A DNA stretch of 64,000 bases from Gemmatales bacterium (lineage in GTDB: Bacteria > Planctomycetota > Planctomycetia > Gemmatales > HRBIN36): assembly GCA_041640595.1 (NCBI GenBank), contig JBEPZY010000002.1, positions 114,984 to 178,983 on the forward strand, read 5' to 3'. Of this stretch, positions 1 through 64,000 are shown in pieces. Position 1 is the first letter of the stretch. The number at the start of each line of letters is the position of its first letter. The position numbers and the translations under genes were made by a program. The notes below the pieces were generated by a model that saw only the letters and a list, made by a program, of their open reading frames with translations, was not told the DNA's origin and did no database searches.

Positions 1-12
1 GCACGTGCGCAG

Positions 13-880
13 GAGCGGCGGGCGTTAGCCCGCCGTGGGTGACTGGTATGGTCAGTGACTGGTAAATTCCGGGTTTGGTTCGGCGACGACCGAAGAACAG
101 CCGTGACCCCTGAACGTCAGCCCGCCGTGGGTCGGTGAACCGAGTCCTGTCCGGTGAAAATCGCACACTATTCGGCGACGATGAGACCGACGAACAAGAG
201 CGGCGACCGTCATCCCGCCGTGGGTCAGGGTTGGTCGTATGTTCTCCGCGCTGTGCCGACCACGCACTTGCAAGAACGGTTCGTTTGCCACGGTCGGCTC
301 ACGCCGACCGCTCCTGGGTGCACAACGGATGTTCGCTGCATATAGCACCATCTGCGATGTACACACGCACGTGCGCAGGAGCGGCGGGCGTTAGCCCGCC
401 GTGGGTGACTGGTATGGTCAGTGACTGGTAAATTCCGGGTTTGGTTCGGCGACGACCGAAGAACAGCCGGGCCCCCTGAACGTCCACCCGCCGTGGGTCG
501 ATGAACCGAGCCGCGTTCCTCGAAAATCGCGCACTTTTCGGCGACGGTGCGAACGACGAACAGGAGCGGCGGGCGTTAGCCCGCCGTGGGTCGCAAGTGG
601 GTAACAAACCGCGTCTGGAACTGCAATGCGTTGAATTTCCGGGTTGCGAGTTCGCCTGCGGAGCGCACTCCACAGGAGGCTTACGCCCCCCGCTCCTGTA
701 TTGCACGAATGCACGCCTGCTGGGGATTTAGCATTTCCACTGCATAATCGTTGCCGAAGCACAAGGGGCTGACGCTCCCCGCCCCTGGTGCTGTTACAAC
801 GACCGTCCGCCGGAATAATGACGACTGTTGCGCTGCACAAACGCGCCTTCACAAGCGCGGCGGACGTTAGCCCGCGGTGT
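13..880. repeat. REP-like hairpin array (BIME-like), cluster 1; may extend beyond the window start
   Basis: GAGCGGCGGGCGTTAGCCCGCCGTGG at 13, 379 and 563; CCACGGTCGGCTCACGCCGACCGCTC at 288; degenerate copies near 198, 670, 763 and 855; 1-130 is re-used at 367-497. Confidence 0.9.
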
Positions 881-1425
881 CAAGGAAACGCGCTTGCGAT
901 GGTGGCCGGCTTTTGCGCTGACAAAACCCTGGACGAGCGCGCTTTTGTGAAAGGTGAAGCTGTCTCCGTATCCGGTGTTCGTATCTGATGACCGAGGTGG
1001 CGTACTCAGCGCACGAACTGACGAAGCTGTAGGCATGGCGGCTGACCATCACAGAGTTATATCACGACGTGAAGAATCACCGGTACGGCTGGGCTTTATG
1101 CCACGCGTTGATGACTCGTGCCACAGTTTTAATCGGCCGCTCCGACTATTTAGAGCGGCCGCTACTGACGCTGATGCACTGGCTTTCGGTAGCAGTTGCT
1201 CCGCTGCCTGTGCGGCATTATTTGCCGGCGATGTGACGCAGAAGCAATCGTCCGTAACCATGCGGTCTGTTTTTCACCGGGCGACAGATGATTGCCTGAC
1301 TGCAAGGACAGGCCGCACAAAATGTTTAGTGCTATTATCACATCGCTTTTGTCCGAATTCCAAAACTGCTGATAAGTCAGCTTTACGACAGAGAAACTAA
1401 CATTCGGTCCAAGCGGCAGTTTCGT

Positions 1426-2046
1426 CTATACATCGAATGCATGGGCACAACCGCAGCCTGGTTCGGGTGGTGCACCGGCAGGCGATGCAGTGACTGCGGG
1501 CACATCAAATTCTCGCGCCAGGGCCTCGATTAGCTGGTGGTAATGTTCGTGTTTTCCGGGTCCGACGCGCTGGGCCTCATGCTGGGCGAATTCGGAACAA
1601 ATGACTTGATCTTCAGCGGCTGGGAGCACACGCTCGGCGAGCATAAACAGAACATTGTCTTCTTTCCAGATGTGCTGGCGAAGCAAAGTCACATATTGAT
1701 CGGCCGCCTCGCAAAACTGCTGCCGACTTGGCTGCTGATCCCAGTGACTCAACGCTTCCTGCATGGCTCGGATCAACTGGCGACCATGTTCATGCTCATA
1801 TAACATCACGCCAATCGGGCCACCTGCTTTGGGGATACCGCCTCGCTCCAAACGCGGGAAGAGGGTGCCTTCTTCCTTCGCGTGATGGCACCCATCGGCG
1901 AACTCCACGAAAAATTCCAGCAAGGCAGCCACCGGCTTCTCGTTCACTCCTTGCCCTTGCCGCAAGCGGTTGACCATGGCAGCCAGCACTGCCAGCGCCT
2001 GCTCAATGACGCGATGCTCTTGCCGAAGGATTTGGGTTGCCTGCAT
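1426..2046 (-). CDS. Hemerythrin-domain protein
   Basis: EHRVI, HHAKEE, EHEHGR and HIWKEDNVLF di-iron motifs; ATG at 2046 preceded by a GGAGG RBS (start re-called from the ORF-track 2139). Confidence 0.9.
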   Translation of the reverse strand: MQATQILRQEHRVIEQALAVLAAMVNRLRQGQGVNEKPVAALLEFFVEFADGCHHAKEEGTLFPRLERGGIPKAGGPIGVMLYEHEHGRQLIRAMQEALSHWDQQPSRQQFCEAADQYVTLLRQHIWKEDNVLFMLAERVLPAAEDQVICSEFAQHEAQRVGPGKHEHYHQLIEALAREFDVPAVTASPAGAPPEPGCGCAHAFDV

Positions 2047-2512
2047 GTGACATCCTCCTGAGCTTGACCCTGGGTTGGGAGATGGGCGACGGCGACTTGC
2101 ACAGTACCGACTCAGTTTGGTTTTCCGGTAGCAACTCAACTAATCGGACGCTGCCCAGCGCCTCTTCCACGAGCATGGCTGCCCGATCCAGGACCCGGTG
2201 CAGGGGGCATAGCCTGAGGCCGTGGCCCTGAAAACCCAGCGGACATTGTCGAATGCGGGGTACGGGCGACACAGCGTTGACGATGTCGAGCACGGTGATT
2301 TCTTCCGGCGCACGTACCAGCTGATACCCGCCGCCAGGGCCCGGATACGAACGCACCAGCCCGTGATTTACCAGCAATTGCAGCACATGGTGCAGATAGC
2401 GACGCGGAATGCGTGTGACCTCGGCCAATTGCTCGCTGCTGACAGGCCGGCCAGGGTTCCGCGCCAGACAAACCGCAGCTCGCAACGCATATTCGGCTGT
2501 CTGTGTCAGCAT
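2003..2512 (-). CDS. Rrf2-family transcriptional regulator
   Basis: MLTQTAEYALRA start, GxGGGY wing, ITVLDIV, and a CPLG..H..LCPLH putative Fe-S ligand segment. Confidence 0.92.
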   Translation of the reverse strand: MLTQTAEYALRAAVCLARNPGRPVSSEQLAEVTRIPRRYLHHVLQLLVNHGLVRSYPGPGGGYQLVRAPEEITVLDIVNAVSPVPRIRQCPLGFQGHGLRLCPLHRVLDRAAMLVEEALGSVRLVELLPENQTESVLCKSPSPISQPRVKLRRMSHAGNPNPSARASRH

Positions 2513-2556
2513 CGTAGTTTTCCCCGCGTCTCGATATGTTTTCGACCCCTTGCCAT

Positions 2557-2615
2557 TTTACATATCGGCATGTAAATTGTCAACGGAGGAATTCTACATG
2601 GCAACATGTAGAATT
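2557..2615. promoter_or_regulatory. Two palindromic operator-like sites (TACAT-N6-ATGTA) in the divergent Rrf2/qNor promoter
   Basis: TTTACAT-atcggc-ATGTAAA at 2557-2576 and AATTCTACATG-gcaa-CATGTAGAATT at 2590-2615. Confidence 0.65.
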
Positions 2616-2664
2616 TTTAGAACAAAGAAGCGTGAGCTGCAGAAGCACAAAAAGGAGATCTGCC

Positions 2665-5085
2665 ATGCGCCGAGTGTGGAGACTGTGGCTTGCTCTGGGG
2701 CTGGTGCTGTTGGGCTCATTCAGCGTGTTGATTTATTACGGTAGAAAGCTGGCATTAGAGGCTCCTCCAATTCCGGCTCGGATCGTTAGTGAATCGGGCG
2801 AACCTGTGGGCACAGGTCAGGACATCCTGGATGGACAAAATATCTGGCAGTCCATTGGCGGAATGGAACTGGGAAGCGTCTGGGGGCACGGGTCGTACAT
2901 AGCGCCGGATTGGTCGGCCGACTGGTTGCACCGAGAATGCCTCTGGTTGCTGGAACACTGGGCGCGGAAAGAATACCAGCGTAACTATTCCCAGTTAGGT
3001 ACGGCGGAACAGGCGCTTTTGCAGCAACGCCTGCAACAACAGATGCGGCACAATGGGTACGATCCCCGCACCGACACCCTGTTTATTAGCGACGATCGCG
3101 CCCTGGCCTGGCAAGCCCTGGCGCGTTACTACGCATGCATTTTCGGAGACGCCGAATCTTTTCCTGAAGATGTGGCGTTTCTGGCGGATGGTGGGCGCTC
3201 GCCGGCAGCACTTCGGGAAGCCTACGCGATGCCCGCTAACACTATACGCGATCCGCAACGCATGCAAAAACTATGCGCTTTCTTTTCCTGGGCAGCGTGG
3301 GCATGTGCCGCAGAGCGACCCGGCTCTAAAGAAATCCTGAGCGGTCCAAAAACGGCCGGGACTTATTCCGGCGTAAGTTACACGAATAACTGGCCGCCCG
3401 AACCCCTTATTAACAACCGTTCCACCGGTTCTATGGTGGTTTGGTCGGTGATCAGTTTCATCCTATTACTTGCGGGGATCGCATTATTAGCCTGGCATCA
3501 TGCCGTCACCGCCAATAACGAAGCATTACCGGAAATCCTTCCCGAGGATGACCCATTGCTTGGGCTACAAGCGACTCCTTCGATGCAGGCTACCTTGAAG
3601 TATTTCTGGCTTGTTTTCGCGCTATTTATTGCCCAGATCGGTTTGGGTGCAGTAACGGCTCACTATGGAGTAGAAGGACAGGGCTTTTATGGCATTCCGC
3701 TCTCGCGATGGTTGCCTTATAGCGTGACCCGCACCTGGCATGTTCAACTGGCGATCTTCTGGATCGCTACTGCCTGGTTAGCCACCGGTCTTTTCATTGC
3801 CCCTGCGGTGTCCGGTTATGAACCACCCGGCCAGCGGCTAGGTGTCAACCTGCTCTTCGTTGCCCTGATAATTGTTGCAGTGGGTGGCTTATTAGGAACC
3901 TGGTTGGGTACACGGCAAACGCTTAGCGAGGAACTCAATTTCTGGATAGGCCATCAGGGATATGAGTATGCAGATATCGGACGTGTGTGGCAGTTCGCAT
4001 TGTTGCTGGGGCTGTTTTTCTGGTTAGGGCTTATGGTCAGGGCACTCTGGCCAGCATTTCGTCAGCCTGGTGAACATAAGCATTTACTCGGGTTGTTTGT
4101 CGTTGCTTCCGCCGCCATTGCTTTATTTTACGGGGCGGCTCTTATGTGGGGCCGACGCACCCACCTTAGTTTAGTAGAATATTGGCGCTGGTGGGTCGTG
4201 CATTTGTGGGTAGAGGGATTTTTCGAGGTTTTTGCCACGGTAGTGATTGCCTTTCTCTTTACACGCATGGGTCTGCTCCGCGTAAGCACAGCCACTTCCG
4301 GAGTGCTTTTCTCTTCGACGGTCTTCTTATTCGGCGGGATCATCGGGACCTTTCATCACCTTTATTTCACCGGAACGCCCGAGCCAATTATGGCCCTGGG
4401 AGCGACCTTCAGCGCATTGGAAGTAGTGCCCCTGGTGCTTATGGGTTTTGAGGCCTGGGAAAATCTCACTCTCAGCCGCGCTGCTCCTTGGGTAGCTAAA
4501 TATCGCTGGCCCATTTATTGCTTTATCGCGGTTGCTTTCTGGAACCTGGTTGGCGCTGGACTATTTGGTTTCTTCATCAACCCGCCTATTGCGCTTTACT
4601 ACATGCAAGGTCTTAATACGACGCCGGTGCACGGGCATACCGCTTTATTTGGTGTTTACGGAATGTTAGGGATCGGTTTATCGCTCTTTTGCTTGCGCGG
4701 ATTAACTTCGCGTTTGCCCTGGCGAACGGAAGCCCTTGCTTTCGGTTTCTGGGCAATGAACATAGGCTTAGCTCTTATGGTGCTCCTGTCGCTATTACCG
4801 GTCGGATTCCTGCAAGCCTGGGCCAGTGTTGAGTACGGACTATGGTACGCCCGATCTGCGGAGTTCCTGCAGCAGCCTATTATGAACGTGCTCCGCTGGC
4901 TGCGTATTATAGGTGACACCATCTTCGCCCTTGGAGCGATCCTGCTTGCCTGGTTTGTTATCGGACTGAAGACCGGCTGGTCGCTGCGGAATACTCGCGA
5001 TGGGCAAACGCTCGATGAAACCGCTCTCGGCGACCTGAGCCACAGCAAACATGCTCATCCCGTGTCGAGCTTGAGCAACCCCTGA
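2665..5085 (+). CDS. norB: Quinol-dependent nitric-oxide reductase (qNor, NorZ-type long NorB)
   Basis: GSVWGHGSYIAPDWSADWLH, WWVVHLWVEGFFEVF, TFHHLYF and HGHTALFGVYG motifs; ATG 2665 with an AAGGAG RBS. Confidence 0.95.
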   Translation: MRRVWRLWLALGLVLLGSFSVLIYYGRKLALEAPPIPARIVSESGEPVGTGQDILDGQNIWQSIGGMELGSVWGHGSYIAPDWSADWLHRECLWLLEHWARKEYQRNYSQLGTAEQALLQQRLQQQMRHNGYDPRTDTLFISDDRALAWQALARYYACIFGDAESFPEDVAFLADGGRSPAALREAYAMPANTIRDPQRMQKLCAFFSWAAWACAAERPGSKEILSGPKTAGTYSGVSYTNNWPPEPLINNRSTGSMVVWSVISFILLLAGIALLAWHHAVTANNEALPEILPEDDPLLGLQATPSMQATLKYFWLVFALFIAQIGLGAVTAHYGVEGQGFYGIPLSRWLPYSVTRTWHVQLAIFWIATAWLATGLFIAPAVSGYEPPGQRLGVNLLFVALIIVAVGGLLGTWLGTRQTLSEELNFWIGHQGYEYADIGRVWQFALLLGLFFWLGLMVRALWPAFRQPGEHKHLLGLFVVASAAIALFYGAALMWGRRTHLSLVEYWRWWVVHLWVEGFFEVFATVVIAFLFTRMGLLRVSTATSGVLFSSTVFLFGGIIGTFHHLYFTGTPEPIMALGATFSALEVVPLVLMGFEAWENLTLSRAAPWVAKYRWPIYCFIAVAFWNLVGAGLFGFFINPPIALYYMQGLNTTPVHGHTALFGVYGMLGIGLSLFCLRGLTSRLPWRTEALAFGFWAMNIGLALMVLLSLLPVGFLQAWASVEYGLWYARSAEFLQQPIMNVLRWLRIIGDTIFALGAILLAWFVIGLKTGWSLRNTRDGQTLDETALGDLSHSKHAHPVSSLSNP

Positions 5086-5623
5086 GAATATCAGCATGCA
5101 CGACACAGCTCTTCCTTTTCGCCTATAAACCTTCTTTCTCCCATATAAACTACTGAGCGGACTATGATCCGCGGAAGCCGGTACCGATTTTATAAGTCGC
5201 CGGGCGGCATTGTTCTGACCGGCTGGGGCGATTTTCAATATGACGACCTATCTGAGCCTGGGGCCTACCAGTCGGTCTTGCGCTTTTACATGCGGAGCTG
5301 GAGCTGTCTTGGCGTTGGCGTTAAGCCGAGGTGACACCATAGTGGCTGGCTTAGAGTGATGAGCAATCAATAAGCCGTAATTGTGGGCAAATACCATAAG
5401 GCAGCTCCGGGAAGGCGACGGGCAAAGCTTCACTCAAAACGCGCTTATGCTCTGAGCATGCATGGCAATATAAACATGCACGGCAGCGATATTAGATACG
5501 CATGGCAATATTAGCAACATGCTCGAAAGCAGTGCCGGTGGGCGTAGGCGAAGTGCTTAGGATATGCTTAGATGCTTAGTGGGCTGGAAACTGTATAGGA
5601 GGTTGGTTGGCAAGCGAGCCAGG

Positions 5624-5825
5624 GTGTTTCGGCGAGGAGCTGATATCGTTTCGACTAGGAGCTAATGTCGGGGTGATTTTTTTCCCAGGATATTATCGTT
5701 TTGCAGGTATGACGTGTGTTTCGGCGAGGAGCTGATATCGCGGCGATTTCCTTCTCGCAATCTAAACAAAACAGATGGGAAAGCTCGCGGTGTTTCGGTT
5801 ATAAGCTGACGTCGGGGGAAATTTG
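5624..5825. repeat. Degenerate tandem copies of the mpg 3' end
   Basis: GTGTTTCGG..AGCTGA.[A/G]TCG at 5624, 5716 and 5790; the 5790 copy spans the mpg stop codon. Confidence 0.6.
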
Positions 5826-6536
5826 CCGGCCGCGACGAGTGCTGCTGACATAAGGCGAGTCGGCCAGGAAGTAACGCAGCGGTAAGTCCCTGGCAGCGGT
5901 GACACCGATCCGCGGACTGGCACGAATCCGCGCTGCCGGGACAACTTCCCGTGCCTGGGCGAGCCAGAGCTGCTGGCCCCGGGTAACGTCCCAACCATCG
6001 AAGCGGCGATCGATCGCCAGAGCCTGGCAGAGTCGGCCCGGACCTCGAGCGAGTTCCCGCAGTTCCGTAACACCGCGATGCTGCTGCATGAGACCGATGC
6101 CGCAAATCGGCTCGATGGCACGGATGAGCACAGCACTGGGCACGCCTTCCGGCTCAGTGACCACGTTCAGGCAAAAGCGATTGTGGATCGTATAGACGTA
6201 GGCGTGTCCGGGTGGTCCGAACATGCTGGCATTGCGGCGAGTTCGACCACGATAGGCGTGATTAGCCGGGTCGTGCTCCGCCAGATAAGCCTCCACCTCG
6301 ACAATTTTGCCAGCCATTAAACCAGCTTCGGTGTCGCGGAGCAGCCATTGTCCCAGCAAGGCACGGGCTACTTCCTGTACTGGTCGGTCGTAAAAGGAGC
6401 GGGGCAAGGCAGGGAGTTGTCGCACGAATAGTTCCGTTGCCTCATCGCTGGCCGACACGCTGTTCGGCACGTGGACGGGGCGGAATTGCCGCGGAGCATC
6501 ATTATTCGATCGGGGAAAAGCAGGCTGTTCTTCCAT
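5799..6536 (-). CDS. mpg: DNA-3-methyladenine glycosylase (MPG/AAG family)
   Basis: GKIVEVEAY, MFGPPGHAYVY, AVLIRAIEP, GPGRLCQAL and SPRIGV motifs; start uncertain. Confidence 0.92.
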   Translation of the reverse strand: MEEQPAFPRSNNDAPRQFRPVHVPNSVSASDEATELFVRQLPALPRSFYDRPVQEVARALLGQWLLRDTEAGLMAGKIVEVEAYLAEHDPANHAYRGRTRRNASMFGPPGHAYVYTIHNRFCLNVVTEPEGVPSAVLIRAIEPICGIGLMQQHRGVTELRELARGPGRLCQALAIDRRFDGWDVTRGQQLWLAQAREVVPAARIRASPRIGVTAARDLPLRYFLADSPYVSSTRRGRQISPDVSL

Positions 6537-6781
6537 TTCCGATTCCCGAGCAGGCCGGCCCAGGGTTTTGCCAAGCCAGATCAGCCACTACCAACTTGTG
6601 CGTCTGGCTCGAAATCTCCCAGAGTGGCTCACAATGGTTTGCGACCACGCTGCCCTGGACCGTCAGCGAAATTCTGCTGGTTCGCGGTGCTTTTCTGATA
6701 TTCCGCTATCCTTATCATAGCTGGTAAGGCGAACGGCCTGGGTGGTGCGACCAACAGAAACGAAGCGGAGTGCAAACGCCA

Positions 6782-7576
6782 ATGATAACACGCTTGGCCA
6801 TCAACGGAGCCTGCGGGCGAATGGGATTGCGGCTAGTGCAATTGGCCCAGGAGGATGCGGAGCTGTCGGTGATAGCGGCGCTGGAACGTGCTCAGCATCC
6901 GCGTCTGGGGCAGGATATTGGCGAACTGGCCGGGCTGGGCCGACTGGGTGTGCCCCTGACGCATACCTTGCCGCTAAGCGAGCGGCCCGACGTCATTGTG
7001 GACTTTTCTTCGCCGGAAGGCACTATGCAGGTCTTGAAGCTGGCGGTGGAGCGAAAAATTCCGCTGGTGGTGGCAACCACCGGACATACAGCCGCTCAGC
7101 GCGACGAGATCGAAGCAGCGGCACATCATATCCCGCTTTTGGTTTCGCCCAACATGAGCCTGGCCATGAACGTCCTGATGGTGCTGCTCGAACAGGCTGC
7201 GAAACTTCTGCGAGGGAAGGATTTTGACGTGGAGATTATCGAGGCCCACCACCGCTTCAAAAAGGATGCTCCCAGTGGCACAGCCCTGGCCCTGGCCCGT
7301 ATCGTGCAACAGCAGATGGGGCAGCAATTAGTCCGGCACGGTCGGGAAGGAATGACCGGCGAACGGTCGGCTACCGAGATCGGAATCCACGCGGTGCGTG
7401 CGGGTGATCTGGTGGGAGAACATGTCATCCTCTTCGGCACGCTGGGCGAATCTTTGCAGCTCAGTCATCGGGCGCACACCCGCGACTGCTATGCCCGCGG
7501 CGCATTACTCGCCGCCAAGTTCCTCGCCCAGCAACCTCCCGGAAGGTACACCATGCGCGATGTGCTCGGTCTCTAA
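6782..7576 (+). CDS. dapB: 4-hydroxy-tetrahydrodipicolinate reductase
   Basis: GACGRMG Rossmann motif, VDFS, ATTG and EAHHRFKKDAPSGTA signature; start is ATG 6782 or GTG 6770. Confidence 0.96.
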   Translation: MITRLAINGACGRMGLRLVQLAQEDAELSVIAALERAQHPRLGQDIGELAGLGRLGVPLTHTLPLSERPDVIVDFSSPEGTMQVLKLAVERKIPLVVATTGHTAAQRDEIEAAAHHIPLLVSPNMSLAMNVLMVLLEQAAKLLRGKDFDVEIIEAHHRFKKDAPSGTALALARIVQQQMGQQLVRHGREGMTGERSATEIGIHAVRAGDLVGEHVILFGTLGESLQLSHRAHTRDCYARGALLAAKFLAQQPPGRYTMRDVLGL

Positions 7577-7630
7577 AAGAGCGGGAGTCCCAACGTTGGC
7601 AGTATTAGAAATCAAGTGAACGAAAATACA

Positions 7631-9943
7631 CTATGGTTTTTCTGGCGGATGGTTGGGCGAACCGATCACCGTAGTGGCTTCCTCACGCATGAGGGGTTCC
7701 TTGCCGAGAGATTTCGTCCTGACCTCGATGCGAAAGCGAGCATCGCCGGGAGCCTTGCCTCGACACTGCACCTGATAAACTAAAACCTGTCCAGGCTCCA
7801 ATCGAGCCACGGTGGGAAACGTCAGGGTATTGCCCGCAAGTTGACCGGTAGTACCTGCCGGCCCACTGGAAGCTATCAACTCCAGCTGCGGCGGAATGTA
7901 TGCGGCCAGGCTTATATCCGTATCTGCCAGGGTGCCGGTGTTGGTCAGGTTGATTTCATAACGCACGGTATTACCGACGATAACGGGATCGCCTATATCC
8001 ACCATTTCCAACCGTAATGCAGGTGCCCCGCGGATTTCAACCACCGCTTCGCTGCTTTGCAATATAGTGCCGTCCGAACGCACACTGGCGCGACATATTG
8101 CTTTTTCGGCAACCTGTAATGCGGTGGCCGTGATCCGAAAGGTTTTGCTCTCACCCGGAGCCAGAACGGGCACAAACCAGACGACCTCCTGATTGCGGAA
8201 TTGCCCGTTCTCACTGGCGGCCATAAAGGCAAGTTCCGCCGGCAATTGTTCACTGACATAAAGATTGCTGATGGCCATGCTGCCGCGATTGGTCACCGTG
8301 AGCTCAATATCTACCGGTGCCTTGACAAAACGTGTGGGCGGGACCTTATGTTGCAATTCCAGCTGAGGCTTTTCCACCACCACCTGGTGATCGGCGATAC
8401 TGCGGAGGTTACCGTCTGCGGTTGCGGTGATCCGCACCTGATGCTGACCTTCTTTCAAGGGCACCAGCGTGAGTTTTTCGCTCCTGCTCGAGCCGGCCGG
8501 GATGGTAAACGGTCCGCTGGTAAGTGCCGTAGTTCCAGGAGCCTGAGGATGGCTCAGGGCCGGATCGAAATCCGCCCGCAGCATTACATTCGTAGCTGGG
8601 CCGGTTCCCGTATTCGTAACGGTGATTTGCAGGGTAATCGGCGTACCTACAGAAGTGCGGTTAGGCCCCTGGACAGCCACGCTAATTCCTGGGGAGGCGA
8701 TTTCGGTGACCGCTTCCGCTTCGACGCGCACACCATCGGCAGTTACCGCACTGCAACGATTAATGGCCCGGCCAGTTTTGTCGGCTCGAAAATTAGCGAG
8801 GATGGTGACGGTTCGGCCCGGACCGATAGGAGCAATTGTCCAGATAAGTTCTCGCCCTTCGACGTTGGCAGGTGGCTGGGATTGCAGAAAGCTCAGGTTG
8901 TCCGGCACTAAGTCGCGTACCGTAATCGCTTCGGTTTCCACCGGGCCGGTGTTGGTGAGCGTGATTGTATAAGTGATATTTTGTCCACTAGACGCCGTGG
9001 GAGGACCGGTTTTGCTGATGTTCAGTCCCGGAGCTGCCCACTGGATCCAGGTTTCGCCGCGAGCCAGCACGAGCGTAGCTCCGGCGGATTCACCGCGAAG
9101 AATCTCGATACCGATACGGGTGGTGCCGGGCCTGGGCTGAGTGAGCATCACCTGCACCGAGGCCAGTCCTTGACTATCGCTCACCACCTCGGCGACGGAT
9201 CGCTGAGCAGGCAGGAAGACCGCTGCCGGGCCGTCGAGCACCTGATATCGGACGCGATAACCACTTAGCGGTACCTGATCCTGGCGACGAAACAGCCGCG
9301 TGGTCAGCGTAACTGGTTCGCCAGGCCGACCCGAAGTCGGTTGCGGAAACTCCCACGCCGCCTGCACCCAGCTGAGCCGCACCGTTACCTTGCGTTGTCG
9401 CCAGTCATAGATGCCCGGCGCATAGACCGTAACATAAGTCTCTCCTTCCACCGGTGAGGTCAGCACACACCAGGTCTGCCCCGGACGAATAGTAAAATCA
9501 TCGTCCGGTTCCGGAGTGCCGCGGGTGACCCGGTGTTCGAAATAACTGGTGTAGCTGACTGCGTAGCGGTCGCCTTCTTTCCAACCCCGCCCGGCATCAT
9601 AACCGCTTTCATCCACCTCCAGGATATGCCCGACTCCTTCAATCATCCATTCGACACGCCGACTACGCCTGGGTTGCCCATTGCGATCTAATACCGTGGC
9701 AATCAACACCTGCTGGGCGCCGACAGGATTCGCAGCCTCTAATGGCCGCACCTCTAAGCGTACCGCATAGGGGTCGAAATTCTCATAATAACCTCGACCG
9801 CGCGGCTTGGCATGCGTCTTAGCAACCTCGCCCGGTGGCAGTAAATAAGGAAAATAAGACGGATTATGACTCAGGCAGCCCACCAGCCACAGGGCGCCAA
9901 AACAACTCACCAGGACGCAAGCAAATCGCCGTCCGTCGGACAT
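7631..9943 (-). CDS. DUF11-repeat (OmcB-like) lipoprotein with Ig-like domains
   Basis: Lipobox LVGC; repeated 'YTITLTNTG / ITVTNTG / YEINLTNTG' DUF11-like motifs; start re-called to ATG 9943. Confidence 0.8.
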   Translation of the reverse strand: MSDGRRFACVLVSCFGALWLVGCLSHNPSYFPYLLPPGEVAKTHAKPRGRGYYENFDPYAVRLEVRPLEAANPVGAQQVLIATVLDRNGQPRRSRRVEWMIEGVGHILEVDESGYDAGRGWKEGDRYAVSYTSYFEHRVTRGTPEPDDDFTIRPGQTWCVLTSPVEGETYVTVYAPGIYDWRQRKVTVRLSWVQAAWEFPQPTSGRPGEPVTLTTRLFRRQDQVPLSGYRVRYQVLDGPAAVFLPAQRSVAEVVSDSQGLASVQVMLTQPRPGTTRIGIEILRGESAGATLVLARGETWIQWAAPGLNISKTGPPTASSGQNITYTITLTNTGPVETEAITVRDLVPDNLSFLQSQPPANVEGRELIWTIAPIGPGRTVTILANFRADKTGRAINRCSAVTADGVRVEAEAVTEIASPGISVAVQGPNRTSVGTPITLQITVTNTGTGPATNVMLRADFDPALSHPQAPGTTALTSGPFTIPAGSSRSEKLTLVPLKEGQHQVRITATADGNLRSIADHQVVVEKPQLELQHKVPPTRFVKAPVDIELTVTNRGSMAISNLYVSEQLPAELAFMAASENGQFRNQEVVWFVPVLAPGESKTFRITATALQVAEKAICRASVRSDGTILQSSEAVVEIRGAPALRLEMVDIGDPVIVGNTVRYEINLTNTGTLADTDISLAAYIPPQLELIASSGPAGTTGQLAGNTLTFPTVARLEPGQVLVYQVQCRGKAPGDARFRIEVRTKSLGKEPLMREEATTVIGSPNHPPEKP

Positions 9944-10047
9944 AGATGAATCCCGGCCGGACAGAGTCCGGTCGCACCGACACACCTTATAACTGTCGTG
10001 CACATCCACGCAAGCCCAGTTTTCCGCCTGCAATTTCTATGCCCGCT

Positions 10048-11682
10048 CTAACTTCGCCCAACTAACTCGCCAGGCTCACGGTAAATACGCACCAGGAGCA
10101 GTTTCTCATCCTCATCGCCGCTCAACCACCGCCACCAGCCTGACAAAGCAGGACGTTCATCGCTCACCACCACCTCCCAGCCTAGCCCGGATTTTTCAAG
10201 CTGTCTAAGGGCTTTGCGAGAAACTATCACATAAAGTAGCCCGCGCCCTTCCAGCCAACCTCTTACCTGCTCAGCATCGAAACTACGCCGAATCGGTGGG
10301 CCGACATGATAACTAAGCAAATGCGCTTCCGTACCGAACATATAGATGGCCTGGTCGGCACCACAATACTGCCGCACTACCTGTGCGAAATCCCGTTCCT
10401 GTCGTACCTGGTTGATTTCGGGCAAAACCCAGGTGATATAGATACACCAGCCAACCACACTTATTGCTGCTGCGGAAGTATAGCCGAGATACCACCTTTT
10501 CCGCTGGGAAGTTGTCAGGCTATTGAGGAATTCGTCCAGCCTAAATCCCACAAACATTGCCAGAGCCGGATAAGCTGGCAATAAGTAGTCCGCCCGCTTA
10601 TAACGCATGCAGGAGAAAAAGAGCAGCATTACCAGAAACCAGATCGCTGAAAACCTCACAGCACGATCCTCACCGATGCGTCTATAGTCTCGGCAAGCTA
10701 ACCATAATGCCAGAAGTGCCACCGGACCTGCGTCGAAAACTAATCGCACGAGGTAAAAAGCCGGGCCTGACCAGTGCTGGTGCCGATCCAGCCGCGAGTC
10801 GCCGCCCAGACCTCGCGCCAGATTGTGCCGGTATAGAAACTCACGCACCCAATCTCCTTCGGTTGCCGCATTGGCTGCAATGTACCAGAGCAGGACCGGC
10901 CCGAAAACTATCACGCTGGCCAGGATATTAGCCGCTTGCGCTCGAAAGCTTAGTGCTAAGTCGTGTATGGACCAGCTTTGCCGGGAAATCAGTCGGTCGC
11001 AGACGCAGTTGCTAATCATCACCGCAGAAAACAGGACGATGGCAATGGGGCCTTTGCATAACAGCCCGGCCGCTAGTGCCAGAAGCATAAGCAGAAAACA
11101 ACCATGCCGAAGGTAAGGATGCGCCAGTCGGTGACTCACTAACATTGCCGTTAAGGCCACGGTGAGGGAAGCGGCAAGCGGCATATCCACCCTGCCCACC
11201 CGTGCCAGCCAGACGAAGTGCGGCATGAGGAGCAAACCACCCACGGCCAGCAGACTGGCGCGGAGCCTGCCGAGTATATATCCGCAAACTATCAGCGTTA
11301 GAACGATGCAGGAAGCAGCCAGAGCCGCCGGAAGCCGCACCGCCAGTGCGTCCACATGGCGCTGGCTGAGCCAGCACCAGGACGCAATCAGCCAGTAATA
11401 AAGCGGCGGTTTCTGTAACTCCAAACGACCGTCGAAAAGCTGAGGTAGCAGCCATTGTCCGCACAAAACCGAGCAGGCATTCTGCGCCGCTCGTGCTTCA
11501 TGGCTGCTCCACAGGTCGCGTTCATGCAGACGGTAACAGAAAAATAGAGCGCTTCCCAGCACCGTCACCCATGCCAGACAGGAGATGCGGAAACTAACAT
11601 CTAAGCTGGCTGGGTTGTTTAGATGCTCTAAGCAACCTGACGCTGGCTCTGCCGCTCGAAGAGTCGCTGATAGAGCGGGCAT
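10048..11682 (-). CDS. ArnT/GT39-GT83-like membrane glycosyltransferase
   Basis: HEAR, KPPLYYWL, RLPAALA, DMPLA, LCKGP and KRADYLLPAYPA motifs with many TM segments; start uncertain because it overlaps the ABC gene end. Confidence 0.85.
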   Translation of the reverse strand: MPALSATLRAAEPASGCLEHLNNPASLDVSFRISCLAWVTVLGSALFFCYRLHERDLWSSHEARAAQNACSVLCGQWLLPQLFDGRLELQKPPLYYWLIASWCWLSQRHVDALAVRLPAALAASCIVLTLIVCGYILGRLRASLLAVGGLLLMPHFVWLARVGRVDMPLAASLTVALTAMLVSHRLAHPYLRHGCFLLMLLALAAGLLCKGPIAIVLFSAVMISNCVCDRLISRQSWSIHDLALSFRAQAANILASVIVFGPVLLWYIAANAATEGDWVREFLYRHNLARGLGGDSRLDRHQHWSGPAFYLVRLVFDAGPVALLALWLACRDYRRIGEDRAVRFSAIWFLVMLLFFSCMRYKRADYLLPAYPALAMFVGFRLDEFLNSLTTSQRKRWYLGYTSAAAISVVGWCIYITWVLPEINQVRQERDFAQVVRQYCGADQAIYMFGTEAHLLSYHVGPPIRRSFDAEQVRGWLEGRGLLYVIVSRKALRQLEKSGLGWEVVVSDERPALSGWWRWLSGDEDEKLLLVRIYREPGELVGRS

Positions 11683-13649
11683 GTTTGCAATAACTCCGTA
11701 TGTGTGCCAATGCCTTCAACACGTCCTTTTTCCAGCACAATAATGCGATCGGCCAGCTCCAGGGTGCTCAGGCGATGGGTGATAATCAAGGTGGTGCGGT
11801 TGCGCATAAATTCGCGCAGGGCCTTATGCAATAGCATTTCGTTCTCCGGGTCGGAAGCACTGGTAAATTCGTCCAGAATCAAGATGCTTGGATTGCGCAG
11901 GATAGCGCGAGCCAGAGCTAAGCGTTGTCGCTGGCCGCCAGATAAGGCAAAGCCCATCTCGCCGATGCGCGTGTCGTAGCCATGCTTAAGCTGCATAATA
12001 AAGTCATGAGCATAGGCCCGGCGAGCAGCTTCTTCGACAAGTTCCTGCGGGACGTGGCGCAAACCGGCTGTGATATTGTTGCGGATGGTGTCATCGAAAA
12101 GGACGACTTCCTGCGGGACGAAACCGATCTGGCGACGCAGGCTTCGCAGGGTAAACTCACGGTGATCCGTGCCGTCTATGAGAATGACGCCGTGATCCGG
12201 ATCGTAAAATCGTGGCAATAAGCCGGCCAGCGTGGTTTTGCCGCTACCGTTACGGCCGACAATGGCAACGACCTCTCCGAATTGAATCTCGAAGCAGATA
12301 TTAGTTAGCACGGCCTGGCCGGGGCGATAGGAAAAGCAAACGTCGCGAAAGACTATATTTTTGCGGTGCTCACGAAGCAGGCGACCGGGGAAGGGACTCT
12401 GCACGCGCGGGTGACGGTCTATGTAGTGAAAGATGCGATCAGCAGCGGCAGCGCCGGCCTGCAGTTTGTTGTAAACGGAAGAGAGCTTGCGAACCGGATC
12501 GGCAATGGCAGCCAGCAAGGCATATAAGGCCAGCAAAGATTCCGGTTCTAAAGGTTCGGCGGTCATGCGCATGCCCCAGATGTGGGTCTGGTTCCGCAAT
12601 ACCAGGTAGGAGCCGCCAATCAATGCACCAGCCACAGCCACGACCGCCAGCCATTCCATGACCGGGCCACTAAGCGCTTCCAGAACCACCAGCCGCATTC
12701 CCCGACGATAGTAATCCCGCGAGGCTTGATAGAGGTGTAAACGTTTTCGCGCTTCCATAGTAAAGGCCTTGATGACCTTGATGGTCAGGAACGTTTCCTG
12801 CAACACCTTATAAAGCTGGGACATACTCTCTAACATTTTTCGGCCGGCGCGTTTCATAGTGGTGCCCACTTTGCTCATGGTAAACAGGGCGATAGGTACT
12901 AAGACGAGAAATAATAGGGTCAGCCGCCAGCTTATCCAGCAGGCAAAGAGGATACAGCTGAGGGCCTTGAGCGGTTCCGCGACAACCTTGCCGAAGAGCG
13001 TTTTCAGGCCATTCGCCAGGGACTCCATATCGTTGGTGAAGCGAGCCATAAGTTCATGGGTGCCATCTTCGCTGAATTGAGTTACATCCAGGCGCAGGAC
13101 GTGATCATAGAGGGCGTTGCGGAGGTCTAATAGAGCCAGGTGCACGACACTGCCGACCAGGGTTTCCTGGGCGAAATCAAATATCCCCTTGATAGCAACT
13201 GCAAGGACTACGATGGCCAGAAGATGCACCAGTGTTTCAAAGCGGTCGGTGGGGCAAAACCTGTAGATATAGAGGCGCAGCGTCTGCAACCAGCTAAGCA
13301 TCCAGCGGGAATGAGCGAGATCGGCTTCGTCTTTGGCGAGGTCGCGGGTAAGCTCGGCAAGTCGGCGTTCCCGACTGCGCGAAGGGGGCAGGTTTTCGGT
13401 GCGCTGAATTTCCTTGCTGCGGCGGTCAATCAGGTCCTGCAAACGGTCAATGTCCGCCTCCTTGATGCGGATTTCGTTATCTATCCAGGTTTGCAAATTG
13501 GTGTCGCGGGTAAGGACTTTGAGCACCGGATAGATAGCGGTGAAGTTAGCCCCCCACAAAACCGCCACGCCCAGGGCACACAGCAGGGAAGCAAAAAGGC
13601 GGTTCCGATAGGGCCAGGCAAAGCGTAAAGCCCGCAGGAAATTCCGCAT
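11628..13649 (-). CDS. ABC transporter, fused permease/ATPase (MsbA-like)
   Basis: GRNGSGKTT Walker A, LSGGQRQR signature, ILILDE Walker B, and an N-terminal TM domain. Confidence 0.93.
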   Translation of the reverse strand: MRNFLRALRFAWPYRNRLFASLLCALGVAVLWGANFTAIYPVLKVLTRDTNLQTWIDNEIRIKEADIDRLQDLIDRRSKEIQRTENLPPSRSRERRLAELTRDLAKDEADLAHSRWMLSWLQTLRLYIYRFCPTDRFETLVHLLAIVVLAVAIKGIFDFAQETLVGSVVHLALLDLRNALYDHVLRLDVTQFSEDGTHELMARFTNDMESLANGLKTLFGKVVAEPLKALSCILFACWISWRLTLLFLVLVPIALFTMSKVGTTMKRAGRKMLESMSQLYKVLQETFLTIKVIKAFTMEARKRLHLYQASRDYYRRGMRLVVLEALSGPVMEWLAVVAVAGALIGGSYLVLRNQTHIWGMRMTAEPLEPESLLALYALLAAIADPVRKLSSVYNKLQAGAAAADRIFHYIDRHPRVQSPFPGRLLREHRKNIVFRDVCFSYRPGQAVLTNICFEIQFGEVVAIVGRNGSGKTTLAGLLPRFYDPDHGVILIDGTDHREFTLRSLRRQIGFVPQEVVLFDDTIRNNITAGLRHVPQELVEEAARRAYAHDFIMQLKHGYDTRIGEMGFALSGGQRQRLALARAILRNPSILILDEFTSASDPENEMLLHKALREFMRNRTTLIITHRLSTLELADRIIVLEKGRVEGIGTHTELLQTCPLYQRLFERQSQRQVA

Positions 13650-14349
13650 GGCAGCATCTTTCTGAAAGTCCGGGAAAATTCACGGACAAATTTAGTCCGC
13701 TAAAGGCTCCCTTGTAGCAGAAAGTGCAAACTAGCTCAAGGCCAGCCGTACCGGCAACGGATCGAAAGACCCAGTGAAGGCGGGATTGTTCGCCGGCACT
13801 CCCTGCGCCTACCGGTAGCCGAAACGTCAGTTGCGGCCCGTGTTCGAGCATGATTTTTCGGAACTTAGTTCCGGGCCCCGCGCTACTGGTAGCCGGAACA
13901 TCGGTTGCGACTGGTTACCGATGGCCGCGGTGATTGCTCATATCGAACATCAGGCGGGATGAACAGGCGGTGAGCAATCGAATGTGTCCCGCTGGCGGGG
14001 CACCAACCCGCGCCTCGATATACCGGGAGAAGCAGGCGGCCAGTAATCGAGCATCGCCCGCTGGTCAGCGAGTTTGAGAACGAACGATGACTTTCTTGAA
14101 TGGCAGGTGAGCGACCGGGCTTGGCCAGCTGGTCGGATCGCGGTTGTTCCAATGCTTATGCTATGGACCTTGGCTTGCGAGAAGGTGGGAGTGGCCAGCT
14201 GGTCAAATCACAGTTGTTCCAATGCCGGACAAAGCATAAAGACCTGGGGGAAACGGACGCGGCTTGCGGATGGATTGGGGTAGCCGCAAAGGTGCCTGGC
14301 TGAACAAAAGCACGCCCGAATGTGCAGCCTGGACTTGCGGGTTTACGAA

Positions 14350-15654
14350 TCAGAAGTGGCGCTGACCGTTGCGGAATTGTTCCATGACGATAGCAGCATT
14401 TTGCCCGCCAAAGCCGAAACTGTTGGAAACGGCGATGCGAACTTTTTGTTCGCGGGCCACGTTGGGCACGTAGTCGAGGTCGCAAGCCGGATCGGGGTAT
14501 TCGTAATTGATGGTGGGCGGCAACACGCCTTCCTTGAGAGTCAGGGCCAGAGCAACGGCTTCGACAGCCCCCGCGGCGCCGATGAGATGGCCGATCATGG
14601 ATTTGATCGAGCTTAGTGGCAGGCGTTTGGCTTTCTCGCCGAAGACGAGTTTGACGGCGTTGGTTTCCATTTCGTCGTTGAGGCGGGTGCTGGTGCCGTG
14701 GGCGTTGATGTAATCCACATCCTGTTCGTTGACGCGAGCTTCGCGAAGGGCCCAGCGAATGGCGCGAGCGGCTCCTTTCCCCTGGGGGTCAGGCTTGGTG
14801 ACGGAGTAGGCGTCGAAACTGGAGCCATAGCCGGTCACTTCGCAATAGATAGTCGCACCGCGGCGGCGGGCGTGTTCGAGTTCTTCCAGCACCAATACGC
14901 CAGCTCCTTCACCCAGCACGAAGCCGTCTCGCTCGCGGTCAAACGGTCGAGAAACCGCCTGGGGTGGACGCAAGGCCCGGCTGAGAGCGCCCAGAGCGTT
15001 GTAGGCAAGCAGGAGTAGGGGATCAATTCGGCTGTCGGCACCTCCGGCCAGCATAATGTCGGCATCGCCGCGTGCAATCAAGCGAAACGCCTCACCAATC
15101 GCCTGAGTCCCCGCAGCGCAGGCGGTGGTAATGGTGCTGTTCGGCCCCTGAGCGTTGAACATGATGGAGATGTGAGCGGCGGCCATATTCGGCAGATACT
15201 TGAGAATCCAGAGCGGAAACAGGACGGAGGAACCGCACTGACCCAGCCGGGTTACATCCAGTCGCCCCGACTCATCGCATGCCTGAACCAGAGCCGGGGA
15301 AATTTCGGGCAGTTCGGTGGGAACGATCCCCGTGCCCATGCACACGCCGAATCGTTCCGGGTTGATGCGATTGAGATCGAGACCGGCGTCCTGAATAGCC
15401 ATAGCCGCGGCAGCCACGCCGAAACGCATGGCCCGCCCCATAATCTTGAGGGATTTGCGATGTTCCGCCGGTACCCAGGGCGTTACATCGAAATCGCGAA
15501 CTTCCGCGGCAATTTTGACCGGATGCTGGGAAGCGTCGAAACTGGTAATGGGGCCAACCCCACTGTGCCCTTCGACACAGGCTTTCCAGAAGGCCTCTTT
15601 GCCAATACCGTTAGGAGCCACCACTCCCAGACCGGTTACCACCACCCGGCGCAT
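14350..15654 (-). CDS. fabF: Beta-ketoacyl-ACP synthase II family
   Basis: RRVVVTGLG, TACAAG (catalytic Cys), NAHGTST, KSMIGH and SNSFGFGG. Confidence 0.92.
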   Translation of the reverse strand: MRRVVVTGLGVVAPNGIGKEAFWKACVEGHSGVGPITSFDASQHPVKIAAEVRDFDVTPWVPAEHRKSLKIMGRAMRFGVAAAAMAIQDAGLDLNRINPERFGVCMGTGIVPTELPEISPALVQACDESGRLDVTRLGQCGSSVLFPLWILKYLPNMAAAHISIMFNAQGPNSTITTACAAGTQAIGEAFRLIARGDADIMLAGGADSRIDPLLLLAYNALGALSRALRPPQAVSRPFDRERDGFVLGEGAGVLVLEELEHARRRGATIYCEVTGYGSSFDAYSVTKPDPQGKGAARAIRWALREARVNEQDVDYINAHGTSTRLNDEMETNAVKLVFGEKAKRLPLSSIKSMIGHLIGAAGAVEAVALALTLKEGVLPPTINYEYPDPACDLDYVPNVAREQKVRIAVSNSFGFGGQNAAIVMEQFRNGQRHF

Positions 15655-16285
15655 AATCTCGCTTCCGTTGTGCCTCGAAGGTGTCCGTCCCTAGACATTG
15701 TCGTCCGAACCAGGCCGAAAGTTTACAGTGCTCTGCCGCTGGCTTGCTTTTTCCAGCCGCTTTATTCTACATAGACCCGATTTGACGGCAAACTTTGCAT
15801 GCCTTTCTGATTTTCACTCCCTTGGACACCCGCTCGAGTTGATAATAAACTTTACCATGCGACTGGAGCTTCTGGCATCTTCGAGCCGGGAAAAGCCAGT
15901 TTCGCCTGAGCCCTACCGGAACGGGAATTGCTTTCGATAGGAAGCATGGCGGATTTGTCGAAAAAGCGAAATTGGCCTGCGTCGCATCCGGCAACCCACC
16001 GCGTGGAATTTCCCGCCAGAAACTGTCTTTCTGCCAGAGATCGAAACCGGGCGAAAGTTGTATTAGGCCGACGGAATCTCACTCCCTGAGGGATCGGTGC
16101 AAAGTGGGGTAGCGGCTGCATTGATCGGGGAAGATTTGCCGATGATCAGGACAGGAGCCACTCGCCGCGTCGTCTTTCGGCGACAGCGCATGCACGCGGG
16201 CCAGGCGAGCGAAGCGGAGCCCTTTGTACCCACGGCACCGGTGGTGAGAAGAACATGAATTTTGTAAAAAAAGTTGACGGGTGGG

Positions 16286-16314
16286 TTGCAAAAGCAGCGT
16301 CGGTTTGCGACAAT
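16286..16314 (+). promoter_or_regulatory. Possible sigma70-type promoter for the AAA-like gene
   Basis: TTGCAA-17 bp-GACAAT with a TG extension, preceded by an A/T tract. Confidence 0.3.
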
Positions 16315-16379
16315 GGCATACAGAACCTGCCCCGACTTGAGGACGGTTAAAACCATGCCTGCAGGTTTGTGTCGCAACC

Positions 16380-19300
16380 ATGTCAAGCTCTGGAGGTCGG
16401 TATCAGGACCGCCAGAGGCTTGCTCCGGGAGAAGACAGCGAGGTTGACGCATCTATGACGCCCGCAGCCAGTGTCTGTTTGCCCAACAGCAGCACTTGCT
16501 ATGAGACGCTTTCACCACGAGAAACCGAGCCGGCAGCTTATACCCGTTTACCGTCCGCGACCGAATCGGTCCGGGATGATCCCGCTGGACGGCCTGGCGT
16601 GAAATCGTCACCGGGTGCGGAACCAGTACCCAGCAACACTTCCGCCGAGCCAACCTTGGCTGAACTATCGAGCCGCGATGGCCTGGTCACGGCAGGTGGG
16701 TGTTTGCCACGGGCCGCAGAACCGATCACCGGCCGCGAAGAGTCGGCGGAAGTAGTGTTAGCGGAACTGGCACGACTCGCCCCCTGGCTGGTCAATGGGG
16801 AGCTGGAGCAACTGCGCCAGGGGAGCAACCGTGAACGAGCCGGGGTCGCCGAACCGTGTGAAGTCGGAGCCGGGCGATCCGAAGCGCCAGCCGTGGCACC
16901 ACCGCCGCAGCAAGTCCGATGGTTCGACGCGGACTTGACGCCGTTACAAAAGGAAGTGGTGCATCGGGCACTGAAAAGTGGCGGAATTTTCCTGATCCAG
17001 GGGCCACCGGCCAGCGGTAAGCTGCGTGCGGTGGTGGAGTTAGTTCGCCAATGGCTGGCACGCGGGGATCGGCTGGTGATCACATCGCCCCGCACGGAGA
17101 CGTTGCAGGCTTTCCTCGAACGACTGGAACGGGCCACCGATGGAGCCAGGACGTCTGGCTGGCGTGGCGAGGATTTTCTGGTGGTTTATTGCCCGGCGGA
17201 AGACGGATCGGAGCCAGGCTCATCGCTACAGCCGTGGTTAGCTGAAGTGCGGACCAAAAAATGGGTCCATAGCTGGCAGCATCGCTGCTGGGTGGCGTTG
17301 AAGGCCTGCCAGACAGAAGCGGACCGATTGGCCCGCGCCACGAAACTGCTCGAACAGCTGGAGGAACTCTGCCAGGCCTGTCGCCAGGAGCAAGACCTGC
17401 AGCAGACCCGCAACCTTGCCCTGCAGCGACTGGCTGAGCGATACCGTCTCTGGGTCGGTCAGCCAAACGATACCGGTGGCGATCCGCCGGACAATTCCTG
17501 GGTGCGCGAGTGTGCCGAGTTGCACCAGGCCCTTGATCAGGAAAAACGCAAGCACGAGGCGTGTCTGGCCGATTTACATCAGCGCCTCCAACAACTCCGT
17601 TGTCTGCTGCAGGAATCGAGCCAGCAGGTATCGCAATGGCAGGAAAAAGTCAAAGCACTGGAAGAAATCGTCGCCGTCAAACGGGCACGAGCATTCTGGC
17701 GGTGGTTATGGTGGAAGACGGTGTTCCAGACACGCAGTGCCGAGCGGCTGGCGGAATTTCAGGCTCGTTGGCAGGAATCCCAGCAACAGTATCAGGACTG
17801 TTTGCAGCAGTGTCAGGAGCTGGAGCAAGAAATTGCGCGTGAACAGCAGCGACATGTTAGCGCACGCATCCAGATTATCAAGGCAGCGCTGGAGAAACAG
17901 CGGGAAGAGCTCGAGCGAGACCTGGCCGACACGCAGAATCGCCTGGCGGAACTGTTGCGGCAGTGGTGTCGCCAGCGTGAGCAATTACGGTCTGTGCTTG
18001 CGGACTGGGATTGCCCGGAATCGCCGCCATCGTCACCGACCCTGCTGCGTCAACAACAGGAGCGATGCCGCCGTCAACAGCAACACCTGGCGTCCCAGGC
18101 CGCGTACCTGCAGCAGGTTCTGGAAGCCCTGGGCCAGTGGGGTGATGGTCAGTCGGACACAATCGTGAGGCGGGCCCATGTGTGCGTAGCCCCGCTGGAA
18201 GCATTGCTACGCCAGGAAGCGCTACGGAGAGCCGAGCGGATGATCGTGCTAGATGCCCATGAAATTCCAGCCCAGGTCTGGGATTCGCTGCATGTGGATG
18301 GCATGCCGGTTGTGCTGAGCGGTGAGCCGGTTTGCCGGACCACCTGGTGTGAGCGATCCCCGACACAAACCGTCGGCCCGTTGGCCGAACCGCAAACGCA
18401 GCTGCTGGAACAACAATGGCAGGAATTGGGTGGTGGCACCGTGCTGCCGTCGTGCCGGTGGTTGCAGTCGGCCGCGGGAATTACGTGCCAGTTGACGCCG
18501 ATGCTCAACTTTCGCCCCGAACAGATCCGCGTCGAGCCGCTCGCCGATCATCCCGAAGTAATTTTGCGTTTTATCGAAACGCCGGCCCAGGGACGCGTTT
18601 TGGCCGAGGTCTTTTTCCCATCGCCGCGCTACGACGTCAGTCTGGCCAAAACCTTCCTGACCAGCCAGCTGGAACAGCTGTACCTCTGGCCGGTTGGCCC
18701 GCGACCGCGCTGGCGAGAAGGAGAAGAGCACTGGTACTGCGAATGGTTACCGCTGCATGCGGAGCATCTAGCCGAGGCGTTGCCAGCGGCGAAAAGCATC
18801 CGCGTAGATTACGGCCAGGGTATCGCCGAGGAATTGCTGGCGGTATCGGAGAACGATGGCCGCACCGCCTGGCGTACTCTGCGCGTTTGTTTCGAAAAGT
18901 CCTGCGGCTGGACTGCGGCAAGCGCTGAGCAGTGGCTGCGTGAAAACAGTCACCACGGCCCGCATTCCGATGCTGCCTGGTTGTGGTGCTGGCGCGGTGG
19001 AACAGGGCCGCTCGGCGATTGGCCTGCCTGGGTGCTCGGATACCTGGCCACGGGAAATCTGTCCGGGTTGTGGCGACTCCCAGCGAAGCGGTCGCAGCGT
19101 GGCTCACCAGTGCGGCAGCGTTCCCATTCGCCCGATACCGTGGACCTGGCCTCCGATCAGCGCAAACGATTGCCACTGGCCTGGCAATGCGTCCTGCCTG
19201 CCCGCGGGTTCATCCATCCCCAGCAGGCTGAGCAGTTGATCGCTCGGTTGCGGGAACTGATCCCGACCCTGCGTTCGTTGGCCTCGAATTGGTGGTTTGT

Positions 19301-19697
19301 CGGCTGGTGGGAAATGGCACAACTGGAATTGCTCCGCTGGTTGTGGCGGCAGGGCCAGAGCGAAACGGATATTGCGGGCGACTTTTTCTCGCTCCGTGTC
19401 GGTCCATTACTGGCGACAGGCAAGAGCAACAAGAGCCGACTTTCGCCGACCGCGAAGCTGGCTCCGCAGCCAGCCGACGGGGTTCTGCTCATTCTCGAAA
19501 GTATGCCGACCAGTCCGGATGGGGTGCACTGGCAGGATTGGGTGCAGTGCGCCGCCCTGACGCAACGCTGTCTGGTACTGCTCGAACCGGATTACGAGCA
19601 ATGCTATCGCCAGTTGAATGCGCGTGGCTACAATTCCGCCTGGCTGAGCGACCTTTTGCAACGCGTCGCAAAGCTGCCCGTGGTACCGATGGACTAA
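16380..19697 (+). CDS. Degenerate Upf1/DNA2-like SF1 helicase (AAA domain) with a long coiled-coil insert
   Basis: [36 protein letters not shown] matches the SF1B N-terminus; about 300 aa Q/E/L-rich coiled coil; degenerate motif II (IVLDAHEI) and motif III (VLSGEP); start uncertain. Confidence 0.75.
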
Positions 19698-19749
19698 CCG
19701 CATCCCGAAAGCGGACGCCAGCGGCTCCCGACTGCGGACGGGTCGAGCT

Positions 19750-20838
19750 ATGAAATTTGTCCACGAGATCAGCCAGAAGCGCATTGCTCCACCTGCAATT
19801 CGTGCCAGCACGAGTATCAGCGAGTTGGTGCAGGAAGTTTTCCTTTCCTACAACGCGGGACGCTTGCGGGAAGCGTGTCGGCTTTTCGTGGAAAAAATGC
19901 TGGCTCCGGAAACCACGGTCGGCCTGTCGCTGAGCGGGGCGCTCACACCGGCCGGCCTGGGCATGTCCTGCCTGGTTCCGCTTATCGAGGCCGGGTTTGT
20001 GGACTGGATCGTCAGCACCGGCGCCAACATCTACCACGACACGCATTTCGCCCTGGGAATGGAACTGCATCAATCGCGGCCCGGCCTGGACGATTATCAA
20101 CTGCGACAGCATCAGGTCATCCGCATTTACGATATTGTGTTTGAATACCACAACCTGCTGGAGACGGATCGGTTTTATCGGAAGTTGTGCTCAGCCGAGC
20201 CATTTCAGCGCACTTTCAGCACGGCAGAGTTTCACTACGAATTGGGGCGGTACCTGGCGGAACTGGAAGAGCGATCGGGTCGGCGGGGCAGCAGTTTCGT
20301 AGCAGCAGCGTATCGCGCGGCGGTGCCGATTTTCACTTCCTCTCCCGGCGACAGTTCGATCGGCATGAATCTGGCGGCGTTGCAACTGGCTGGCAGTCGC
20401 CTGCAACTTGACCCCTGCCGCGATGTCAATCAGTCGGCCGCAATTGTCTGGCAAGCCAAACGCTCAGGACACAGCGCCGTGCTGATTATCGGCGGGGGCT
20501 CTCCCAAAAATTTCCTCCTGCAGACCGAACCTCACATCCAGGAAGTGCTCGGTCTGGAAGAAAGCGGGCACGATTATTTCCTGCAAATTACCGATGCCCG
20601 ACCGGACACCGGAGGACTCTCCGGAGCCACGCCCTCCGAAGCGATGACCTGGGGAAAAGTGGACCCGCAACAGTTGCCTCACAGCGTCATCTGTTACCTG
20701 GACAGCACGGTGGCGTTGCCGATTCTAACATCCTACGCGCTGGCGAATCATCCCCCGCGACCGCATCGCCGCATTATGGACAAACTGGCCGACTGGACGG
20801 AGCAACTGCGTCAGGCCTATCTTCGGGCCAGCAGTTGA
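19750..20838 (+). CDS. Deoxyhypusine synthase-like / homospermidine biosynthesis (SpeY-like) protein
   Basis: [45 protein letters not shown]. Confidence 0.9.
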
Positions 20839-20932
20839 CCGTTGCACGTTGCCAACCGCTGCAGACGCCCTTGACCTGCCTGGCGTTCCCTGCTATTTCG
20901 CACGCCCAAACTCCGGGCAAAGCAGGTGAATC

Positions 20933-21157
20933 ATGAGGTGGAGTTGGGTGCTGGCCATTTTGCTGGTTGGATGCAGTACCGCTCCGTTAGCGGATTTGCT
21001 GGATTACGCCCGTCCTGCCCGTTCCCCGCTGGCGGGAGAACCGATTATCGGCGGGGTCGGCCCAGCACCAGGCGCGATTCCACCTCCGGTGCCTCCCGGT
21101 GCGGAACCGGTTCTTCCGCCGGCCCCAGGCTCAGCGATACCACCACCGCCTTTGTAA
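20933..21157 (+). CDS. Small Pro-rich lipoprotein
   Basis: Signal peptide with lipobox LVGC, CAGGTG RBS-like sequence upstream, Pro-rich tail. Confidence 0.7.
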   Translation: MRWSWVLAILLVGCSTAPLADLLDYARPARSPLAGEPIIGGVGPAPGAIPPPVPPGAEPVLPPAPGSAIPPPPL

Positions 21158-21186
21158 ACTTTATCCTGTGATTCGACCGCCACCGG

Positions 21187-21345
21187 ATACAAACGCACGT
21201 AGGCCCCTCCCAGTACACGAGCAACTGGTGTTTTTCCTGCGGTGGTATGCCAGATACAAACGCACGTAAGCGCCTCCAGTACGGCGTTCAAACGTTCTAC
21301 CCAGCAGTGCATGTCGAAAATACAAACGCACGTAGGCGCCACCAG
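21187..21345. repeat. Degenerate tandem repeat, period 66-67 bp, 3 copies
   Basis: ATACAAACGCACGTA at 21187, 21254 and 21320. Confidence 0.85.
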
Positions 21346-21426
21346 TAGCCCCGCTGCCTGTGCAAACTGCCCCAGTTGCCGCCTGGCTTAGACACACAGC
21401 GAGGTCCTTTCGGTAACGTTTTTACG

Positions 21427-21632
21427 ATCCGTTGTGCGTGTTCACTTTGCTGGACCACGGTGGACGAGAAATCCTTTGGCCAACGGTTCTGCCATCCGCT
21501 GTGCGTGTTCACTTCGCTGGATCACGCCGGACGAGAAGTCCTTTGGCCAACGATTTTGCCATCCGCTGTGCGTGTTCACTTTGCTGGACCACGCTGCACG
21601 AGAGGCCCTTTCAATAACGGCCTTACGATCCG
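21427..21632. repeat. Degenerate tandem repeat, period 67 bp, about 3 copies
   Basis: ATCCG[C/T]TGTGCGTGTTCACTT.GCTGGA at 21427, 21494 and 21561; partial copy at 21628. Confidence 0.9.
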
Positions 21633-21679
21633 GCACCCCGTCGGTCGCCCTCGTCACCGCTCGCAACACTGCGCACGAT

Positions 21680-22249
21680 GAACGGACGCCCGCCGCTCTT
21701 GGTCGGATGTGCATTTGTGCATCGCGAATGGCGCTTTTGCTCGCCGAACACACGTCGCGCAACCAGGAGCGGTGGGCGTAAGCCCACCGTGGTAAACGTT
21801 CACGATTGCACCGGAGTTAGAAATCCACGGCGGGCTGACGCCCGCCGCTCCTGGTCGGATCTGCGTTTGTGCATCGCAAAAATCGTTTTTCGCCGGCGGA
21901 CGTTCGCATTGCAGCACAAGAGCGGGGGGCGTAAGCCCCCCGTGGTATCGCTGCACGCGATGCAACGGCGTTCGGCCCACATACTGTCGACGGTCTTGCG
22001 AGCAATCGCGCTGGTGTCTGCGTAAACGTGTTTGTCGAACCACGGCGGGCTGGCGCCCGCTGCTCCTTGATTGGACGGTCGTTACTCGCCGGACGTTACT
22101 CGCTGTGCATTGTCCGCGCGGGGCAATGCAACCCACGGCGGGCTGACACCCGCCGCTCTTGAAAACATGCGTTTCCGCACCGCAAATGTCGTTATTTCTT
22201 CAGCGACCAACACCGTGCACCAAGAGCGGCTGGCGTAAGCCAGCCGTGG
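21680..22249. repeat. REP-like hairpin array, cluster 2 (about 7 copies)
   Basis: Hairpins at about 21685 (half), 21767, 21825, 21920, 22040, 22132 and 22224 in both orientations. Confidence 0.9.
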
Positions 22250-22518
22250 TACGGAGAGGCGAACGTGTGGGCTTACAGGCGTTCCAAGGTATCGGTGCAT
22301 CGTCGAGTGATCAGGTCCAGAGCGAGCCCGTAACGGTCGTGGAAAGTTGCTGGCGATCGGGAGGCCGTTTCCGTTACACAGGAGCGCAGTTTTTCCAACA
22401 GTATCACGTTCCACGGCGAAGATCGGAACACCGTATCTGTTACCCCGACCTGGAATGAGAACGCTCATCAAGCCGTCATACAACCGGATGGAAACGCCGT
22501 TTCGGTTACCTGTGAAAT

Positions 22519-22720
22519 CGCGCTCCCCTTACACGCAAGTCGGGCAGAGACGTCATCACGTTCACCTTTCCTCATCGGCGCATCCCCGTGTGGCCGCGCT
22601 CCCCGTACACGCAAGCCGGGCAGATGTTGAAGCGGAATGTGGTTTCCGTGAGGAAGCGGATATCATCTATGACGGCATCGAGCGGGCAGATGTTGAAGCG
22701 GAAGGCTGTTTCCGTTTCCC
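22519..22720. repeat. Degenerate tandem repeat upstream of the FGGY kinase (periods 76 and 66)
   Basis: CGCGCTCCCC.TACACGCAAG.CGGGCAGA at 22519 and 22595; CGGGCAGATGTTGAAGCGGAA at 22617 and 22683. Confidence 0.8.
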
Positions 22721-22774
22721 GCCAGCCCGGGGATGGTCTTGTCGGCAAGCGGGGCGGCTGGCGACAATGAAGGC

Positions 22775-24097
22775 ATGCACATTCTGGCCTGGGATATTGG
22801 CACATCGGCAGTGAAAGCGGCGGTGCTCGACGTGTCCACGGGGCGAGCGGTTGGCCCCATTGGTCGGGTTCCCTTGGTGCTGACTCAGCAGGGAGAATCC
22901 GCGACACTCGATCCGGAGCAGCTCTGGTCGGTGTTGGTGCAGTTGACGCACGAATTGACCGCAGACCGCCGCGTATCGGGCATCGGGTTTTGCTGTTTGA
23001 CACCGGGCTGGCTTTTGCTTGATGGCGAAGACCGGGCCTTGACGCCCATTGTAACCCATCTGGACCGGCGAGCGCGGCCGCTGGCACAACAGCTCTGGCA
23101 GACGCACGGGGAGGAGTTTTTGCAGGAAACGGGAAACAAACCCTTGCCAGGCGGGCTGTCAGGGATTGCCTGTGCCCAGGTGCTGCAAGAGCAGCCGGAG
23201 TTGCGGCCGAAGGTGCGGCGATTCCTGCACGTCAACAGCTGGTTGTGCCTGCGCTTGACGGGACAGACCGCGTTCGACTGGGGCAATGCCTGTTTTACCG
23301 GATTGTTCGACTGGCGTCGGCAGTGCTGGTCGAAACGCTGGTGCGAACACCTCGGCATCCGTCCGGAATGGCTGCCGCAGGTCACCGATGGTTCCACGAC
23401 GATCGGCGGCCTGACCGGCCAGGCGGCCCGCATTCTGGGTTTGCCCTCCGGATTACCGGTCAAAGTCGGTATCGCGGACACCAGCGCTGCCGTGCTGGCC
23501 GCCGGGATGCAGTTCGGCCATCTGTTGCATCTGGTAGGCACAACGCAGGTGCTGGCGACGCTGGTGCCCCAACCGCAACCAGGGCCGGATCATCTCACCC
23601 GCATGCTCGGTGTGGGTCAGCAGTTCCTTCATGTAACCCACAATCCGGTCGGCGGTGTGGCTCTGGAGTGGATGCACCGGCTCTGTTTCCGCGACCAGTC
23701 GGCGGAGGAGTTTTACCGGCACACAGTGTCAGCGGCCTGGCAACGCCCGACTGTGGTCACGCTCGACCCGCCCTATCTGGGTGGTGATCGCCTGGCTATT
23801 GAACCGACCGAAGCTGCTTTTCGCCATCTCCGGCTCGACACGGATCGGCTCGATTTGCTGGCGGCCTTGCTCCGGGCCATGTACCAGCAGCATCACCGTG
23901 CCCTGGCAGCATTGCATGTACCGCTTCCGTTTCGCCGGATTTTCCTGAGTGGCGGCGGTGCGGAGATAATCGCCCAGCTCTTTCCCGAGTACCGACAGGC
24001 GGAGCTGACCGTGCTGGTGGAAGGTTCGCTGAGCGGTGTGGCCCGATTATTTGCCGCTGACTTGCCCTCAGACGCTCTCACTTCCCCGTCCATATAA
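22775..24097 (+). CDS. FGGY-family carbohydrate kinase (xylulokinase/gluconokinase-like)
   Basis: ILAWDIGTSAVKA, THLDRRA, GIADTSAA and FLSGGG motifs; ATG 22775. Confidence 0.88.
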   Translation: MHILAWDIGTSAVKAAVLDVSTGRAVGPIGRVPLVLTQQGESATLDPEQLWSVLVQLTHELTADRRVSGIGFCCLTPGWLLLDGEDRALTPIVTHLDRRARPLAQQLWQTHGEEFLQETGNKPLPGGLSGIACAQVLQEQPELRPKVRRFLHVNSWLCLRLTGQTAFDWGNACFTGLFDWRRQCWSKRWCEHLGIRPEWLPQVTDGSTTIGGLTGQAARILGLPSGLPVKVGIADTSAAVLAAGMQFGHLLHLVGTTQVLATLVPQPQPGPDHLTRMLGVGQQFLHVTHNPVGGVALEWMHRLCFRDQSAEEFYRHTVSAAWQRPTVVTLDPPYLGGDRLAIEPTEAAFRHLRLDTDRLDLLAALLRAMYQQHHRALAALHVPLPFRRIFLSGGGAEIIAQLFPEYRQAELTVLVEGSLSGVARLFAADLPSDALTSPSI

Positions 24098-24137
24098 CAT
24101 CGCCAACTCACTTTCCCCGATGGACAGGAGTGCTCGC

Positions 24138-24605
24138 ATGAGTCCGGAAAAACGCTTGCAGGAACTGCATCTGACCCTGCCACCTGCGCCGAAACCCGTA
24201 GCGGTTTACAAGCCGGCCGTGCTTGTGGGCAATTTGCTGTATGTATCCGGGCACGGCCCCCTGACCCCGGAAGGCAAGACCGGCATCTGCGGGAAAGTCG
24301 GGGCCGATCTCAGTCTCGAACAGGGCTACCAGGCCGCCCGACAGGTGGGGCTGGCCATCCTGGCCACGGTGCGGAACACACTCGGTTCGCTGGACAAAGT
24401 CAAGCGGCTGGTCAAAACCCTCGGCATGGTCAACGCCGCTCCCGACTTCCGCGACCATCCGAAGGTGATCAACGGTTTCTCGGAATTGATGGCGGAGGTT
24501 TTCGGACAGGAAGCCGGGATCGGAGCACGCAGTGCCGTCGGCATGGCCTCTTTGCCGAACAACATCGCCGTCGAAATCGAATGCATCTTCGAGGTGCAAA
24601 CCTAG
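24138..24605 (+). CDS. RidA/YjgF family protein
   Basis: LYVSGHGP, GKVG, INGFSEL, ARSAVGMASLPNNIAVEIE; AGGAG RBS before ATG 24138. Confidence 0.92.
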   Translation: MSPEKRLQELHLTLPPAPKPVAVYKPAVLVGNLLYVSGHGPLTPEGKTGICGKVGADLSLEQGYQAARQVGLAILATVRNTLGSLDKVKRLVKTLGMVNAAPDFRDHPKVINGFSELMAEVFGQEAGIGARSAVGMASLPNNIAVEIECIFEVQT

Positions 24606-25105
24606 CGTCGAGGCTGGTATCGCGTAGATGCGAGATTCGCTGGCCGGCACATCGTGGCGACCGTCTCCGCCTACACCTCGTCATATCGTACACAGGCGAA
24701 ATTCGCCGGCCCGAAATGCAACGTGTCCTCGAGGCGCAAACTCCATGTCGAGGCTCGTATCCGTACACGCTAGATTCGCTGGCCCGAAGTCGAACGCACC
24801 TTCAAGGCGCAGACTCCATGTCCAGGCTCGTATGGGGTAGATGCGAGATTCGCTGGCCGGCACATCGTGGCGACCGTCTCCGCCTACACCTCGTCATATC
24901 GCACACAGGCGAAATTCGCCGGGCCGAAGTAGAACGCACTTTCGAGGCGCGAACTGCATCTCGAGGTTCGTATCCATACACTCCGGATTCGCCGGCCCGA
25001 AATGGAACGCGTCCTCGAGGCACAAGCTTCATGTCGAGGCTCGTATCCGTACACGCTAGATTCGCTGGGCCGAAATTGAAGGCACCTTCGAGGCGCGAAC
25101 TGCAT
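24573..25105 (+). repeat. Tandem array seeded by the RidA 3' end (73-bp unit plus a 67-bp inserted unit)
   Basis: GAA..GAA.GC..C[T/C]TCGAGGC motif starts at 24573, 24713, 24786, 24926, 24999 and 25072; the first copy encodes EIECIFEVQT-stop. Confidence 0.9.
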
Positions 25106-25256
25106 CATCAGTTGCTTTACCCTCACATGCCGCTGCGTTGAGATCGAATGTCCTTTCCGCATGCAAACCCGGCTCTCCGCATCAGTCAACCGCGTGGGCC
25201 AGTCGAACAATCGCCGGGGAGTAATCGTCAATCACCGGGACGGGTCTCTGCCCCAG

Positions 25257-26286
25257 GAGCGGCTGGCGTGAGCCAGCCGTGGTACGGAGGCGACTGTGCG
25301 GTGCGAAACGTAATCAGTCCGCAAAAACCGATCGCCGTTGCAAGCGCGAATCGGAACCACGGCGGGCTGACGCCCGCCGCTCTTGGTCGGATGTGCGTTT
25401 GTGCATCGCAAAAATCGTTTTTCGCCGGCAGACACGCGCATTGCAGCACAAGAGCGGGGGGCGTAAGCCCCCCCGTGGGAAACGAAACGCCGTTGCAAAG
25501 CACCACCGCCCATTTGCGACGACTTGCGCGTGCACCCAAGAGCGGCTGGCGTGAGCCAGCCGTGGTACGGAGGCGACTGTGCGGTGCGAAACGTAATCAG
25601 TCCGCAAAAACCGATCGCCGTTGCAAGCGCGAATCCGAACCACGGCGGGCTGACGCCCGCCGCTCTTGGTCGGATGTGCGTTTGTGCATCGCAAAAATCG
25701 TTTTTCCGCCGGAAGACGTTCGCATTGCAGCACAAGAGCGGGGGGCGTAAGCCCCCCGTGGTTTTGGAGACACGCTCGCAGCGGCTGGATCCCAATTGTC
25801 GCGCAGAGGCGACCGGTCGGTGGTCTGTGCACGAACACCGCTGCAATTGCATTACCATACCACGGCGGGCTGACGTTCGCCGCTCTTGCTCGGATGCGCG
25901 GTCGTCGCCGAACAGTGCGGGATTTTCACCGCACAACGTTCGTATCACACACCACGGCGGGCTGACGCCCGCCGCTCTTGAAAACGTGCGTTTGTGCATT
26001 GCAAAAATCGTTTTTCGCCGAAAGACGTTCGCATTGCAGCACAAGAGCGGGGGGCGTAAGCCCCCCGTGGTTTTGGAAACACGCTCGCAGCGGCTAGATC
26101 GCAATTGTCGCGCAGAGGTGACCGGTCGGTGGTCTGTGCACGAACACCGCTGCAATTGCATTACCATACCACGGCGGGCTGTCGCCCGCCGCTCTTGGTC
26201 GGATGCGCGGTCGTCGCCGAACAGTGCGGGATTTTCACCGCACGACGTTCGTATCACACACCACGGCGGGCTGACGTTCGCCGCTC
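25257..26286. repeat. REP-like hairpin array, cluster 3 (11 copies)
   Basis: Hairpins at 25257, 25357, 25452, 25540, 25640, 25736, 25860, 25952, 26045, 26169 and 26261. Confidence 0.95.
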
Positions 26287-26478
26287 TTGTGGGCGGGCGT
26301 GTGTGCACTGAGAGTGGCGGTTTTTGTCGCCGGGAGCGGCTACGGTAGCAGTGTGTCCGCATGCGCGCGAAGATGCAGAATAGCGCGAAGGAGTCGTGCG
26401 GTCGGGGTAGCGGTGTGTCGGCATTGTGCTGTTGACGGAGGCGGTTATAGTGGCGGTCCTGGTCTTGCCCTGGAAGAT

Positions 26479-26730
26479 GTCGGCGAGGCAATCACACAGA
26501 GCGACATGCCGCGTCTCGGCGCCGCAATTGCAGGGAGCGCGACGCGGTGTTTCGGGAGTGCAATTGCAGGGAGCGGGACGCTCTTTGTCGGCGAGGCAAT
26601 CACACAGAGCGACATGCCGCGTCTCGGCGCCGCAATCGCACGGAGCGCGACGCGGTGGGTCGGCGCCGCAATCGCAGGGAGCATGACGCTCTTTGTCGGC
26701 AGTGCAATTGCAGGGAGCACGACGCCATGA
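26479..26730. repeat. 36-bp degenerate tandem repeat, 7 copies
   Basis: nTCGG..nGCAAT..CA..GAGC units at 26479, 26515, 26551, 26587, 26623, 26659 and 26695; units 1 and 4 are identical. Confidence 0.9.
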
Positions 26731-27035
26731 AAGGAGATGCCCTGAACCGTGCAGGCATGCGAGGTCAACTTACAGCTACTGGGGGCAAACACATGAGAAA
26801 TGCCCTGAACCATGCAGACCCTGGCCGTGCTTACGGGCAATCCACGCCGGTCAACGAGGTCACATCCTCGGGGATCAACCCGTACCGATGGCATAGGGAA
26901 AGCTCTGCACATGCCGCTCCGCAAGAATCGGTACCTGTGAAAGCGCACGGCGGAATCGAAAACAGGAGAAGGGAAAGCATTGCGCAAGGCGATCCGCGAG
27001 AATCGGCACCGGTGCCCGACTGCCTGCCGTGGCGA

Positions 27036-27983
27036 GTGTGCCACGCCGGGCTTTGGTCGGGCGGGCGACGCCATTGGCTGTCGGAGATACTGTTTGCGGT
27101 CAGCCTGGCTGTGATCGCAAGTGGCTGCGGTCAACGAGGAGCGGAGACACGTCACGATGCCCAGGCAAATCCGAACTCGCCGGAAGCGACGGCGACAAAC
27201 AGTGCTTCGGAGCGTTGGCGAACTCCCAGCGCAGCTTCGCCCGACGGTGGCCGGGATAATTCCACTTCTGACGACCAGTCCTGGAAACAAACACCGATGT
27301 ACGCTTTTCTGCACCAGCCGTTTGAGGAAGCGATTCAGTCTTCGCCACCGGTAGGAGCACGACGACCACCCGACGTTACCGTGACCGAGAAATCAGTGGG
27401 AAAGCTCTTCGAGACGGTGCGGCAACGCTGGCCGGAAATCGTGTTCGTCACGGCGACGGGTCAGCTGAAACGCCCGCTGGCCGAACTCGACACGGAACTG
27501 GGTGTGATCGAAATCGAGTTGTGGCCGGAAGTAGCACCAAACCATGTGCGGGCGTTTGTCGCGTTGGCGGAGTGCGGATACTACGACGGCTTGTTTTTCG
27601 AGTTGCGGGTGGGGAATCGCGGAGCGGCCGATGTACCGCGAGCGATCGGCGGCGGATCACCGGAGGCGAATGCTCTGGAAACGGCCAGCATCGGTTTCTG
27701 GCTGAAACCGGAAATCCTGCTTCCGGAAAAAGCAGCGGCGCGCGGAATCCGCCATCGGCCGGGCAGCGTGTTTTGCCACTGGCTGGGGTGTTTCTTTTAC
27801 ATCGGTTTGACGGAAGCGCCCATGTGGGATGGCGAATATGTCATTTTTGGGCAGGTAAGACAGGGACTGGAAACGGCCGAACGCATCTTCGACGCTCTGG
27901 GCGAAGATGCCCACCCGCCGCAGATTCGCCGGGTCCGCATCCGCTGGCAGGAGACTGGAAAAAGTTTGCAGCAGTTGCCATAA
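27036..27983 (+). CDS. Cyclophilin-type peptidyl-prolyl isomerase domain lipoprotein (degenerate active site)
   Basis: LDTELGVIEIELWPEVAPNHVRAF..GYYDG, FFYIGL, DGEYVIFGQVRQGLE; lipobox IASGC; start uncertain (ORF is open from 26547). Confidence 0.8.
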   Translation: MCHAGLWSGGRRHWLSEILFAVSLAVIASGCGQRGAETRHDAQANPNSPEATATNSASERWRTPSAASPDGGRDNSTSDDQSWKQTPMYAFLHQPFEEAIQSSPPVGARRPPDVTVTEKSVGKLFETVRQRWPEIVFVTATGQLKRPLAELDTELGVIEIELWPEVAPNHVRAFVALAECGYYDGLFFELRVGNRGAADVPRAIGGGSPEANALETASIGFWLKPEILLPEKAAARGIRHRPGSVFCHWLGCFFYIGLTEAPMWDGEYVIFGQVRQGLETAERIFDALGEDAHPPQIRRVRIRWQETGKSLQQLP

Positions 27984-28124
27984 TAACATCGTCCAGGCCG
28001 GCGGCTGGAAGAGAGCAAGTAATGCGACCGGCCTCCCGCATGGCGGTAATGGTGTCACCTGCGGTAGCCGTTCGGCGTTTAACAGATGAGGCCTGCGAAG
28101 TGCACCGACCGCGAATCTCAGGAT

Positions 28125-28254
28125 GTCCGCGGTAAGGGGCGAACGGGGGACCCACGCAAAGGGGTGTCGTGAACCTGGTCAGGCCGAAAGGAGCAGCCAT
28201 AAGCGATTACCTCTTGTGCGGCGGATCATCCTCCGGGAGCTACCTGCCGCGGAC
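28125..28254 (+). ncRNA. ffs: Signal recognition particle RNA (SRP/4.5S)
   Basis: Helix-8 motif TCAGG-CC-GAAA-GG-AGCAGC at 28179-28197; terminal pairing GTCCGCGG (28125) with CCGCGGAC (28247); located upstream of dnaX as in the known scr-dnaX-yaaK-recR arrangement. Confidence 0.88.
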
Positions 28255-28302
28255 GCCTATTTCCCAGCCGCCTGCACCTCTGGGGCGTCATGGGGATGAG
28301 GT

Positions 28303-30171
28303 ATGGCCCGACGCAATCGCAGCGGCGACGGTCAAAATAGCCAGGCAGCAGAAACCGCCCGGCTGTCGCAGGCGCTAGCCGAGCGACCCTACACCGTTTT
28401 GGCGCGGCGCTATCGGCCGCAACAGTTTGCTGATCTGGTTGGCCAGGACGCCCTGGTGCAGGCGTTGACCAATGCCCTCAAGAGTCAGCGTGTAGCACAT
28501 GCCTATTTGTTCTACGGGCCTCGCGGCGTGGGCAAAACCTCGACGGCACGCATCCTGGCCAAATGTCTGAACTGCGTTCACGGACCCACCGTAACCCCCT
28601 GCGACCAGTGCGAATCCTGTCGCGCTATCGCCGTCGGAGAGGATGTGGACGTTATCGAAATTGACGGGGCCAGCAACAATCGCGTCGAGGAAATCCGCGA
28701 GTTGCGCAGCCACGCTCAGTATCGCCCCAGCCGGTCGCGTTACAAAATCTACATCATTGACGAAGTCCACATGCTGACGACGTCGGCATTCAACGCCCTG
28801 CTCAAAACCCTGGAGGAACCGCCTGGGCATGTCAAATTCATCTTCGCCACTACCGAGGTGCAAAAGGTTCCGTTGACGATCCTGTCGCGGTGTCAGCGGT
28901 TCGATTTCGCCAGCATTCGCGTGGAAGACATCGTGGAACAGCTGCGCAAGATCGTTGCCCAGGAGGGCGTAACCGCTGAAGACGAGGCCTTGCGACTGAT
29001 CGCCCGATGTGCCAGCGGTTCGCTGCGCGATGCTGAGTCTTTGCTCGATCAGGCCCTGGCTTTTGGTGACGGCCGACTGACACTCGCCGACGTGGAGCAA
29101 CTCCTCGGTCTGGCTGGGGAAGAGCATATCCTGGCGCTGGCGGAAGCGGTGCTCGATCGCGATCCCGCCCGTGCCTGGTCGTTGTTGGATACGGCAGTGC
29201 AGCGGGGTGTGCAGCCCGGCGAATTGCTCGATCAGCTTCTGGAATACTGGCGGGATTTGCTGCTACTGAAAACCGTGGGCGAACGGTGCGAAGCCTTCAC
29301 CTTCGCAGACCGACACCGCGACCGCCTCCGCCAGCGGGCCGATTCCCTGGACCTGGACACGATTCTGACCGCCCTGGATTTACTGGCCGGCACAAAGGCT
29401 CGGTTACGCGGAAGCAGTCATCCGCGGGTGCTGGTGGAAATGGCGCTGGTGCGGCTCACCCGACTGGAAAGCCTGGCGACACTGACCGCCCTGGCGGAGA
29501 GGCTGTCGGGTTCGCCTGCGGTTTCCCAGCCGGACTCCCGCAATCGTGCAGCGCAAAAGCGGCCCGCCTCGGGGTCGGTAACGGAGGGCAGTGAGCGCCC
29601 TTTTGAATCGTCCCGGCTGGAAACGCCGGGCACATCGTCCGCGATTTCTTCTTCCTCGACTGCGGGCGGAACGATGGCTCCTTCCAGCCGGGAAACGGCC
29701 GCGTCTCGCCAGGAAACGCCGCTGGAGTTGAGCGAATCCACCTTGCCGCAGCTGCGGGAAGCGTTGCTGGAGTATTTCGGAACCACCACACTCAGATACG
29801 ACCTGGAGTCGGCTCAGCTAGCAATTTGTGCGCCGAATTGCCTGGCCTTGCGATTTCCGGCCAGCTATAATCTCCAAAAAAGCCGCTGCGAAAGTCGTCG
29901 GGCTGATCTGATCTCGGCACTGCGACGTATCCTGGGACGGGAAGTGCAGTTACGTCTGGAAACCGAATCGAGTCCGGCGACCAGCGAAGCGCACTTGCCA
30001 CCGCCGCGGTCCCAGGATCGCTTGCGGCAACTGCAACAGATCCCGCTGGTGCGGGCGGTCATGGAGAAACTGGGAGCACGCTGGGTTCCTGAACGGACGG
30101 ACCCGGACTTTGGCCAGATGGAACTGGGTGGTCTGACCGAAGTCACCAACTCTTCACCCGACGAAGGATGA
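28303..30171 (+). CDS. dnaX: DNA polymerase III subunit gamma/tau
   Basis: LARRYRPQQF, GPRGVGKT, CLNC..PCDQCESC, IDEVHML, LKTLEEPP, SRCQ. Confidence 0.97.
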   Translation: MARRNRSGDGQNSQAAETARLSQALAERPYTVLARRYRPQQFADLVGQDALVQALTNALKSQRVAHAYLFYGPRGVGKTSTARILAKCLNCVHGPTVTPCDQCESCRAIAVGEDVDVIEIDGASNNRVEEIRELRSHAQYRPSRSRYKIYIIDEVHMLTTSAFNALLKTLEEPPGHVKFIFATTEVQKVPLTILSRCQRFDFASIRVEDIVEQLRKIVAQEGVTAEDEALRLIARCASGSLRDAESLLDQALAFGDGRLTLADVEQLLGLAGEEHILALAEAVLDRDPARAWSLLDTAVQRGVQPGELLDQLLEYWRDLLLLKTVGERCEAFTFADRHRDRLRQRADSLDLDTILTALDLLAGTKARLRGSSHPRVLVEMALVRLTRLESLATLTALAERLSGSPAVSQPDSRNRAAQKRPASGSVTEGSERPFESSRLETPGTSSAISSSSTAGGTMAPSSRETAASRQETPLELSESTLPQLREALLEYFGTTTLRYDLESAQLAICAPNCLALRFPASYNLQKSRCESRRADLISALRRILGREVQLRLETESSPATSEAHLPPPRSQDRLRQLQQIPLVRAVMEKLGARWVPERTDPDFGQMELGGLTEVTNSSPDEG

Positions 30172-30175
30172 ACTC

Positions 30176-30607
30176 ATGCTCGACCTGTTCAGTGGATTGC
30201 CGACGATCAAGCGGTACATGGAGAATTTCGAGCGCACCGGCCGCGACATTGTCGAGGAAGCCGAAGCGGGAGCCGGGTTGGTTCGCGTGCGTGCCAACGG
30301 TCATGGTCGCATCCTCGCCATCCACATTGACCAGGAATTGCTCCGCCAGCCCGACCGCGAAACTCTCGAAGAACTCCTGGTCGCCGCCTGCAACCAGGCC
30401 TTGACCAAAGCGCGGGAGAAATTCTCTGCCGAGGTCAATCGCAGCCTCGCCAATCCGGACCTGGTCGGTTCACTGCTGGGAGATTTGTTAGCGGGCGACG
30501 ACGAAGACGACGATGACAGTTTGCTGCCTCCCGACGAGGAGGATTCGGAGGAAATTCAGAAGAAGCCCAGTAAAAAGCGGCGCGGAGGCAAGAAGTCCGG
30601 CAAGTGA
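30176..30607 (+). CDS. ybaB: YbaB/EbfC nucleoid-associated protein with an acidic/basic C-terminal extension
   Basis: GAGLVRVRANG..I.ID..LEELLVAACNQA; position between dnaX and recR. Confidence 0.9.
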   Translation: MLDLFSGLPTIKRYMENFERTGRDIVEEAEAGAGLVRVRANGHGRILAIHIDQELLRQPDRETLEELLVAACNQALTKAREKFSAEVNRSLANPDLVGSLLGDLLAGDDEDDDDSLLPPDEEDSEEIQKKPSKKRRGGKKSGK

Positions 30608-31233
30608 TGGCCATGTCGCCACGAACCAGGCAGGAGACGCAACCAGCCGGCCTGCTGGAACGAGTGCTCCAGCACCTCAACCGCTTGCCCGGCATCGGTC
30701 CGAAAAGTGCCGAGCGGTTGCTTTACTATCTGCTGTCGGCGGATGCTGCCGAAGTCCTCGATCTGGCTCAGGCTCTGCGGGAACTGAAAGAGCGGATTCA
30801 TCCCTGCCGGCAGTGCCATCACTGGACGGAACACGAGCTATGCTCGATATGTGCTGATCCGAAACGCGACGCATCCGTGCTGTGCGTCGTCGAGCAACCC
30901 CGCGATGTCATCGCTCTGGAACGGGCCGGCGTGTATCGCGGTCAGTACCACGTGCTGGGCGGACGACTCGCTCCTTTGGAAGGGATCGGGCCGGAGAAAT
31001 TGACCGTGGACAGTCTGCTTCGGCGGGTCCAGAGCGGTCAGGTGCGGGAAGTGATCCTCGCCACCAATCCGACTTTTGAGGGAGACGGGACGGCTCTGTA
31101 CCTGGCGAGTGTGCTGGCACCCACTGGGGTCAAGGTCACCCGCCTGGCGCGCGGCCTTCCTACCGGCTCGTCGCTGGAATTTGCCAACTCCGCTATGCTC
31201 GCCGATGCCCTCGAAGGTCGGCGGAGCTTGTAG
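30604..31233 (+). CDS. recR: Recombination mediator RecR
   Basis: LPGIGPKSAERL, CRQC..CSIC zinc finger, EVILATNPTFEG Toprim. Confidence 0.97.
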   Translation: MMAMSPRTRQETQPAGLLERVLQHLNRLPGIGPKSAERLLYYLLSADAAEVLDLAQALRELKERIHPCRQCHHWTEHELCSICADPKRDASVLCVVEQPRDVIALERAGVYRGQYHVLGGRLAPLEGIGPEKLTVDSLLRRVQSGQVREVILATNPTFEGDGTALYLASVLAPTGVKVTRLARGLPTGSSLEFANSAMLADALEGRRSL

Positions 31234-31271
31234 CCGACTGGCTTTTTCTGGCAGGAGCAGGAGAGAGAGCT

Positions 31272-32771
31272 ATGCGACTGGAAGCCACTCAACAACTCGG
31301 GCTGCACCAGAAGATGATTCTGGCGCCCCGAATGATCCAGTCCATGGAAATCTTGCAACTGCCGGTGCTCGCCCTGCAGGAACGCATTCAGCAGGAGCTG
31401 GAAGAAAACCCGGTGCTGCAGGTCGTGGAAAAAACGCCCACCCTGGCCACCCATCCTGCTCCGGAAACCGAAACCGATTCCCCCCAGGAATGGCAGGACG
31501 AACTCGAACAGCTGGACCGCCTCATCGAAGAACGCGAGGCCAGTCGCGCTACCCGCCATCGCTTGTCGAGCAACGGCTTGCAGGAAGCTGACGACCGCCG
31601 GCTGGATATGATGCTCAATACGCCGGCCCGACCCCCTTCCTTGCACGAATATCTCATCGAGCAACTCTCCTTCTTCGACGCTCCGCCGCGGATTCTGTCG
31701 CTGGCGCGGTTCCTGATTTCCCAGCTGGACGAGAGGGGTTACCTGACCACGCCTCTGGAACAGTTAGCGACACTTTACAACCAGGCCACCGACGAAAACG
31801 TCACCGTCGCCGAACTCGAACAGGCTCTGCGGCTGGTGCAGCAACTCGAACCACGCGGTATCGGCGCTCGCAATCTCAAGGAATGCCTCCTGCTGCAACT
31901 GACCGGCGACATTCCCAACGTTCACATCCTCCGCATTCTCATCGAGGACTACCTGGAAGACATCCAGCATAACCGCCTGCCCTTGATTCAGAAAAAGACC
32001 GGCTTCGACCTGCAGGCGATTCGGCGAGCCATCGAACAACTGCGTCGCCTCAATCCCCGACCAGCAGCAGCCTTTGCCCCTCAGGCCGAACGCTACGTCG
32101 TCCCTGACCTGATCGTGGAACAGGACGAGAACGGCGAATATCAGGTTCGGCTGGTGGATGACTACGTGCCCGAATTACGCATCAGCAAACGCTACCTGGA
32201 AATGCGGCAGCAGGCACGCGATCCGAAAACCCGCGAATTCCTGGCCAGGAAAATCCAGGCGGCTCGCTGGCTCAAAGAAGCCATCGAACAGCGCAAACGT
32301 ACCCTTGAAAAGGTGGCACGCGCCATCCTCCGCCGCCAGAAAGATTTCCTCGAAAAAGGCCCCGAACACATCGTCCCCTTGCGTATGCAGGAGATCGCCG
32401 ACGAGGTGGGCGTGCACGTGACCACCGTCAGTCGCGCGGTGGATGACAAATGGATCCAGACACCGCGGGGCCTTTTCCCGTTGCGGCGATTTTTCGGCGG
32501 AGGCGTTACCACCGCCCAGGGCGAAGAAGTCGCCTGGGAAACCATCAAGCAGAAACTCCTCGACCTCATTCAGCACGAAGACAAGGCCCATCCCTACAGC
32601 GACGAAGAACTGGTGCAGAAACTCGCCGAACAGGGACTCCCCGTCGCTCGCCGCACGGTTACCAAATACCGCAAACTCCTCAATATCCCTTCCTCCCGAC
32701 AACGCCGTGATTGGACTCTCGTGCTGCAACGTTCCAACAACCACCACAACACCGAAAACTCTTCCCCGTGA
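31272..32771 (+). CDS. rpoN: RNA polymerase sigma-54 factor
   Basis: LQLPVLAL..EENP, GIGARNLKECLLLQ, HVTTVSRA, and the RpoN box ARRTVTKYR. Confidence 0.97.
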   Translation: MRLEATQQLGLHQKMILAPRMIQSMEILQLPVLALQERIQQELEENPVLQVVEKTPTLATHPAPETETDSPQEWQDELEQLDRLIEEREASRATRHRLSSNGLQEADDRRLDMMLNTPARPPSLHEYLIEQLSFFDAPPRILSLARFLISQLDERGYLTTPLEQLATLYNQATDENVTVAELEQALRLVQQLEPRGIGARNLKECLLLQLTGDIPNVHILRILIEDYLEDIQHNRLPLIQKKTGFDLQAIRRAIEQLRRLNPRPAAAFAPQAERYVVPDLIVEQDENGEYQVRLVDDYVPELRISKRYLEMRQQARDPKTREFLARKIQAARWLKEAIEQRKRTLEKVARAILRRQKDFLEKGPEHIVPLRMQEIADEVGVHVTTVSRAVDDKWIQTPRGLFPLRRFFGGGVTTAQGEEVAWETIKQKLLDLIQHEDKAHPYSDEELVQKLAEQGLPVARRTVTKYRKLLNIPSSRQRRDWTLVLQRSNNHHNTENSSP

Positions 32772-32920
32772 ATTCCGCTACATCCGACCAGAGCATATCG
32801 CACCGCCTCGCATAGGCGACACAGCCGAAAGCACTTCCGCGGAAATGCCGCATCGCCTTAGAGGGTATCACGCAATCACCCCTAAGTGACACGACCAAAA
32901 ACACTCGCCCATAAACGCCG
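32745..32920 (+). repeat. Highly degenerate tandem copies seeded at the rpoN 3' end (periods 73 and 70)
   Basis: CCGAAAACTCTTCCCCGTGAATTCCGC (32752, contains the stop) vs CCGAAAGCACTTCCGCGGAAATGCCGC (32825); weaker third copy at 32895. Confidence 0.55.
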
Positions 32921-33030
32921 GCGAGCCCAACAAACCAGTGGTGGCATGTCGCCTTTTCCTTGCTACTGCGCACCGCCAGTTTCGCCGCCTCGAGAACCGC
33001 ACATCTGCAACCGCGTTCGCGCGCAAACAG

Positions 33031-33711
33031 GAGCGGCTGGCGTAAGCCAGCCGTGGGAAAGGTTCGCCGTTGCACGCCGGAAACGTACATTTGCAACCGC
33101 CTCCGCACATGCAACCGAGAGCGGCTGGCGTAAGCCAGCCGGAGTACGGGAAGCGAATGTGCGGAGCGAAACGTAATCCGTCCGCAAAAGCCGGTCGCCG
33201 TTGCAAGCGCGAATCCGAACCACGGCGGGCTGACGCCCGCCGCTCTTGGTTGCCGATTCGATCGTCCGCCGAACAGTGCTCGGTTGTTGTCGCACCACCG
33301 CCGGTTCACGCACCCACGGCGGGCTGATGATCGCCGCTCTCGAAAACGTGCGTTTGTGCATAGCAAAAATCGTTTTTGCTTCGGCAGACCTTCGCATCGC
33401 AAGCCAAGAGCGGGGGGCGTAAGCCCCCCGTGGGGAACATCCGCTGTTGCGAATCGGAAACGCACATCGCAGGCGATATGTCGCGCATGCAACCAAGAGC
33501 GGGGAACGTAAGCCCCCCGTGAGATGCAGTCCGTATGCGAGCGCGAAACCGGAAATCCCGCACATTGCCGTTGCAGACGCGGTTTGCACACCCACGGCGG
33601 GCTGACGCCCGCCGCTCTCGATTGCCGATTCGATGGTCCGCCAAACAGTGCTCGGTTGTTATCGCACGAGCGCCCGTTCACGCACCCACGGCGGGCTGAC
33701 GATCGCCGCTC
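33031..33711. repeat. REP-like hairpin array, cluster 4 (8 copies) between convergent rpoN and cysteine desulfurase
   Basis: Hairpins at 33031, 33119, 33220, 33314, 33408, 33497, 33592 and 33686. Confidence 0.93.
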
Positions 33712-33831
33712 TGGTTCACCGTTCGCAGATCGCTTGTGGTTTTGCTCACGGCGATCGCTGGTAGGTCTGATAGCAAAACTCCGGTAAGGGCGGCGCCCGT
33801 CGGAGTCGCAGGTGATGATTCGCGGCCGCTG

Positions 33832-35007
33832 TTAGCTGCGATGGGAAAACTCCGGTAAGGCCGAGAGGTCGTCTTCCTGGCTGAGTTCGCGCAGTTCACG
33901 AACGATAGCGGCAATGATTTCGACGGCCTGAGCGATTTCCTGGTCCGTATTGAGATGGCTCAGGCTGAAACGAACCGCAGAGTGGAGTCGTTCGGGCGGC
34001 AATCCCATGGCTTGCAGTACCGGCGAGGGTAACAGCGAGCCACTCGAACACGCCGAGCCTGCCGAACACGCTATCCCCGCCAAATCCAGTCGCATCAGCA
34101 AAACCTCGGCACGGCAACCCGGAAAGGAAACGTTGACCGTATTCGGCAGGCCACCAGCTTCGGGGCCATTCAGGAATATCGGGGCACAGCTTTGCCGCAA
34201 TCCCTCCAGAAACCTTTGCCGCAATTCCAGCACCCGCTGCCGACGGATTTCCTGCTGGCGATGGGCCAGTTCGACCGCTTTGGCCAGGCCAACGATCAGG
34301 GGCACCGGTTCGGTTCCCGGCCGCTGGCCTCGTTCCTGATGCCCTCCCCGAAACAGCGCTCGTAACGGCGTACCACGATGTACCAGCAAAGCACCGACTC
34401 CTTTCGGACCGTGCAATTTATGCCCCGATAAACTCAAACTGGTGACACCGAGCTGATGAAAATGCACTGGTATTTTTCCGACCGCCTGCACAGCATCGCA
34501 ATGCAAGGGGATATTGCGTCGGCGACAAAACTCGGCAAATTCCGCGACCGGTTGCACGGCTCCGGTTTCGTTGTTAGCCAGCATCAGGCAGGCCAGCTTG
34601 ATTTCCTCGTTCAGATTCTCGCAAGCCGACACGTCAACCACGCCATCCGGGTTTACGGGAATCTCTCGCCACCAGTAGCCGCGCTGCGTCAACGCCTGCA
34701 CCGCTTCCCACACCGAAGGATGCTCGATGCGGCTACAGCAGATGCCACCGATTCCGCGGGGCAGGCCAAACACCGCTAAATTGTTTGCTTCCGTAGCGCC
34801 GCTGGTGAAAATGACTTCGTCCGGCTCGGCACCGAGATAATGGGCGATCTGCTGCCGGGCATCTTCGATGGCCTTGCGAGCTTTGCGGCCCAGTGCGTGT
34901 GCACTGGAGGCATTCCCGAAACAGGTGTCCCAGAACGGCTCCATCGCCGCTCGCACTTCCGGCAACAACGGTGTGGTGGCGTTATTATCCAGATAAATCA
35001 TGGTCAT
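33832..35007 (-). CDS. iscS: Cysteine desulfurase (IscS/NifS family)
   Basis: YLDNNATTP, FTSGATEANN, HCDAVQ, SGHKLHGPKG (PLP Lys), SAGSACSS (catalytic Cys). Confidence 0.93.
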   Translation of the reverse strand: MTMIYLDNNATTPLLPEVRAAMEPFWDTCFGNASSAHALGRKARKAIEDARQQIAHYLGAEPDEVIFTSGATEANNLAVFGLPRGIGGICCSRIEHPSVWEAVQALTQRGYWWREIPVNPDGVVDVSACENLNEEIKLACLMLANNETGAVQPVAEFAEFCRRRNIPLHCDAVQAVGKIPVHFHQLGVTSLSLSGHKLHGPKGVGALLVHRGTPLRALFRGGHQERGQRPGTEPVPLIVGLAKAVELAHRQQEIRRQRVLELRQRFLEGLRQSCAPIFLNGPEAGGLPNTVNVSFPGCRAEVLLMRLDLAGIACSAGSACSSGSLLPSPVLQAMGLPPERLHSAVRFSLSHLNTDQEIAQAVEIIAAIVRELRELSQEDDLSALPEFSHRS

Positions 35008-35555
35008 CTCGCTCTACTGCCGTGAGTCCGCAGCTCTGCTGGCCGGCCAGCCTCAGCCCGAATGCCAGTGCCGGGATGATCTGTTTCACCCACCGCGATA
35101 TTTTTTGCCCGCGGATTCGCCCATCACCTAATCATAGGCAGCGAATGGCCGCTGAACCTGCACCGCTCCGGCTATTCAGGAATTTGCCTGCCCAGCGTGT
35201 GCGATCTATATTTAGGTGTCTCCCGGTTGTCGAAAACGTCCCGTCCACAGGAAGTGTCCGATGCACCAGGATCGTGCTCTTAATTTAGGCTGGACGCCAG
35301 GCGATAACATTTGCGGCCAGCCGTCACTGGAGCAATCTGTGCACTCTAATAATTCTAAACATCCCCAGCCGCAAGGTGAACAAAACAAGGATGCATTGCG
35401 GCAACAAAATAAACGCACCAGACCGCTTACCCCCGAAAAACTCCGACGACGTGTCGCCTATCTGTTGTGGACGGCAGCCATGCGTTGCGATGCTTAGACC
35501 TTGACATGAGCAGGATAACAAAGCCGCATCGCCAGACCTGACTTTCCCCAGCTAA

Positions 35556-36479
35556 TCAAGGGGCACCAGGAAACGGCGGCGGCAACTTCTCACTGCGTTT
35601 CCAAGCGCTATACCACAAATCGAGCGTGAACTGTGCTGCCACGCGACACCGCGACAGGATAAACGCGCGACTGGTTTCCGTGGGCTTATCAAACTCTCCC
35701 CGGGCATCCAGTTCGTAACAGCGATCCACTTGTTTATAGGAGTCGTCAATCATGCTCAGAATGTGCCGCCACATATCCTCATGCACTTTCGCCTGCAGAT
35801 TCTTGCCGATTTCTTCGGGGTTTAGATTATAAGTTTCCGGAAAGCCATCTATCTTGGCGTGGATACCTTTCTGCGCATAGGTACCATCGGGCATGCGCCG
35901 ACCATCGTAATCACGAGTGGTATGCAGAGGCATGGCCGCATCCTGCGCATAATGGGCAAGGATACCGGCATACACTATACATTTCATCTGATGAGCAGGT
36001 TCGTCCGGCTGACGACGGTAGTCCGCGAAAGCGCAGGCAAGTCGCTCGTAATAATCCTGAATCGCCCAGGGCAATAACCCCGCTCGTTCCGGTCGGCGTT
36101 TCAAACGCTGCAAAAGTGCCACCGCTTCATAACGATTCGCAGGCAGCGGTTGGTTGTTATAGTCCTCTAAGTCTATGTAGTGTTCTGGAGATTCACTGCT
36201 GCGCAGGGGTCGCGTTTCGGGATTCTTCCAGCGATCGGGATCGCCGCTCAGGGTAGCTAATTCTCTGGTGGCCTTGCGGAAAAATACAGGCATATCCTCT
36301 GGCAGATGTCGGGCCGCTGCTTCGGTAATCAGGCCATGCCCACGTATCCACCAGCCCCAGGCGGGACCTGTCACCGACAGGCTCACGCCCACCCAGACCC
36401 CCACCAGAGCGAGCATGATGAGATGGCAAGCTCGAATACGATAAGTCATCCAACTCAGGTGCGTTCTCGATTCAGCCAT
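35556..36479 (-). CDS. Secreted S1/P1 nuclease / Zn-dependent phospholipase C superfamily protein
   Basis: Signal peptide followed by W..GH, PDRWK, HYID, HYAQDAAMPLH and IHAKID Zn-ligand pattern. Confidence 0.82.
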   Translation of the reverse strand: MAESRTHLSWMTYRIRACHLIMLALVGVWVGVSLSVTGPAWGWWIRGHGLITEAAARHLPEDMPVFFRKATRELATLSGDPDRWKNPETRPLRSSESPEHYIDLEDYNNQPLPANRYEAVALLQRLKRRPERAGLLPWAIQDYYERLACAFADYRRQPDEPAHQMKCIVYAGILAHYAQDAAMPLHTTRDYDGRRMPDGTYAQKGIHAKIDGFPETYNLNPEEIGKNLQAKVHEDMWRHILSMIDDSYKQVDRCYELDARGEFDKPTETSRAFILSRCRVAAQFTLDLWYSAWKRSEKLPPPFPGAP

Positions 36480-36631
36480 GCACAGGTTCCTTAGTGTACC
36501 GCGCTGGCAAGGGCACGGTTCCGGCTATTCCTTGTGTTTACCCCGGTCATTGCACAGAGCGACGGTTTTTATCTATACCATTTCGCCTGTCCGGAGACAA
36601 TCGAAAGGGGAGGTGCGATTTGTCCGAAGGA

Positions 36632-38056
36632 TCACGATTTAGCGGCGTGCTGGTTCGGGGTCGAGGTGATGGGAATCCAGCGCTGGGGCGGTTCGCCGAC
36701 GTCTAAGTAAATATCCTGGCCGCTTTTTTCGAGGCACATGCGATCGAGCGTAGCCTGGGCTTCTGCACCGATTCGCCCAATGCAGCCGGCTAAGCAAAAA
36801 CGTTGCCCCTCTAATTCCTGAGCCCGCTGGCCCGACTGGTGATAGAATCGCAGCACACACTCCTGAGCTCCCAGGAGGAGCCTCGCCTGGTATCGCTGAT
36901 CGGGAGAGCTCCAGCTCAGGACGCGCTGCCCCGATTCGTGCCCACTGGCTGCTGCCAGCAGGGAGTGCAGAATTGTCCTCGGATAGGCTAAGGTCGGTAT
37001 CAGCGGTACGGTTTCGAGATATAAACGTCCCGTCGGTATTTCCGCAGCCTCGGCAGTATGTTCTTCGGGTTCCCCGCACGGTATGGGTGGACGGAATAGC
37101 CCACGCAGGATGTCCATTTCCGCCGCCTCGGCCGCAACCAGTTCAGTACCTGCGGTGGCGGTAATCGCTTGCTCCAGGAGATCGGTTAACCAATCCCGGC
37201 TTTCCTGAGGAAAACTAATACCATCAGCCACAGCGAGCGCATCCAGCAAATCGCTAAACTTCCAGGTCGTGATGTCCAGGTCGGCAAAATCTTCTAAGTC
37301 TTCGCGCAGGCCTGCGGCTAATGTTACGATCCAGTCGTCGGCCAGCAGAAAGACCTCCGGATGCTCCCCTAACCAGTCAAGACATTTCCGAATGCTCGCC
37401 TGATGGGTATCTAAGTCCTGGCGTAACTTATCGAATACTATATTCGGCTGCCAGGCTTGCTCACTGGGTGACGGCGTGTGGAGAAATTCAATCGCCAGTG
37501 TTGCCAGCGCATGCACTAATTCCGCGTCATCCAGCTGCTGAAGCAAGGCGATCGCTTTATTAGTGGTATTGTGCACACTATCATCGCACCAGCTCTCTGG
37601 ATCGGCAAACTCGGAATCCGCGGCCAGCTCTTCCGCGCGATCGCACCAGCCTTCTAAATAGGAGGTTCTAAGAGCCTGAGCGGCCAGCATCACGCCGTGT
37701 TCCTGAAACACCGTAACTGCCCAGCCGATAACTGGCTCATATTGATTGTATAGATGCCTCCACTGCCGATCGTGATTGGGCTTTGTCGCGGGCCGAGTAG
37801 ATTGATAGCGTTTCGAGGGAAGCAAACTGCCTGAGTAGGTGCCGAGATGAGAGCGGTAAACAAGGCCTATGCTGGCCAGAAAACGATAACATTCCTCCGG
37901 CGGAAGGCTGACCGGTGAGGATAGTGGCTTCTGCGACCAGCTGGCACGCAAGGTGCTGAGTTGATCCAGCGCTTGCTGCACGGGATGAGTAACCCGGACG
38001 CGATACGAACCGCTTGCCGTCAACTGCTGAATCGTTGCCTGTAATTCGCACCTCAT
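36632..38056 (-). CDS. Hypothetical protein (acidic helical body plus a C-terminal beta-rich domain after 'LLAAAS'); possible sigma-factor partner
   Basis: Long ORF with a GGAGG RBS before ATG 38056; no recognised family motif. Confidence 0.7.
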   Translation of the reverse strand: MRCELQATIQQLTASGSYRVRVTHPVQQALDQLSTLRASWSQKPLSSPVSLPPEECYRFLASIGLVYRSHLGTYSGSLLPSKRYQSTRPATKPNHDRQWRHLYNQYEPVIGWAVTVFQEHGVMLAAQALRTSYLEGWCDRAEELAADSEFADPESWCDDSVHNTTNKAIALLQQLDDAELVHALATLAIEFLHTPSPSEQAWQPNIVFDKLRQDLDTHQASIRKCLDWLGEHPEVFLLADDWIVTLAAGLREDLEDFADLDITTWKFSDLLDALAVADGISFPQESRDWLTDLLEQAITATAGTELVAAEAAEMDILRGLFRPPIPCGEPEEHTAEAAEIPTGRLYLETVPLIPTLAYPRTILHSLLAAASGHESGQRVLSWSSPDQRYQARLLLGAQECVLRFYHQSGQRAQELEGQRFCLAGCIGRIGAEAQATLDRMCLEKSGQDIYLDVGEPPQRWIPITSTPNQHAAKS

Positions 38057-38263
38057 AACTAATTCCTCCCATATAAGAGCTGGTATCAATAATTTTCACC
38101 GCATAAGTCTGAACCCCGATTGCCCTCAGTCTTAATCGGCCAGCTAACGTGCAGGTTCTGGCTGGAGCTGATTAGCCATCGCTCAGCAATTAGGCCCTAA
38201 GCTGGCACTAATAATTTCACACAGCAGCATAGTTCGTCGTGCGTGTTCCTCCTTGATATCATT

Positions 38264-39316
38264 TCAGGCATCTGTGTTGTCATCTTCGAGCAGTGCATTG
38301 AGAATGCGAATCTGATCCGGAGTAAGCCCTGAGTTGTTCTCTCGCAATTTATGATAAACTATGCGCATCCGTCGCACCCATTGCCGCCAGCAATTGCCGC
38401 TGGCTTTAACAGAAACAATTACCGGCACGTTTGCATTGGGATTACGCGCGGCACCATTAGCATGTGACAATTGTTGCACAATCCAAATATATCTGGGCCT
38501 GACGTTGTTGTTTCGGATAAGGTTATCCACGTGGGCCACGAGTTCACCCACGGTCGGCGTCCACGCAACTATGCGCCTCTGGCACCATCCCTGGCACGGA
38601 TGATTTCCCCAGCCCGAATGTGGTTTCGAACCGTTGCAGTCCAGGCAGATCAGGGCCTGGTATTGCTCACACTGCTCGAAGCACTCACCGACATATCGTA
38701 GCACATCCTCACCGTTCGCTACGCCGGGGTTGTTTTCATGAAGAACACGGTGAATAAGTCGGCTCAACTGCATACGGACGCAGAGCAATAACACCGCGAA
38801 ATAATCCACGCCATTCCTGCGCTGACCTAGCGGACTAAGTTTCTCGGAACGTAATAAGGTAACGAGCGCGGCTTGCAGATTGCGCTTCAGGTTTGCGAGG
38901 CGGTCACGCTCGGGTTCGTCCTGTTGTTGCTGGGGATCCGCGGGCTGATTTTCTAATTGTTCTTGATCACGCAGCCTCTCGCGCCGTTTGCGGTTTTCCG
39001 TTCGAGCTTGGTTTATCAAAACGGTTTTCACCCAGGCCAGGAAACTGCTGTCTTGCCGATCCGGATCGTAAGCGGGAGCGCGTCCGTCTCGCGGCCTCTG
39101 AACCAGTTTTTCCCAGATGCAACTAACACCATTTTCCATAACCCACTGGCGAACTTCACGAGGGAAATGGATGTCACAGTTAGCGATGAGACTCTCTAAC
39201 ACAGGGAGCACATGCTCATTGAATAACTGGTTAGCCTCTTCTATGGGAACCTTGGGGTCTTGGATACGGCGTAAAATCGCTCGGAAATCGTGGGGCAATT
39301 CCTGGGGCTGCGGCAT
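38264..39316 (-). CDS. Divergent sigma70/ECF-like factor
   Basis: Region-2-like 'IWEKL..YDPDRQDSSFLAWVKTVLINQARTENRKRR'; C-terminal 'NCWRQWVRRMR' resembles a region 4.2 helix; GGAGG RBS. Confidence 0.6.
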   Translation of the reverse strand: MPQPQELPHDFRAILRRIQDPKVPIEEANQLFNEHVLPVLESLIANCDIHFPREVRQWVMENGVSCIWEKLVQRPRDGRAPAYDPDRQDSSFLAWVKTVLINQARTENRKRRERLRDQEQLENQPADPQQQQDEPERDRLANLKRNLQAALVTLLRSEKLSPLGQRRNGVDYFAVLLLCVRMQLSRLIHRVLHENNPGVANGEDVLRYVGECFEQCEQYQALICLDCNGSKPHSGWGNHPCQGWCQRRIVAWTPTVGELVAHVDNLIRNNNVRPRYIWIVQQLSHANGAARNPNANVPVIVSVKASGNCWRQWVRRMRIVYHKLRENNSGLTPDQIRILNALLEDDNTDA

Positions 39317-39576
39317 AGGGCGATCCTCCGTGGCTTAGCTCGGATTGGCCCGAAACCGTTACAGATTAACAATAGCCGGCTGACGAGAAACAGCAAGGGG
39401 CCTATTATGTTTTCTTTGCTGACGAATCGTCGTCGCGCCCTTCTATCGCCTCGTTTCAATGCTCGCGCTATTACGTTTTCTTTGTTGCCCAATTGTCGGA
39501 CGGCTGGCGCTCTCGATTGTTCGTTCGCTGGTCGCCAACAAGACCCCGCGATTATCACTCACCGACCGGATCACGC

Positions 39577-39787
39577 ACGCACGGCGGTCTGACGGTCGGC
39601 GCTCCTGATTGTCCGTGGGGTGATGCCGAGCAGTGCCCGGTTCTTTGTGGCACAACCGCGGGTTTACCGGCCACGGGGAGCTTACGACCCCCGCTCTTGT
39701 GAGCGTGCGGTTGTGCAGCGTGGATGGCGTTTTGTTCGCCGGACCGGCGTCATGCAACCAGGAGCGGCTGGCGTAAGCCAGCCGCGA
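39577..39787. repeat. REP-like hairpin cluster 5 (3 degenerate copies)
   Basis: Copies at about 39577, 39671 and 39762. Confidence 0.8.
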
Positions 39788-40153
39788 TACGGAAGCCGGA
39801 TTGTAGGCGGTAAACGTAATCACCTCGAAGGCGGTTTCCACTCGAAGACTGCCACACGCTACGAAAGGCGGATCGTGCATGGTAAAGGTAATCACTCCGC
39901 GAACACGGCGGTTGGCCAATGCCGGCACTTAATCGGTTTCGCGGTTCGCTGGAGTGAGGGAAAGCGGTTAATCCGATTGAGCGCCAATATCTACGTTGAC
40001 TGCATGGTTTTCGGAAAATTACGCCACTATTGAAAATGAACAGTTCATCCCTACACTGTTCGCCTATATTCGGGGCGCAAACTTCGCAAGATGCATCAGA
40101 GACATAGCCTTTGATGGCTTGCGGAGACGAAAGGGCTTTCGCAACACAGGAGG

Positions 40154-40990
40154 ATGCACATGAGTGGGATCGGAATATCCTTGCTTGTCGCCCTACCCTC
40201 GTTCGTTCCGCTGGGTTTTACGGACTACGACACGGCGGTGCACCTGGCTATGGAAACTCGCCGCGACCTGGTAATATATTTCCGCGGGAACGGCGAGCTG
40301 GACGGTGTGTTGTTGCATCCGGAGATAAAGTGGTATTTGCAACAGTACGTGTTTCTTTGTGTTCCGGCAGATTTTCAGTATCACGGCCGGCGATTGCTGG
40401 ACCATGAAGCATTCCGCGAAATGCAAGGTAAGCCCGGGCTGGTGGTTGTGAATTTGCATGACCCGGATTCGCCGAATTACCAGACCGTGATCTCGGCCCA
40501 TCCGCTGGTCAAAAGCCGGTACGCCTGGGTCCCGGACTATGGGCCGGAGCAGGTGCGAATCATCCTCAACCTGCCTAACTGGCTGTCGTTGACGCAGCGA
40601 AGCATGCTGTATGCCGTCAGCGTGCACCCTGAAAAACCGCAAAGTATTACGGGAACGCCCCTTCCGGCTATGATGGCTCACTGTGCCCACCACAGTGCCC
40701 GGCAGGCGCAGATGCAATGGCAGCACCATGCCGACCTGATCGCCGCTTCGTCCAGGGTGCAGCAGGAAGCCGGAATTTATCTCGCCAGCGCTTCGGAGGT
40801 TGTGGCGGAATCGTGGGGCATGATTTTTGGCGGCGAAAATGTGCTGGAAGCAGCGTTTTCGTGCGTGGATGCCTGGAGACAGTCGCCCGGGCACTGGGGA
40901 GCAGTGTCCCGTCCAAGTCGTTATTTCGGCTACGACATTGCCCGCGGGGCTAACGGTACATGGTACGCCACCGGTTTCTTCGGATATTGA
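40154..40990 (+). CDS. Exported protein with a C-terminal CAP/SCP-like domain
   Basis: Signal peptide; HSARQA..QHH, EVVAESW, WRQSPGHW and GTWYAT CAP-like motifs; AGGAGG RBS. Confidence 0.8.
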   Translation: MHMSGIGISLLVALPSFVPLGFTDYDTAVHLAMETRRDLVIYFRGNGELDGVLLHPEIKWYLQQYVFLCVPADFQYHGRRLLDHEAFREMQGKPGLVVVNLHDPDSPNYQTVISAHPLVKSRYAWVPDYGPEQVRIILNLPNWLSLTQRSMLYAVSVHPEKPQSITGTPLPAMMAHCAHHSARQAQMQWQHHADLIAASSRVQQEAGIYLASASEVVAESWGMIFGGENVLEAAFSCVDAWRQSPGHWGAVSRPSRYFGYDIARGANGTWYATGFFGY

Positions 40991-41365
40991 CGAAGTTAGA
41001 CCGCACCTGGCCACGTGCTAACGATGGCTAACCACGCCCTCTGAGCGAAATCGTCCGCGTCTGGCCTCGGGTCGCCCCGACAGGCAAACATTCCGTCAGC
41101 TTCGGGGAACCTCGATGGCTACGCCCCGATCAACGCCGCGTCAGGACGACCGGCGGGCATCAGGCGAACGTAAGCGTGGGCATTATGCGAGAATAGCAGC
41201 GCGACGCTCGCTCCTGAAATTCGATTGTATCGTGCCGGCGTTGGTGTTATGCGATGAACCGGGGCGGGGCACTTCTCATCCATAGAAAGGTGGCTTCTGG
41301 GGACAGTTGTGTGGCTATGAAACGCTGAACGGGAGCGGGACACTTGTTGTCCGGTCTGAACTGAG

Positions 41366-42313
41366 CTAACGGGGAACAGGTCGGCCCATGGTGCGGAGCA
41401 GGAGCTTCATATCTTCCCAGACTTCGCGTTTAGCGGCGGGGTTGCGGAGCAGGTAAGCGGGATGGTAGGTGCAAATAAGAGCGGCTCCGCGATAGCGATG
41501 CACCTGACCGCGGAGTTTGCCGATACTCTGGTTGGTGTTCAGCAGGGTTTGGGCGGCGACGGCACCGAGACAACAGATATATTTGGGAGCGATAATCGCC
41601 AGTTGCTGTTCCAGGTAGCCGCGACAGTTGGCGATTTCGTGGGGCAAAGGGGTACGGTTATTGGGCGGTCGGCATTTCAGGACGTTGCAGATGTACACGT
41701 CGTGGCGACTGAAGCCGCAAGCCGCCAGGATGCGATTGAGCAATTGCCCGGCCGGGCCCACGAATGGTTCGCCCTGAGCGTCTTCTTCCTGGCCGGGTGC
41801 TTCGCCGACCAGTACCAGTTCGGCGGCGGGATTGCCCACGCCGAATACCGTTTGCGTGCGGTTGCGTACCAGTTCCGGGCATTTCGTGCACGGAATAACG
41901 TGCAGTCGGTTCAACTCGTCCAGCATCCGGGCTTTCTCATGGGGTGTGCGTGCTGGTGATTCGAGCGGCTGATCGAAAAGCGAGGCTGCGGTGCTCAATG
42001 TCGGCGGCGGTTGATTGGGCGTTTGCGGTGCGATTGGGGCGGAAACGAAGCGTGCAGGAGCGGGCTTCTGACCCGGGGATGGCTTGGTGTTTGGCGAGAC
42101 GGCTCGATTGGGCCCAGAGCTAATCGGTGGGGATGACGGCTGGCCCGGCGATTGGCCCGAAGGTTCCGACCAGGCTGCGACGCGACTCTGACCAGCCGAT
42201 TCTGCCGTCGGGGACTGGGGTACCCATTCCACGCCAGCGAATCGCCAGGCCTGGATGTGCTCGGCCAGCGTTTCGCGGAGTCGTTCCGGAAGCGGTTCTC
42301 GATCATCGGCCAT
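41366..42313 (-). CDS. Uracil-DNA glycosylase family 4 with a Pro-rich N-terminal linker
   Basis: [43 protein letters not shown]; start re-called to ATG 42313. Confidence 0.93.
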
Positions 42314-42681
42314 CGCAACACTCCCAAATGGCGCGTCTTCTCGGCGTCTTGCTATAAAAATACGCAGGGCAGGCGGCACCGGCTGCGTAAGTGCAGGATT
42401 ACAATGCGGACAACCGAAAACGGAACTTTTTTGCGAGTCCCACCCCAGCGAAAATCAACAATACTTTGCAGGACAGCCATGGCAGCGACCGCAGGCGGCA
42501 CCGGTTTTTCGCTGCCCTATTTTGAACCGAAAAACGCACACATGCCGATGTGGTACGCCGCAGGCCTGGCACCTGTGCTCTGCAAGTCGGTCAGCGCCTA
42601 GCGGATCGGCTCTGGTGATGGCGACCCGCCGGGCAGCCGTGCCAGCTTAGCCTTTCGCACGCAGACACGGCAAGCTCGCCC

Positions 42682-42956
42682 ATTCTCACTCCTGGCTGAC
42701 GAAATCGCCATTCGCTTCGTGGGGCATTTGGGGTCGTCGACCGTGACCGCGCCTATTCTCGCTCCTAGCTGACGAAATCGCCACTCGCTTCGTGGATGGC
42801 CTTTGTCCCGGAGGCCGCTCATTCTCGCTGCCGGACTTCTGGGTCGGATGCTGTGGACTCGCGCCTCGCAAAGACCAACACCGCACGACCGAACCCGCCA
42901 CGAGGGCAGGCCGACCACGTGGATGCTGTGGACTCGCGCCTTGCAAAGACCAACAC
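42682..42956. repeat. Two adjacent degenerate tandem repeats (periods 73/66 and 75)
   Basis: ATTCTC.CTCCT.GCTGACGAAATCGCCA.TCGCTTCGTGG at 42682 and 42755 (partial at 42821); GGATGCTGTGGACTCGCGCCT.GCAAAGACCAACAC at 42846 and 42921. Confidence 0.88.
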
Positions 42957-42963
42957 AGGGGGA

Positions 42964-43146
42964 TTGCCTATTCTTGGACGTGCCTTGCAGATCATCGGAC
43001 TGATCCTGGTTCCGGTGGCCGTGGCTGGAAACCTAGCCGAAATCGCGCACGCACCGGTGGCCTTGAGTCTGGGCGAATCGCTGCTGGTGTCGGTGATCGG
43101 CATCAGCTTGTTTTACCTCGGCTGGCTGCTAAACAACCGCGGCTGA
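42964..43146 (+). CDS. Small two-TM membrane protein (60 aa)
   Basis: TTG start immediately after a G-rich stretch (start uncertain); two hydrophobic helices (ALQIIGLILVPVAVAG and LLVSVIGISLFYLGWLL). Confidence 0.65.
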   Translation: MPILGRALQIIGLILVPVAVAGNLAEIAHAPVALSLGESLLVSVIGISLFYLGWLLNNRG

Positions 43147-43469
43147 GTCATTGAGGACCACGGCGACTGGTTTGACCGATGTAGCGACGGTGTCGGGCAC
43201 AGTGAGTGGTCAACATTCCGACGCGATTTCTGACCGCTAGTTTGGAGAGCACCACACGGGGTGATGTGGCGCCGGGCCGAGTACACCTTCAGGCTCTAAT
43301 GACGCCACGCTGGTGCGTCTCGATAACTTTTCGTTGGCACGTCTGGAATGGGGCCGACGCATGGATATTCTGTCTTCGAGACATGTAAGGTCCTGCGGCC
43401 TTAGAGGTGGCAAGCTTGCGGGAACCGAACCTTCACATCAAGTTAGACGCGAGAAAGGGAGGGCAAGAG

Positions 43470-44990
43470 ATGACCCAGGCGAGGCAGCCGACGCGGCGGG
43501 AGATGTTGCAACAGACGGCGGTGAGTGTGGCCGGACTTCTCGGTGGGCAGATCGGTTTCGCCGAGCAGCAGCGCGATCTCATTCGCCACGAAAACGAAAA
43601 ACCGGGCACCACTTCCTGGTTGCTGGAAAACACCCGCGTGGACCCGCCGACCAAGTACCGCTGTCCGTGGATTGAGGGATACGTTTCGCACACCAGCATT
43701 CGCGCCGGAGAGAAATTGAGCATCTTCGTCAGCACCAACCCGCCTTCGCCGTTTGTCATTGATATTTACCGGCTGGGTTACTATGGCGGTAAAGGTGGTC
43801 GGCATCTTTTGCAGCTGGGGCCATTCCAGGGGAAAGTGCAGCCGGATCCGGCAGTCGGTGTGGAACGGCTGCGGGAATGCCAGTGGGAACCGTGTACGAC
43901 CCTGACCATTCCCAACGACTGGCCGAGCGGCGTTTATCTCGGCAAACTCACCGCCGAACGCGAAAAATTGCAGAGTTACATCATCTTCATTGTCCGGGAC
44001 GATCGCCGCTGCGATTTCCTTTTCCAGTGCAGCGACACCACCTGGTGCGCGTACAATCGCTGGCCCAGCCAGTGGTCGCTTTACGATGACGGCAAGAAAG
44101 TCTGGTACTGGGGGCCGAACGTCCGCGTCAGCTGGGATCGCCCTTACGGCAAGTATTGCCAGATTTTCGATGCGCCGTTGTCGCAGGGTTCCGGCGAGTT
44201 TCTGCTCTGGGAATTTCCGCTGGCGTTCTGGATGGAGAAGGAGGGGTACGACGTTTCCTATATCAGCAACACCGACACTCACCGCGATCCCGCCGGCTTG
44301 CTTCGTGCCAAGGCGTTTTTATCCGTGGGCCACGATGAATACTGGTCGCTGGAAATGTTCCGCAACGTCGAAGCCGCCATCCAGAAGGGGCTGAATGTCG
44401 CCTTTTTGAGCGGCAATACCTGTTACGGGCGAATCGAATTTTACCCCAGTCAGCGAGGACAGCCTCTGCGAGCTTTCGCGCGGGTCGGCGTGTTTGGCCC
44501 CTTGACCGAAAACGATTACAAAGGTTTTCCGGAGATGCGGCGGTTCAAATATCTGGAACCGGACGCCCGCTTTTTGATGGGAGCAGCCAGCGTCTGGCCG
44601 GTCACAGGCGGAGCGGACTGGATCTGCGTGGACGAAAAACACTGGCTTTTCGAAGGCACCGGCATGAAAAACGGCGACGCCATTCCGGGTCTGGTCGGCT
44701 GGGAGTGGCACGGCAATCCCGCGCCGATTCCCGGACTGCAAATCGTGGCCCGCGGCAAACTGTTCAGCCGCAACAGTCCGGGCGAATACACCGCTACCAT
44801 TTATCCGGGGCCGAAGGACAATTTCGTCTTTAACGCCGCCACTATCTGGTGGGCAGAGGGACTCAGTTCGCCGCCGGGTCATCTTCTGCCTTCCGCTCAC
44901 GGTGCCAAACCGCGAGGCCCGGACCCGCGGGTGCAACGAATTACCCGCAACCTGTTCGAGCGATTTCGGCAATCGCCCGGCCCGGCATAG
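43470..44990 (+). CDS. Tat-exported N,N-dimethylformamidase beta-subunit-like (DUF6605-type) protein
   Basis: TRREML Tat-like signal; IYRLGYYGG.GGR, SGVYLGKL, TW.AYN, FLSVGHDEYWS, FLSGNTCY motifs. Confidence 0.8.
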   Translation: MTQARQPTRREMLQQTAVSVAGLLGGQIGFAEQQRDLIRHENEKPGTTSWLLENTRVDPPTKYRCPWIEGYVSHTSIRAGEKLSIFVSTNPPSPFVIDIYRLGYYGGKGGRHLLQLGPFQGKVQPDPAVGVERLRECQWEPCTTLTIPNDWPSGVYLGKLTAEREKLQSYIIFIVRDDRRCDFLFQCSDTTWCAYNRWPSQWSLYDDGKKVWYWGPNVRVSWDRPYGKYCQIFDAPLSQGSGEFLLWEFPLAFWMEKEGYDVSYISNTDTHRDPAGLLRAKAFLSVGHDEYWSLEMFRNVEAAIQKGLNVAFLSGNTCYGRIEFYPSQRGQPLRAFARVGVFGPLTENDYKGFPEMRRFKYLEPDARFLMGAASVWPVTGGADWICVDEKHWLFEGTGMKNGDAIPGLVGWEWHGNPAPIPGLQIVARGKLFSRNSPGEYTATIYPGPKDNFVFNAATIWWAEGLSSPPGHLLPSAHGAKPRGPDPRVQRITRNLFERFRQSPGPA

Positions 44991-45069
44991 GATTTGTGCT
45001 GGCGTGGTTGGCACGACGCATGTTCGCTGCAAAAAGCGCCATCCGCGATGCAGAAACGCACATTCACAA

Positions 45070-46332
45070 GAGCGGCGGGCGTCAGCCCGCCGTGGCTCGG
45101 ATTCGCACTTGCAACGGCGACCCGCTTTTGCGCACTGATTACGTTTCGCACCGCACAGTCGCTTCCCGTGCCACGGCTGGCTCACGCCAGCCGCTCCTGC
45201 TTGCGCGACGTGTGTTCGGCGAGCAAAAGCGATATTTGCGATGCACAAACGAACGTGCATAAGAGCGGCGGGCGTCAGCCCGCCGTGGGTCGAATTCGCG
45301 CTTGCAATCGCGACCCGCTTTTGCGCACTGATTACGTTTCGCACCGCACAGTCGCTTCCCGTACCACGGCTGGCTCACGCCAGCCGCTCTTGGTGCACGA
45401 GGTGTGTTCGGTGTAAAGGGCGCGATCTCTGGTGTGGACGCGCACGCCCACAAGAGCGGCGGGCGTCAGCCCGCCGTGGGTCGGATTCGCGCTTGCGACG
45501 GCGACCCGCTTTTGCGCACTGATTACGTTTCGCCCCGCACATTCGCTTCCCGCACCACGGCTGGCTCACGCCAGCCGCTCTTGGTGCGCGACGTGTGTTC
45601 CGCGAGCAAAAGCGACATTTGCGATGGACGAACGAACGTGCACAAGAGCGGCGGGCGTCAGCCCGCCGTGGCTCGGATTCGCCCTTGCAAGGGCGACCCG
45701 CTTTTGCGCACTGATTACGTTTCGCCCCGCACATTCGTTTCCCGCGCCACGGCTGGCTCACGCCAGCCGCTCTTGGTGCACGACGTGCATTCGCTGTAAA
45801 GGGGGCGATCTCTGCTGCGGACGCGCACGCCCACAAGAGCGGCGGGCGTCAGCCCGCCGTGGCTCGGATTCGCACTTGCAACGGCGACCCGCTTTTGCGC
45901 ACTGATTACGTTTCGCACCGCACAGTCGCTTCCTGCGCCACGGCTGGCCCACGCCAGCCGCTCTCGGTGCACGACGTGTATTCGGTGTAAAGGGCGCGAT
46001 CTCTGCTGCAGACGCGCACGCCCACAAGAGCGGCGGGCGTCAGCCCGCCGTGGGTCGGTAACGCATCTGCAATGGCGCCCACCTTCTCCCGCTAAACACA
46101 TCTGCCCAGCACGATCCGCTCCCGCACCACGGTGGGCTTACGGCGACCGCTCCTGGTTGCACGTGCGCTTATTGTTGCAGAACTGCGTTTGGCCGTGAGC
46201 GAGTCGGTTCCCGCACCACGGGGGGCTTACGCCCCCCGCTCTTGGTCGCCAGCGCGGACGCCATTGCAGGTGTACGTTTCGTAGCCGCGAGAATGCTAAC
46301 CTTCGCACGGGGGGGGCTTACGCCTCCCGCTC
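45070..46332. repeat. REP-like hairpin array, cluster 6 (14 copies; about 192-bp doublet unit repeated 5 times)
   Basis: Alternating inverted hairpins at 45070/45171, 45263/45364, 45454/45555, 45646/45747, 45837/45938, then 46028, 46127, 46216 and about 46306. Confidence 0.96.
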
Positions 46333-46618
46333 CTGGTTGGCGATCGTGGTGGCGTGCATCATGGGCGCGAGCGAGTTCCGGTGTCCTCACGAACACGTAG
46401 CACCGAACCGGCGCTAGCGACCCCTCCGTCCGCAAACGAGATACTTCATGGCACCTGCCCCACGAGCGGGTAGCACCGAATCCACGCTGGCCAACATTCC
46501 GGCGGGTTGCTATCCCCTTGCCAGGCGTCCAGCGCTAGCCCGAAAATTCCGTCAAACAACCACCTATTCTGACCCTGGCGGGCAGTGTGTCGGTTCACCC
46601 ACTACGATACCAGTGGCA

Positions 46619-48844
46619 ATGGATAGCAACAACGATCATCCCCTGCTGCAAAGTGCCCAATATGTGCGGGGAGTCGGGCCGGCGCGGTTTGCGTTATTGA
46701 ACCGGCTCGGCATCCAGACCGTGCAGGATCTGCTTTTTTACCTGCCGCGTGACTACGAGGATTTGAGCGATCTGCGCCGGATTGCCGAACTCGAACCGGA
46801 ACGGTTGCAGACCGTGGTGGGCGAGGTGGTGGAAATTCGCAGTCGCACGACCCGGCGGGGGATGAACGTGCTCTCGGTGGTTGTTCATGACGGCAGCGGA
46901 GTTCTGGAAGCGGTCTGGTTCAATCAGCCATACCTCGTTCATAAATTCCGCTACGGTCAGCGACTGGCAGTGAGTGGCAAACCGAAACGCACCGCATCGG
47001 GATTCTGGCAAATGGCCCATCCGCGTGTGCAACCGCTGGAGACGGACGAAACGCTTTCCGCAGAAAATGCCAGAGTGCTACCGATTTATCCGCTCACCGA
47101 GGGACTGCGCCAGGAACAATTGCGGCGGATCATTCGCCATGCCGTCGAACAGTATGCCTCGCTGGTGCCGGAAATCCTGCCGGATGAACTGCGGGGGCGG
47201 CGACAATTGCCGGACATCGGGCAAACCTTGCGGCAACTGCATTGTCCGAGCTCGTTAACCGAGGCGGAGCAGGCGAGACGACGGCTGGCGTATGAGGAGT
47301 TTTTGCTGTTGCATCTGGCGCTGGCCCATCGTCGGCGCGATGTCAATGCCCAGCTGCGTGCTCCCAAGATGCTGCTGAGCCGCGCTCTCGATCAGCGTAT
47401 CCGCCGATTGTTTCCCTTTGCCCTGACGCGGGATCAAAACCGTGTCGTGGCCGAAATTGCTCGCGATCTCGCCAGCGATAAACCGATGCGGCGATTGTTG
47501 CAGGCCGACGTCGGGGCTGGCAAAACCGCAGTGGCTGTGTACGCTCTGCTCGTCTGCGTGGCCAACAAATACCAGGCCGCCCTCATGGCCCCGACGGAAG
47601 TGCTGGCGCGACAGCACTGGCACACGCTCAACACTTACCTCGCCCACAGCCGGGTCAAACGCGTTTTGCTGACCGGCTCGCTCAACGAACGAGAACGCCG
47701 CATGGCCCTCGGAGAAATCCGCATGGGTCAGGTGGACCTGGTCATCGGTACCCAGGCCCTGATTCAGAACGACGTGGAATTTGCCCGGCTGGGTCTGGTG
47801 ATTATTGACGAACAGCACCGGTTTGGCGTGCTGCAACGTGCGCAGTTTCGCAATCTCGGCGGGGATGAGCGATTCCAGCCGCATTATCTGGTCATGACCG
47901 CCACGCCGATTCCCCGCACCGTGGCGTTGACCCTGTTCGGCGACCTGGACGTAAGCATCATCCGCGAACTGCCCCCCGGTCGCCAGCCCGTCCAGACCAA
48001 ACTCGTTCCCGAAAGCAAACGCGCCGAACTGGAAAAATACCTCCGCCAGCAAGTCGAACAGGGCAGGCAACTGTACGTCGTCTGTCCCCTGGTCGAAGGA
48101 GAATCAGCCGAAGACATCGCCGGCGAACTGTACGAGACGGTCAGCCAGCCGACAGAGATCGCCGCCGAGGCTGATTCTTCCCCGGCCGATAACAGCACAC
48201 CGCCACGCGAGCCATTTTCTGCCCGGAACGCCACGCACTACAAGAGTGCCGAGGAGCATTACGAATATCTGCGCCGCGGGCCGTTTCGCGGTCTGGCCGT
48301 GGGTTTGCTCCACGGTCGGCTCGACGATCGCCGCAAGGATATGGTGATGGAGCAATTCCGCCGCGGCGAAATTCAGGTGCTGGTCTGCACGACGGTGATC
48401 GAAGTCGGCGTGGATGTGCCCAACGCGACGTTGATGGTGATTGAACATGCCGAGCGATTCGGTCTGTCGCAGCTGCACCAGTTGCGGGGGCGGGTGGCTC
48501 GCGGACCGGTTGCCGGCGAGTGTTACCTTTTCGCAGACCTGTCCAGCGAAACCAGCCGGGAACGGTTGCGGTTGTTCGTCAAGACAAATGATGGCTTTGA
48601 ACTGGCCGAAGCGGATGCTCGATTACGCGGAGTCGGTCAGTTTTTCGGCACCCGCCAGCACGGGGCAAGCGAACTGCGCTACGCTCACCTGATCGGCGAT
48701 GTGGAACTGCTCGAACTCGCCCGGCAGGATGCTCTGGAACTCACCCGCTCCGATCCCGGCCTGCGTCATCCAGCACATCAGGGTCTGCGCCAGGCGGTCT
48801 TGCGTCAGTACGGCAGCCGACTCGATCTGGCCGAGATCGGCTGA
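46619..48844 (+). CDS. recG: ATP-dependent DNA helicase RecG
   Basis: RLLQADVGAGKT, DEQHRFG, MTATPIPRT, EHAERFGLSQLHQLRGRV, and an N-terminal wedge domain; start re-called to ATG 46619. Confidence 0.96.
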   Translation: MDSNNDHPLLQSAQYVRGVGPARFALLNRLGIQTVQDLLFYLPRDYEDLSDLRRIAELEPERLQTVVGEVVEIRSRTTRRGMNVLSVVVHDGSGVLEAVWFNQPYLVHKFRYGQRLAVSGKPKRTASGFWQMAHPRVQPLETDETLSAENARVLPIYPLTEGLRQEQLRRIIRHAVEQYASLVPEILPDELRGRRQLPDIGQTLRQLHCPSSLTEAEQARRRLAYEEFLLLHLALAHRRRDVNAQLRAPKMLLSRALDQRIRRLFPFALTRDQNRVVAEIARDLASDKPMRRLLQADVGAGKTAVAVYALLVCVANKYQAALMAPTEVLARQHWHTLNTYLAHSRVKRVLLTGSLNERERRMALGEIRMGQVDLVIGTQALIQNDVEFARLGLVIIDEQHRFGVLQRAQFRNLGGDERFQPHYLVMTATPIPRTVALTLFGDLDVSIIRELPPGRQPVQTKLVPESKRAELEKYLRQQVEQGRQLYVVCPLVEGESAEDIAGELYETVSQPTEIAAEADSSPADNSTPPREPFSARNATHYKSAEEHYEYLRRGPFRGLAVGLLHGRLDDRRKDMVMEQFRRGEIQVLVCTTVIEVGVDVPNATLMVIEHAERFGLSQLHQLRGRVARGPVAGECYLFADLSSETSRERLRLFVKTNDGFELAEADARLRGVGQFFGTRQHGASELRYAHLIGDVELLELARQDALELTRSDPGLRHPAHQGLRQAVLRQYGSRLDLAEIG

Positions 48845-48934
48845 CGACACCGACAACCTCGCGCCCGGAACAAACCCATCTGCTGGCATCCCGACGGTGC
48901 CGAGCGGATAACCTGGACCAGCCTGCTGAAAGCC

Positions 48935-49624
48935 ATGCCGATTCTGGGTCTGCGGATCGGGGTAATCATCCCGGCACTCAATGAAGCCGAGGCATTGCCC
49001 CAGGTCCTGGCCGAATTGCCCCGCGAGGTGGATGAAGTGCTCGTCGTGGACAACGGTTCCAGCGACGGCACTGCGGAAGTGGCTCGCGCGTGTGGAGCAC
49101 GAGTCGTGTGCGAACCGAGACGGGGTTACGGCTCGGCCTGCCAGCGCGGACTGGCGGAACTCGGACCGTGCCAGGTCGTCGTCTTCCTCGACGCCGACCA
49201 TAGCGATTTTCCCCAGGAATTGCCCCGCTTGATTCAGCCCATCGCGGAAGGACGTGCGGACCTGGTCATTGGCAGTCGCGTTCGCGGTCAGTGTCAACCG
49301 GGGGCCCTGACGCCGCATCAACGATTCGGCAACGCCCTCGCCTGTACCTTGCTTCGCATCCTCTGGAATCAACGGGTCAGCGATCTCGGCCCGTTTCGTG
49401 CCATCCGCCGCGAATGCCTCCACCGCTTAAACTTGCGCGACCGCAATTATGGCTGGAACATCGAAATGCACATTCAGGCGGCCCGGCTGGGTCTGCGGGT
49501 CGTCGAAGTGCCCGTTTCCTACCGACGCCGAATCGGCCAGAGCAAAATCAGCGGCACTGTTCGCGGCAGTCTGGCAGCCGGAGCGAAAATCCTCTGGACG
49601 ATCTTCCGCCACAGTCTCGCCTAA
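48935..49624 (+). CDS. Glycosyltransferase family 2 (DPM1-like)
   Basis: VIIPALNEA, VVDNGSSDGT, FLDADHS, RIGQSKISG. Confidence 0.92.
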   Translation: MPILGLRIGVIIPALNEAEALPQVLAELPREVDEVLVVDNGSSDGTAEVARACGARVVCEPRRGYGSACQRGLAELGPCQVVVFLDADHSDFPQELPRLIQPIAEGRADLVIGSRVRGQCQPGALTPHQRFGNALACTLLRILWNQRVSDLGPFRAIRRECLHRLNLRDRNYGWNIEMHIQAARLGLRVVEVPVSYRRRIGQSKISGTVRGSLAAGAKILWTIFRHSLA

Positions 49625-50097
49625 TCCTGTGGACTGACGGTGATGCTCTCGGCATCGCTCGATTCCGGTAATTGCCCGGCCGGTTTGAGGAGCGGGAAAC
49701 GTTTCAGCAACGCTTCAATGTTTTCCAGGCGGCGATTGGTTTCCTGCAAGCGGGCGTTGGTCTGTGCCATTTCCTGCCGCGTCAACTGCAATTCGCTCTG
49801 GATGGCGTCGAGCCGATCGGTAACCGGTGCCAGGCAGCCCATGCAAAGGGCCAATCCCGCTCCCCATCCCAGCCGCCAGCAACAACGCCATACCCCGACC
49901 AGACGTGTCCACCAATCACCTGCCGACCACCGGCCAGGTATCACGCACCGCTTGCCGCCCACCGAGGGTCGTTTCCCTCGGCCCCACCTGCCGTCCTGAA
50001 GGCAGAGGAAGGAACTCTTCCTCTGCCTGCCTCGCTCGCCCAACGTTTGACAGCTGACTGACACAACACCGTCCTGGCGACCAACCGGCTGGCTCAT
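49621..50097 (-). CDS. Putative small coiled-coil lipoprotein (start uncertain)
   Basis: Lipobox-like LALCMGC followed by a heptad coiled coil; GGAGG before ATG 50097, but the N-terminal half looks non-coding. Confidence 0.5.
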   Translation of the reverse strand: MSQPVGRQDGVVSVSCQTLGERGRQRKSSFLCLQDGRWGRGKRPSVGGKRCVIPGRWSAGDWWTRLVGVWRCCWRLGWGAGLALCMGCLAPVTDRLDAIQSELQLTRQEMAQTNARLQETNRRLENIEALLKRFPLLKPAGQLPESSDAESITVSPQD

Positions 50098-50421
50098 TGC
50101 CCGTCCCTCCCGCTAAATCCAATCGGCCAGACGAGGTGCGCGACTGCAACGATTTTGCTCAAACTTCCGCCCGTACCACCCGCGAAAACGATGAGTCTTG
50201 GATGTCGCTTGGCTTGGCCCCGGTGCCATCTCGGCGCTAGCATCATCCACGAAAATCACGAGACTTTGACTTCGGTTTGCATTGCCCCGGTGCTATGTCG
50301 CACGAGCATCGCCCACTGAAATCGCGAAGTAAGGGATGTGCACGAAAATCCGGCTTGCTCAACCGCACGCCTCACGCAACCCATGAGAGCCCACACTTTA
50401 CTCAAGCGTTCCTCGACGGGA

Positions 50422-50535
50422 TCGCCGCAACGTCAGCGCTCATATTCGCCGTCGCAGGCGTGACCCTCCTTTTTATGCCCGGCCCCTGCCGCTGGGTCGC
50501 CGCAACGTCAACGCTCATATTCGCCGTCGCTGGTG
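50422..50535. repeat. Degenerate direct repeat, period 75
   Basis: TCGCCGCAACGTCA.CGCTCATATTCGCCGTCGC at 50422 and 50497. Confidence 0.85.
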
Positions 50536-50750
50536 CACAATGTTTTGTCGCTGCCGGTCTTTCACCCGGCCGGCCGCTGAAAACACCGCCGAGGTCAGCG
50601 CAGACACGACCACGATGGCTCGGAAGACCGCTGACAGTACGTGTGCCGACCACCGTTGCATTCGCGTGGTGTGGCACCCCGAAAACAGTCGGAAACAATG
50701 CCCCTGGAACTGCCGCATGCCAATCACCGTTGCCATCCCGTGCAGCGATA

Positions 50751-50900
50751 CCACGGGGGGCTTACGCAGATGCACAGGTGTTCGTCCTCATGGTCGGGGG
50801 AGTTTGCATTTGCGTCCAGCGGCGCCACGGGGGGCTTACGCCCCCGCTCTTGTGCTGCGATGCGAATGTCTGCCGGCGAAAAAACGATTTTTGCGATGCA
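50751..50900. repeat. REP-like cluster 7 (one truncated and one full hairpin, plus a shared spacer)
   Basis: CCACGGGGGGCTTACGC at 50751 and 50825, followed by the reverse of the 'GCATCGCAAAAATCGTTTT' spacer family. Confidence 0.8.
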
Positions 50901-51356
50901 CAAATGCACCGCAAGAATGGTCGCAATGTTTTCTTGCCGAAGGAGGCAGAATTGAGAGGTTTACTGTGGAAAATTAGCAGCATCCTTGCAACTGCGTTCC
51001 TGTGGAAGGCTGCGCTTAACACCGGCACGTGGAGCGGTTAGAATAAGGTTTTCCGACAGGTCTCCGGATAAAACGATGGATGCAGGGTCGGAGACCCATC
51101 AAGCGATGGGAGCATTGCGAAGTTCTGCTGCTGGACATGGCAGCGAGCTCGGTGGAGCGGTACTCCGATGCAGGCGACGAGGCGAAAAAATCCTTGTGCC
51201 ACCGGGTGAAGAGCCAGGCGGCGTATCCGGCAGCGAGCGCGGCATCTCGCTGACAGCTCTATCGCTGCCCGATACGCCACAGTGGAGTACCCAGCAGCGA
51301 GCGGGGTGCTTGTTGGCCTGGCGGCTCATGGAAACGCCTACCGGGAACAATCACGT

Positions 51357-52208
51357 ATGGGTCAAGCCTATATAGTCCGCTACGGTGCCTTGCGATCGCT
51401 GGGTGTTTTTGAGGCAGGCGAAGATGTGCCACCGCTCAGGCGGGGAAATAGCGTCATCGTGGAAACGGAACGAGGCACGGAAGTCGGGGAAGTGCTGTGC
51501 CCGGCTACGGAGCAAGCCAAGAAGCTGCTCGGCGATCCACACGTGGGGAAAATCCTGCGACCGACATCTCCGGAAGATGCCAGCCGGCTGGCGAAATTGC
51601 ACGGTCAGGAAGAACACGCCTACCAGGTCTGTCAGCGGTGGATAGAACGGCTGGCGTTGCCGATGCATATTGTGGACGTGGAACAGCTGTTTGGCGGAGA
51701 GCGGGTGGTGTTTTACTTCCTGGCCGAACCTCCGGAATCCCGCGTGGATTTTCGGGAACTGGTGCGGGAAGTGGCCCGGGAATTGCGGCAGCGCATTGAA
51801 TTGCGGCAGATTGGTATCCGCGACGAAGCCCGTTTGCTGGCGGACTACGGCGACTGTGGTCGGCCAGTGTGTTGCAACTCGTTTCTGGTTACCATGCCGC
51901 CGGTCTCGATGCGAATGGCCAAGTTGCAAAAGGCCACTCTCGACCCGACCAAAATTTCCGGTCGCTGCGGACGCTTGAAATGTTGCCTGCGCTACGAATA
52001 TGAAATTTACGAGGAATATCAGCGACAGTTACCGGCGGTGGGAAGTCAGGTGCTGACGGCTCAGGGAGAGGCTACCGTGCTGGCTCAGGAAATTCTGGCT
52101 CAGAAAGTCCTGCTGCATTATACCGATGGCCGAACCTTGCTCGTCGAGGCCAGCGCTATCCTGAAGCAACTCCGTGGTCCCGATCCGGAAAGCGCTGCGG
52201 AGCAGTAA
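51357..52208 (+). CDS. PSP1/YaaT (RicT) family Fe-S protein
   Basis: VIVETERG, RVDFRELV, IELRQIGIRDEA, GDCGRPVCC, KISGRCGRLKCCLRYE. Confidence 0.92.
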   Translation: MGQAYIVRYGALRSLGVFEAGEDVPPLRRGNSVIVETERGTEVGEVLCPATEQAKKLLGDPHVGKILRPTSPEDASRLAKLHGQEEHAYQVCQRWIERLALPMHIVDVEQLFGGERVVFYFLAEPPESRVDFRELVREVARELRQRIELRQIGIRDEARLLADYGDCGRPVCCNSFLVTMPPVSMRMAKLQKATLDPTKISGRCGRLKCCLRYEYEIYEEYQRQLPAVGSQVLTAQGEATVLAQEILAQKVLLHYTDGRTLLVEASAILKQLRGPDPESAAEQ

Positions 52209-52250
52209 TGCCGCCGGTGCTCACTCCGGCCTGCTAAACGAGGCTCAACC

Positions 52251-52679
52251 ATGCCTATGCGTCATCCGGCGATTATCGAGATTTGCCGCAAAGACCCGCG
52301 CTACGAATACGAGGCCTACGAATTTGTTTTCGATGCCCTGCTGCATACCCAGGAAATGCTCGGCAAGGTTCCCAAAGAGGAAGAGGAAGGGAAATCTGCC
52401 GAGGAACAAGGCGACTACCACGTCACCGGTCAGCAACTGCTGCATGGCATCTGCGATCTGGCGTTGCGCCAGTTCGGGCGCATGGCCTGGACGGTTTTTC
52501 GCCGCTGGGGGATCACCAGCACCGATGACTTTGGCGAAATCGTCTTCAACCTCATCGAAGCCGGGCTGATGAGCAAGCGTCCCGAAGATTCCCGAGCCGA
52601 TTTTCACAACGTCTTTGACCTGGAACAAGCACTGTCGCACTATGAAATCCAGCTCGACGAACTCGGATCGGCCAGCTGA
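52251..52679 (+). CDS. Minf_1886-type conserved PVC-superphylum protein
   Basis: DPRY..EAYEFV, HVTGQQL, FG.MA..V...WGI..T.DFGEIVFNLI..GL motifs. Confidence 0.82.
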   Translation: MPMRHPAIIEICRKDPRYEYEAYEFVFDALLHTQEMLGKVPKEEEEGKSAEEQGDYHVTGQQLLHGICDLALRQFGRMAWTVFRRWGITSTDDFGEIVFNLIEAGLMSKRPEDSRADFHNVFDLEQALSHYEIQLDELGSAS

Positions 52680-52737
52680 GACCGCCGACAAATCAGATGG
52701 GAACACCGGCTCCAGCACCGGGCAGGCGAGGCGGAGA

Positions 52738-53187
52738 GTGCGAGCGGTTGGGCTGATGCTGTGCGTTTACGCGGCCTGGCTGGTGGCGCTGATGCTTCTG
52801 GCGTGGAATTCGCCCAGAGACGTCGTATCGCGGGGACAACTGGCCTGGGCGACTGTGCTGGTGCGCGGACGGGTATTGCCCGACGGGGAAGGCGGCTGGC
52901 AGGTGCATGTGCTGGAAATTCTCCAGGGACCTGGTGATGGCACTCTGCCGATCGCACCCGGCCAGCGTATCCACGTCCCGCAACTGGAGCAGGTTGCCGG
53001 ATGGGAAGGGGTCGGCGAGTATGTTCTGCCGCTCCGAGCACAGGCTTCCGGATGGCAGATTGCCGAGGTGCCCAACTCCCTGGGACTGATTTCCCGCATG
53101 GAACCGCGGCGACGCATTTATCCGGCCAGCGCGTCGGTATTGCGGCAGATTCAGGCAAGCCAGCACGTTCGTGGTGAAACGCGGTGA
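52738..53187 (+). CDS. Hypothetical membrane-anchored protein
   Basis: N-terminal TM helix followed by an OB/beta-like segment; GTG start uncertain (ORF is open from 52615). Confidence 0.55.
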   Translation: MRAVGLMLCVYAAWLVALMLLAWNSPRDVVSRGQLAWATVLVRGRVLPDGEGGWQVHVLEILQGPGDGTLPIAPGQRIHVPQLEQVAGWEGVGEYVLPLRAQASGWQIAEVPNSLGLISRMEPRRRIYPASASVLRQIQASQHVRGETR

Positions 53188-53214
53188 TGGCGGTTGGCGT
53201 GTCGTTGATGCCCG

Positions 53215-54243
53215 TCACAGCCGGAGCAGCAGGACGACGGCACCGTTATGCAGAAAATGCAGCAGCATCGGCAACAACAGGCCACCGCTGGCCACCCGCA
53301 TATAGCCCAGCACCACGCCCACCAGAATCAGATACGGTATGGCCAGGGCTTGCCCCAGATGGGCTGCTCCGAACATCACCCCGGACAGAAACACCGACAG
53401 ATGCAGGGCCAGGTTACGACCACCGCCTCGTAAAGCATCGTACATGGCGCCCAGAGCCAGGTAACGGAAGAACAATTCCTCGAAAATAGCCGGCGGCACG
53501 GTCAGCAAAAAGCAGTATAGCGGCACCTGTGCCAGTGCCCGCTGAAGTCGCTGCATGATTTCGAGCGTTTCTTTCGAAACCAGTTGCTGCATCAGCATGG
53601 TGTAGCCGATGTTGAGCAGCAAGAGTGCTGGCAGCACCAGAACCGGGCCGAGTACCCAGACCGTGAGCCGATGGCCAGGCGATGGGTTCGGTAACCGGCG
53701 AATTTTCCCAGCAGCCACCCACGTAGCCAGCACCAGTAACGCCATCACGACCGAAGCAACAACCGTGTACTGCAATTCCAGGTCTCGGAACCTGTCCAGG
53801 TTTTGCGGATTCGGTAACCCGTTGGGCATGAAAAGACCGAGTTTCTCCGCTTTCAGGTAAACCATCACCGCACCAGCAATCAGGGAGCCGAGGATAACGG
53901 CATAGCCCACGAGCACGGCGAGCAAAGCCCGCAACGACCAGCGGCGCCGTCGCGGCAAGGCAACGGAAACCCCCTGAAACGTCGAGTCTAACGGTGCGGC
54001 ACACCACGGGCACTGCACGACCTGCTGCGCTACGGGCTTACCGCAACGCCAGCAGACACCGGTCAACCCTTCAAACACCGCTGGCTCCACCGAGGGAATC
54101 AAAACTGGTTCCACCTGCGGAATGTGCTTGTTTTCCACCGGCAACACTTCGGGAATTTCCTGCGCTGACGGCGGGTCGAACGGTGGTGGGGGCCACGGAT
54201 ACGGCGGCGGATAGCGTTGTTCGTCCGGCCAGGAACCAGTCAT
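53215..54243 (-). CDS. CPBP (CAAX/Abi) family intramembrane protease with an N-terminal zinc ribbon
   Basis: FEELFFR, FGAAH and HFLHN motifs; CWRC..CPWC; GAGG RBS. Confidence 0.88.
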   Translation of the reverse strand: MTGSWPDEQRYPPPYPWPPPPFDPPSAQEIPEVLPVENKHIPQVEPVLIPSVEPAVFEGLTGVCWRCGKPVAQQVVQCPWCAAPLDSTFQGVSVALPRRRRWSLRALLAVLVGYAVILGSLIAGAVMVYLKAEKLGLFMPNGLPNPQNLDRFRDLELQYTVVASVVMALLVLATWVAAGKIRRLPNPSPGHRLTVWVLGPVLVLPALLLLNIGYTMLMQQLVSKETLEIMQRLQRALAQVPLYCFLLTVPPAIFEELFFRYLALGAMYDALRGGGRNLALHLSVFLSGVMFGAAHLGQALAIPYLILVGVVLGYMRVASGGLLLPMLLHFLHNGAVVLLLRL

Positions 54244-54431
54244 CGCAACATCCTCGCAGCAGTTTTGTTCTCAGTTGCTTTCTGCCATTATAGCGACGAC
54301 CTGCAGGAAGCAACCACGCCCTGTTTTACCGCACCGGGTGGACACACCGCCAGCCCCGAACTTCCGCTGGCGTTGACTGATCGCACTCCGCATCGCCCGG
54401 ACATCCTCGGGCGGGCAGAAGCAGACCGGAC

Positions 54432-54590
54432 GAAACAACTGACCGCCCCGACGGATCGCGTTTTCGGCGACCGGACCGGCGTGCGTGGGGAACAAGTGAA
54501 CGGCGGAAACAACCGACCGCCCCGACGGACCGTGTTTTCGCTGACCAGACCGGCTCGCGCTGAGAACAAGCGAGCGGCGGAAACAACATC
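54432..54590. repeat. Degenerate tandem repeat, period 74
   Basis: GAAACAAC at 54432, 54506 and 54580; GACCGCCCCGACGGA is shared by the first two units. Confidence 0.88.
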
Positions 54591-54947
54591 GCCTGGGCAA
54601 CTTGCATTTTCATTGAGAGAAGCGTGCGTTGGCTGAGCAGCGATGAGGGCCGGGGGAACGAAGATGTTGCGTCGCCATTTCTGCTACCTGCCCGGTCAGG
54701 CACACGGCAAGGCTGGATATGGCGTTACAAACCGCCCGGTCCGGAACGCTTTGGGGCGCGTCCCCAAAACTGGAAATTGGTCAGCGCGAGCGAGTATTCC
54801 CGTGTCCTGACGGCTGGCTATAACATTTTCTTCCACAGCATGGTTGCAAGCTAAAATGGGAAAGTGAACGGTCGCGACGGTGTCTGTCAAGCCGCACTGT
54901 CCCGCGTCGTCCAAGCGCTGACACCTGGCTAACGGAGGAATGCAACG

Positions 54948-56768
54948 GTGCGATTGGTGGTGCAAAAATTCGGTGGTACCAGTGTTGCCACGGCCGAGCG
55001 CATCATGGCGGCAGCGCGGCGAGCGATTCGCGCCCGCCAACAGGGAAATCAGGTGATTGTCGTGGTCAGTGCCCGCGGCGATACCACCGACGAACTCATT
55101 GCCCTGGCCCGCGAAATCACCGAAAATCCCCCCAGTCGGGAACTGGATATGCTGTTATCCACCGGCGAACAAATCTCCATCGCCTTGATGGCTATGGCAA
55201 TCCAGGCCCTGGGCTACCCAGCCATCAGTTTTACCGGAGCGCAGATCGGCATCGTAACCGACAGTTTTCACACCAAGGCACGCATCAAGAACATTTCCAC
55301 GCAGCGAATTTTGCAGGCACTGGCCGATGGGCAGATTGTCATCGTGGCCGGGTTCCAGGGCGTGGACGAGCATTACAACATCACCACCCTGGGTCGCGGT
55401 GGGTCGGACACGACTGCCGTGGCGCTGGCGGCAGTGATGAAACACGACCCTTCCAGTCCGTTCCAGGAGGTGGATTGCGAAATTTATACCGACGTAGATG
55501 GCGTGTACACCACCGATCCGCGCATTGTGCCGGAAGCCCAGAAACTCCCCGCCATCAGTTACGACGAAATGCTGGAGCTGGCGAGTCTCGGGGCGGGTGT
55601 GATGCATTCGCGGAGCATCGAATTTGCCAAAAAATTCAACGTTCCGGTCATGGTGCGCAGCTCGTTCAGCGATGCGATCGGCACCTGGATCGTTCCCGAG
55701 ACCGAATGGATGCGGCAGGTGCCGGTCTGTGGTGCTGCCCTGGCCAAAGAGGAAGCGCGGATCAGCTTGATTGGTGTGCCCGACCGACCGGGAGTCAGCC
55801 ATCGCATCTTTTCAGCGATTGCCGAGCACAACATCGCCGTGGACATGATCGGACAGAATCTCGGCGAGGCTGGCCGGGCCGAGATCGGTTTCACCGTTTT
55901 ACGCAACGAGCTACCGGCCACGCTGACCGCACTGAGGCAACTGGCCAGCGAACTGGGCGCAGAAGTGCGCTGCGAAGACAATGTCAGTAAAGTCTCCGTT
56001 GTCGGGGCGGGCATGCGCACCCATACCGGTGTGGCGGAACGCTTCTTCCGCGCCCTTGCCGAAGCCGACGTCCTGGTCAAATCGGTCACCACGGGCGACA
56101 TCAAGATTTCCGCACTGGTGGATAAGCCCGATGGGCCGCGGGCACTGCGAGCGTTGCATCAGGCGTTTGCCCTCGATCAGCCGCGACTCGATTATTCCGC
56201 ACCTTCGCCCGACACCAGCGCGGGGCAATTGCCCGACCTTCGGGAACTCCTGGCCAGCGATCTGCCCGTGACCGGGCGTTTGGAAGCTATGGAGGATATC
56301 GTGGTCAGCGACCTCAGCCTGGATGAGACGCAAGGGCGGGTTACGGTGCGGAATGTTCCGGCCCAGACGCGAGTTCTCTCCGATTTGTTCTCGGCGATTG
56401 CTCAGGCCGGCATCAACGTGGATTTGATCGTCCACAGCACCAAAAATGGCACCCAGCTGGCGGAATTATCGTTCAGCGTGCCGCGCGCTGACGTGCCCCG
56501 TGCCGCCGAGATAGCCCGCAGCCTGGCCAAACAGCGCTGGCCCGATGCTCAGGTACTGGCTGAGCCGAACATCGCTGTCGTCAGTGTCACCGGAGTGGGC
56601 GTGCGAACCCATACGGGCGTGGCTCGACGCATGTTCGGCGCTCTGGCTCAGCAGGGCATCAACATCGCCATGATCAGCACCAGCGAAATTCGCGTGGAAG
56701 TGGTAGTGGATGCCGAGCGTGGCCAGGAAGCTCTGGCCGCTCTCCGCCACGCCTTCCGCCCGGTGTAA
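54948..56768 (+). CDS. lysC: Aspartate kinase with four ACT domains
   Basis: VQKFGGTSV, TTLGRGGSDTTA, YTDVDGVYTTDPR and duplicated ACT pairs; GGAGG RBS, GTG start. Confidence 0.95.
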   Translation: MRLVVQKFGGTSVATAERIMAAARRAIRARQQGNQVIVVVSARGDTTDELIALAREITENPPSRELDMLLSTGEQISIALMAMAIQALGYPAISFTGAQIGIVTDSFHTKARIKNISTQRILQALADGQIVIVAGFQGVDEHYNITTLGRGGSDTTAVALAAVMKHDPSSPFQEVDCEIYTDVDGVYTTDPRIVPEAQKLPAISYDEMLELASLGAGVMHSRSIEFAKKFNVPVMVRSSFSDAIGTWIVPETEWMRQVPVCGAALAKEEARISLIGVPDRPGVSHRIFSAIAEHNIAVDMIGQNLGEAGRAEIGFTVLRNELPATLTALRQLASELGAEVRCEDNVSKVSVVGAGMRTHTGVAERFFRALAEADVLVKSVTTGDIKISALVDKPDGPRALRALHQAFALDQPRLDYSAPSPDTSAGQLPDLRELLASDLPVTGRLEAMEDIVVSDLSLDETQGRVTVRNVPAQTRVLSDLFSAIAQAGINVDLIVHSTKNGTQLAELSFSVPRADVPRAAEIARSLAKQRWPDAQVLAEPNIAVVSVTGVGVRTHTGVARRMFGALAQQGINIAMISTSEIRVEVVVDAERGQEALAALRHAFRPV

Positions 56769-57406
56769 CCGCTCAACCATACCGGCGCTCGGAACGCTGA
56801 CTACTCGGGGCTTGTCGACCATGTCGGCTGCGTAACTTCTCAAGCATACTGCCACGCCGAACCGTACCGACGGGAGCTTCCCTCACCGGCTGCACCGATT
56901 GGCAAACTCTCCATCCCGCCTTCCGCCCGGCGTAACCGCTAGCCCATACCGCCACGCGGAAGTGATCAGTTGCTGTTGCAGCCTTTATTACGATAGCCTA
57001 ACCGCCCAAGTGCACTGCCACGCGGAACCGTACTGACGGCGGCTTGCTTCACCGGCTGCACCGATTGGCAAACTCTCCATCCCGCCTTCCGCCCGGCATA
57101 ACCGCTCAACCATACCGCCACGCGGAACCGTACTGACGGGAGCTTCCTTCACCGGCTGCACCGATTGGCAAACTCTCCGCCACACCTTCCGCCCGGCGTA
57201 ACCGCTAGCCCATACTGCCACGCCGAACCGTACCGACGGGAGCTTCCCTCACCGGCTGCACCGATTGGCAAACTCTCCGCCACACCTTCCGCCCGGCGTA
57301 ACCGCTCAACCATACCGCCGCGCGGAACCGTACTGACGGCGGCTTGCTTCACCGGCTGCACCGATTGGCAAACTCTCCGCCACACCTTCCGCCCGGCGTA
57401 ACCGCT
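56740..57406 (+). repeat. Tandem array seeded by the lysC 3' end (100-bp unit plus 66-67-bp inserts)
   Basis: CCTTCCGCCCGG at 56752 (inside lysC), 56919, 57085, 57185, 57285 and 57385. Confidence 0.95.
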
Positions 57407-57833
57407 GAAGCTGCCGTTACACGCATTGCATCGCTGTTCGGCCCACCACCCGTGCCAGCACATTGCACCAGCATTGCGACAGAGCCCTCAAAGGCTGAAC
57501 CTGTGTCGAACGCGGCTGACCACCCGTGCCACTACACTACCCCAACCCCGCAACGCCCGCCGGTACGCCGCAATAAGCTCCTACAGTCGTACCGGCGGTT
57601 ACGCCAACGCGGAAGAATTCTGGCTGGCAGCAGGCGCAACCGAAGCAGAACAAGAACAGGGTCCAGGCATTTCTCGCCCTCAACGCGCACCGGCGAGGAC
57701 ACGAGAGCAACGCGGTACACTTCTGCTGCCGCTTTGCCCGGTTACCTGGTTGGGCTCGAAGATGGAAACGTCCGGGACTTATCAGAACCGATACCTGACA
57801 GAGGTGCAGCGCTGGGCACGGTGAAGGGTTCGG

Positions 57834-58850
57834 CTACTTTGCAAAAAGTTTTCGCAGCTCTTCCGGGGTGAAGTTCAAGTTGCATGTCGGCCCGGTGTCG
57901 CGGAGGATTTTCTCGGCAATCAGGCGATTGGTAGGAGCGAGCACGCTGAAATGGTCTGCCCCGGGTACCGGCAGGAACCGCACATTCGGATTGGTGCACG
58001 ACCTGGCCATGTTCTGCAAGCTTTGAATGTTGGAGTTGACGGTTCCCTCGAAGACGAACGTGGGGGATTTGATCGCATGCAGCCATCGCCCGGGAGAGCG
58101 CAGTTCGATTTCCCGAGGGTTCGACAGATCGAAGGGGAGAAATTCGCGTCCATAGCCGCGAACATCGTCCGCGGGGCCGAACGAGAAAACAGCCCGGAAA
58201 CGATCCGAGCATTCCGCCACCAGCAGAGCGAGAGTGCCCCCCGTGCTGTGACCGCCGAGGTAAATGCGATTGGGGTCCACGTAGGGCTGTTGGGCGAGAA
58301 AATCCGCTGCCGCCAGAACATCGTCCACTTCGCCCAAAAAGCCTTCTTTGAATCCTGGATTAGTATTGCCTCCGCGCAGGGAAGGAAACATCATCACGAT
58401 CCCGGCCTGGCGGTAGGCGCTGGCAGTTTGATCGTTATTGGCCGGTGCTGGACTCCAAACATCGCCGATGGTGTTGCAGTCGCCCCCAGTTATCCAGATG
58501 ATAGCCGGACGTTTCCTGCCGTCTTTGGGATCGGGAGTAAGGTAGGCCGCCAGCTTGCCCACAGGTGCCGGATACCAAACAACCTGAAAAATATTCGGAG
58601 GTGGTGGCGGAACAGGTTCGTCGGCAGTCTCACGTCGCACCAGCCTGGTCCGAAAGCCCTTTCGCGCCTCCGCCAGCGAACCGGCAGCACTTCCCGGCTG
58701 AGCGACACTCGCTTTAGGGAACACCGGTTTGCTCACCGAGGGCAGCGGGTTGCTCGGGGGCCGCGGAGTTGCTGCTGGCGACCGTCTTGCCTCACGCTGG
58801 CAACCACTCACGACCACCACAGCTAACAGCAGACAAATGAGTTGCCTCAT
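57834..58850 (-). CDS. Alpha/beta-hydrolase (S9 peptidase-like) lipoprotein
   Basis: Lipobox VSGC, GHSTGG nucleophile elbow, VDPNRIYL, ADHF; start re-called to ATG 58850. Confidence 0.88.
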   Translation of the reverse strand: MRQLICLLLAVVVVSGCQREARRSPAATPRPPSNPLPSVSKPVFPKASVAQPGSAAGSLAEARKGFRTRLVRRETADEPVPPPPPNIFQVVWYPAPVGKLAAYLTPDPKDGRKRPAIIWITGGDCNTIGDVWSPAPANNDQTASAYRQAGIVMMFPSLRGGNTNPGFKEGFLGEVDDVLAAADFLAQQPYVDPNRIYLGGHSTGGTLALLVAECSDRFRAVFSFGPADDVRGYGREFLPFDLSNPREIELRSPGRWLHAIKSPTFVFEGTVNSNIQSLQNMARSCTNPNVRFLPVPGADHFSVLAPTNRLIAEKILRDTGPTCNLNFTPEELRKLFAK

Positions 58851-59013
58851 GGAAAAGCCTCCTCTTTCAACCTTCCCAGCCGGGCAAGCACACCAACCCG
58901 CCGGCATGGCGATTTTTCAGTGTACCGCCCGCATTGATTCGGATAGGGAAAAATCGTCCTCTGTCCACTGCCCCGTTGTTACGGCAGCCTGCACCTGGGG
59001 GAAACTTGCGGCC

Positions 59014-59197
59014 ACGATTCCCGCTTCTCGTTCGCTGGTGATGATTCGTTTAAGCCGAGCCTGCTCGGAAGGTCTGAGGTACCGTGGACGATTCCCGCTT
59101 CTCGTTCGCTGGTGATGATTCGTTTAAGCCGAGCCTGCTCGGAAGGTCTGAGGTACCGTGGACGATTCCCGCTTCTCGTTCGCTGGTGATGATTCGT
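59014..59197. repeat. Exact tandem duplication, period 74, about 2.5 copies
   Basis: ACGATTCCCGCTTCTCGTTCGCTGGTGATGATTCGTT at 59014, 59088 and 59162. Confidence 0.95.
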
Positions 59198-59344
59198 TGC
59201 TTATCCGTGGCCGGCCGCGATTTGCCCAATGTGATTGGCCAGCTGTGATTCGCAGCCTGTCATTCGCAACTTGTCAATCGTCGCTAGCTGTTCACCTGCT
59301 GTGATTGGCCGCATGTCATTCGCTGCTCGTCCTTCACCTGTCGC

Positions 59345-59503
59345 ACACCATCCATAACACACAGCCCTATAGTCAGCCGCCGCCAAACGTTGCACAACCG
59401 GTCCCCGTCGTACACCATCCGCAACATACAGCACTTCATCGCCGACCTCATAAAGGCGGGGCCGGGCCGCCCCCGTCGTACACCATCCGCAACACACAGC
59501 ACC
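59345..59503. repeat. Degenerate tandem repeat, period 67-68
   Basis: ACACCATCC..AACA.ACAGC at 59345, 59412 and 59480. Confidence 0.8.
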
Positions 59504-59509
59504 CAGGCC

Positions 59510-60120
59510 TGCCGCCCGCCGCTCTTGTGCATGTGCGTTTCTGCATCGCGGATGGCGCTTTATGCCGCGAACACACGCCGTGCAACCAGGAGCAGCTGGC
59601 GTAACCCAGCCGTGGTTCCCGAAACGCGCTTGCAGCGGCAACACCGCAATTGTCGCACACGGGCGATCGGCCGGTGGTCTGTGCACGAACACCTTTGGAA
59701 TTCCGTTACCACACCCACGGGGGGCTGACGTCCGCCGCTCTTGGGAACGTGCGTTTCTGCATCGCGAAAATCGTTTTTTCGCCGGCAAACGTTCGCTCTG
59801 CAACAAGAGCGGGGGGCGTAAGCCCCCCGTGGTTCGGGAGCCGATTGTGCAGTGGCAAACGTAACCACTCCACGAAGATCACTCGCCGTTGCAGATGCGT
59901 TTTTCGATACCACGGCGGGCTGACGCCCGCCGCTCTTGGTTCTGTGTCGCATAGCCGCTGCACAGTGCGTGGTTTCCGCGGCACAGCGCTGGGTTCACCG
60001 TACCACGGCGGGCTGACGCCCGCCGCTCTTGATTCGGCGGTCGTCCTTCACCAGACATCGGTCGGTGTGCGCTGCAGGCGCGGCCCATCGCCGACCACGG
60101 CGGGCTGATGAAGGCCGGTC
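59510..60120. repeat. REP-like hairpin array, cluster 8 (about 7 copies)
   Basis: Copies at about 59512 (half), 59590, 59715, 59807, 59910, 60003 and 60095. Confidence 0.9.
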
Positions 60121-60270
60121 TGGACTCGGCAGTCGTTCTTCGTCAAAGGGGAGTTGCGGTCAGAGGAACGGTTGCGTCGGTGTACGCGGGCACGGTTTGC
60201 GACGAGTTGCGAGCAAGTTACAGGTGGTTGGAAAAAGTTGTGCGTCGGTGGACGCTCACGGCTGGCGGGG

Positions 60271-60672
60271 CGGCGATGGTAATTTTCGACCAGGCATGTT
60301 GTCGTGGTTGCGCTGGTCAGGGAGGCGACCACGGGGCCTTCAACGGCGATTGTAATTTTCCACGGGGGCACGTTGTCGTCACAGTGGGATGCTGGAAGGC
60401 AATCAGCGGCCTCCCAGAAGCGGCGGTCATTTTTGGGCGGGGCATGTTGGCGTGGTACTGGTGGTTCGGGAGCGCGAACCATCTGTCAGCACGATGTCAC
60501 CAAAACCGCGCATGTTGCCGTGGTAGTGGTGGTTCGGGGGCACGCCAGAGGCTTCCCAGCGGCGATGGTCATTTTCCTCGGGAGCATGTTCTCGTCGCCG
60601 TGGGGATCCGGAAGACAATGAGCGGCCTACCAGAAGCGGCGGTCATTTTCGGCGGGGGCGTGTTGCCGGGGT
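60271..60672. repeat. Degenerate tandem repeat (periods 68-74, about 6 copies) ending at the Hsp70-like gene 5' region
   Basis: Recurrent CGGCG(AT)GGT[A/C]ATTTT..GCATGTT at 60271, 60344, 60421, about 60495, 60560 and 60636. Confidence 0.75.
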
Positions 60673-60708
60673 GGGCGTAGAATTTGGCGAGCAATGGCAG
60701 GGGCGATT

Positions 60709-63700
60709 ATGGCACGGTACTGCATCGGGATTGATCTGGGAACGACGAACACAGCCCTGGCGTATGTGGACGTTCGGCGTGGCCAGGACGGGAAAATTGT
60801 GAGTTTTGCTATCCCGCAACTGGTAGCGCCGGGGGAAGTGGGTCGGCGGATGTTGCTGCCGTCGTTTCTGTACCTGGCGGGAGAACACGATCTGCCAGCG
60901 GGAGCCTCGGCGTTACCGTGGGATGCCCAGCGCCGCTATGTGGTTGGCGAACTGGCCCGTGAACAGGGAGCACGTGTTCCCGGACGGCTGGTCAGTTCGG
61001 CCAAATCGTGGCTATGTCATGCCGGGGTGGATCGGCAGGCGGCGATCTTGCCGTGGAACAGTCCGGCTGACGTGCCGAGAGTTTCTCCCGTGCAGGCGTC
61101 TGCTCGGTATCTGCAACACCTGGTGGAGGCCTGGAACTGGAGTTTTGCTCAGAGCGATGCGGAAGCGCGGCTGGAAAAGCAGACCATTGTGCTGACCATT
61201 CCTGCCTCGTTTGACGAAATGGCCCGGCAATTGACGCTGGAAGCGGCGCGACTGGCCGGACTGGAACACGTCACGCTTCTGGAAGAACCGCAAGCAGCGT
61301 TTTATGCGTGGATGGCGGCAGGGCGGTGCGAAATTGTCGGCGAAACGCAACCGGTGCCCGTTCGCTCTGCCGAGGAGGCGTTGCGGCCGGGCATGCGGTG
61401 TGTGGTGATTGACGTGGGCGGTGGAACCACCGACTTCACCCTGATCGAAGCGGTGGAACAGCAGGGGGAGTTGGCCCTGGTACGCCAGGCCGTCGGCGAG
61501 CATCTGCTGCTGGGCGGCGATAACATGGATCTGGCGCTGGCTCGCTATGTCGAACAAAAGCTGGGCGTGAGTGGCAAACTGGATGCGGTTACGTTTTTCC
61601 AGTTAGCGCAGGCCTGTCGGCGGGCAAAAGAGCAGTTGCTCGGCGACAATCCGCCCGCGAGTGTGCCGGTTACCGTGATCGGACGTGGGCGTGCTGTGGT
61701 CGGCAGCACGCTGAGCACGACGTTGACCAGCGACGAAATTGCCGAGGTGCTGCTGGAGGGATTCTTTCCGTTAGACCCGTTTGATGCGGAGCCGCAAACA
61801 GCCACGCGGTTGGGTCTGCACGAAATGGGACTGCCGTATGTCAGCGATCCGGCCATTCCGCACCATCTGGCGGCGTTTCTGCGAACCTTTGCCGGCGAGC
61901 GGCCACCGGAGGCGATTCTGTTCAACGGCGGGGTCTTTCAATCGGCGCGGTTGCGGCAACGGTTGCTGACCGTGATGCAGCGCTGGTATGCCGGACACCA
62001 CTGGCAACCGCGGGTGCTCACCAATCCTTCGCTCGACCTGGCAGTCGCCTGGGGAGCGGCTTATTATGGCTGGTTGCGTCAAACCGGAGGCAAACGGATT
62101 CGCAGCGGGTTGGCGCGGTCGTATTACCTGGGCATAGCGGCGGGTGCGGCAAACTCCGCCAGCGAATCGGCTGGTGCATCCGACGGCGAAACGCTCACCG
62201 TGCTGTGCGTGGCTCCGCGGCAGCTCGACGAAGGAGCCGAAATCCGACTCGAACAACCGGAAATGTTGCTGGCGTTGGGCGAGCCGGTGCAATTCCCGCT
62301 GTTTGCATCGGCAGTACGACCCCAGGACCAGCCCGGGCAAATTCTCCGCTTCAAATCGGGCCAGCTCCAGGCGTTGCCGGCACTTTCCACCGTGCTTAAA
62401 GGAGGCAAACGTTCCGCGAAACGCGAAATTCCGGTGACGGTGACGGCACGGTTGACGGAGATCGGCACGCTGGAACTCGGCCTGGCCTCCCGGCTGGGCG
62501 AACAACGATGGAAACTGGAATTTCCGGTGCGGCAAACCGGCCAAGCAATGACGACCCCTGCCGCTTCAGCTACCACATCCCAGCAGGAGGAAACGTCCGT
62601 TCCGGCCAACCCGATCGCGGAGACCTGGTCGGAGGAAATCGTCCAGGCCGCCGGGCAAGCCATTCGCCAGGCCTTCGCCAGTGCGGAGCCCGAAAGTGTC
62701 CGGCAACTCCCGAAACGCCTGGAAGAACTCTTGCAGATGCCCCGCGAAGATTGGCCGATTACACTGTGCCGACAACTCTGGCCGTTCCTGGCCGAGTCGG
62801 TTTCCCAGCGCTGGCGATCTCCGATGCATGTGGCTCGCTGGTATCACCTGGCCGGATTTTGTTTGCGTCCCGGATTTGGAGAAGTGCTGGATAGCCATCG
62901 CGTCGAACAGCTGTGGAAATTGCTGAGCGTGCCAGGCAAGGGAGGCGGTCCGGCCACGCTTCGCAGCAACGATGGTGGGCCGGAATACTGGATTTTGTGG
63001 CGGCGTGTGGCAGGCGGTCTGGCCGCCAATCTGCAACAGGCAATTTTCGACCGGTTGCGACCGTTTCTGTTACCGCAAAAAGGCAAGTCCCCGCCTTATC
63101 GTCCGAACTCCCACGAACTGGCGGAAATGTGGCGGGCGGTGGCAAGCCTGGAGCGGTTACCGGTGGCCAGCAAACAAGCCCTCGGCGAAACTCTGCTGCG
63201 CCAGCTTTCTCGCCGACCCTGGCCGACATACCTGTTCTGGTCGCTGACTCGTCTTGGTAGCCGACAACCCTTCTACGGCCCGTGGAATACGGTAATTCCG
63301 GCCGAGACGGTGACCGATTGGCTTCGCCGGTTACTGGAACTGCAGGCGGCGATCAGCGAGGCCAGCCCGTCTGCTCCTTCGCTGGCTAAAGAGGCTGCGG
63401 AAGTTGCCCAGTCTGCGGCAAAAAAAAGCCCCTCCGGCCTGGCCACGCACGAAGTGCGCGACTGGCTGTTTTGCCTGACCGAACTGGCCCGACGTACCGG
63501 TATCCGCAGCCTCGACATCGAGGAATCGCTGCGGCAGGAAGTGCTCCAGTTACTGGAACGGCTGGGGGCACCGGAGGACTGGCGGCAAGCGGTACGGGAA
63601 GGCGGACCGCGGGCACAAGCCGAAGCCGGACGGCTTTTTGGCGAAAGTCTGCCGCTCGGTTTACGCCTGGCCGAACCGGGCCCGGCTCCTTCTGCCGAGC

Positions 63701-63726
63701 AGGCTCAGCAAATCCCGAACGCATGA
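60709..63726 (+). CDS. Hsp70-family protein with a long non-canonical C-terminal region (DUF3731-like)
   Basis: IGIDLGTTN, TIPASFD, LLEEPQAA, IDVGGGTTD, LLGGDNMD; C-terminal GFCLRPGFG and WILWRRVAGGL. Confidence 0.9.
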   Translation: MARYCIGIDLGTTNTALAYVDVRRGQDGKIVSFAIPQLVAPGEVGRRMLLPSFLYLAGEHDLPAGASALPWDAQRRYVVGELAREQGARVPGRLVSSAKSWLCHAGVDRQAAILPWNSPADVPRVSPVQASARYLQHLVEAWNWSFAQSDAEARLEKQTIVLTIPASFDEMARQLTLEAARLAGLEHVTLLEEPQAAFYAWMAAGRCEIVGETQPVPVRSAEEALRPGMRCVVIDVGGGTTDFTLIEAVEQQGELALVRQAVGEHLLLGGDNMDLALARYVEQKLGVSGKLDAVTFFQLAQACRRAKEQLLGDNPPASVPVTVIGRGRAVVGSTLSTTLTSDEIAEVLLEGFFPLDPFDAEPQTATRLGLHEMGLPYVSDPAIPHHLAAFLRTFAGERPPEAILFNGGVFQSARLRQRLLTVMQRWYAGHHWQPRVLTNPSLDLAVAWGAAYYGWLRQTGGKRIRSGLARSYYLGIAAGAANSASESAGASDGETLTVLCVAPRQLDEGAEIRLEQPEMLLALGEPVQFPLFASAVRPQDQPGQILRFKSGQLQALPALSTVLKGGKRSAKREIPVTVTARLTEIGTLELGLASRLGEQRWKLEFPVRQTGQAMTTPAASATTSQQEETSVPANPIAETWSEEIVQAAGQAIRQAFASAEPESVRQLPKRLEELLQMPREDWPITLCRQLWPFLAESVSQRWRSPMHVARWYHLAGFCLRPGFGEVLDSHRVEQLWKLLSVPGKGGGPATLRSNDGGPEYWILWRRVAGGLAANLQQAIFDRLRPFLLPQKGKSPPYRPNSHELAEMWRAVASLERLPVASKQALGETLLRQLSRRPWPTYLFWSLTRLGSRQPFYGPWNTVIPAETVTDWLRRLLELQAAISEASPSAPSLAKEAAEVAQSAAKKSPSGLATHEVRDWLFCLTELARRTGIRSLDIEESLRQEVLQLLERLGAPEDWRQAVREGGPRAQAEAGRLFGESLPLGLRLAEPGPAPSAEQAQQIPNA

Positions 63727-64000
63727 CCCCACCGGGGCGGAACTTGCTACTCCGCAGCCGTTATACGTCCGGCCAAACTGCGTCCGCACCTGGTGAAAGA
63801 TTTTTCCACACTTGCCCTTGCCGGTCTGCCTGGTAATCTGGTAAAACATGCGGACTAGACGACGCCCACGTCGGGGCTTATACAATGGCTGCTGGCCAGG
63901 CAGAGGGTATGTCCGTACCTTCCGCGGACCGCAGCCGGTATCGTCTGTGTGTCAACCTCGGAAAACTGCCGAGCGTCCCTGCATCGGCTTTCGCAGGAGG

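What the first reader, a model, noticed from the sequence alone, without database searches (positions are those of the whole stretch)
5624..60672. Sequence-unrelated intergenic tandem repeats share quantised periods (about 66-68, 73-76 and 100 bp) that match the REP spacer lengths: a possible length-measuring DNA amplification system
Seen in sequence: more than ten separate arrays with no evident sequence similarity to each other have strikingly similar periods. These are 21187 (67, 66), 21427 (67, 67, 67), 22519 (76, 66), 24573 (73 and 73+67), 32752 (73, 70), 42682 (73, 66), 42846 (75), 50422 (75), 54432 (74, 74), 56752 (100 and 100+66/67), 57446/57520 (74), 59014 (74), 59345 (67, 68), 60271 (68-74) and 5716-5790 (74; the outer copy at 5624 is 92 bp away, an exception). 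The spacers between REP hairpins measure 61-75 and 98 bp (for example 74, 69, 61, 74, 70, 98, 66, 67, 98, 66 in cluster 3; 75 and 66 in cluster 6). Many arrays directly flank a REP cluster, giving gene - unique repeats - REP mosaic - unique repeats - gene. Inference: polymerase slippage should give a broad spread of periods, so a dedicated mechanism that copies fixed-length segments may be at work (for example a REP-associated HUH/RAYT nuclease with rolling-circle copying, or an RNA-templated process). No such enzyme is encoded in this window.
Basis: partly seen in the sequence, partly recalled or inferred. Interest (0 to 1): 0.85.

Follow-up and report, generated by a model that had tools for sequence, protein, structure and literature searches.

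The report
Misplaced CRISPR spacers seed quantised repeats
The equal-length repeats scattered between genes are insertion scars with exactly the geometry of this hot-spring bacterium's two CRISPR arrays, most likely left where its spacer-inserting enzymes pasted spacers into ordinary DNA about 240 times, with some scars probably growing later into tandem repeats; the REP hairpin clusters are a separate, ordinary kind of repeat.

Summary
With the true CRISPR arrays masked, short-range direct repeats pile up at lags 65-68 and 72-76 bp: 40.9 HSPs per lag against 2.8 at other lags, and 0 in a shuffled genome.

The units are mostly not true tandem repeats. They are X-S-X: a locally unique block X is duplicated around an unrelated insert S. 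Median X is 30 nt at lag ~66 and 36.5 nt at lag ~74; inserts are ~36-37 nt. These are the repeat, spacer and unit lengths of the genome's two CRISPR arrays (30-nt repeat, type I-B; 37-nt repeat beside an RT-Cas1-Cas2 module).

I catalogued 239 loci, 205 of them intergenic. Ten have paralogs with one X and no insert. One window insert matches a canonical spacer. Another copies a chromosomal gene site flanked by the system's CCD PAM.

Best reading: off-target ("neo-CRISPR") Cas1-Cas2 spacer integration, followed by amplification at 37 loci and repeated integration at 17.

The REP link is not supported. REP spacing (88-100 bp) comes from conserved linker families, no RAYT gene is detectable, and orphans are not closer to REPs than chance. 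"100 bp" is not a genome-wide class.

Earlier agents of this scan reached the same reading on other windows of this genome.

The parts
21187..21348 (.). Class A (30-nt ruler) mini-array. X at 21187-21216, 21254-21282 and 21320-21348. Two different 37-nt inserts at 21217-21253 and 21283-21319.
   Evidence: The second insert matches gene C3:406663-406698 at 34/36, and the source site has a 5' CCG. In that orientation X begins GTACT, as the canonical repeat does.
21401..21632 (.). Class A array with the whole unit repeated. Four 31-nt X copies (21401, 21468, 21535, 21602) and three similar 36-nt inserts; period 67.
   Evidence: TRF 21404-21611: period 67, 3.1 copies, 84% matches; D15.
22519..22715 (.). 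Two overlapping units. X30 at 22519/22595 (lag 76, insert 46, an atypical partition) and X33 at 22617/22683 (lag 66).
24573..25105 (.). Composite degenerate array. Period 73 (5.8 copies, 66% matches) with a 213-bp super-unit (= 73+73+67, 2.2 copies, 84%).
   Evidence: (D10, D11).
42677..42795 (.). Unit at lag 73 with an atypically long duplicated block (41-46 nt) and a short insert (27-32 nt).
42846..42956 (.). Class B single X-S-X. X of 36 nt at 42846 and 42921 (97% identical); insert of 39 nt.
50422..50533 (.). Class B single X-S-X. X of 37 nt at 50422-50458 and 50497-50533; insert of 38 nt at 50459-50496.
   Evidence: Spanned by single contigs of two independent metagenome runs, X2 and X3.
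54432..54587 (.). Period-74 tandem array, 2.1 copies, 84% matches. No clear terminal extra X (remainder 8).
   Evidence: Spanned by a 6000-nt contig of run X2 with 0 differences.
56748..57413 (.). 100-bp tandem array (3.9 copies, 91%) made of a ~35-nt block plus a ~65-nt block, with two 66-bp steps at its left end. A secondary amplification, not a third quantised class.
   Evidence: (D2). Genome-wide there are only 3 arrays of period 100.
59014..59198 (.). Youngest class B array: X(37)-S(37)-X-S-X, all copies 100% identical. X at 59014, 59088 and 59162; S at 59051 and 59125.
   Evidence: D20; length 185 = 2x74 + 37.
59337..59502 (.). Class A mini-array. Three ~32-nt X copies (about 59337, 59403, 59471) at lags 67/68 with two different inserts. 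The insert at 59435-59470 matches a canonical CRISPR-2 spacer.
   Evidence: 30/31 identity to the spacer at C8:12371-12406, in the same orientation.
60271..60672 (.). Degenerate array of ~68-74-bp units with a 216-bp super-repeat (75% identical). The clearest step is X29 at 60442 (lag 68).
   Evidence: (D16).
5624..5814 (.). Weak unit. An exact 25-nt block at 5624 and 5716 (lag 92 = about 70 + an internal 22-bp duplication) and a poor third copy at 5790 (lag 74).
   Evidence: (row 5626-5670, period 22).
45070..46332 (.). REP cluster, a separate phenomenon. Hairpins alternate in orientation at about 100 and 91-93 bp, giving a 191-bp unit in 5.2 copies. Other REP clusters: 1-700, 21767-22250, 25257-26286, 33031-33711, 59714-60028.
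   Evidence: (D1, D3, D4).

Best explanation
The quantised repeats are scars of short insertions, each flanked by a duplication of its target, and were most likely made by off-target spacer integration by the genome's two CRISPR adaptation integrases.

SHOWN BY THE SEQUENCE
- At about 240 mostly intergenic sites, a unique local block X is present twice or more around an unrelated insert S of ~36-37 bp. X is ~30 bp in one class and ~37 bp in the other.
- Paralogous copies of ten such sites carry a single X and no S.
- Unit, block and insert lengths equal those of the two canonical arrays: a 30-nt repeat with 66-67-bp units beside type I-B Cas1-Cas2-Cas4, and a 37-nt repeat with 73-75-bp units beside Cas2-RT-Cas1.

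INFERRED
- Each Cas1-Cas2 complex made two staggered strand transfers one repeat-length apart in ordinary DNA. Gap repair then duplicated the target, exactly as at a real repeat.
- Later slippage or unequal recombination between the X copies would have amplified whole X+S units into tandem arrays (37 loci).
- Further integrations at the new 'repeat' would have added different inserts (17 loci).
- Selection would have removed events inside genes, which would explain the intergenic bias.

The REP clusters are unrelated composite elements.
For: (1) Two lag classes only. There are 368 HSPs in the 9 lags 65-68 and 72-76 (40.9 per lag), against 209 over 74 other lags (2.8 per lag). A shuffled genome gives 0.

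(2) Geometry equals the canonical arrays.
- Mean unit: 66.48 (orphans) vs 66.37 (canonical); 73.82 vs 73.81.
- Median X: 30 nt (IQR 28-32, n=106) and 36.5 nt (IQR 33.75-38, n=112).
- Median insert: 36.5 and 37 nt, against canonical spacer modes of 36 and 37.

(3) X blocks are unique local sequence, not a repeat family and not the canonical repeats.

(4) Filled versus empty paralogs at 10 loci. Class A has extra DNA of 67, 67, 67 and 134 bp with a single shared block of 30-35 bp. In class B, four loci have 73-75 bp extra, one has 152 and one has 66; four of the six shared blocks are 38-46 bp. Cleanest case: C3:417881-418074 (X39-S36-X39) versus C8:38243-38360 (one X), with flanks ~97% identical.

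(5) Insert origin. Sixteen of 218 inserts have non-local matches. One window insert matches a canonical CRISPR-2 spacer (30/31). Three class A inserts copy chromosomal sites: a C3 gene, a C1 gene and the 23S rRNA gene.

(6) PAM. Thirty-three CRISPR-2 spacer-to-C15 matches give 5'-CCD (C at -3 in 28/33, C at -2 in 30/33). The three chromosomal source sites all have CC at -3/-2 on one strand: one clear CCG, one CCG-compatible within a 1-4-nt boundary ambiguity, and one CCC.

(7) Both adaptation modules are complete and lie beside very large arrays of 247 and 344 repeats. The leader-proximal CRISPR-2 spacers match co-assembled contig C15, many at 100%, which points to recent activity.

(8) 205 of 239 loci are intergenic in a genome that is ~79% coding.

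(9) The arrays are not assembly artefacts. Contigs of independent runs X2 and X3 span the 50422 unit, and a contig of X2 spans the 54432 array.

(10) Relatives have almost no such repeats. The four orphan-like units found lie at lags 71-72 in G017, whose own array has a unit mode of 72, and at 74-75 in G004.

Literature seen as passages: off-target integration spawning 'neo-CRISPR' arrays in E. coli is attributed to Nivala et al. 2018 in 10.1101/148544 and PMC6698737. In vitro, Cas1-Cas2 without the host factor HU integrates promiscuously (PMC13769266).
Against: - No enzyme assay was possible. The identity of the integrase rests on matching geometry, the PAM and one shared spacer.
- No target-site motif was found. 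EM information content was 6.5 against 6.0-6.5 for random sites, and X is not repeat-like overall.
- Only 16 of 218 inserts have any traceable match. About half of those are paralogous copies of the same array rather than sources.
- Three window inserts have no exact match in the viral collection.
- The remainder test on whole-unit arrays is mixed. Class B has 10 of 24 remainders in 31-41 (about 3.6 expected). Class A has only 4 of 12 in 26-36, and 4 arrays have near-integer copy numbers.
- Some units have an atypical partition: X 41-46/S 27-32 at 42677, and X30/S46 at 22519.
- None of the 10 empty-site cases lies in the window.
- The roughly tenfold excess over the sampled relatives, and the strong contig-to-contig variation (0 to 5.8 loci per 10 kb of intergenic DNA, co-varying with REP density), are unexplained.
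Confidence: 0.9

Rival explanations
1. One reading: a dedicated system, tied to REP elements (RAYT/HUH nuclease with rolling-circle copying), amplifies fixed-length DNA segments.
For: The periods are quantised. REP clusters and orphan loci are enriched on the same contigs. Some arrays sit next to REP clusters in the window.
Against: - No PF01797 (Y1/RAYT) match in the genome.
- REP linkers are conserved families: 47 families for 437 linkers.
- No local proximity enrichment: 19.5% vs 15.9 +/- 2.5%.
- 179 of 239 loci are a single duplication around a foreign insert, not an amplified segment.
- Empty paralogs show insertion plus target duplication.
Confidence: 0.03
2. Ordinary replication slippage or unequal crossing-over makes the tandem duplications, with lengths biased by some structural feature such as nucleoid-protein phasing.
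For: 37 loci are whole-unit tandem arrays. Several have near-integer copy numbers.
Against: - Slippage cannot place an unrelated ~36-bp insert between two copies of a 30- or 37-bp block.
- It cannot copy that insert from a PAM-flanked gene site or share it with a CRISPR spacer.
- It does not explain why the two classes match the two CRISPR arrays to within 0.1 bp in mean unit length.
- Relatives show almost no such repeats.
Confidence: 0.02
3. The units are real, functional or horizontally acquired orphan mini-CRISPR arrays, each with its own repeat family.
For: 17 loci have three or more X copies with different inserts. Orphan arrays are known in the literature (PMC8616872, passage).
Against: - Nearly every X is unique in the genome, so about 240 different repeat families would be needed.
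- Most loci have only two copies.
- Empty paralogs show that X is pre-existing local DNA.
Confidence: 0.03
4. Another mobile element or integrase (casposase-like or transposon-like) inserts ~36-bp DNA with 30/37-bp target duplications.
For: An insertion with target duplication is formally transposition-like.
Against: - Only two Cas1 homologues exist, and both sit in CRISPR modules.
- The inserts are unrelated to one another, so there is no element family.
- The two duplication lengths equal the two repeat lengths.
Confidence: 0.02

Closest known systems
Neo-CRISPR loci from non-canonical (off-target) Cas1-Cas2 spacer integration (Nivala, Shipman and Church 2018, Nat Microbiol 3:310). The paper is not held. 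It is known here only through passages citing it in 10.1101/148544 and PMC6698737.
   Same: A spacer-sized insert flanked by a duplication of non-CRISPR target DNA one repeat-length long. The repeats are locus-specific, and further spacers can be added at the new repeat.
   Different: - The events here are fixed in a wild genome, not made by over-expression in E. coli.
- There are about 240 loci.
- They come from two different modules at once (type I-B, and an RT-associated Cas1 with a 37-nt repeat).
- The citing preprint says natural occurrence was only circumstantial, in two other species.
In vitro off-target integration by Cas1-Cas2 (Pyrococcus furiosus, PMC6698737; Thermotoga profunda type III-A without HU, PMC13769266). 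Passages read.
   Same: The integrase alone can insert spacers at non-CRISPR sites. Fidelity depends on repeat and leader features and on host architectural proteins.
   Different: Those are plasmid assays. P. furiosus off-target sites share sequence features with repeats, whereas no shared motif could be detected here. Whether a host-factor defect explains the excess in this genome is untested.
Canonical CRISPR arrays
   Same: The same unit, repeat and spacer lengths. One insert is shared with a canonical spacer, and the source sites bear the PAM.
   Different: There is no shared repeat sequence, no leader and no adjacent cas genes. Most loci have only two 'repeats'.
REP/BIME/REPIN clusters (the name and the RAYT association are recalled, not taken from any call)
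   Same: The window's REP clusters are palindromic ~29-nt hairpins in alternating orientation with conserved linkers.
   Different: The quantised orphan units contain no REP: 4 of 143 and 4 of 225 HSPs are REP. No RAYT gene is found.

Membership tests
Off-target Cas1-Cas2 integration scars (neo-CRISPR loci) | Target-site duplication equal to the repeat length of a resident CRISPR system | tested here: met
   Median duplicated block is 30 nt at lags 65-68 (repeat 30 nt) and 36.5 nt at lags 72-76 (repeat 37 nt).
Off-target Cas1-Cas2 integration scars (neo-CRISPR loci) | Insert of spacer length, unrelated to the target | tested here: met
   Median inserts are 36.5 and 37 nt, against canonical spacer modes of 36 and 37. 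202 of 218 inserts have no other match in the genome.
Off-target Cas1-Cas2 integration scars (neo-CRISPR loci) | The pre-integration (empty) site has one copy of the block and no insert | tested here: met
   Ten loci have empty paralogs, for example C3:417881-418074 vs C8:38243-38360. None is in the window.
Off-target Cas1-Cas2 integration scars (neo-CRISPR loci) | Inserts come from the same prespacer pool as canonical spacers (PAM-flanked protospacers) | tested here: inconclusive
   One insert matches a canonical spacer. Three chromosomal sources have CC at -3/-2: one clear CCG, one CCG-compatible, one CCC. The numbers are small, and class B has no informative case.
Off-target Cas1-Cas2 integration scars (neo-CRISPR loci) | Complete adaptation module(s) present | tested here: met
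   Cas1b, Cas2 and Cas4 on C8; Cas2, RT and Cas1 on C1.
Off-target Cas1-Cas2 integration scars (neo-CRISPR loci) | Integration catalysed by Cas1-Cas2 | not testable with these tools
   Needs biochemistry or genetics.
Canonical CRISPR array | One conserved repeat sequence shared by all units, with a leader and usually cas genes nearby | tested here: not met
   X blocks are unique per locus and not similar to the canonical repeats.
REP/REPIN-RAYT system | REP hairpin within the repeated unit, and a RAYT (Y1 transposase) gene | tested here: not met
   Only 8 of 368 band HSPs are REP. There is no PF01797 match in the 95.5%-complete genome.
Slippage-born tandem repeats (VNTR-like) | Head-to-tail copies of one segment with no foreign insert and a broad spread of periods | tested here: not met
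   179 of 239 loci are X-S-X with an unrelated insert. The periods are restricted to two narrow bands.

The most novel reading that the evidence does not exclude
CRISPR adaptation is a major shaper of this genome's non-coding DNA and a cradle of new arrays. Off-target integration by two integrases continually seeds new repeats. Seventeen of them have already captured further, different spacers, which makes them CRISPR arrays being born in the wild. Some of these may be transcribed and processed into guide RNAs used by the resident type I-B and type III effectors. The RT-associated module may be writing fragments of the cell's own RNAs into the chromosome.
Probability: 0.2. Interest if true: 0.85.

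Novelty: new member of a known kind. Interest (0 to 1): 0.7.

Why it matters
Off-target spacer integration is known mainly from E. coli that over-produces Cas1-Cas2 and from test-tube assays. A wild genome with about 240 fixed events from two different adaptation modules offers several things:
- **Site choice.** It is a natural record of where type I-B and RT-associated integrases go when they miss. Each scar reports the enzyme's ruler (30 or 37 bp), and some report the prespacer source.
- **Cost of immunity.** It shows that CRISPR adaptation can be mutagenic at genome scale.
- **Origin of repeats.** It shows that adaptation can create sequence-unrelated tandem repeats of fixed period, a class of repeat that would otherwise look mysterious.
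- **Birth of arrays.** It makes the de novo birth of CRISPR arrays directly testable in one organism.

It also warns annotators that many "CRISPR-like" or "tandem repeat" calls in such genomes are integration scars.

Tried and rejected
- **Target-site motif.** EM over orientation and a +/-2-nt shift gave an information content of 6.51 (class A) and 6.46 (class B), against 5.96 and 6.53 for random sites. No motif is claimed.
- **Similarity of X to canonical repeats.** Class A vs R2 gave 12.6 identities against 11.7 at random, partly driven by 3 degenerate canonical copies. Class B vs R1 gave 14.25 against 14.12.
- **Orthologous empty sites.** Window 57800-59400 has no DNA match in 3 same-genus and 9 same-family genomes.
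- **Sampling relatives.** Searches returned almost nothing because I guessed the contig numbering of G002 wrongly. Only 133 kb of the same-genus genome was scanned.
- **Population test.** The first lay showed contigs spanning some units, but its joints table was dominated by REP-cluster variation. Strain-level empty sites therefore remain untested.
- **Viral origin of inserts.** Exact full-length searches of three window inserts in viral contigs found nothing. The test needs a perfect 37-38-nt match and so has low sensitivity.
- **Contig C15.** Nine ORFs gave no PHROG match, so its nature is unknown.
- **Remainder test on whole-unit arrays.** The result was mixed.
- **Mis-binning** as a cause of contigs without orphans. 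GC is 0.55-0.59 throughout, so there is no support for it.
- **Nivala et al. 2018** could not be read.
- Structure prediction, complex prediction and the protein-homology searches were not needed.

Full report

- In the window, TRF finds arrays of period 67 (21404-21611), 73 (24692-25105, with a 213-bp super-unit), 74 (54432-54587 and 59014-59198) and 100 (57017-57406).
- Stacking the sequence at the claimed periods and an ungapped lag scan confirm most of the other claims: 21187, 22519/22617, 42677, 42846, 50422, 59403 and 60442.
- Three claims are weak: 32752, 57446/57520 and the 5716-5790 step.
- The 92-bp 'exception' at 5624 contains an internal 22-bp duplication.
- The window lies at C2:114984-178983 of a 4.45-Mb, 42-contig assembly. 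Genome-wide, TRF periods peak sharply at 65-67 (47 rows) and 72-76 (84 rows), against 8 rows for periods 50-64.

**THE KEY LEAD.** Listing the arrays showed that the genome holds two large true CRISPR arrays.

| Array | Repeat | Copies and place | Unit lengths (count) |
|---|---|---|---|
| CRISPR-1 | 37 nt | 247 on C1 | 74 (99), 73 (81), 75 (38), 72 (12), 76 (11) |
| CRISPR-2 | 30 nt | 317 on C8 and 27 on C10 | 66 (165), 67 (108-109), 65 (36), 68 (26) |

These are exactly the two 'quantised' classes. With the canonical repeats masked, the peaks remain. Exact 12-mer lag events number 34, 81, 59, 34 at lags 65-68 and 40, 62, 65, 56, 23 at lags 72-76, over a background of about 10. An HSP scan gives 1159 hits in the real genome and 0 in a block-shuffled one. 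That is 40.9 HSPs per lag in the nine band lags against 2.8 per lag elsewhere.

**ANATOMY.**
- Most units are not tandem repeats of a whole segment. They are X-S-X.
- At lags 65-68 the duplicated block has mode 30 and median 30 nt. At lags 72-76 it has mode 36-38 and median 36.5 nt. The implied inserts have medians of 36.5 and 37 nt.
- Mean unit lengths are 66.48 against 66.37 (orphan vs canonical) and 73.82 against 73.81.
- The X blocks are unique local sequence in 134 of 143 and 192 of 225 HSPs. None clusters with the canonical repeats.
- I catalogued 239 loci: 101 class A, 130 class B and 8 with both.
- 205 of them are in predicted intergenic DNA, although about 79% of the genome is coding by my rough gene model.
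- By architecture, 179 are a single X-S-X, 17 have three or more X copies with different inserts, 37 have the whole unit repeated, and 6 are other.
- X-copy identity ranges from 100% (25 of 218 units) to below 90% (69 of 218), so the events span a range of ages.

Window examples:
- 59014-59198 is X37-S37-X-S-X, with all copies identical.
- 21187-21348 has three 29-30-nt X copies and two different 37-nt inserts.
- 50422-50533 is X37-S38-X37.

**INSERTION PLUS TARGET DUPLICATION IS SHOWN DIRECTLY.** Ten loci have paralogs elsewhere in the genome that align to left flank + X and to X + right flank, with the two alignments overlapping by about |X|. That means one X and no insert.
- Class A: extra DNA of 67, 67, 67 and 134 bp; shared block 30-35 bp.
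- Class B: extra DNA of 73, 74, 75, 75, 152 and 66 bp; shared blocks of 38-46 bp in four loci, with outliers at 20 and 55 bp.
- The cleanest case is C3:417881-418074 (X39-S36-X39) versus C8:38243-38360 (single X), with flanks about 97% identical.
- None of the ten lies in the window.

**WHERE THE INSERTS COME FROM.** Sixteen of 218 inserts have significant matches outside their own locus.
- About half are paralogous copies of the same array.
- The window insert at 59435-59470 matches a spacer of the canonical CRISPR-2 array (C8:12371-12406, 30/31) in the same orientation.
- The window insert at 21283-21319 copies a site in a gene on C3 (34/36).
- Another insert copies a C1 gene (100% over 33-38 nt).
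- Another copies the 23S rRNA gene.
- Thirty-three CRISPR-2 spacer matches, mostly leader-proximal, hit the co-assembled 9.6-kb contig C15. They define a 5'-CCD PAM, with C at -3 in 28/33 and C at -2 in 30/33.
- The three chromosomal source sites each have CC at -3/-2 on one strand: a clear CCG, a CCG within a 1-4-nt boundary ambiguity, and a CCC.
- For the window's 21187 array, the PAM-defined orientation makes the neo-repeat start GTACT, as the canonical repeat does. This is a single case.

**THE ENZYMES.**
- Beside CRISPR-2 lie Cas2, Cas1b (458 aa, with an unassigned ~155-aa N-terminal part), Cas4, Cas3, Cas5 and Cas7, followed by a Cmr (type III-B) module.
- Beside CRISPR-1 lie Cas2, a group-II-intron-like reverse transcriptase (550 aa) and Cas1.
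- There are no other Cas1 homologues and no Y1/RAYT transposase.

**MECHANISM.**
- Inferred: each integrase occasionally makes its two staggered strand transfers, one repeat-length apart, in ordinary DNA. Gap filling then duplicates the target around the spacer.
- Inferred: slippage or unequal recombination between the close X copies then expands some units into tandem arrays.
- Inferred: renewed integration at the neo-repeat adds different inserts.
- The insertion and duplication geometry is shown by sequence. The identity of the enzyme and the amplification step are inferred.
- The prediction that whole-unit arrays end in an extra X is only partly met. Class B has 10 of 24 remainders in 31-41. 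Class A has 4 of 12 in 26-36, with 4 arrays near integer copy number. Decay of the terminal copy may blur this.

**THE REP PART OF THE CLAIM FAILS.**
- About 912 REP hairpins (824 intergenic) occur at start-to-start spacings of 88-94 bp (same orientation, and B-to-A) and about 100 or 120 bp (A-to-B).
- The 437 linkers between them fall into 47 families. The top three hold 308, and 21 are singletons. The spacing is therefore inherited sequence of composite elements.
- 186 of 202 HSPs at lags 88-94 are REP, but only 8 of 368 in the two orphan bands are.
- Orphan loci lie within 300 bp of a REP in 19.5% of cases, against 15.9 +/- 2.5% for random intergenic positions.
- REP and orphan densities do co-vary between contigs: C2 has 20.2 REPs and 4.0 orphans per 10 kb of intergenic DNA, and C6 has 1.4 and 0. 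This is unexplained.
- A period of 100 bp is not a class: 3 arrays genome-wide. The window's 100-bp array is a ~35+65-nt unit with two 66-bp steps at one end.

**COMPARISON WITH OTHER GENOMES AND SAMPLES.**
- A window protein is closest (76-77% identity) to hot-spring MAGs labelled Gemmatales, phylum Planctomycetota.
- Twenty runs from 15 studies, mostly hot-spring metagenomes, hold part of the window.
- Contigs of two independent runs (X2, X3) span the 50422 unit, and a contig of X2 spans the 54432 array. The arrays are therefore not artefacts of this assembly.
- No relative is close enough for orthologous empty-site alignment.

Lag scans of sampled DNA from relatives:

| Genome | Kinship | DNA scanned | Result |
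|---|---|---|---|
| G004 | same family | 376 kb | 2 HSPs, at lags 74 and 75 (one with a 38-nt block) |
| G002 | same genus | 133 kb | only its canonical 37-nt-repeat array, plus one HSP at lag 81 in a short-period repeat stretch |
| G006 | same family | 379 kb | none |
| G017 | same order | 400 kb | canonical 36-nt-repeat array (unit mode 72); two orphan-like units at lags 72 (X39) and 71 (X29) |

The process exists elsewhere, but it is roughly ten times more frequent here (about 5.4 loci per 100 kb). The samples are small.

**LITERATURE.**
- Passages in 10.1101/148544 and PMC6698737 attribute 'neo-CRISPR' arrays from off-target integration in E. coli to Nivala et al. 2018. They say that natural evidence was circumstantial. 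The paper itself is not held.
- PMC6698737 (passages) reports off-target integration in vitro at sites resembling repeats.
- PMC13769266 (abstract and passages) reports promiscuous integration by a type III-A Cas1-Cas2 unless HU is present.
- My two searches listed no report of a wild genome with hundreds of such scars. That is the limit of what I can say about print.
- Earlier agents of this scan reached the same reading on other windows of this genome. I formed mine, before that look-up, and those notes are not independent evidence.

**VERDICT.** This is a natural, large-scale instance of a known process. It is notable for its scale, for involving two adaptation modules (one RT-associated), and for generating fixed-period tandem repeats.

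Noticed in passing
G000 contig C15 (9585 bp, locus L099); spacers at C8:17493-21050: 33 CRISPR-2 spacer matches, mostly leader-proximal and many at 100% identity, hit this small co-assembled contig with a strong strand bias and a 5'-CCD PAM. It is probably a plasmid or virus under active, possibly primed, attack. Its GC is 0.50. Nine ORFs have no PHROG match.
   Followed up: partly
G000 C3:328836-328903: A solitary canonical unit (two 30-nt CRISPR-2 repeats and one spacer) lies far from the main array. Its spacer also matches contig C15 (31/34).
   Followed up: no
G000 contigs C1-C12: REP density and orphan-scar density co-vary strongly between contigs: C2, C3 and C4 are high, while C1, C6 and C7 are low. 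C6 has 0 scars in 256 kb. Locally the two are not associated. GC gives no sign of mis-binning, and the cause is unknown.
   Followed up: partly
G000 C8:22441-23817 (L003:1441-2817, minus strand): The type I-B Cas1 is 458 aa. The Cas1 domain covers residues 157-412, and the ~155-aa N-terminal part has no Pfam or NCBIfam match.
   Followed up: no
G000 C5:166219-169683 (L127:1720-5184): The 23S rRNA gene matches the full Rfam model (2925 positions) but spans 3465 nt, so it carries about 540 nt of extra sequence. One off-target insert (C3:484615-484648) is a copy of positions ~413-446 of this gene.
   Followed up: no
window 26478-26725: A 36-bp tandem repeat (5.8 copies, with a 108-bp super-unit) lies at the start of, or upstream of, the ORF 26547-27983. 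It is unrelated to the 66/74-bp classes.
   Followed up: no
G000 C1:296.7k and 329k; C8:38.1-39.9k; C3:417.9-419.4k; C2:80.2-80.5k: A multi-copy region of a few hundred bp to about 2 kb carries several scars. Its paralogs differ in which scars are filled, so it is a good place to order integration events in time.
   Followed up: partly
G000 C4:156688-157672 and C4:319300-320101; G017 sample 226-229k and 359-361k: 72-bp (24-aa) leucine-rich-repeat-like coding repeats add to the lag-72 peak. They must be excluded when counting scars.
   Followed up: partly
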